Positions 1 through 26,166 of a stretch of DNA of 26,166 nucleotides are shown in pieces (the stretch's first letter is position 1; every line of letters begins with the position of its first letter). The stretch lies in NCBI GenBank assembly GCA_045863855.1, contig BTVV01000084.1, forward strand, positions 1 to 26,166. Reading direction: 5' to 3'. Under the pieces are notes generated by a model. It worked only from the letters and a program-made list of their open reading frames with translations. It ran no database searches and was not told the origin of the DNA. Origin of the DNA: Planctomycetota bacterium (GTDB taxonomy: Bacteria > Planctomycetota > SZUA-567 > H5-PLA8). The position numbers and the translations under genes are program-made.

Positions 1-90
1 CAAGAAGTTTGCACAGGCATGCAAGCTTGGGAGGGGGAAACAAAGGTAGATTTCATGGAGAGTGAGCACGATACCCATGAGGAACTGACC

Positions 91-1293
91 ATGCCTGCTG
101 TACTTCAAGATCTGTCCGGCCATACGGCCGCGGCCCGCCAACTCGTCGCAGAAGCGCATGCCCGCGATGGCTTGGCGCCATTGGATCTGGAGCGGTTTTG
201 GGCCGACGATGTGCTTGCCCACGTAAATCCATTTGGCGTCGATATTCCCCAAGTTCCCTTGGGCATCCGCATGGGGCTTGATTGCGTCTTTGACGAATTG
301 GGGTTGGAAGAGGACTACCATCGCTTACTCCACGACGCCGAATGGTCGACCGAAGTTTGCCGTGCATACAACGATAAAGCCGAGCGCATTGTCGGAAAGC
401 GCCTGCTGCGCGAACAGCCGCGCGATCCGAAGCAGAAATATCCCGCCGTCAAAGGCCTCCACGATGTATTCGAGGCTAGGGAGGTCTGGCATGGCCAGTC
501 GTACTGGCTGAACCAATCGGCGCGCAATACGGAAGAGTTGGAGGCTCTGCTGGATCGCGTGGATGAGCGGGATATCCGCCGATGCATCTTACCGCCGAAC
601 TGGGCTGAGGAGAAAGTGCGCCTGCAAGCCCGCGGCATACTGCCGCCGCTCTACCGCGACCAGCGCGGTCCCGTAACTTTTGCGATGTCCGTCTTTGGCG
701 TGGAAAACCTGATTTTCCTTTGCCTTGACCGCCCCGAAACGGCCGCGCGTTTTCGTGATGTCATCTTGCGCGTCATGCTCGATATCGCCCGCGTGTTGGA
801 TGAGGAGGCCGGATTTGAGCCTGAGCAAGCGCCGCCCGGCTTTTCCTTTCGCGATGACAACTGCTGTCTGTTGAACGCCGAGCTTTACGAGTTCTTCGGT
901 TATCCGATCCTCAAGGAGATATTCAATCGTTACGCGCCCGGATCTCAGGACAGACGATACCAGCATTCCGATTCAGCGATGGGCCACCTATTGCCCTTGT
1001 TGGGCCCGCAAGGGCTGAATCTGAACTGCGTCAACTTTGGACCGACTTTGAGCGTTGCCGAAATCCGCGCTCACTGTCCCGGCGCCGTAATTCATGGACA
1101 GCTTGCGCCGTTCACTTTCAGCCGTAATCAGGAAGAGGACATGATCCTGGAATGCCTCAGAGACATGGAGCAGGCCCGTGCTAAACGCGGGCTCGTATTC
1201 ACGACGGCCGGTTCCATCAACAACGGCTCGCGCTTAACGGGCATGCGGCTGATCATGGCGGCCATACAGCGTTTTGGCCGCTACGACCGATAA
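91..1293 (+). CDS. Uroporphyrinogen decarboxylase (URO-D)/MtaA-CmuA-like TIM-barrel protein, substrate unknown
   Basis: ORF 19..1293; ATG at 91 has GAGGA just upstream (alternative starts at 19 and 55). RGPVTFAMSVFGVENL, DDNCC, HSDSAMGHL and IHGQLAP resemble the URO-D/CIMS-like superfamily. Confidence 0.6.
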   Translation: MPAVLQDLSGHTAAARQLVAEAHARDGLAPLDLERFWADDVLAHVNPFGVDIPQVPLGIRMGLDCVFDELGLEEDYHRLLHDAEWSTEVCRAYNDKAERIVGKRLLREQPRDPKQKYPAVKGLHDVFEAREVWHGQSYWLNQSARNTEELEALLDRVDERDIRRCILPPNWAEEKVRLQARGILPPLYRDQRGPVTFAMSVFGVENLIFLCLDRPETAARFRDVILRVMLDIARVLDEEAGFEPEQAPPGFSFRDDNCCLLNAELYEFFGYPILKEIFNRYAPGSQDRRYQHSDSAMGHLLPLLGPQGLNLNCVNFGPTLSVAEIRAHCPGAVIHGQLAPFTFSRNQEEDMILECLRDMEQARAKRGLVFTTAGSINNGSRLTGMRLIMAAIQRFGRYDR

Positions 1294-1316
1294 ATCCAGT
1301 TTTGGAATTCCGCGCC

Positions 1317-1331
1317 GGATGCGGCGCATCC
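1317..1331. terminator. Palindrome at a convergent gene junction, possible bidirectional terminator or 3' stabiliser
   Basis: GGATGCG-G-CGCATCC abuts the stop of the HemN-like gene; no U-tract. Confidence 0.3.
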
Positions 1332-2663
1332 TCATGTGTATCGTATCCGCTGGTGTTGCGGGAGGTAAAATTCCGGGAGTAGCCAGTCCACGACCAACAG
1401 CCCCTTCCTCGTCAGCCGTACCGATTCAGGTGCGAGCGTCAGAAAGCCTTCTTGAAACATGCGTTGCAGCGGAACTTGCAAAAGCAGTTGCAGGTCGAGG
1501 CCGAACTTGCGGTTTAAGCCTTGCGTGTCCACGCATCCGGTCTTGAGTTGCAGAACGAACTCTCGCCGTAGCCGTTCCTCGGAGGACATACCGTACGCGC
1601 GCCGCAGCGGCAGGGCACCTTCTGCGCAGCGGTTCAGGTACTCCTCGTACGTATCCACGTTCTGATAGTGAAAGTCTTGCAGTAGGCCGAACGCCGATTC
1701 TCCCAGCGCCAGCAGTTCATGGCCCTTCCAGTAATGCTCGGTCACGTAGGCGAATCTCGGTCGGGTGGCGTCGCGAACCGCCCAGTAGGCACCGTAAATC
1801 GTGTAGCCCGCTTTCTCCAAGCGCTCGAAAGCCGTATTCACCCATTGCCGTTTTGAAGACCAACTCGGCAGCGACAGAATCAGTCCTTTCTCCAAAGCTC
1901 CCAAGAGGACGGAGTTGTGGGTCAACTCCAGTTGATATACGGTGACACTGTCCGGGCTCAGATGCGCAACTTTTTCGAGCGTCGCGTTCCAAGTGGCCTC
2001 TTCCTCGCCCGGAAGCCCCGCGATCAGGTCGATATTCACTTCGTCGAACCCCACGCGGCGCGCCAGCTGGTAGGCTTCGAGACAGTCCTTCGTGCCGGCG
2101 TTGCGGCCGATTCCGCGGAGCACCTCGTCGCTCAGTGATTGCATGCCGATCGAAGCACGTGTCACGCCCGACGCGCGCAGCAGTTCCAACTTCTCCCGAT
2201 CCACCGTGCCGGGCTGGCATTCGAAGGTGACCTCCGAAGCGCCACGCCAAGGATACAGGGCTTGCAGACCCGCCACGAGCCGCTCAATTTGAGCGCACGT
2301 CAGAAGACTGGGCGTTCCGCCGCCGAAGTACGCGTTCGACACGGGACGGCCCACCGACGCTGGACGCTGGGCGTATAGCGAAGCTTCGGCAAGCAACGCA
2401 TCCACGTAGCGTTCTACCTCCGCAGCCGGCCTTCGGGAGTGGACCCTGAAGTAACAATACATGCAGCGTTGCCTACAGAAGGGGACGTGCACGTAAAGCG
2501 ACAGCGGGCCCCGATCGTGCGGCGACTGCAGCGCTCGCTCGAACTCGGGAACCTGTTGCGGCGACCATGCGGAGTACGGCGGATAGTTCGAAACGAAGTA
2601 ATTGCCCGTTTCCGTACGTTCCGGAAGTGCGATCATGGGCATTGACCGATTCGAATCGTTCAT
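1332..2663 (-). CDS. hemN: HemN/HemW-family radical SAM protein (oxygen-independent coproporphyrinogen III oxidase-like)
   Basis: LYVHVPFCRQRCMYC (CxxxCxxC), YFGGGTPS, RASIGMQS, NIDLIAGLPG and a HemN_C-like tail (LTRKGLL). GGAGGT lies 4 nt before ATG 2663; the ORF extends to 2681. Confidence 0.8.
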   Translation of the reverse strand: MNDSNRSMPMIALPERTETGNYFVSNYPPYSAWSPQQVPEFERALQSPHDRGPLSLYVHVPFCRQRCMYCYFRVHSRRPAAEVERYVDALLAEASLYAQRPASVGRPVSNAYFGGGTPSLLTCAQIERLVAGLQALYPWRGASEVTFECQPGTVDREKLELLRASGVTRASIGMQSLSDEVLRGIGRNAGTKDCLEAYQLARRVGFDEVNIDLIAGLPGEEEATWNATLEKVAHLSPDSVTVYQLELTHNSVLLGALEKGLILSLPSWSSKRQWVNTAFERLEKAGYTIYGAYWAVRDATRPRFAYVTEHYWKGHELLALGESAFGLLQDFHYQNVDTYEEYLNRCAEGALPLRRAYGMSSEERLRREFVLQLKTGCVDTQGLNRKFGLDLQLLLQVPLQRMFQEGFLTLAPESVRLTRKGLLVVDWLLPEFYLPQHQRIRYT

Positions 2664-2753
2664 GACGACCTCCATGGGCAAAGGCTTCCGTTACCTGCTC
2701 GATCCAGCTTCTGCTATCGGTCCACGGAGATTTGCCATAGATGTGGGACGGCG

Positions 2754-4397
2754 TCAGGATCGAACCGGCGATGCATGTACCATGCGGCGCATTCGACCAA
2801 GGATAGGCGCATCGCTTTCCGATCCGACGACGGCTTCAATCAGGTAAGGCGCCTGGGACTGCTCGGCGCGCTCCCACTCGTCTTCCAGATCCCCGACCGT
2901 CAAGGCACGCCCGGCTTGGCAACCCATGGATCGCGCAAGGGCTGGATAGTCCCAAGGTCGAAGCGCGTAATAAGGCCGCGGTTCGTCCAACGCCTCGAGT
3001 AATCCATAAGTACCGTTGTTAAGCAGCAGGACGATTGGGGCCACCCCCGCATCTTGCGCGGTGCCCAGTTCCGCGCCCGTCATGCGAAACGCGCCGTCGC
3101 CCACGAGCACGAGCGGCCGCCTATCGGGTTGGGCCAGGGCTGCGCCGAGGGCCGCGGGAATGCCGTAACCCATAGTGGCGTAGAAGCCCGAAGCCAGGAA
3201 GACCTGCGTGGGCAATTCCAGCCCCGCGAACCACGCGTTGCCCACGTCCGCGATGACGCTGTACCGAGAGAGGTCGCGCATGCGTAGGACTTGAACGACG
3301 TCCTCGACTTCTAGCTTCTTCCCTTTTTCGATTCGGTAAGGGCGCGCAGGTGTGGCTCGGTACCAGAGGATCCGCTCTCCCGCGGGCCGGACGGCCGAAA
3401 GTGCTCTCATCATCTCGACGATTGGCGTGTGTAAGAAGCGAATCTCGCCGACACTGGTCGAACATTCGTCTATCGAGACCAACATGCGCGGATTCCATGC
3501 GCTGGGCCCGAATCCGGCATTCACGTCGCTGGGGATGACGCCCACTCGGATCAGACGGTCGCTTCCTTCCACGACCTCGCGCGCGCCGGCGTCCCCCAGG
3601 GCGCCCATGTAAACACCTGCGTACAATGGATGCCGCTCGGGGAAGGTCGCTTTGCCCATGACGCTCGATACCACGGGCAGGCTCCACGCTTCGGCAAACT
3701 TCACTACCTGATCCACTAACCGATGCCTTTGTACCCACACGCCCACATAAAGCGCCGGTCGCTTAGCGGCTTCCAGCAGCCGGGCCACGTCGGACGAGGC
3801 CTTCTGAACCGTCGAAGCGTCGTAGCGTGGAAGTCTTGGAGGCGAGCGTCGTGGCATGCATGTTCGCGCGATCGGACGGGCAACCATATCCCGCGGTATC
3901 TCCAGGTACCCGGGCCGCTTCCAGGCCAGAATCTCGTCAATGACCCGGTCAATTTCGCCCGCCGCCGAATCCAGGTTATTGAGCACGGCTTGCGAGCAGG
4001 TGATCTCCCGGAATACCCGGTACGAACTCTCGAAACTCTTTACCATGTGATGGACTTGTTGGAATTCGCTACGCGAGTTAAGGTCTGGCGCTCCGCTGAT
4101 CACCAGGACCGGACTCTTTTCCGCATAGCTCATGGCCACGGAGTTGACCACGTTGAGCGCGCCGGCCCCATACGTAACCACCACCACGCCCAGGGGACGA
4201 AGCCGAGCGTAGGCATCGGCCGCGAACGCGGCGCCGGGCTCGTGCGCGCAGACCACCGTGGTCATTCCGGCTTCCGCCTGCGCACGGTAAAGGGGTAGGA
4301 CGAAGTCGCCCGGAATGCCGAACGTGGTTGTCACGCCTGCCATGCGCAGATGCCCAAACAGGTATGCGCCGAGAGTCAGTTCGCTAACAGCGGCCAT
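2754..4397 (-). CDS. ThDP-dependent 2-oxoacid decarboxylase (indolepyruvate/phenylpyruvate/pyruvate decarboxylase family)
   Basis: FGIPGDF, HEPGAAFAADAYAR, VTYGAGALN, ISGAP, VHH, and the ThDP motif GDGAF...LNNGTYG. Confidence 0.85.
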   Translation of the reverse strand: MAAVSELTLGAYLFGHLRMAGVTTTFGIPGDFVLPLYRAQAEAGMTTVVCAHEPGAAFAADAYARLRPLGVVVVTYGAGALNVVNSVAMSYAEKSPVLVISGAPDLNSRSEFQQVHHMVKSFESSYRVFREITCSQAVLNNLDSAAGEIDRVIDEILAWKRPGYLEIPRDMVARPIARTCMPRRSPPRLPRYDASTVQKASSDVARLLEAAKRPALYVGVWVQRHRLVDQVVKFAEAWSLPVVSSVMGKATFPERHPLYAGVYMGALGDAGAREVVEGSDRLIRVGVIPSDVNAGFGPSAWNPRMLVSIDECSTSVGEIRFLHTPIVEMMRALSAVRPAGERILWYRATPARPYRIEKGKKLEVEDVVQVLRMRDLSRYSVIADVGNAWFAGLELPTQVFLASGFYATMGYGIPAALGAALAQPDRRPLVLVGDGAFRMTGAELGTAQDAGVAPIVLLLNNGTYGLLEALDEPRPYYALRPWDYPALARSMGCQAGRALTVGDLEDEWERAEQSQAPYLIEAVVGSESDAPILGRMRRMVHASPVRS

Positions 4398-4787
4398 GTC
4401 ACATTCCGATCAGTTTAAGCCAGATGGGTAGTACGCAGCAACGCTATGAGCACCCCTCTGTCTTAAACGAGAAGGCTCTATTTGGTGGTTCGGACGTCAC
4501 GAGTCTTCTTTATTCAAAACACCTCCCTAGCTCGGAATCCCCATGACTACCGTCGGGCAATAAGAATGAAAGTAAGGCACGCCTATAAGAATATAACTGG
4601 ATAGACTTATCTTGTATAGCAAATAAAGTTGAGCGAATACAAAATGCATACGGGTTGAGAAGTCGCACCCTGTGTGAGCGAACAAGCAACAACAGGGGCT
4701 ACCGGCAAAGGGTGGGATCCGATGGCCGTATATTGGGAGAGGGAAGAACTTACGCTTCCGCAATTTAGTTCTCCACCAGAAATTCTG

Positions 4788-4809
4788 TTCTTTGTTCTAG
4801 CGCAAAGAA
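4788..4809. promoter_or_regulatory. Crp/Fnr-family (NnrR-type) binding site
   Basis: Perfect inverted repeat TTCTTTG-ttctagcg-CAAAGAA (TTG-N8-CAA; right half CGCAAAG matches the NnrR consensus). Centre 4798.5, about 30 nt upstream of a TATCAT -10 element. Confidence 0.75.
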
Positions 4810-4828
4810 GCCAAGCCCTCGCATCGCG

Positions 4829-4834
4829 TATCAT
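4829..4834 (+). promoter_or_regulatory. -10 element of a class II Crp/Fnr-activated promoter for the split-barrel gene and ric
   Basis: TATCAT implies a start near 4840-4841, which puts the 4788-4809 box at about -41.5/-42.5. Confidence 0.55.
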
Positions 4835-4900
4835 GCCGTTGGGATACCAACGGCGTGCGCGGGATCGTCGTCCGCGGAAGGCAGGGCCAAAGGAGATCCG

Positions 4901-5452
4901 ATGGAGCCGATGCGTCTCGAGGAGATTGCGGAATTGCTCGAACATGCGCTGCTCGGGCGCTTGGGCATGGCTGCTCGGGACGGCACGCCTTACGTCATTC
5001 CCATGCCGTTCTGCTGGTATGACGGTGCTCTCTATTTGAGGTTGCCCGGGACCGGACGGAAAGGACGCGTGATGGCCGAGAATGACCGCGTCTGCTTCGA
5101 GGTAGACTGGTTCGCCCCGGACCTGAGCGACTACGCTTCCGTCATCGCGGAGGGGCGGTTAGTCCCCGTGGTAGATGCGCAAGAGAAGATGCGAATCCGG
5201 CGGCTTAACGAGATCAAATATTGTCGATTGCGGGGGTCCGCGCGGAAAGGCCACGGCCGCACAACCCGAATCGAAGACCTATGCTTGTCGAAAATTGAAA
5301 TTTCGGAGCTCGGTGGACGCAAAAAGGAAGCGGCTGCCGACGAGTCGTTCGACGCCTCACGTCGTGGTGCCAAAGGCTGCCCGCTTTGCGGCACTGGAAA
5401 GCGCAGGAAGCCTAAGATCGCCCCCAAACGGCCCAGTACAACAGGAGATTAA
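4901..5452 (+). CDS. Pyridoxamine 5'-phosphate oxidase/NimA-like FMN-binding split-barrel protein
   Basis: AGGAG RBS at 4891-4895; GRLGM...PYVIPM, GRKGRVMAENDRVCFEVD, YASVIAEG; basic C-terminal tail containing CPLC. Confidence 0.75.
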   Translation: MEPMRLEEIAELLEHALLGRLGMAARDGTPYVIPMPFCWYDGALYLRLPGTGRKGRVMAENDRVCFEVDWFAPDLSDYASVIAEGRLVPVVDAQEKMRIRRLNEIKYCRLRGSARKGHGRTTRIEDLCLSKIEISELGGRKKEAAADESFDASRRGAKGCPLCGTGKRRKPKIAPKRPSTTGD

Positions 5453-5456
5453 CGTC

Positions 5457-6170
5457 ATGCACGCCTTCCAGGCTCAAGAACTTGTCGGAAGCATCGTGGC
5501 GCGGCACCCTGCCCTATCACGCGTCTTCGAGCGCGCGGGAATTGACTACTGTTGCGGCGGCAAGCGGACTCTTGAGGAGGCTTGTCGAAGCAAGGGAATC
5601 GATACGGAGGAGATCCTCTTGCGCTTGGACGCGGCGACCAAGAGCGAGGGGAACGAGCCACAAGTAGCCAGCATGTCGCTCTCCGAACTCACTAACCACA
5701 TTGAGAGCGTCCACCACGCCTATCTGCGCGCCGAACTGCCTCGCCTCGACGCGATCACCGCCAAAGTGGCTTCGGTGCATGGCGAATCCGAACCCCGCCT
5801 GAGGGAAATCCGAAGCGTATACGAAGACCTGATGCAGGAAATATACGCGCATATGCTCAAGGAAGAGCAGGTTTTGTTTCCTATGGTTCGCGCCCTTGAA
5901 TCGGGGTCCGCTTCGGCGTGCTTTACATGCGGTACGCTGGAGCACCCGATACGCCAGATGGAACACGAGCACGAATGGGTCGGAAATGCGCTTCAAAGTC
6001 TGCGTCGGCTAAGTGGAGACTACACGCCGCCGGACTGGGCCTGCAACACCTACCGCGCCATGTTGGACGGACTCGCTCATTTGGAGCGCGATTTCCACCA
6101 GCATATCCATAAAGAGAACAACGTACTGTTTCCGCGCGCATCGGATTTGGAGAGACGAAGAAGCGCCTGA
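5457..6170 (+). CDS. ric: Iron-sulfur cluster repair di-iron protein (RIC/YtfE/ScdA/DnrN)
   Basis: AGGAG at 5443-5447, ATG at 5457. N-terminal GIDYCCGG (ScdA_N) and hemerythrin motifs HHAYLR, HMLKEEQVLFP, MEHEH, HIHKENNVLFP. Confidence 0.93.
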   Translation: MHAFQAQELVGSIVARHPALSRVFERAGIDYCCGGKRTLEEACRSKGIDTEEILLRLDAATKSEGNEPQVASMSLSELTNHIESVHHAYLRAELPRLDAITAKVASVHGESEPRLREIRSVYEDLMQEIYAHMLKEEQVLFPMVRALESGSASACFTCGTLEHPIRQMEHEHEWVGNALQSLRRLSGDYTPPDWACNTYRAMLDGLAHLERDFHQHIHKENNVLFPRASDLERRRSA

Positions 6171-6183
6171 ACGGCGTTCAGGC
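6165..6183. terminator. Palindrome containing both convergent stop codons (ric and nnrR)
   Basis: GCCTGAACG-G-CGTTCAGGC with perfect 9-bp arms; no U-tract. Confidence 0.35.
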
Positions 6184-6879
6184 ATGCAAAGGCCGGTCGT
6201 CCTCTGCAATCGAGCGAAGTACCGATGGGTCGTGGACCTTGATGCGACGCCTGGCGGACTCGATCCAGCCCTGCTGCCGCCAGCCGGACAAGATACGGCT
6301 TACGGTATGCAGCGTCGTGCCCGTTAAATCAGCCAAGTCCTGCCGCGAAACGGGAAATGCGATCTCCACGCCGTGTCTGTCGGCCTTCCCCGACTTTTCG
6401 GCTAGGCGGAGCAACGCACGCGCGACGCGGCGTTCGACGCGTTCGGTCGCCAGCTCAAGATACCTAGAGCGAACCATTGCCAGTTCTTCGCCTAGTAATT
6501 CAAGTGCGTTCAGCGCCACGCGAGGAAAGCACTCTAGCATGCGATATAGCGCATCTCGATCCCACGCCAGCACCACGCTCGGGCTTACGGTCGTTGCTGT
6601 GGCCGGGTACCGATGGCTTCTGTACAGCAGGACGCAGCCGAACATCTCCTCGGGCCCGACGTACCGATTGAGGATCTGGTGTCCATCGGGGGACGACTGT
6701 GCGACTTTGAGACGCCCCCGAAGCAGAACGTAGCTCCAACGCGCCTCTTGGCCTTGTCGAAATACCACCTCGTTCGCGCCTTTTTTCTTATAGGTCGAGC
6801 CTTCATAGACCGCTCGAAGCTGGTCGGGGTCCAGACCCTGAAACAGTGGAACCTTCGCTAGCGAGCGCAGACCTTCCAT
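6178..6879 (-). CDS. nnrR: Crp/Fnr-family transcriptional regulator, NnrR type (putative NO sensor)
   Basis: cNMP-like domain (PLFQGL, VFRQGQ, YPATA), VERRVARALLRL, and HTH SRQDLADLTGTTLHTVSRILSGW as in NnrR. No FNR-type N-terminal Cys cluster. Start uncertain: ATG 6879, ORF open to 7011. Confidence 0.8.
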   Translation of the reverse strand: MEGLRSLAKVPLFQGLDPDQLRAVYEGSTYKKKGANEVVFRQGQEARWSYVLLRGRLKVAQSSPDGHQILNRYVGPEEMFGCVLLYRSHRYPATATTVSPSVVLAWDRDALYRMLECFPRVALNALELLGEELAMVRSRYLELATERVERRVARALLRLAEKSGKADRHGVEIAFPVSRQDLADLTGTTLHTVSRILSGWRQQGWIESARRRIKVHDPSVLRSIAEDDRPLHA

Positions 6880-7270
6880 GTCGACGTGCAATGGCACTCT
6901 CCGGTTCTCAGGCTCAGGCAGCTCCGGGCATGACGTGCCGACTTCTTTAACAGCCGGAGCCACGAACCTTAGCCTACGAAATCGGAATAGAGAATGCGAG
7001 CGGACCATCACCTTCTAACCAAGCAAGCGATGCCTAATAGCTCGTTGAATATGAGTACGAGAGCCATGCCTGGGGGAGGTGGCCCTCATCAAGGGAAGCG
7101 AAGGGAATTATTGTGACGACCGGAGCCCAGCACTTTTTCCAAAGACGCAACGGCTGCGAGAGTAAGCCTTTGCGAAGCATTTACTGCGTAAGAAAGGCTT
7201 TTGTATTTGCATAAAGAGATATGTAGGTATATTAATTCCATATAGACGTTCTTCGACAAGGAGCGCACGC

Positions 7271-8158
7271 ATGCAGCGAAGTATTGGAATCCGAGCGAGG
7301 GCCTTGGCGTTCTCCTTGATGGCGCTGAGTTTAGCGAATTTGAGCGGGTGCGGGGGATCAAACGGAAAGGCCTCGAACCAGCCAAAGCCTTCATCCGGCA
7401 AGAGTACATCGGCCCCCGCTACCCCGGTCGTACCAAATGAGGCAAAGCCTGTGGCCACTCCCCCCGTTTCATCCAGTAGCGTGGGTGCCTTTCCGGAAGG
7501 GAAGGCAACGACCCTATTGACAGGGGTGGTTCGGTTGGAGGGAGCGGCCCCCGAACGAAAGCCGATTCGGACGGACAACGACCCCGTATGTCAAAAGATG
7601 CATGAAGGGGCGCCTTTACTAGACGAGGTCATTATCGCCGGTGCGGGCGGTGAACTCGCCAATGTGCTTGTTTTCGTTTCGACTGGGCTTGAGTCCTATA
7701 CGTTTGATGCTCCGGACGACGTTCAAGTGCTCGACCAGAAGGGCTGTCAATACGTCCCACGCGTATTCGGGGTGATGGTCGGGCAACCGATCAAGATTCG
7801 GAACAGCGATACGACCATCCATAACGTCAACTGCCAAGCCAGTGAAAACCTGCCGTTTAACCTAAGTCAGGCGCAGAAGGGCATGGAGACGGAGAAAGTC
7901 TTTGAAGATCCCGAGATGCCCTTGACCTTCAAGTGCGACGTTCACCCTTGGATGCGCGCGTATGGAGGCGTCTTCACGCACCCGTTCTTTGCAGTTTCGA
8001 AAATGGACGGCAGTTTTCAATTCCCGCGCAAGCTCATCCCTGGCGAGTACACGCTTACGGCCTGGCACGAAAAACTTGGCAAGATCGAGATCCCGGTCAG
8101 CGTGAAAGGCGGCGACTCGCACAAAGTGGAACTTCGTTTCAAAAACCAGCCGAAATGA
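7271..8158 (+). CDS. Lipoprotein with a cupredoxin-like domain and carboxypeptidase-regulatory-like beta-sandwich
   Basis: AAGGAG RBS; lipobox LSGC (Cys codon 7349-7351); Pro/Ser-rich linker; DPVC, DQKGCQY, HNV and CDVHPWM (type-1 Cu-like His/Cys/His/Met); PGEYTLTAWHE. Confidence 0.65.
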   Translation: MQRSIGIRARALAFSLMALSLANLSGCGGSNGKASNQPKPSSGKSTSAPATPVVPNEAKPVATPPVSSSSVGAFPEGKATTLLTGVVRLEGAAPERKPIRTDNDPVCQKMHEGAPLLDEVIIAGAGGELANVLVFVSTGLESYTFDAPDDVQVLDQKGCQYVPRVFGVMVGQPIKIRNSDTTIHNVNCQASENLPFNLSQAQKGMETEKVFEDPEMPLTFKCDVHPWMRAYGGVFTHPFFAVSKMDGSFQFPRKLIPGEYTLTAWHEKLGKIEIPVSVKGGDSHKVELRFKNQPK

Positions 8159-8259
8159 AAAGTCCGGCTTCGCGCTCGCTTCAGCGCGGCTTGGAATGCG
8201 GGAGACACTCTTAGCAGGCGAGCAGTTGCAGCCGGCTTACCGAAACGGAGGGTCGTGGT

Positions 8260-9897
8260 GTGGCGAACCAGGAAAAGAAACCCTTCAATCCGTGGCTGTT
8301 TTCTGCAGCAGGCGCGGTAATTGTGGTGGTGTTGGCAATTCTTATTGCCAATAGCCCCGATCCGAAGCCGGCAATACCTGTTGGTAATCCAAATGTTGTG
8401 CCCGAAACCGTTGTTGTGCCTGAAACAACGGAAGATTTACTGGCGCATGGCGCCAATTTGTTTGCACGAAACTGCGCGACCTGTCATGGAGCCAGGGGCG
8501 CTGGCGATGGCGAGGCAGCCTACCTGCTGAATCCTAAGCCCAGAAACTTGGTGCTTGGACAATATCGAGTCGTGCGAACCTTGAACGGACTTGCCCGTCG
8601 AGAAGACATCTACAAGGTCATCACGGAAGGCATGCCCGGTTCCTCCATGCCGCCGTGGGATCGATTGAGTGAAAAAGACCGCTGGGCGCTGACGGATTAC
8701 ACGCTCTCGCTCGACAGTAAGCGAGACAAAAAAGTCAAGAAGCTTGGCCTGGAGTTGCTAAATCCGGTCGCTCCACCGCCCGTAGACATCGCCGTATTGG
8801 AACACGGGCGCTCGCTCTTTCAGCAAGCTTGTGCGCTGTGCCACGGATCGTCCGGGCGCGGTGACGGTCCGCAGCAGCAGTTTGATACGGAAGGCTACCC
8901 CACTCGCCCACGGGACTTGACGCTGGGGCTGTATAAAGGCGGGGGCGAACCCGAAGAGATCTTCCGTCGTATTCGTCTGGGCATGCCCGGAAGCCCTATG
9001 CCGGCTTTAGGCTCGATCAACGACCAGGACGCATGGGCGCTGACGCATTTCGTCAAATCCTTGGCGAAACGGGACGCGCAATCCGTCGTTCGGCAGAAGT
9101 ACCAGACGATTGAGGCCACGCGGGCCAGTGGTCCAATGCCGGAAGATCCGTTTTCGGATGAGTGGCTGCGGCGGCCCGCCACTGCGCTGGGGCTGATGCC
9201 GCTATGGTGGAGAGAAACGCGCATCGAGCAAGTCGAAACGCGATGCGCATACGATGCGGAACACCTTTGGGTGCATCTTGCTTGGGACGATGCCACGCAA
9301 GACGACTCGCAGCTCCACATCCAGTCCTTCTCCGACGGTGCGGCCGTGCAATTGACATCCGACGCCGATCCGCCCCTTTTTGCCATGGGCGCTCGTGGAT
9401 CGAGCGACGTGCGCATCTGGTTCTGGAAGGCGAGCAAACAGCGCGACACCGACCATGGATTCGCGGACATTCAAACCATCCATCCCAACATGTACACGGC
9501 TCACTATCAGCACATGAAGGGTGGTCCGCTGGCCGTGGCCACCCCGTTCCTGGCGGAAGGCGATGCGCACGATCCTCGGTTCCTGACCGGTCGTGGCGCT
9601 GGAAACGTGGTCTCGACGCCCGATAAGCAACCGGTGGAAAGTCTCTCGGCTCACGGCATAGGGACGGTAGGGCAGCGTACTCACAACGACGAAGGCGTAC
9701 AAGGACGCGGCGTCTGGCGCGACGGGCGGTACGCGCTGATTTTACGCAGGCCCCTCAAGCAAAGCGGAGCAAGGGCCTTGAGTTTAGCGGTCGGCGAGCA
9801 GGCGTACGTGGCTTTCGCGGTTTGGGATGGAAGCCTAGGTGACCGCAACGGACAGAAAAGCGTAACGATTTGGCATGCCCTGCGGCTGACGCCCTAA
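8260..9897 (+). CDS. nxrC: NXR/DMSO-reductase type II gamma-like subunit: N-terminal TM anchor, two class I cytochrome c domains, ethylbenzene-dehydrogenase-type heme b domain
   Basis: Hydrophobic N-terminal segment; CATCH (8473-8487) and CALCH (8830-8844), each followed by GMPGSxMP; C-terminal WDDAT, FSDGAAVQ, FAMG, WFWKA, AFAVWDGSLGDRNGQKSV. Confidence 0.8.
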   Translation: MANQEKKPFNPWLFSAAGAVIVVVLAILIANSPDPKPAIPVGNPNVVPETVVVPETTEDLLAHGANLFARNCATCHGARGAGDGEAAYLLNPKPRNLVLGQYRVVRTLNGLARREDIYKVITEGMPGSSMPPWDRLSEKDRWALTDYTLSLDSKRDKKVKKLGLELLNPVAPPPVDIAVLEHGRSLFQQACALCHGSSGRGDGPQQQFDTEGYPTRPRDLTLGLYKGGGEPEEIFRRIRLGMPGSPMPALGSINDQDAWALTHFVKSLAKRDAQSVVRQKYQTIEATRASGPMPEDPFSDEWLRRPATALGLMPLWWRETRIEQVETRCAYDAEHLWVHLAWDDATQDDSQLHIQSFSDGAAVQLTSDADPPLFAMGARGSSDVRIWFWKASKQRDTDHGFADIQTIHPNMYTAHYQHMKGGPLAVATPFLAEGDAHDPRFLTGRGAGNVVSTPDKQPVESLSAHGIGTVGQRTHNDEGVQGRGVWRDGRYALILRRPLKQSGARALSLAVGEQAYVAFAVWDGSLGDRNGQKSVTIWHALRLTP

Positions 9898-9930
9898 GCT
9901 GTTCTTCTCATAATCAAGGGGAGATAACGC

Positions 9931-12900
9931 ATGGACCGCAAGGATGACCCCAAGGCCAACCCTAAGTCTTCGAAGCCGGAACCGGTGGAGGTATCTCGGC
10001 GCCGGTTTCTAAAGTGGAGCTTGGCCGGCGCCGGCGGCTTGTTGCTCGTGGAATGGGGCGGAACCCACCTCTTGCACGCGAGAGAGGACGTGGATAACCC
10101 GCTCAAAGTCTACCCATCCCGTGATTGGGAGAAGATCTACCGAGATCAGTACGCATTCGACTCAAGCTTCATGTGGGTCTGCAGTCCCAACGACACACAC
10201 GCCTGTCGAGTCAAAGCGTACGTGCGTAACGGCGTCATTGTGCGCATGGGCAACGATTACAACATTGAGAAAACGGGAGATCTGTACGGAAATAAGGCGA
10301 CTCCGAACTGGAATCCCAGGCAGTGCGCTAAAGGATATACGTTTCATAGAATCCTTTATGGGCCCCATCGTCTGAAGCATCCCATCGTCCGCAGGGGATG
10401 GAAGCAATGGGCCGACGACGGTTACCCGTATCTCACGCCCGAGCTCCGGACGCGCTATAAATTCGATAGCCGGGGATCTGATGAATTTGAACGCGTCTCC
10501 TGGGATGATGCGTTCAAATATATCGGCACGGGGCTCGTGAAAATCAGCGAGATGTACTCCGGGGAGGAGGGTCAACGGCGCCTGCTTCAAGAGGGCTATC
10601 AGCCCGAAATGGTGGAGGAGACCGGCGGTGCCGGAACGCGCTGCTGCAAATTTCGAGGCGGGATGGGCCTACTGGGCGTCATCGGCAAGTACGGAATGTA
10701 CCGCTTGGCCAACACGCTTACCTATGTGGACGAAAAGATCAGAAAACTCAACGATCACGAACAGGCTCGCGCGGGACGGTGCTGGTCCAACTATACCTGG
10801 CACGGCGACCAAGCGCCCGGACATCCTTGGGTACATGGACTCCAGAACAGCGAGTGCGATTTCAATGACCTGCGCTTTTCCAAGCTGATCGTGATGAGCG
10901 GCAAGAATCTGGTGGAAAACAAGCTGCCGGACAGCCACTGGTTCATCGAATGCATGGAGCGCGGGGCGAAGATCGTGGTCATCGCGCCCGAATACGGCGC
11001 GCCGTCCACCAAGGCCGACTACTGGATCCCCATCCGTCCGCAGACCGACGCCGCACTGTTCCTGGGCATTACGCGCCTGATGATCGACAAAGGTTGGTAC
11101 AACGAAAAGTTCATCAAAGAGTTTACCGATTTCCCGCTCTTGGTGCGCACCGATAACCTCAAGCGCCTCCGCGCGTCCGAGATCTTTTCGAACTACAAGA
11201 GCAGCCTTTCGCCGGAAGGCGCGAGCATGAAGCTTCACAGCTTCAAGCCCGAGCACCATGCCAAGCTGGGAGATTTCGTGGCCTGGGACCGCAAGACTAA
11301 CCAACCCGTTGCCGTGACGCGTGACGAAGTGGGCGAGGTGTTTGCCAAGCGGGGCGTGGAAGCGGCGCTGGACGGAACCTTCATGGTCAAGACCGTGGAA
11401 GGAAAGGAAATCGAAGTTAAGACGCTTTGGACCTTGTACCGCGAGCACCACCTCAAGGACTATGATCTCGACACCGTTCACGAGATTACCCATTCACCGA
11501 AGGACATGCTTGTGCAGCTCGCCGAAGACTTTGCGACGCTAAAACCGGCGGCCATTCACCAAGGCGAAGGCATCAACCACTGGTTCCACGCGACGGAGTC
11601 CAACCGCGCGGCATACCTCCCGCTCATGCTGCAAGGCAATATAGGTAAGCCGGGCGCAGGCTGTCACGGCTGGGCAGGCAATTACAAGGCGGCGATTTTC
11701 CAGGGTTCACCGGCCACCGGGCCCGGCTTCAAAGGCTGGGTGGCCGAGGATCCTTATCACGTCACCCTTGACGAAAGCGCGGACGGAAAGGACATCCACG
11801 CGCATGCGCACACGAAGGACGAAGAGCCGGCTTACTGGAACCATTCCGACCAAGCGCTGATCGTCGAGACGCCGAAATACGGACGGCGCTGCTTCACGGG
11901 TAAGACGCACATGCCCACACCCACCAAGTCGCTGATCTTCACTAACGTGAATCTGTTCAACAACGCCAAGCACTGCTACGAGATGTTTAAAAACGTCAAT
12001 CCTAAAATCAATCTGATTGTTTCCGTAGACATTCAGATGACCGCTACGATCGAATACTCCGATTTCGGACTACCGGCCAATACGTGGGTGGAGTTCGAAG
12101 GCCCGGAGATCACCGCTTCCTGCTCGAATCCCTTCATCCAGATCTGGAAGGGTGGCATCAAACCGATCTTCGAGAGCAAGGACGATTGCGAAATCCTGGC
12201 CGGTATCGGTAATGCGATTGGCCAGGAGCTGAACGACGAGAGGCCCGCCAAGTATTGGTCTTTCGCAGCACCGGATAAGCGGCACGTCTATATTCAGCGC
12301 CTGCTGGATTCCTGCACGACTACGCGGGGTTACCGGTTCGACAAAATCATGAATGGGGATTACGGCGTTCCGGGCCAAGTGCTTGCGCTCTTTCGCACGT
12401 ATCCGCGCATCCCGTTCTGGGAACAGGTCCACGAGAGCAAACCATTCTACACCGATACCGGACGGATGCACGCATACAGCGACGACCCAACGGCAATCGA
12501 GTGTGGTGAGAATTTCATTGTCCACCGAGAAGGACCGGAGGCTACACCCTACCTGCCCAATGTCATCATCTCGACCAACCCGTTTGTGCGCCCGGACGAC
12601 TTTGGGATCCCGCTGAACGCAGAGCACTGGGACGAGCGTACGATTCGCAACGTGAAGATGGACTGGGCCAAAGTCAAGGGAACTCGGAATTTCCTCTGGG
12701 AAAAGGGGTATCATTTCTATCTGATCACTCCGAAAAGCCGGCACCGCGTCCACTCCCTGTGGTCCAACGTGGACTGGCACCTAATCTGGGATTCGAATTT
12801 CGGTGACCCGTATCGAATTGACAAGCGTTCGCCCGGCGTCGGCGAACATCAAGTGCACCTAAACCCGAAGGCGGCCAAGGACCTCGGGATCAACGACGGA

Positions 12901-13428
12901 GACTACGTCTACGTGGACGCGAACCCCGCGGACCGGCCGTACCTCGGCGCCAAGCCGGAAGATCCCTTTTACAAAGTCGCGCGCTGCATGGTTCGAGCAC
13001 GCTACAACCCGGCCTATCCTTATAACTGCATCATGATGAAGCATGGGGTTTACGTCGCCACGGAGAAGTCGATCAAGGCGCATGAAACCCGGCCGGACGG
13101 TCTGGCGCTCACGCCTGACGGATACCAGGCGAATTTTCGGTACGGCTCGCACCAGTCCTGCACGCGCAACTGGCACATGCCCATGCACCAGACGGATACG
13201 CTCTTCCATAAGGCCAAAGTCTTCATGAGTTTCATCTTTGGCGGGGAGGCGGACAACCATGCGGTGAACACGGTACCGAAAGAGACACTGGTCAAGGTCA
13301 CCAAAGCCGAGGACGGCGGGTTGGGCGGCAAAGGGATTTGGAAACCGGCAACGCTGGGCCTTTCGCCCGGCGGGGAAAGCGAGGCCATGAAACGTTACTT
13401 AGCCGGCGGGTTCATTTCTGCGGATTGA
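9931..13428 (+). CDS. nxrA: Periplasmic nitrite oxidoreductase/nitrate reductase alpha subunit (Mo-bisPGD), anammox/Nitrospina/Nitrospira NXR type
   Basis: Tat motif SRRRFLK; FS0 motif CSPNDTHAC...NPRQCAKG; WSNYTWHGDQAPGHP (Asp Mo ligand); GKNLVENKLPD; GEGINHWFH; TPKSRHRVHS; 1165 aa. Confidence 0.92.
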   Translation: MDRKDDPKANPKSSKPEPVEVSRRRFLKWSLAGAGGLLLVEWGGTHLLHAREDVDNPLKVYPSRDWEKIYRDQYAFDSSFMWVCSPNDTHACRVKAYVRNGVIVRMGNDYNIEKTGDLYGNKATPNWNPRQCAKGYTFHRILYGPHRLKHPIVRRGWKQWADDGYPYLTPELRTRYKFDSRGSDEFERVSWDDAFKYIGTGLVKISEMYSGEEGQRRLLQEGYQPEMVEETGGAGTRCCKFRGGMGLLGVIGKYGMYRLANTLTYVDEKIRKLNDHEQARAGRCWSNYTWHGDQAPGHPWVHGLQNSECDFNDLRFSKLIVMSGKNLVENKLPDSHWFIECMERGAKIVVIAPEYGAPSTKADYWIPIRPQTDAALFLGITRLMIDKGWYNEKFIKEFTDFPLLVRTDNLKRLRASEIFSNYKSSLSPEGASMKLHSFKPEHHAKLGDFVAWDRKTNQPVAVTRDEVGEVFAKRGVEAALDGTFMVKTVEGKEIEVKTLWTLYREHHLKDYDLDTVHEITHSPKDMLVQLAEDFATLKPAAIHQGEGINHWFHATESNRAAYLPLMLQGNIGKPGAGCHGWAGNYKAAIFQGSPATGPGFKGWVAEDPYHVTLDESADGKDIHAHAHTKDEEPAYWNHSDQALIVETPKYGRRCFTGKTHMPTPTKSLIFTNVNLFNNAKHCYEMFKNVNPKINLIVSVDIQMTATIEYSDFGLPANTWVEFEGPEITASCSNPFIQIWKGGIKPIFESKDDCEILAGIGNAIGQELNDERPAKYWSFAAPDKRHVYIQRLLDSCTTTRGYRFDKIMNGDYGVPGQVLALFRTYPRIPFWEQVHESKPFYTDTGRMHAYSDDPTAIECGENFIVHREGPEATPYLPNVIISTNPFVRPDDFGIPLNAEHWDERTIRNVKMDWAKVKGTRNFLWEKGYHFYLITPKSRHRVHSLWSNVDWHLIWDSNFGDPYRIDKRSPGVGEHQVHLNPKAAKDLGINDGDYVYVDANPADRPYLGAKPEDPFYKVARCMVRARYNPAYPYNCIMMKHGVYVATEKSIKAHETRPDGLALTPDGYQANFRYGSHQSCTRNWHMPMHQTDTLFHKAKVFMSFIFGGEADNHAVNTVPKETLVKVTKAEDGGLGGKGIWKPATLGLSPGGESEAMKRYLAGGFISAD

Positions 13429-13460
13429 AGTCTCGGAGCGCTTTGTAAGGAGGAGAGGAC

Positions 13461-13814
13461 ATGCCCTACGACGAGCCTGATGCCAGCGATCCGTTGGAGG
13501 CCATGGCAGTCGAGCTTCCGGCTACTCGTGAAGCTTGGCGCGATATGGCGTGCTGTTTCGCGGAGGAATTCGCGCGGCTGGGCTTTGGAGTCGAGCGCAT
13601 CCGGCTCCTCTTTGAAACGCCTTTCTACCAGGGTCCCTTCAGGGCTAGGCAAGTGCTGGGCAAAGCCGAAATCGAGGCCCTGATCGCCGAAGCGCTGTTT
13701 CTTTTCGGACGACCCAAGCCTGAAATTCAGGATGCGCCCGAAGATGAGATACTGGAAAACGCGGACCCATTTCCGCCGGCCGGCCCCTGTGAGGTTCGGA
13801 CGTTGGGCGATTAA
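13461..13814 (+). CDS. Small acidic protein of unknown function between nxrA and nxrB
   Basis: Strong RBS (AAGGAGGAG); fills the A-B gap; core DPLEAMAV...MACCFAEEFARLGF...LFETPFYQGP; no signal peptide. Confidence 0.75.
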   Translation: MPYDEPDASDPLEAMAVELPATREAWRDMACCFAEEFARLGFGVERIRLLFETPFYQGPFRARQVLGKAEIEALIAEALFLFGRPKPEIQDAPEDEILENADPFPPAGPCEVRTLGD

Positions 13815-13860
13815 GTCCCGGGCGAAGCTTCACCACGCCCTCGCATGAAGGGTAGCTAAC

Positions 13861-15129
<1,269 letters not shown>

Positions 15130-15152
15130 ACGGGTGGAAGGGGAGGCGAACC

Positions 15153-15929
15153 ATGAAAACCGAAGGCTTACGAGCACGCGCTCGCGCGCATCTCTATGGA
15201 TTCCTTGCCCGGGCATTCCGGAGTGAAGATGAAACGTTCGGCGAAGCGTTGGACTCTGGCGGTTGCCGGACGCGCTTGGCTTCTGCCGCCGCCGTTCTGG
15301 ATCCCGCGAACCTCGCGGAACCCGTGCGTCGCGTTCTGTGCGCCGCCGAGCAGTCCAAACGCGAGGAACGCGAATCCGCCCGAATCCGTGCTTTTGGCTT
15401 CACCCTGCGTGGTACCGTGCCTCCATACGAACTGGAATACGGGCGGAGCGACGTGTTCCAAATGTCGCAGGAACTGGCCGACTTGGCTGGCTTCTATCGC
15501 GCATTCGGAATGGAAATGGATCCCGAGTCGAACGAACGCGCCGACCATATCGCCGCCGAGCTTGAATACATGTTGCTGCTCTGTGCACACCAGACGCAGG
15601 CCGAGGAGGAGGCCGAGCACGAGGGGCTCGAACACCTTGCGGTATCCCAGGACGCGCAGCGTAAATTCCTCCGCGATCACCTGGGATGCTGGGGCATCGG
15701 CTTCGGACGCAGGATGGCGGCTTTTGAGGCTGGAAGCTTCTTGGGCGAATGCGGAACGCTGCTGGCGGAGTTTCTGGCGAACGATTGCCGGGCGCTCGGA
15801 GTTGCGCACGGACCGCAGCACCTTGAGCTAAGGGAAACCGGCTCCGCCGAAGAACTGATCGCCGCGCAGAATTGTGACGCGTCATTGGCCACGCAGGACG
15901 GCGGCGGTAACGAAGCCGAGGCGGGCTAA
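15153..15929 (+). CDS. nxrD: TorD/DmsD/NarJ-family maturation chaperone
   Basis: GGAGG RBS; PPYELEY, LAGFYRAFG, ERADHIAAELEYM, FLRDHLGCW. Confidence 0.88.
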   Translation: MKTEGLRARARAHLYGFLARAFRSEDETFGEALDSGGCRTRLASAAAVLDPANLAEPVRRVLCAAEQSKREERESARIRAFGFTLRGTVPPYELEYGRSDVFQMSQELADLAGFYRAFGMEMDPESNERADHIAAELEYMLLLCAHQTQAEEEAEHEGLEHLAVSQDAQRKFLRDHLGCWGIGFGRRMAAFEAGSFLGECGTLLAEFLANDCRALGVAHGPQHLELRETGSAEELIAAQNCDASLATQDGGGNEAEAG

Positions 15930-15932
15930 ACC

Positions 15933-16871
15933 ATGCGATTCGAGTTTGAGCCTGCATTCGTCGAAGAGGCAGTCTTCATTGCGATGCGCAGTGCTTCCAC
16001 GACCGCTTCCGATAGTGCTGCGTACAACAGCGAACGCGAATCGGTTTACGCCCTTCAGGACGCCGAGGCTCGGGATCGGGCGTTTACTTCGCTCCATACG
16101 CGCTGGTTTGCCCGTCAGGGACTCGAGAAACCTCTGAAAGCGCTCCTAGCCGAGCGCCGGGGGCTAGAAACACGCTTGAATCGATTCCTTGTGTGCTTGG
16201 CCTACCGAAGCAAAGAGGAGGGTGTGGAACTATTCGGGGCTGCTTCGGAACCGACTCCAGTGTTTCGCGCTGCGCTTCGGCTCAAGGTGGAGACTCTACT
16301 GAATACTTCCGTGCTCGAACGCTTGGTGCGTCATGAACTGATGCATTTGGCCGACATGCTGAATCCTGTATTCCGATTCGATCCCCATCCACGCTTCCCT
16401 GGAGCCACTGCGGCGCAACAGGGTTTGGTTCATGACCGCTTTTCGTCTCTTTGGGATCTGCGAATTGATGCGGCTCTCTTCCACGAAGGAGTGGAAGGGG
16501 AGATGCCGCGCGAGGGTCACGCCCGTCGATTGTGGCGCGCTTGGAATGGGGGTGCCTGGGTGAGCGAATTGGTGGATCGAAGCTTTGACGGTCAGGTGCT
16601 GGATCCCTACGACTGTCCGGCGCTTCTTCAGTTCGCTGCCGATGGCAACCGCTTGGTCGATTGCCTTGGGTTGCGAACGTGCGAATTGCCCGTGGCGACC
16701 ACTGCAATGCCATGTCCGGTCTGCGGCTTTCCCTCGCGATCCTGGTCAACGCATCCGGAGCGACTGCCGGAAGAGATTCAGGCAGAGATTCGAGCGAAAC
16801 ATCCGGGCTGGAGCGCGGCTCAAGGTTTGTGCATCCAATGCGAGGAAATGGTGCAGGCCGCGCTGCGCTGA
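15933..16871 (+). CDS. Hypothetical protein with HExxH zincin-like motif and C-terminal Cys4 zinc ribbon
   Basis: Starts 3 nt after the chaperone stop; LVRHELMHLADML; CPVCGFP...HPGWSAAQGLCIQC. Confidence 0.7.
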   Translation: MRFEFEPAFVEEAVFIAMRSASTTASDSAAYNSERESVYALQDAEARDRAFTSLHTRWFARQGLEKPLKALLAERRGLETRLNRFLVCLAYRSKEEGVELFGAASEPTPVFRAALRLKVETLLNTSVLERLVRHELMHLADMLNPVFRFDPHPRFPGATAAQQGLVHDRFSSLWDLRIDAALFHEGVEGEMPREGHARRLWRAWNGGAWVSELVDRSFDGQVLDPYDCPALLQFAADGNRLVDCLGLRTCELPVATTAMPCPVCGFPSRSWSTHPERLPEEIQAEIRAKHPGWSAAQGLCIQCEEMVQAALR

Positions 16872-16914
16872 GGTTCGAGCCTTACAGACGTCAAGTCGGC
16901 GAAAGGAGCGGCAC

Positions 16915-18813
16915 ATGGAAGCCTCGATGAACCTCCCAGTTTGCGGACTCGCCGCCTCCGGTGTGCCCATTTCCCAGAACCAAACTATTCCCGAGGTCTT
17001 GCGGGCATGGCCGCAGCTGCGTTTGGTCCTGGACAAATACGGCCTAAAAGGATGCGGCGGACCGCTGGGTCCGGAAGAGTCGATCGAGTTTTTTGCACGC
17101 GCGCACGGAGTGGATTCGAGCGAGTTGTTGCGTGAGTTGAACGAGATGCGCGGACAGACCTCTACGCAATCGCCGCCCGTCTACCAACCCGGCTTGGGCG
17201 ATACGATCTATCGAAATTTTTTCCTGGGTGCTATTTCGGTGCTTCTGAGCGCCGGGGCCGTTTGGGGAGCACTGCTACTTTTGAAAATTGGCTTTGCGCA
17301 GGACTTTACGATCAATTCGATCTTTGCCGTGAACGCACATGGCCACGCGATGATCTTCGGATGGGTAGGGCTATTCGTCATGGGCTTTGCGTACCAAGCC
17401 TTTCCGCGGTTCAAGCACGTGGAACTGCACCGTCCTCGGCTGGCCGTCGCAACCTTCTGGATGATGTTTGCGGGCATTTCGGCGCGGGCGCTCTGCGAAA
17501 CGCTTCACGAGCGGAGTTCCTGGCTGTGGGCCGGGGCGCTGTTGGCGTGCACCCTGGAAGTCGCCGCGATTCTCATCTTTGTCTGGCTACTGGTTGCTAC
17601 GTATCGGAAAAGCGGGAAATCGGTGGAAACCTACGATAAGTACGTATTTGCTGCACTGGGATTTTTCGTACTGCAGGCTTTTGGAGACGCGGTCCTGCTG
17701 ACGGCCACGACGACGGCACCCACGGACGCCGCGTTACTGGAGCGAATAAAAACTCTTCAGGCACCGCTGCGCGATCTTCAGATTCACGGCTTTGCCGTGC
17801 TGATGATTTTGGGCGTATCGTTGCGCCTGCTGCCCACCGTGTACGGAGTAGCTGCGGCGGATGGCCGCAAGTCTGATCGGGTGCTGATTCCAATTGCGGC
17901 AGCGGTTTTGGCCGAGGCAGGTTTCTACCTTCTAAATGCGCGCTCCCCTGGGACCGCTTGGGCTTCCGCAGGCTTGTACGCTTCGATGCTTGCCTATGCG
18001 GGCTTGGTAACGTGGCTGATCGGCAGTATGCGTGTATTCGTAGCCGATGAGCAAACCGATCGCAGCGTGAAGTTCATCAAAGCAGCGTACGCATGGCTCC
18101 TTATCTCGCTGGCCATGCTCATCGTCATGCCTGCCTACTTGGGATGGTATCGCGGGGCAACCGGAAGCGGGTTTTCACACGCGTACTACGGTGCCACGCG
18201 CCATGCGATCACGGTTGGTTTTATCAGCATGATGATCTTGGGTGTTTCCGCAAAGGTGGTGCCTACGCTTTGTGGGATCTCGTCCGCTCGGTTGGGGGAG
18301 TTGTGGCCTACTTTCGTTCTCGTGAATACCGGTTGCGCGCTGCGAGTTGCTTTTCAGGTGCTTACTGACGTTGAAGGATTTAAGGAATTCGCGCATCCGG
18401 TGGCTGGAATTTCCGGTGTACTGGAAGTTACTGGAATGGCCTTTTGGGCGGTTCACATGTGTCGACTTCTGCTCGGCACACGCGTCGGATCGGCTGCCGA
18501 GCCGGAGCGAAAACCAGACCTGGCGTTGCTGAGGATCGAGGCAACCTCCAAGGTGGGCTCGGTCATCGGCCTATTTCCCCAAACGCTGAGTGTGTTCCTG
18601 AATCACGGCTTCACGCTCCTGGCCAACGCCTACATGCGGGACACCTTGGCCCGCACGGTTTCTATCCAGCAGGCGTGCGAGATCCACAAAGTAGATCTAG
18701 AGGCGCTCCTGCATGACCTTAACAGGGTCGTATCCGCGCGACCTCCGAATGCTGAGCAGGCTTCTCTTTCGAGGGGAAAACGGCTGGAGGATGGCCTAGC
18801 GCAGCCTTTGTAA
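16915..18813 (+). CDS. nnrS: NnrS-like polytopic membrane protein with N- and C-terminal ScdA_N/DUF1858-like domains
   Basis: AAGGAG at 16903-16908, ATG at 16915. About 12 hydrophobic segments; AHGHAMIFGWVG..VMGF, DLQIHGF..MILGV, RHAITVGF..MILGV; terminal helical domains similar to the N-terminus of the RIC in this window. Confidence 0.7.
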   Translation: MEASMNLPVCGLAASGVPISQNQTIPEVLRAWPQLRLVLDKYGLKGCGGPLGPEESIEFFARAHGVDSSELLRELNEMRGQTSTQSPPVYQPGLGDTIYRNFFLGAISVLLSAGAVWGALLLLKIGFAQDFTINSIFAVNAHGHAMIFGWVGLFVMGFAYQAFPRFKHVELHRPRLAVATFWMMFAGISARALCETLHERSSWLWAGALLACTLEVAAILIFVWLLVATYRKSGKSVETYDKYVFAALGFFVLQAFGDAVLLTATTTAPTDAALLERIKTLQAPLRDLQIHGFAVLMILGVSLRLLPTVYGVAAADGRKSDRVLIPIAAAVLAEAGFYLLNARSPGTAWASAGLYASMLAYAGLVTWLIGSMRVFVADEQTDRSVKFIKAAYAWLLISLAMLIVMPAYLGWYRGATGSGFSHAYYGATRHAITVGFISMMILGVSAKVVPTLCGISSARLGELWPTFVLVNTGCALRVAFQVLTDVEGFKEFAHPVAGISGVLEVTGMAFWAVHMCRLLLGTRVGSAAEPERKPDLALLRIEATSKVGSVIGLFPQTLSVFLNHGFTLLANAYMRDTLARTVSIQQACEIHKVDLEALLHDLNRVVSARPPNAEQASLSRGKRLEDGLAQPL

Positions 18814-18889
18814 TGCGCCGGAGTACTTCGGTCGTACGGAAGCGAGCTATTACCTTGAGCCAGACGGAGCCGACAGAGGGAGTATCCAC

Positions 18890-19954
18890 GTGCTGGCAAA
18901 CGAAATCGCGCCTCGCGCACTGGCCGACCTGGTACGGTACGGGTACTGGCCTGGACAAGAGCGTATTGTGGACGCTTACGGGCGCGTCGTCACCTACCTA
19001 CGCGTCTCGTTGACAGACCGCTGCAATCTTCGTTGCTTGTACTGCATGCCACCCGAAGGGATTCCCTGGCTTCCGTGCATGGACCTACTTTCGTTCGAGG
19101 AGATTGTCGCGATTGTCGAAGCGGCGGCGGCTTGTGGCGTGACCAAGGTTCGCCTGACCGGTGGCGAGCCGCTGGTGCGCAAGGATCTCCCTAACCTGAT
19201 CGGACGAATTGCTCGATTGCCAGGTATTGAAGACCTGGCACTGACGACAAACGGCGTGCTTCTGGCTTCCTGCGCTCAAGACTTAGCGCATGCGGGGTTA
19301 CGGCGAGTGAATGTTTCGCTCGATACGCTGGAGCCGGAGAAGTTCCGACGCATTACGCGGCTGGGTCATCTGGGCGAGGTGCTGAAGGGCCTCGAAGCCG
19401 CCGCTGATGCGGGTCTGGCGCCACTTAAGGTCAACACCGTAATTATGGGCGGCTTGAACGACAAGGAAGCGCCTGATTTGGCGGGCCTTACCGTCAAGCG
19501 CGATCTGGAAGTCCGTTTTATCGAGTACATGCCATTGGATGAGTCCGGAGGCTGCACTAGGACTGGAGATGCGATTGAGTTCGTGCCCAGCGCGACCACG
19601 CGCGAATACATCGAGTCGGTCTTGGGACCCCTGCAACCGCTTCCGTCGCAGGGGGAGTACGACGGCCCGGCGTTACGCTTCCGAATCCCTGGCGCCCGGG
19701 GCAGCATCGGTTTCATAGGCGCGATGAGCGTCCCGTTCTGCGAACGCTGCAATCGTTTGCGACTGACTGCGAACGGGGAACTGCGAAGCTGTCTGCTTGA
19801 TGGCGGTGTCGTAGACGTCAGGTCCATTTTAAGAAGCGGGGGAGGCCGGAACGCAGTGATTGCCGCGTTGCGCCGAACCGCAGAGCTGAAGCCAAAGGTA
19901 CATCAGTACTTGGCTGGCGCATTTCACGGAGCCATGAGCCGGATCGGAGGATAA
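18890..19954 (+). CDS. moaA: GTP 3',8-cyclase (molybdenum cofactor biosynthesis)
   Basis: DAYGR..YLRVSLTDRCNLRCLYCMP, KVRLTGGEPL, RFIEYMP, FCERCNRLRLTANG..RSCL, C-terminal MSRIGG; GGGAG before the GTG start. Confidence 0.95.
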   Translation: MLANEIAPRALADLVRYGYWPGQERIVDAYGRVVTYLRVSLTDRCNLRCLYCMPPEGIPWLPCMDLLSFEEIVAIVEAAAACGVTKVRLTGGEPLVRKDLPNLIGRIARLPGIEDLALTTNGVLLASCAQDLAHAGLRRVNVSLDTLEPEKFRRITRLGHLGEVLKGLEAAADAGLAPLKVNTVIMGGLNDKEAPDLAGLTVKRDLEVRFIEYMPLDESGGCTRTGDAIEFVPSATTREYIESVLGPLQPLPSQGEYDGPALRFRIPGARGSIGFIGAMSVPFCERCNRLRLTANGELRSCLLDGGVVDVRSILRSGGGRNAVIAALRRTAELKPKVHQYLAGAFHGAMSRIGG

Positions 19955-19980
19955 GTCCAAAATCCAGCCGGAATTGCCCG

Positions 19981-21099
19981 ATGCGATTGAAAGGAGAGCC
20001 CGTGCCGGATCTTCCATCTCTTGAGGACCTGGACCGAAATCCCTTCCTGGTCTTGTATGAGCTTACCCAAGCCTGCGATCTGGCTTGCCGACATTGCCGG
20101 GCAAGCGCGCAAGCGCTTCGTCATCCCGATGAGTTGACGGAAGAAGAGTCACGCCATTTCATTGATCAGTTGGCGGGCCTGTTTCCCCAGCCGCTCCTGG
20201 TCATGACGGGTGGAGATCCGTTCAAGCGCCCAGATCTGTATGCTTTGGTCCATCATGCCGTTCGTGCGGGCTTGCGGGTGGCGGTGACCCCCTCCGCCAC
20301 GGCGCAGGTGGACCGCTGGTCGCTCCTTCGCCTGCGAGATGAAGGCGTACGCCGATTGGCCGTGAGTATGGACGGTATCCGCGAGGCTACGCACGACGGC
20401 ATCCGAGGAGTCCCGGGAAGTATGGCGCGCACCCGGGAGATCGTTCAAATTGCACAGGAGATCGGCTTGCAGGTTCAGATCAACACCACCGTGTCCGTGC
20501 GCAATGTGGATGAATTGGAGGCCATGGCCGATTGCCTGGCTACCAGCGGCATCGTGCTCTGGTCCGTGTTTTTCCTCGTCCCGGTTGGACGCGGCGCCGT
20601 AGAGGAGCGCATTCCCGCCGCTCAATACGAGACCGTATTCGCGATGCTCTGGCGGAAGAGCCGGTTAGCACCTTTCGCGATCAAGACGACGGAAGCGCCT
20701 CACTTCCGCCGATTCGTGGCGCAGGCGCGGAACGGGAATGCGCGGGAGCCCCAAGCAACCGAAGCACGACCCCGGCCGCCTCTTGGCCTGAACGACGGGA
20801 AGGGCGTGGTTTTCGTGAGCCACACGGGTTTCATTTATCCCAGCGGATTTCTCCCCGTTTCCTGTGGCCGCGTTCCCCAAGATTCGCTACTGGAAGTCTA
20901 TCGTCATCACCCCGTATTCAGGGACCTGCGCGACCCGCGGCGGCTTAAAGGGAAGTGCGGCGTTTGCGAGTTCCGGGCGCTCTGCGGGGGCAGCCGTGCG
21001 CGCGCACATGCCGTAAGCGGCGATTACCTCGCGCCCGAGCCCGATTGCGTGTACCAGCCGGCGGCGTGGCAAGCCAAGGAGGGCGCATGCTTAACCTGA
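19981..21099 (+). CDS. Radical SAM/SPASM protein, AhbD-like (TIGR04053-type); candidate heme b synthase
   Basis: PFLVLYELTQACDLACRHCRASA, TGGDPF, WSVFFLVPVGRG, KTTEAPHFRR, NDGKG, IYPSGFLP, CGVCEFRALCGGSRARA...EPDCVY. Confidence 0.75.
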   Translation: MRLKGEPVPDLPSLEDLDRNPFLVLYELTQACDLACRHCRASAQALRHPDELTEEESRHFIDQLAGLFPQPLLVMTGGDPFKRPDLYALVHHAVRAGLRVAVTPSATAQVDRWSLLRLRDEGVRRLAVSMDGIREATHDGIRGVPGSMARTREIVQIAQEIGLQVQINTTVSVRNVDELEAMADCLATSGIVLWSVFFLVPVGRGAVEERIPAAQYETVFAMLWRKSRLAPFAIKTTEAPHFRRFVAQARNGNAREPQATEARPRPPLGLNDGKGVVFVSHTGFIYPSGFLPVSCGRVPQDSLLEVYRHHPVFRDLRDPRRLKGKCGVCEFRALCGGSRARAHAVSGDYLAPEPDCVYQPAAWQAKEGACLT

Positions 21100-22277
21100 G
21101 TCATCTCTTGTGTGGACAGCGCAGCGGAAGCGAGGAACTTCGGTATGGGCACGTTCGCACAGCGCAGAGTAGCGGGGACCCCCCTCGCCCCGTCGTGGTC
21201 TGGGCGCTCACCCAGACCTGTAACCTTAAGTGCGTGCATTGCTACGCCTCGGCGGCCTCGGCGCCGGCGCCGGACGAACTGTCGCTGCACGAAGGCTTTG
21301 CGTTGCTAGAAGATCTCAAAGCCTTCGGAGTGCCCGCCGTGCTATTCAGCGGGGGCGAGCCTCTCGCTCGCCCCGATGCACTCCAGTTGATTGGTTATGC
21401 GCGCCGCATCGGATTAAACGCCACTCTTTCGACCAACGGTCTACTGATAGATGACAAGATGGCGGACAGCCTTGCTGACCTGGATCTTCGCTATGTGGGC
21501 ATCAGCTTAGATGGACGCAAAGATGTACATGACAGGCTGCGCGGCATGCGGGGCGCGTTCGACGGAACGCAGGCAGGCATTCGCCGATGCCAGGAACGAG
21601 GTCTAAAGGTCGGCCTGCGTTTCACCGTGCACGCATTGAATCTTCAGGACCTTGATTTCATTTTCGATTTCTGTCTGGAGCAGGGCATTCAACGACTGTG
21701 TATCTACCATCTTGCCTACGCGGGGCGGGGAAAGCAGTTTCGTCGATACGACCTAGAACCGAACCGGTCGAGGAGCGTGGTTGAGCGGATCATGCATCGT
21801 GTCGTTCAAGCAATAACCGAGGGCCATAAGCTGGAGGTGCTTACCGTGGCTAACCATGCTGACGCGGCCATGGCACTGCTCTGGCTCGAACGCTATCGCC
21901 CCGAGAGGCTCGAGGAAGCTGAGCGGCTGCTTCGGGGAACGGGTGGGAACCGTTCCGGATGCCATATTGCTTCTATCGGGCCGCGTGGTTCTGTGCATTA
22001 CGATCAGTTCAGTTGGCATTACAGCGTTGGAAACGTGCGCCGGGAGCCGTTTAGCCAAATCTGGACCGAGGCGCGCGACCCTCGTATGGCCATATTAAGA
22101 GACCGCCAGGCTCACCTCCCCGCGCGCTGTCGGGCGTGCCGATTCCTGACGGTCTGTAACGGGAATCTCAGGACACGGGCCGAGTCTGCCACCGGCGATT
22201 GGTTAACACTTGATCCGGCCTGCTACCTCGATTCAGAGGAATGTGCAACAATCGAAAGTACTCACGTCTCGGAATAA
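21087..22277 (+). CDS. ahbC: AhbC/NirJ1-like radical SAM/SPASM protein (12,18-didecarboxysiroheme deacetylase-like)
   Basis: AAGGAGG RBS, ATG at 21087 overlapping the upstream gene; LCG...LRYG, PVVVW.LT..CNLKCVHCY, YVGISLDG, KVGLRFT, YHLAYAGRG, NHADA, DQF, CRACRFLTVCNGNLRTRA...DPACY. Confidence 0.8.
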   Translation: MLNLSHLLCGQRSGSEELRYGHVRTAQSSGDPPRPVVVWALTQTCNLKCVHCYASAASAPAPDELSLHEGFALLEDLKAFGVPAVLFSGGEPLARPDALQLIGYARRIGLNATLSTNGLLIDDKMADSLADLDLRYVGISLDGRKDVHDRLRGMRGAFDGTQAGIRRCQERGLKVGLRFTVHALNLQDLDFIFDFCLEQGIQRLCIYHLAYAGRGKQFRRYDLEPNRSRSVVERIMHRVVQAITEGHKLEVLTVANHADAAMALLWLERYRPERLEEAERLLRGTGGNRSGCHIASIGPRGSVHYDQFSWHYSVGNVRREPFSQIWTEARDPRMAILRDRQAHLPARCRACRFLTVCNGNLRTRAESATGDWLTLDPACYLDSEECATIESTHVSE

Positions 22278-22556
22278 CGTCGGTTCACCTTAAGATCCGA
22301 TGGCTTTGAGTCATTCCGGATTGCCACTGCGCTAGGTTCTGTCCCGAAAGTGGGTGAGAAGAAGCACGAATTAGCGTGGTTGCATACCGCAATCCAGTGC
22401 AAGCCAGATCGACGTACTGATTTTTTCAATGGTACGGTGTTTCCAGCAATGCGTGAAATTCGGCTGAAGCGGGAGAATGTAATCCCACCTGCCTCAAACA
22501 ACGGTGGATCGCGCGAGGCGACTTATTGAGAAATGTCTATGATGCAGCAGAGGGCA

Positions 22557-22578
22557 GATGACCTAAGTTTAGTTCATC
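22557..22578. promoter_or_regulatory. Putative operator palindrome upstream of the CMD-like gene
   Basis: GATGACCTAA-GT-TTAGTTCATC (9 of 10 positions symmetric), between a TATGAT (22538-22543) and the GAGGAG RBS. Confidence 0.35.
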
Positions 22579-22598
22579 AAGCATTGAGGAGACCTCCG

Positions 22599-22955
22599 AT
22601 GGGTAGACGAACGTCGCCGCTTCCCCGCCGCTACCTGGAAGCCCAAACGCGGTTTCCGCGGGTGCTTGAGGCATACGAACAGTTCGGTAAGGCGCTCGAA
22701 ACCGCGGGACCGCTTAGCAAGCGCGATCAGCGATTGGTGAAGCTTGGGCTTGCTTTTGGCGCCAAACTGGAAGGCGCGAGTCATTCCGCCGTCCGAAAAG
22801 GTATGGATGTGGGTCTAGCTCCTCGCGAACTAGAACACGCGGCGCTGTTAGCTATGACCACCTTGGGATTTGCGCATGGAATGACTTGTCTTTGCTGGGT
22901 ACAGGATGTTTCTCAGAAAAGCGCAAAAGGAAAGCGCGTACGCGGCAATTCGTGA
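22599..22955 (+). CDS. Carboxymuconolactone decarboxylase (CMD/AhpD-like) family protein
   Basis: GAGGAG at 22586-22591, ATG at 22599 (ORF open from 22533); AGPLSKRDQRLVKLGLAFG...SHSAVRKG...ELEHAALLAMTTLGF; no AhpD CxxC. Confidence 0.8.
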   Translation: MGRRTSPLPRRYLEAQTRFPRVLEAYEQFGKALETAGPLSKRDQRLVKLGLAFGAKLEGASHSAVRKGMDVGLAPRELEHAALLAMTTLGFAHGMTCLCWVQDVSQKSAKGKRVRGNS

Positions 22956-22956
22956 A

Positions 22957-22998
22957 GCTACGAGTGTCTGTACGGGGTTCCCCGGTCGTCCTCGTAGC
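22957..22998 (+). terminator. Stem-loop directly after the CMD-like gene
   Basis: Outer arms GCTACGAG/CTCGTAGC enclose CGGGG-TT-CCCCG; no U-tract. Confidence 0.35.
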
Positions 22999-23317
22999 CG
23001 ACGCGACCACTTTGAAGAGGAGACTGGCCGCGCACTTACTCTGCGGATCCCATTCTTTCAGCGCCTGCCTGCCGGCAAGCCCATCTCGTCCAAACAGATC
23101 CAACTCTGACTTCAAACGCTGAATCTCGAAGCGTGCGCATCACCACGCGCTTGAACTACGGGTCCAGAACTTCTGGTGACTGCCGCCCATGGGGACCGTT
23201 CGTTTACTGCGGCAGCAAGTCAAAAACGAAACTTTTTATTTTAATGGTTGGTGGTGGGAATTTCTGGGTGGGATGGTGTTGGCAAGGCGGCGAGGTCTGC
23301 GCGGTCGGGGTTACGGA

Positions 23318-23363
23318 TTACCGAATTAGGGCAGGAAGGCAAACTGTGACGGCAATTCGGTAA
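23318..23363. repeat. 10-bp perfect inverted repeat with 26-nt spacer
   Basis: TTACCGAATT (23318-23327) and AATTCGGTAA (23354-23363), about 40 nt beyond the lyase stop. Confidence 0.45.
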
Positions 23364-23405
23364 AGAAGGGTCGGAAAGTACGATCAGAGTGTGGGAAAGG
23401 ACAGG

Positions 23406-25733
23406 TCATGGCTGGCATCCCTCCTGTGCTGCCTTGCTGACCGGAGAAGCCTCGATCTTCGCTCCCGCGGCCGCAGCCGCTTTCAGGCTGACGCAGCCTC
23501 CGGCGCCGGAGGCCAGTTCCTGGGCCGCGTCGGCTACGGCGACCTTGATCTTTGCGTTCGGCCGCAGGCCGACGATCAGGTGCCGGCCGCTGCCTGCGGT
23601 CCCCTGCGGCGCGGCATAGGAGATGCCCGGCACCGCATCTTCGGCTGACTTGGGAAAGACGACCGTCCAGCCGCAGGTCTCCACGCCGACAGCCGTCTCG
23701 CTCTCGATGGCCAGCGCCGGCGGCGCAGGCGTTTCGTCCTCTGCATCCGCCACGCAGAACACATGGAGCAGGTAGTCCAGGGTTCGATCCGCAACCGGCC
23801 GCACCTCGATGCGCCAGGCGGCATCCGGCCGCCGGTCGTTGGCGTTGGGCTTGCCCGTAGGCGGCCAGTCCTGTTCTCCGGCCCAGTGCTCCTTGCCTGG
23901 GCCGCCAATGGCCTCGATCCGCGACTGCAATGGCCAGACGGTCCTGCCGTACAGCTTGCCGCCATTGTGCACCGCGGTGAAGAGGCTGCCCTCGATCTTC
24001 GGCTCAGCGACCGTATGCAGCAGGAAGCGCTTCTCGTACTCCGGCTTGACGCTCTCGATGCGGTCGAAGATCACGATGATCGGGTGCGACCACTTGGCAT
24101 CCTTCAGGTAGACGGCGTCCCGCTGGCAGAGCTTCACGACCTTGGGGTCGTACACCTTGCTGGCCTCGCCGGCCATGTAGGTGAAGCTGAGGTCGGGCGC
24201 GGCCTCGTAGCGGAATAGCCCGCGAATATCGGACTCGCCGCCAGGAACGATCTGCTCGAGCGTCCGTTTCCAGCCCTTGCCGGGCGGATAGTCGATCTGC
24301 CCGCCCGTCGCGGCGAGTCCCCCTCTGGCGGCAGGATTGCGCACCGTGATGCAGTTGTGGGCGAGCGTATTGTTGAGGAACGCCATGTTGGTGATGCCGA
24401 GCTTGCCCTGATCCACGGCCAGGTCGCCGCGATAATGGATCACGAAGCCGTTCTGGTCCTTGTGGCGGTGGTTGCCGCCGGAAAAGGGCACGGAGCGGAA
24501 CACGAAGTGGGTCGTCCGGTCATCCCAACGGTCCCGGCAGATCACGTTGCCGCAGCCGCGGAAGGCGCGGGAGGTCGGCAGATCATCGAGCGGCTTGGCC
24601 GGCACGGCATCGTCCCACCACAGCAGCTTGAGGAACCAGTTGAAGTTCTTCTCCTTCTCGGTGCCAAAGCCTATCTGTTCGTAGAACCAGCGCGCGTGCC
24701 CGTTCTTGAGGAAATGCGTCGCGTAGAGGCACTGGTGGCTGCGAATGGGCATGGTGCCGCCGTGGTCCTCCATGGGGGGGTACAGGCCGTCGCCGCGCAG
24801 GCCGTAGATGTACCACCAGGCCAGTTCGCCCATCCAGTCGTCCAGGAGCACGTCGTTCGTGCCGGTCGTCCAGGCCAGGTATTCGGTGTTGATCGTGTAG
24901 CCGCAGGTGTAGGAGCCCCAGCCCATGTAGAAGCCGCCGTCGCGGGCGATGTGCTCTTCGGTTCCGTACAGGCCGTGGATGTGATTGCGCACGTAGGCCA
25001 GCATCTCCGGGTTCTTGTAGTCCGGATAGGTCGCGATCAGCGCCGCGCCGAGGTCCAGCAGGCAGCTTCTGTCGTGGCCGCCCGTGTGGCCGGGGTTCTC
25101 GACCATCGGATGCCTGTACATTGCCTGCATGTGCTCGACCAGCCCGTCCAGCACGAGCTTGCGGTCCTCGGGCGTGAACTTGTCGTAGAGCCAGTCATAG
25201 ACATAGGCCATGCACCCCATGCGGGTGTGGATGAACGTGTCGCTGCCTCCAGGCACCTTGGTGCCGTCCGGCTTGATCTCCTTCCAGGGTGATATTCCGG
25301 CCATCTTCTTGGCCCAGGCGATGCACCAGTCGACGTATTTCCTTTCGCCGGTGATCAGCGCGGCCGCCGCCACATATTGCTGGTCCCATGCCCAGTTCTT
25401 GGGCCGGTCGAACTCCGGCTTGAGCTTCTGTATACCGTATGGGCCGTCGGCCTGTTCCAGGATGGCATCCCAGCATGGCTTGAGCGGTCCGGCTATGCGC
25501 TCCTTGATCCAGGACAGGTCCTGGGCGCGGAGCATCAGGCGCGGCCTGGTCTCCTGGATGCGGAATTTGCCTTCAGGCTGGATGAACTTGTGCGGCTTCT
25601 CGCCCTTGGAGAGCCACCAGCCGTCCGGACCGGGGTTGTAGGCGACCTCCGAGTCCGCGCCAGTCGCGGCGGTTGCGGCCACAACCAGTACGCACAACGA
25701 GAAGGCAACGCACCGGGAGCGACGGACGCTCAT
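23406..25733 (-). CDS. Secreted heparinase II/III-like polysaccharide lyase
   Basis: Sec-type signal peptide; RPRLML, YVYDWLY, DGGFYMGWGSY, NHRHKDQNGF..YRGDLAVDQG, NTLAHNCITV, IVIFDRIES...KRFLLHT, WRIEV; AAGGAG RBS. Confidence 0.8.
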   Translation of the reverse strand: MSVRRSRCVAFSLCVLVVAATAATGADSEVAYNPGPDGWWLSKGEKPHKFIQPEGKFRIQETRPRLMLRAQDLSWIKERIAGPLKPCWDAILEQADGPYGIQKLKPEFDRPKNWAWDQQYVAAAALITGERKYVDWCIAWAKKMAGISPWKEIKPDGTKVPGGSDTFIHTRMGCMAYVYDWLYDKFTPEDRKLVLDGLVEHMQAMYRHPMVENPGHTGGHDRSCLLDLGAALIATYPDYKNPEMLAYVRNHIHGLYGTEEHIARDGGFYMGWGSYTCGYTINTEYLAWTTGTNDVLLDDWMGELAWWYIYGLRGDGLYPPMEDHGGTMPIRSHQCLYATHFLKNGHARWFYEQIGFGTEKEKNFNWFLKLLWWDDAVPAKPLDDLPTSRAFRGCGNVICRDRWDDRTTHFVFRSVPFSGGNHRHKDQNGFVIHYRGDLAVDQGKLGITNMAFLNNTLAHNCITVRNPAARGGLAATGGQIDYPPGKGWKRTLEQIVPGGESDIRGLFRYEAAPDLSFTYMAGEASKVYDPKVVKLCQRDAVYLKDAKWSHPIIVIFDRIESVKPEYEKRFLLHTVAEPKIEGSLFTAVHNGGKLYGRTVWPLQSRIEAIGGPGKEHWAGEQDWPPTGKPNANDRRPDAAWRIEVRPVADRTLDYLLHVFCVADAEDETPAPPALAIESETAVGVETCGWTVVFPKSAEDAVPGISYAAPQGTAGSGRHLIVGLRPNAKIKVAVADAAQELASGAGGCVSLKAAAAAGAKIEASPVSKAAQEGCQP

Positions 25734-25784
25734 AGCTGTCTCCTTGCATGGGGGTCTGCCTCGGGCAGGTGCCTCAGGCGGCCG

Positions 25785-26117
25785 CTAATTCCCGAACTGG
25801 ATCGGCCCCCTCATGGCCTCCAGATCGATGATGTGCGTGGCTGGATGCCTGGTCTGCTTGCCAAAGCTGACGACGTCCTTGTCCACGCCGTTTTCCACGC
25901 TGACCGTGAAATCGTCCAGCCGCGTGATTTTCGGGTCCACATCGCCGGGCTTGACCACCGTGCTGTAGAGCGCCTGGGTGTCGAGCTTGATCAGCGACTC
26001 CTTGCTGATCATCTCGCCGGCCGCCGCCACACCTGTCGCAAATGTCGCACAGACAACGACCGCAGCGCCCCCCCGCCGAAACGCCTGGGCATGCTTCTTC
26101 CCCTCAGCATTCGTCAA
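25785..26117 (-). CDS. Small hypothetical exported protein
   Basis: 110-aa ORF with signal-like N-terminus (VVVCATFATGVAAA); GC-rich third positions like the adjacent lyase; TTG start uncertain. Confidence 0.45.
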   Translation of the reverse strand: MTNAEGKKHAQAFRRGGAAVVVCATFATGVAAAGEMISKESLIKLDTQALYSTVVKPGDVDPKITRLDDFTVSVENGVDKDVVSFGKQTRHPATHIIDLEAMRGPIQFGN

Positions 26118-26166
26118 CCCGTATGGATCCGTCAGGAACCTATAGCATGGATCTAGTCGCCTAGGC

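What the first reader, a model, noticed from the sequence alone, without database searches (positions are those of the whole stretch)
1332..22955. Self-contained, putatively NO-regulated periplasmic NXR-type module in an apparent polysaccharide degrader
Seen: one block holds nxrC-A-(orf)-B-D, a cupredoxin lipoprotein, moaA, three heme-related radical SAM genes, and NO-stress genes (nnrR, ric, nnrS-like), next to a heparinase-like lyase. Known: this NXR clade is characterised in lithoautotrophic nitrite oxidisers and anammox bacteria, whereas NnrR/NnrS regulons are characterised in alphaproteobacterial denitrifiers, where they control nirK/nor. Inference: a respiratory cassette giving a heterotroph either nitrate respiration with an NXR-type enzyme or mixotrophic nitrite oxidation. 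I know of no description of this combination, but could not search for one.
Basis: partly seen in the sequence, partly recalled or inferred. Interest (0 to 1): 0.85.

Follow-up and report, generated by a model that had tools for sequence, protein, structure and literature searches.

The report
Planctomycete nitrate-respiration locus with NO-stress genes
A sugar-degrading, uncultured planctomycete carries a nitrite/nitrate-converting enzyme of the type used by anammox and nitrite-oxidising bacteria, packed together with nitric-oxide stress and cofactor genes; it most likely uses it to breathe nitrate, the enzyme cassette itself is widespread and already reported, and the claim that nitric oxide controls the enzyme genes is not shown.

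Summary
The genes are real and intact. The core (dihaem-c/haem-b nxrC, nxrA, orf, nxrB, torD, orf) is an anammox/Nitrospira-clade periplasmic NXR with all Kuenenia cofactor ligands, but it recurs across many phyla (80 best loci; this scan noted it before on other DNA) and this enzyme clade is in print for non-anammox Planctomycetota and reactor heterotrophs. The host is a non-anammox planctomycete: no RuBisCO, ACS, ATP-citrate lyase, Hzs, NirK, NirS, NrfA or NosZ found; it has aa3 oxidase, two Rieske/cytochrome b modules, qNor and 16 heparinase-family matches. The lyase neighbour is incidental. The NnrR+RIC+NnrS-like trio was seen only in the window's own clade; a candidate NnrR box lies before pnpox-ric, not before nxr. 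Relatives have an Rrf2 regulator before nxrC, and 40 of 79 loci carry such redox/NO-stress genes. RNA-library contigs from three studies start just upstream of the cupredoxin-nxr operon. Best reading: periplasmic nitrate-to-nitrite respiration fed by complex III (0.6); mixotrophic nitrite oxidation (0.22) is not excluded. Added here: the NxrC dihaem resembles Kustc0457, partner of the anammox octahaem nitrite reductase.

The parts
1332..2681 (-). HemN/HutW-like radical SAM protein (subfamily unresolved); peripheral
   Evidence: PF04055+PF06969; HutW 199.8/400, HemN 197.4/325 bits, below cut-offs; hit in 3 of 80 loci
2754..4397 (-). TPP-dependent 2-oxo-acid decarboxylase (IpdC-like); peripheral
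   Evidence: three TPP domains; TIGR03394 370.9/554.5; also beside the cassette in G001
4790..4807 (.). candidate NnrR box CTTTG-N8-CAAAG, 93 bp before pnpox; centre about 42.5 nt before a start site inferred from a TATCAT hexamer at 4829-4834
   Evidence: consensus ctTTGcgnnnncgCAAag from PMC1274295; conserved in G002; motif not enriched genome-wide (3 exact sites against 3-8 for other spacers)
4901..5452 (+). PNPOx/NimA-like flavin-binding protein
   Evidence: PF12900; beside ric also in G001 and G005
5457..6170 (+). RIC (YtfE/DnrN/ScdA) di-iron Fe-S repair protein
   Evidence: TIGR03652 248/204.7 bits; lies in the NXR locus in G000, G001, G002, G005, G007
6178..6891 (-). Crp/Fnr regulator of NnrR type (start codon uncertain, 6879-7011)
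   Evidence: Pfam cNMP+HTH_Crp; 6 of the best 120 homologues named 'nitrogen oxide reductase regulator', GTTLHTVSR helix in 102 of 120; close copy only in G002 among 16 family genomes
7206..7233 (+). sigma-70-like promoter candidate of the cupredoxin-nxr operon
   Evidence: 2 found, 1.5 expected: not significant alone; RNA-library contigs of three studies begin at 7241, 7255, 7257
7271..8158 (+). lipoprotein with a type-1 copper (amicyanin/plastocyanin-like) domain
   Evidence: lipobox LSGC27; H184, C222-x2-H225-x2-M228 conserved, motif pair in 118 of 120 homologues; model pLDDT 86, Foldseek hits amicyanin, plastocyanin and cupredoxin domains
8260..9897 (+). NxrC: N-terminal hydrophobic helix, dihaem cytochrome c (Kustc0457-like) fused to haem-b gamma subunit
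   Evidence: CXXCH at 72 and 191; residues 58-270 match 6H5L_B E 4e-42, 323-543 match 7B04_C E 4e-20; M376/K533 align to Met155/Lys305 and are invariant in 40 rows
9931..13428 (+). NxrA, Tat-exported Mo-bisPGD catalytic subunit
   Evidence: 7B04_B 1713 bits; SRRRFL at 22; C84/N87/D88/C92 and D293 align to Kuenenia C67/N70/D71/C75 and D275
13461..13814 (+). conserved 117-aa orf of no known family
   Evidence: hit in 65 of 80 loci; no Pfam/NCBIfam match
13861..15129 (+). NxrB Fe-S subunit
   Evidence: 7B04_A E 6e-179
15153..15929 (+). TorD/NarJ-type chaperone
   Evidence: PF02613 E 5e-18
15933..16871 (+). conserved 312-aa orf with HExxH and C-terminal CxxC...CxxC (putative zinc-binding maturation factor)
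   Evidence: hit in 49 of 80 loci; HExxH in 28 and the Cys pairs in 36 of 50 homologous ORFs; Atlas: unnamed clusters, weak SprT-like lead only
16915..18813 (+). NnrS-like membrane protein with DUF1858 (hybrid-cluster-associated) domains
   Evidence: PF05940 E 1.6e-15, PF08984, TIGR03980; about 7 hydrophobic helices
18890..19954 (+). MoaA (second copy; a 58% paralogue is on C13)
   Evidence: TIGR02666 351.6/284
19981..21099 (+). radical SAM/SPASM protein, TIGR04053 family (AhbD/NirJ2-like)
   Evidence: TIGR04053 428.6/395; AhbD 304.7/500
21087..22277 (+). radical SAM/SPASM protein, AhbC/NirJ1-like
   Evidence: NirJ1 414/650, AhbC 404.6/650, below cut-offs
22533..22955 (+). CMD/AhpD-like protein; last gene of the block
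   Evidence: PF02627 E 1e-4; hit in 9 of 80 loci

Best explanation
An anoxia-use respiratory locus of an organotrophic planctomycete. The operon from 7271 encodes a Tat-exported NXR-type enzyme run as a periplasmic nitrate reductase: quinol from sugar oxidation is oxidised by one of the host's Rieske/cytochrome b modules (C13 or C18), electrons pass via the co-transcribed cupredoxin lipoprotein and/or the fused dihaem c to haem b, the Fe-S chain and Mo, and nitrate is reduced to nitrite, which is mostly released. Downstream genes supply Moco and haem maturation. The NO and nitrite met in this niche are handled by a separate small unit, pnpox-ric, probably activated by the adjacent NnrR-type regulator, by the NnrS-like protein, and by qNor on another contig. 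Shown: gene identities, ligands, linkage, host gene inventory, presence in RNA libraries. Inferred: direction, electron path, regulation.
For: No CO2-fixation marker found in G000 (93.9% complete) or G001, G002: RuBisCO, CdhC, ATP-citrate lyase. 16 heparinase II/III-family matches and other CAZymes. This is the only NarG/NxrA-type gene found in G000, and a NasA/Fdh-type query finds only two Fdh-like genes. In 79 other loci a cytochrome b gene lies within the flank in 7 and a haem-copper oxidase subunit I of aa3 type in 0; G000's C13 cytochrome b and octahaem are 74% and 67% identical to such NXR-adjacent genes. Two paralogues of the cupredoxin lie in the complex III/oxidase-assembly cluster on C18. 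Redox/NO-stress genes lie in 40 of 79 loci, an Rrf2 gene directly before nxrC in 16. Kuenenia NXR reduces nitrate in vitro (Vmax 1.5 umol/min/mg with methyl viologen, against 61 nmol/min/mg for nitrite oxidation with ferricyanide; PMC8387239). Precedent: T. terrifontis, a polysaccharide degrader that respires nitrate, has a deep-branching narG next to bc1 genes (10.1101/179903) and is placed in this clade (PMC10732223). No cytochrome bd-family hit, whereas a bd-like oxidase belongs to the gene set shared by Nitrospira, Nitrospina and Kuenenia (PMC3578206).
Against: Sequence cannot give the direction; the enzyme is bidirectional. G000 has an aa3 cytochrome c oxidase with a CuA motif, so nitrite to O2 is wired too. 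No canonical nitrite reductase was found, so the cell's own NO source is unclear. PF01654 may miss the divergent bd-like proteins of nitrite oxidisers. The neighbour counts used queries drawn from the same loci, kin are not independent, and the control was one genome (1.7% of random windows). The in vitro rates use artificial donors and acceptors. The NnrR box motif is not above chance by count.
Confidence: 0.6

Rival explanations
1. Mixotrophic (lithoheterotrophic) nitrite oxidation: NXR takes electrons from nitrite, the dihaem c and cupredoxin pass them to the aa3 oxidase, giving extra proton-motive force while carbon comes from polysaccharides; or both directions in turn as oxygen cycles.
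For: Same clade and ligands as the nitrite-oxidising enzyme; periplasmic orientation; aa3 oxidase with CuA; holders are bioreactor, wastewater and sludge RNA runs; proposed on genome grounds for 19 Planctomycetota MAGs (PMC10732223) and for reactor heterotrophs (PMC9306079, PMC7814187).
Against: No carbon fixation found; single copy; no aa3 subunit I in 79 loci, no bd-family hit; companions are anoxia/NO-type genes; the published proposals, in the passages I read, rest on gene presence only.
Confidence: 0.22
2. Anammox-like nitrite coupling in a heterotroph: NXR oxidises nitrite and its fused Kustc0457-like dihaem hands the electrons to the host's HAO-like octahaem (C13), which reduces nitrite to NO; qNor then respires the NO with quinol. 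NO would be a true intermediate, explaining the NO-sensing genes.
For: Dihaem domain's best solved relative is 6H5L_B (E 4e-42), the partner of the octahaem that reduces nitrite to NO (PMC8042395); an unknown partner linking NXR-C haem b to the NO-forming reductase is postulated in PMC8387239; the C13 octahaem's best solved relatives are 4QO5 and 6H5L_A; it lies in NXR loci in 3 of 79 cases; qNor present.
Against: The octahaem has its own Rieske/cytochrome b operon, so quinol can feed it; it occurs in G004, G012, G013 without this NXR and was not found in NXR-bearing G005; it is a very common protein (7,990 hits); the reaction is slightly uphill (+0.42 against +0.38 V, values) and a sugar oxidiser has no shortage of reductant; lack of the Tyr cross-link was not tested.
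Confidence: 0.08
3. One reading: one NO-induced regulon in which NnrR directly switches on the nxr operon (direction aside).
For: nnrR is divergent from the nxr operon; an imperfect TTTG-N8-TAAA site lies at 7200-7215; RIC stays beside the cassette in all 5 family genomes with this NXR.
Against: That site overlaps the predicted -35 element, not an activator position; nnrR was not found in G001, G005, G007, and G001 and G007 have an Rrf2 gene before nxrC instead; no TTTG-N8-CAAA site in the G002 stretch holding the qNor promoter, which has its own divergent Rrf2.
Confidence: 0.2
4. Another oxyanion (chlorate, perchlorate, selenate) is the physiological substrate.
For: Type II DMSO-reductase family members are promiscuous (established knowledge); a chlorite-dismutase-like domain exists in G000.
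Against: 1713 bits to NXR-A against about 203 to the next solved family member; the Cld-like hit covers half the model and is fused to an aldo/keto reductase on another contig.
Confidence: 0.04

Closest known systems
Kuenenia stuttgartiensis NXR-ABC (PDB 7B04; Chicano et al. 2021, PMC8387239, passages read)
   Same: A, B and haem-b C subunits with the same FS0 (3Cys/1Asp), Mo (Asp), substrate (Asn) and haem b (Met/Lys) ligands; Tat export
   Different: C is fused to a dihaem cytochrome c and comes first; host is not anammox; neighbours are NO-stress, Moco and haem genes rather than the 15-gene anammox cluster
Putative NXR clusters of non-anammox Planctomycetota MAGs (Suarez et al. 2023, PMC10732223) and of PNA-reactor heterotrophs (PMC9306079; PMC7814187), passages read
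   Same: same NxrA clade in organisms without anammox; direction undetermined; norB, hao and oxidase genes often co-occur
   Different: the passages read give no NnrR/RIC/NnrS/Rrf2 linkage or promoter analysis; supplements and figures not seen
Thermogutta terrifontis nitrate reductase (THTE_1506-1512; bioRxiv 10.1101/179903, passages read)
   Same: polysaccharide-degrading planctomycete respiring nitrate with a deep-branching enzyme next to bc1 genes
   Different: order A-B-C-TorD without dihaem subunit; has NrfAH for nitrite; its sequence was not compared here
alt_NxrC of Nitrospira and Nitrospina (PMC6606698, PMC3578206, passages read)
   Same: haem-b gamma domain combined with c-type haems
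   Different: there encoded apart from nxrAB with a bd-like oxidase; here it is the only gamma gene and heads the nxr genes
NnrR regulon of alphaproteobacterial denitrifiers (PMC1274295, passages read)
   Same: NnrR-type regulator, matching box core, nnrS, hemN and dnrN/ric-type members
   Different: core targets nirK and norCB not found; qNor has its own Rrf2; box only before pnpox-ric
Kustc0458/Kustc0457 octahaem nitrite reductase complex (PDB 6H5L; PMC8042395, passages read)
   Same: the NxrC dihaem is homologous to Kustc0457; the host has an HAO-family octahaem
   Different: dihaem is fused to NXR-C; octahaem is a distant relative in a Rieske/cytochrome b operon; interaction unknown

Membership tests
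Periplasmic NXR (anammox/Nitrospira clade, type II DMSO reductase) | NxrA homology, FS0 3Cys/1Asp motif, Mo-ligand Asp, substrate Asn | tested here: met
   CSPNDTHAC in 69 and CAPNDTHNC in 2 of 71 near-full-length rows
Periplasmic NXR | twin-arginine export signal on NxrA | tested here: met
   SRRRFL at residue 22; PF10518 E 4e-4, just under its cut-off
Periplasmic NXR | NxrB Fe-S subunit, haem-b gamma subunit with Met/Lys ligands, TorD chaperone | tested here: met
Periplasmic NXR | oxidises nitrite in vivo | not testable with these tools
   needs physiology
Periplasmic NXR (anammox form) | tubule subunit NXR-T | not tested
   no monohaem candidate among the window's ORFs; genome not searched for it
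Anammox bacterium | hydrazine synthase, hydrazine dehydrogenase, many HAO paralogues, Wood-Ljungdahl pathway | tested here: not met
   HzsBC best 54 of 1250 bits (no positive control over cut-off); one PF13447 protein, 59 of 900 bits to HDH; no CdhC
Chemolithoautotrophic nitrite oxidiser | CO2 fixation by CBB or rTCA | tested here: not met
   RuBisCO 0 of 5 genomes; ATP-citrate lyase domain not in G000, rings in 2 of 17; 3-HP routes not tested; genome 93.9% complete
Chemolithoautotrophic nitrite oxidiser (pNXR type) | conserved bd-like oxidase cluster | tested here: inconclusive
   PF01654 not found in G000, G001, G002, G007, but the model may miss divergent bd-like proteins
NnrR | Crp/Fnr protein of the NnrR branch | tested here: inconclusive
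   homologue names and conserved helix fit; no tree against characterised NnrR; Tyr93 of PMC8510549 not aligned (a YPAT motif lies at about residue 91-95)
NnrR regulon | ctTTGcg-N4-cgCAAag box before target genes | tested here: inconclusive
   outer 10 bases perfect and 12 of 14 in all at 4790-4807 before pnpox-ric; only an imperfect site before the nxr operon; counts not above chance
NnrR regulon | nirK and nor as core targets | tested here: not met
   no NirK match in G000-G002; qNor unlinked, with its own Rrf2 and no box in G002
Ahb/HemN haem biosynthesis enzymes | score above the curated family cut-offs | tested here: inconclusive
   nearest families are AhbC/NirJ1, AhbD, HutW/HemN but all below cut-off; only TIGR04053 above; ahbAB not searched
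Type-1 cupredoxin | His/Cys/His/Met site on a cupredoxin fold | tested here: met

The most novel reading that the evidence does not exclude
The widespread dihaem-NxrC fusion is the missing electron carrier between NXR and an octahaem nitrite reductase, and this planctomycete (with many other uncultured heterotrophs) runs the front half of anammox chemistry without hydrazine: nitrite is oxidised to nitrate and reduced to NO at once, NO being sensed by NnrR/Rrf2 and respired by qNor to N2O. Such cells would be cryptic, oxygen-independent nitrate and N2O producers in anammox reactors.
Probability: 0.08. Interest if true: 0.85.

Novelty: new variant of a known kind. Interest (0 to 1): 0.38.

Why it matters
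Hundreds of uncultured heterotrophs carry this enzyme and are scored as either nitrite oxidisers or nitrate reducers in wastewater and groundwater surveys; the direction changes how nitrogen budgets of partial-nitritation/anammox reactors are read (nitrite supply to anammox against unwanted nitrate formation). This locus gives concrete handles: a defined operon start, an organism whose nxr RNA is present in several reactor metatranscriptomes, a candidate NnrR box, a clade-wide Rrf2 link and named electron partners. The genes themselves are ordinary members of known families, so the value is in testability, not in a new kind of system.

Tried and rejected
Lyase as part of the module: rejected (GC3 at the 88th percentile against 1-15 for the block). 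Chimeric contig: rejected for 1-22950; the junction beyond rests on G000 alone. Recent horizontal arrival of the nxr core: not supported, the five rows of the family form one clade (SH-like 100) in kinship order (FastTree, 72 rows, backbone unresolved, no Nitrospira/Nitrospina rows, outgroup on a long branch), although only 6 of 62 class genomes have NxrB and the region is low in GC3. FNR box scan: 5 matches against 6.2 expected. NnrR-core scan with 2 mismatches: 5 against 3.5 expected. An Rrf2 operator common to the loci: GATA-N4-TATC exact in 2 of 23 upstream regions, no dyad in more than 4: not established. Single-sequence fold of the lipoprotein failed (pLDDT 34); repeated with an alignment. 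Complex prediction of NxrC dihaem with the C13 octahaem gave no answer (score 0.00): no evidence either way. NirS: only YVTN-like propeller hits, E >= 8e-9, partial. NosZ: not found in G000; the first search had no positive control, the phylum search rang in 6 of 121. NarK: no match over cut-off in 17 genomes. Hcp not found in G000. Class-level name of the host not obtained: the tools give codes only. Literature searches returned no paper describing an nxr locus with nnrR/ric/nnrS; the library lacks most subscription papers, I read passages only and no supplements.

Full report
1. Observation. The window is the whole contig C84 of a 6.93-Mb, 287-contig genome, 93.9% complete, 1.5% contaminated, GC 63.8%. 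NxrA scores 1713 bits against Kuenenia NXR-A and about 203 against the next solved family member; C84/N87/D88/C92 and D293 align with the Kuenenia FS0, substrate and Mo ligands named in PMC8387239. NxrB matches 7B04_A at E 6e-179. The gene before nxrA is a fusion: a hydrophobic N-terminal helix, a dihaem cytochrome c whose best solved relative is 6H5L_B (E 4e-42), and the haem-b gamma domain with the Met/Lys ligands. 6H5L_B is the dihaem partner Kustc0457 of the anammox octahaem nitrite reductase (identification of the chain from the complex described in PMC8042395, and my recall of the PDB entry). The lipoprotein is a type-1 cupredoxin. RIC and MoaA pass their curated cut-offs; the three other radical SAM proteins are nearest to HutW/HemN, AhbD and AhbC/NirJ1 but pass only TIGR04053. 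The Crp/Fnr protein looks like NnrR by homologue names (6 of 120) and its recognition helix (102 of 120).

2. Boundaries and host. G002 (same genus, 3.26-Mb contig) is collinear with window 1-22950 at 96-98% and then continues into IS-rich DNA without the lyase. The right edge is therefore real and the lyase is an incidental neighbour: G000 has 16 heparinase II/III-family matches and none of 80 NXR loci carries this lyase. The left edge is not a compositional edge: GC3 is in the lowest 15% for all 13 scored genes from 19 to 22277, including the uroD-like gene, and stays low in the adjoining contig C131. The block is not self-sufficient: moeA, mobA, mogA, tatC, the Rieske/cytochrome b modules and qNor are elsewhere. 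The nearest named loci are Planctomycetota. Not found in G000: RuBisCO, CdhC, ATP-citrate lyase, HzsBC, NirK, NrfA, a convincing NirS, NosZ, Hcp, cytochrome bd, a NarK over cut-off. Found: one aa3 oxidase with CuA motif (C73), qNor (C77; whole in G002 with a divergent Rrf2), Rieske/cytochrome b/eight-haem cluster with haem a and Sco genes and two cupredoxin paralogues (C18), Rieske/cytochrome b/HAO-like octahaem (C13), two Fdh-like genes. The host is a facultatively aerobic organotroph, neither anammox nor an autotrophic nitrite oxidiser, with the caveat of 6% missing genome.

3. How common is the arrangement? In these, nxrC was hit in 74, the 117-aa orf in 65, nxrB 63, torD 55, the 312-aa orf 49, many misses being contig ends; all 46 full-length NxrC ORFs have two CXXCH motifs. 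Hosts are labelled Planctomycetota, Omnitrophota, Binatia, Acidobacteriota, Myxococcota, Verrucomicrobiota, Latescibacterota and others, and one anammox-lineage MAG (L077). Eight earlier notes of this scan reached the same view of the core; I had tested it before reading them. The accessory genes are far less fixed: nnrS-like 6, crp 5, ric 3 of 80 with the window's proteins as queries, and all three together only in L001, which belongs to the window's own clade and is no independent support. With wider queries taken from the loci, 40 of 79 loci (25 of the 37 of at least 18 kb) hold an Rrf2, hemerythrin, Crp or NnrS-like gene, against 1.7% of random G000 windows; an Rrf2 gene stands directly before nxrC in 16, a cytochrome b within the flank in 7, the octahaem in 3, qNor in 1, an aa3 subunit I in 0. 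The queries are circular and the rows related, so this is a pattern, not a test. Within the family, close NxrA orthologues are in G001, G002, G005, G007 (76-99%), a distant type in G010 (39%) and a fragment in G009; 6 of 62 class genomes have NxrB. The family rows form one clade in kinship order. RIC sits in the NXR locus in all five; a close nnrR only in G000 and G002; G001 and G007 have Rrf2 before nxrC. NnrR is thus a late, lineage-specific addition to an older cassette.

4. Regulation and expression. One site fits the published NnrR consensus (PMC1274295) well: CTTTG-TT-CTAG-CG-CAAAG at 4790-4807, conserved in G002, with its centre about 42.5 nt before a start inferred by eye from TATCAT at 4829-4834, an activator position for this family (recalled). 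It points at pnpox-ric. By count it is not above chance. Before the nxr operon there is a sigma-70-like promoter (7206-7233; 2 found, 1.5 expected) overlapped by an imperfect site. No box was found in the G002 stretch holding the qNor promoter. Eighteen RNA or probable-RNA runs of 11 studies hold part of the stretch, the best being bioreactor, wastewater and sludge runs. Of four laid, three give long contigs that begin at 7241, 7255 and 7257 and run through the cupredoxin and nxrC into or beyond nxrA (to 14052, 10732, 13973), and contigs beginning at 4866-4881 over pnpox-ric; the fourth gives short pieces. These are assembled contigs of near-identical strains, no DNA run was laid, and the host uroD-like gene is covered too, so this is a weak hint of two transcription units, not a measure of level or induction.

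5. Mechanism. Best reading (0.6): periplasmic nitrate respiration. Quinol to Rieske/cytochrome b, to cupredoxin and/or dihaem c, to haem b, Fe-S, Mo, nitrate to nitrite; type-1 copper sites of this kind usually lie below the nitrate/nitrite couple (recalled), which makes this the downhill direction. Moco and haem genes follow; RIC, NnrS-like, CMD-like proteins and qNor protect against NO and nitrite in an anammox-type habitat. Thermogutta terrifontis is a cultured precedent. Rival 1 (0.22): nitrite oxidation to the aa3 oxidase, or switching. Rival 2 (0.08): coupling of NXR to the octahaem through the Kustc0457-like domain, the link postulated for anammox in PMC8387239; the octahaem's nearest solved relatives are 4QO5 and 6H5L_A, but it has its own quinol link and occurs without NXR in three family genomes. 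The separate claim that NnrR drives nxr gets 0.2.

6. Against what is known. NXR-like genes of this clade are reported in 19 Planctomycetota MAGs (PMC10732223), in seven reactor MAGs of which six lack carbon fixation (PMC9306079), in an Armatimonadetes heterotroph (PMC7814187) and in aquifer MAGs (PMC9562985); c-haem-bearing gamma subunits and cupredoxin and zinc-finger companions are described for Nitrospina and Nitrospira (PMC3578206, PMC6606698); an NnrR homologue is described in a Nitrospira MAG (PMC8510549). For all papers I read search-returned passages only, no supplements or figures, which may hold gene maps that bear on novelty; PMC12758564, PMC13608581 and 10.64898/2026.07.10.737647 were also checked in passages and added nothing decisive. 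Ten library searches and two word look-ups in earlier scan notes gave no description of an nxr locus with nnrR/ric/nnrS, of the Rrf2 link, or of the Kustc0457 likeness.

7. Verdict. Real, intact, apparently expressed; a member of a known and widespread enzyme cassette with a lineage-specific bundle of NO-stress and cofactor genes. New variant of a known kind; interest 0.38.

Noticed in passing
G000:C77 (L135 1-2599), L166, L108 2751-5368: qNor is followed by a broken PNPOx-like remnant and a halogenase-like FAD gene in G000/G002; the same kind of FAD gene lies between pnpox and ric in G001, hinting that the qNor and pnpox-ric units were once one cluster.
   Followed up: partly
window 4600-4616 and L109 upstream of the lipoprotein gene: Shared GATA-N4-TATCTTGTA, overlapping predicted promoters; possible Rrf2 operator, but not general across loci.
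   Followed up: partly
window 23218-23403: A 50-190-bp repeat with 8 other copies in G000, several at contig ends, lies at the junction between the block and the lyase.
   Followed up: partly
window 19-1293; L107, L134, L147: The left neighbour is a cluster of UroD-family, corrinoid-binding, RACo, MTHFR and pterin-methyltransferase genes (a probable demethylation system), next to the NXR block in both G001 and G002.
   Followed up: no
L077: An anammox-lineage MAG (titled Ca. Anammoxibacter) has the dihaem-fused nxrC directly before nxrA, as in the heterotroph cassette.
   Followed up: no
G010:C97 (L113, L114): A second NXR-like type (39% to the window's NxrA) in order Rieske-cytochrome b-multihaem c-A-B-C-TorD-moaA-mobA-moeA, like the order described for T. 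terrifontis.
   Followed up: partly
G013:C497 1631-4994: The HAO-like octahaem lies directly beside hcp, suggesting nitrite/hydroxylamine reduction or NO defence.
   Followed up: no
G000:C8 (L165 5382-7208): Aldo/keto reductase fused to a half chlorite-dismutase/ChdC domain, also in G001, G002, G007.
   Followed up: partly
G000:C56 (L160 3774-6357): A third cupredoxin-lipoprotein paralogue beside a dihaem peroxidase/MauG-like gene and Fur.
   Followed up: no
L058: A Verrucomicrobia locus with NXR, full RIC, qNor, cytochrome b and a TTTG-N8-CAAA site: an independent NO-linked NXR locus worth a look.
   Followed up: no
L016, L017, L036, L050, L054, L069: BadF/BcrAD ATPase and 2-hydroxyacyl-CoA dehydratase-family genes (benzoyl-CoA reductase-like) flank the cassette in 5-6 loci, another sign of anaerobic organotrophy.
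   Followed up: no
G000:C7 19933-38981: Two ten-haem and one three-haem cytochrome c genes with a cytochrome c assembly gene, function unknown.
   Followed up: no
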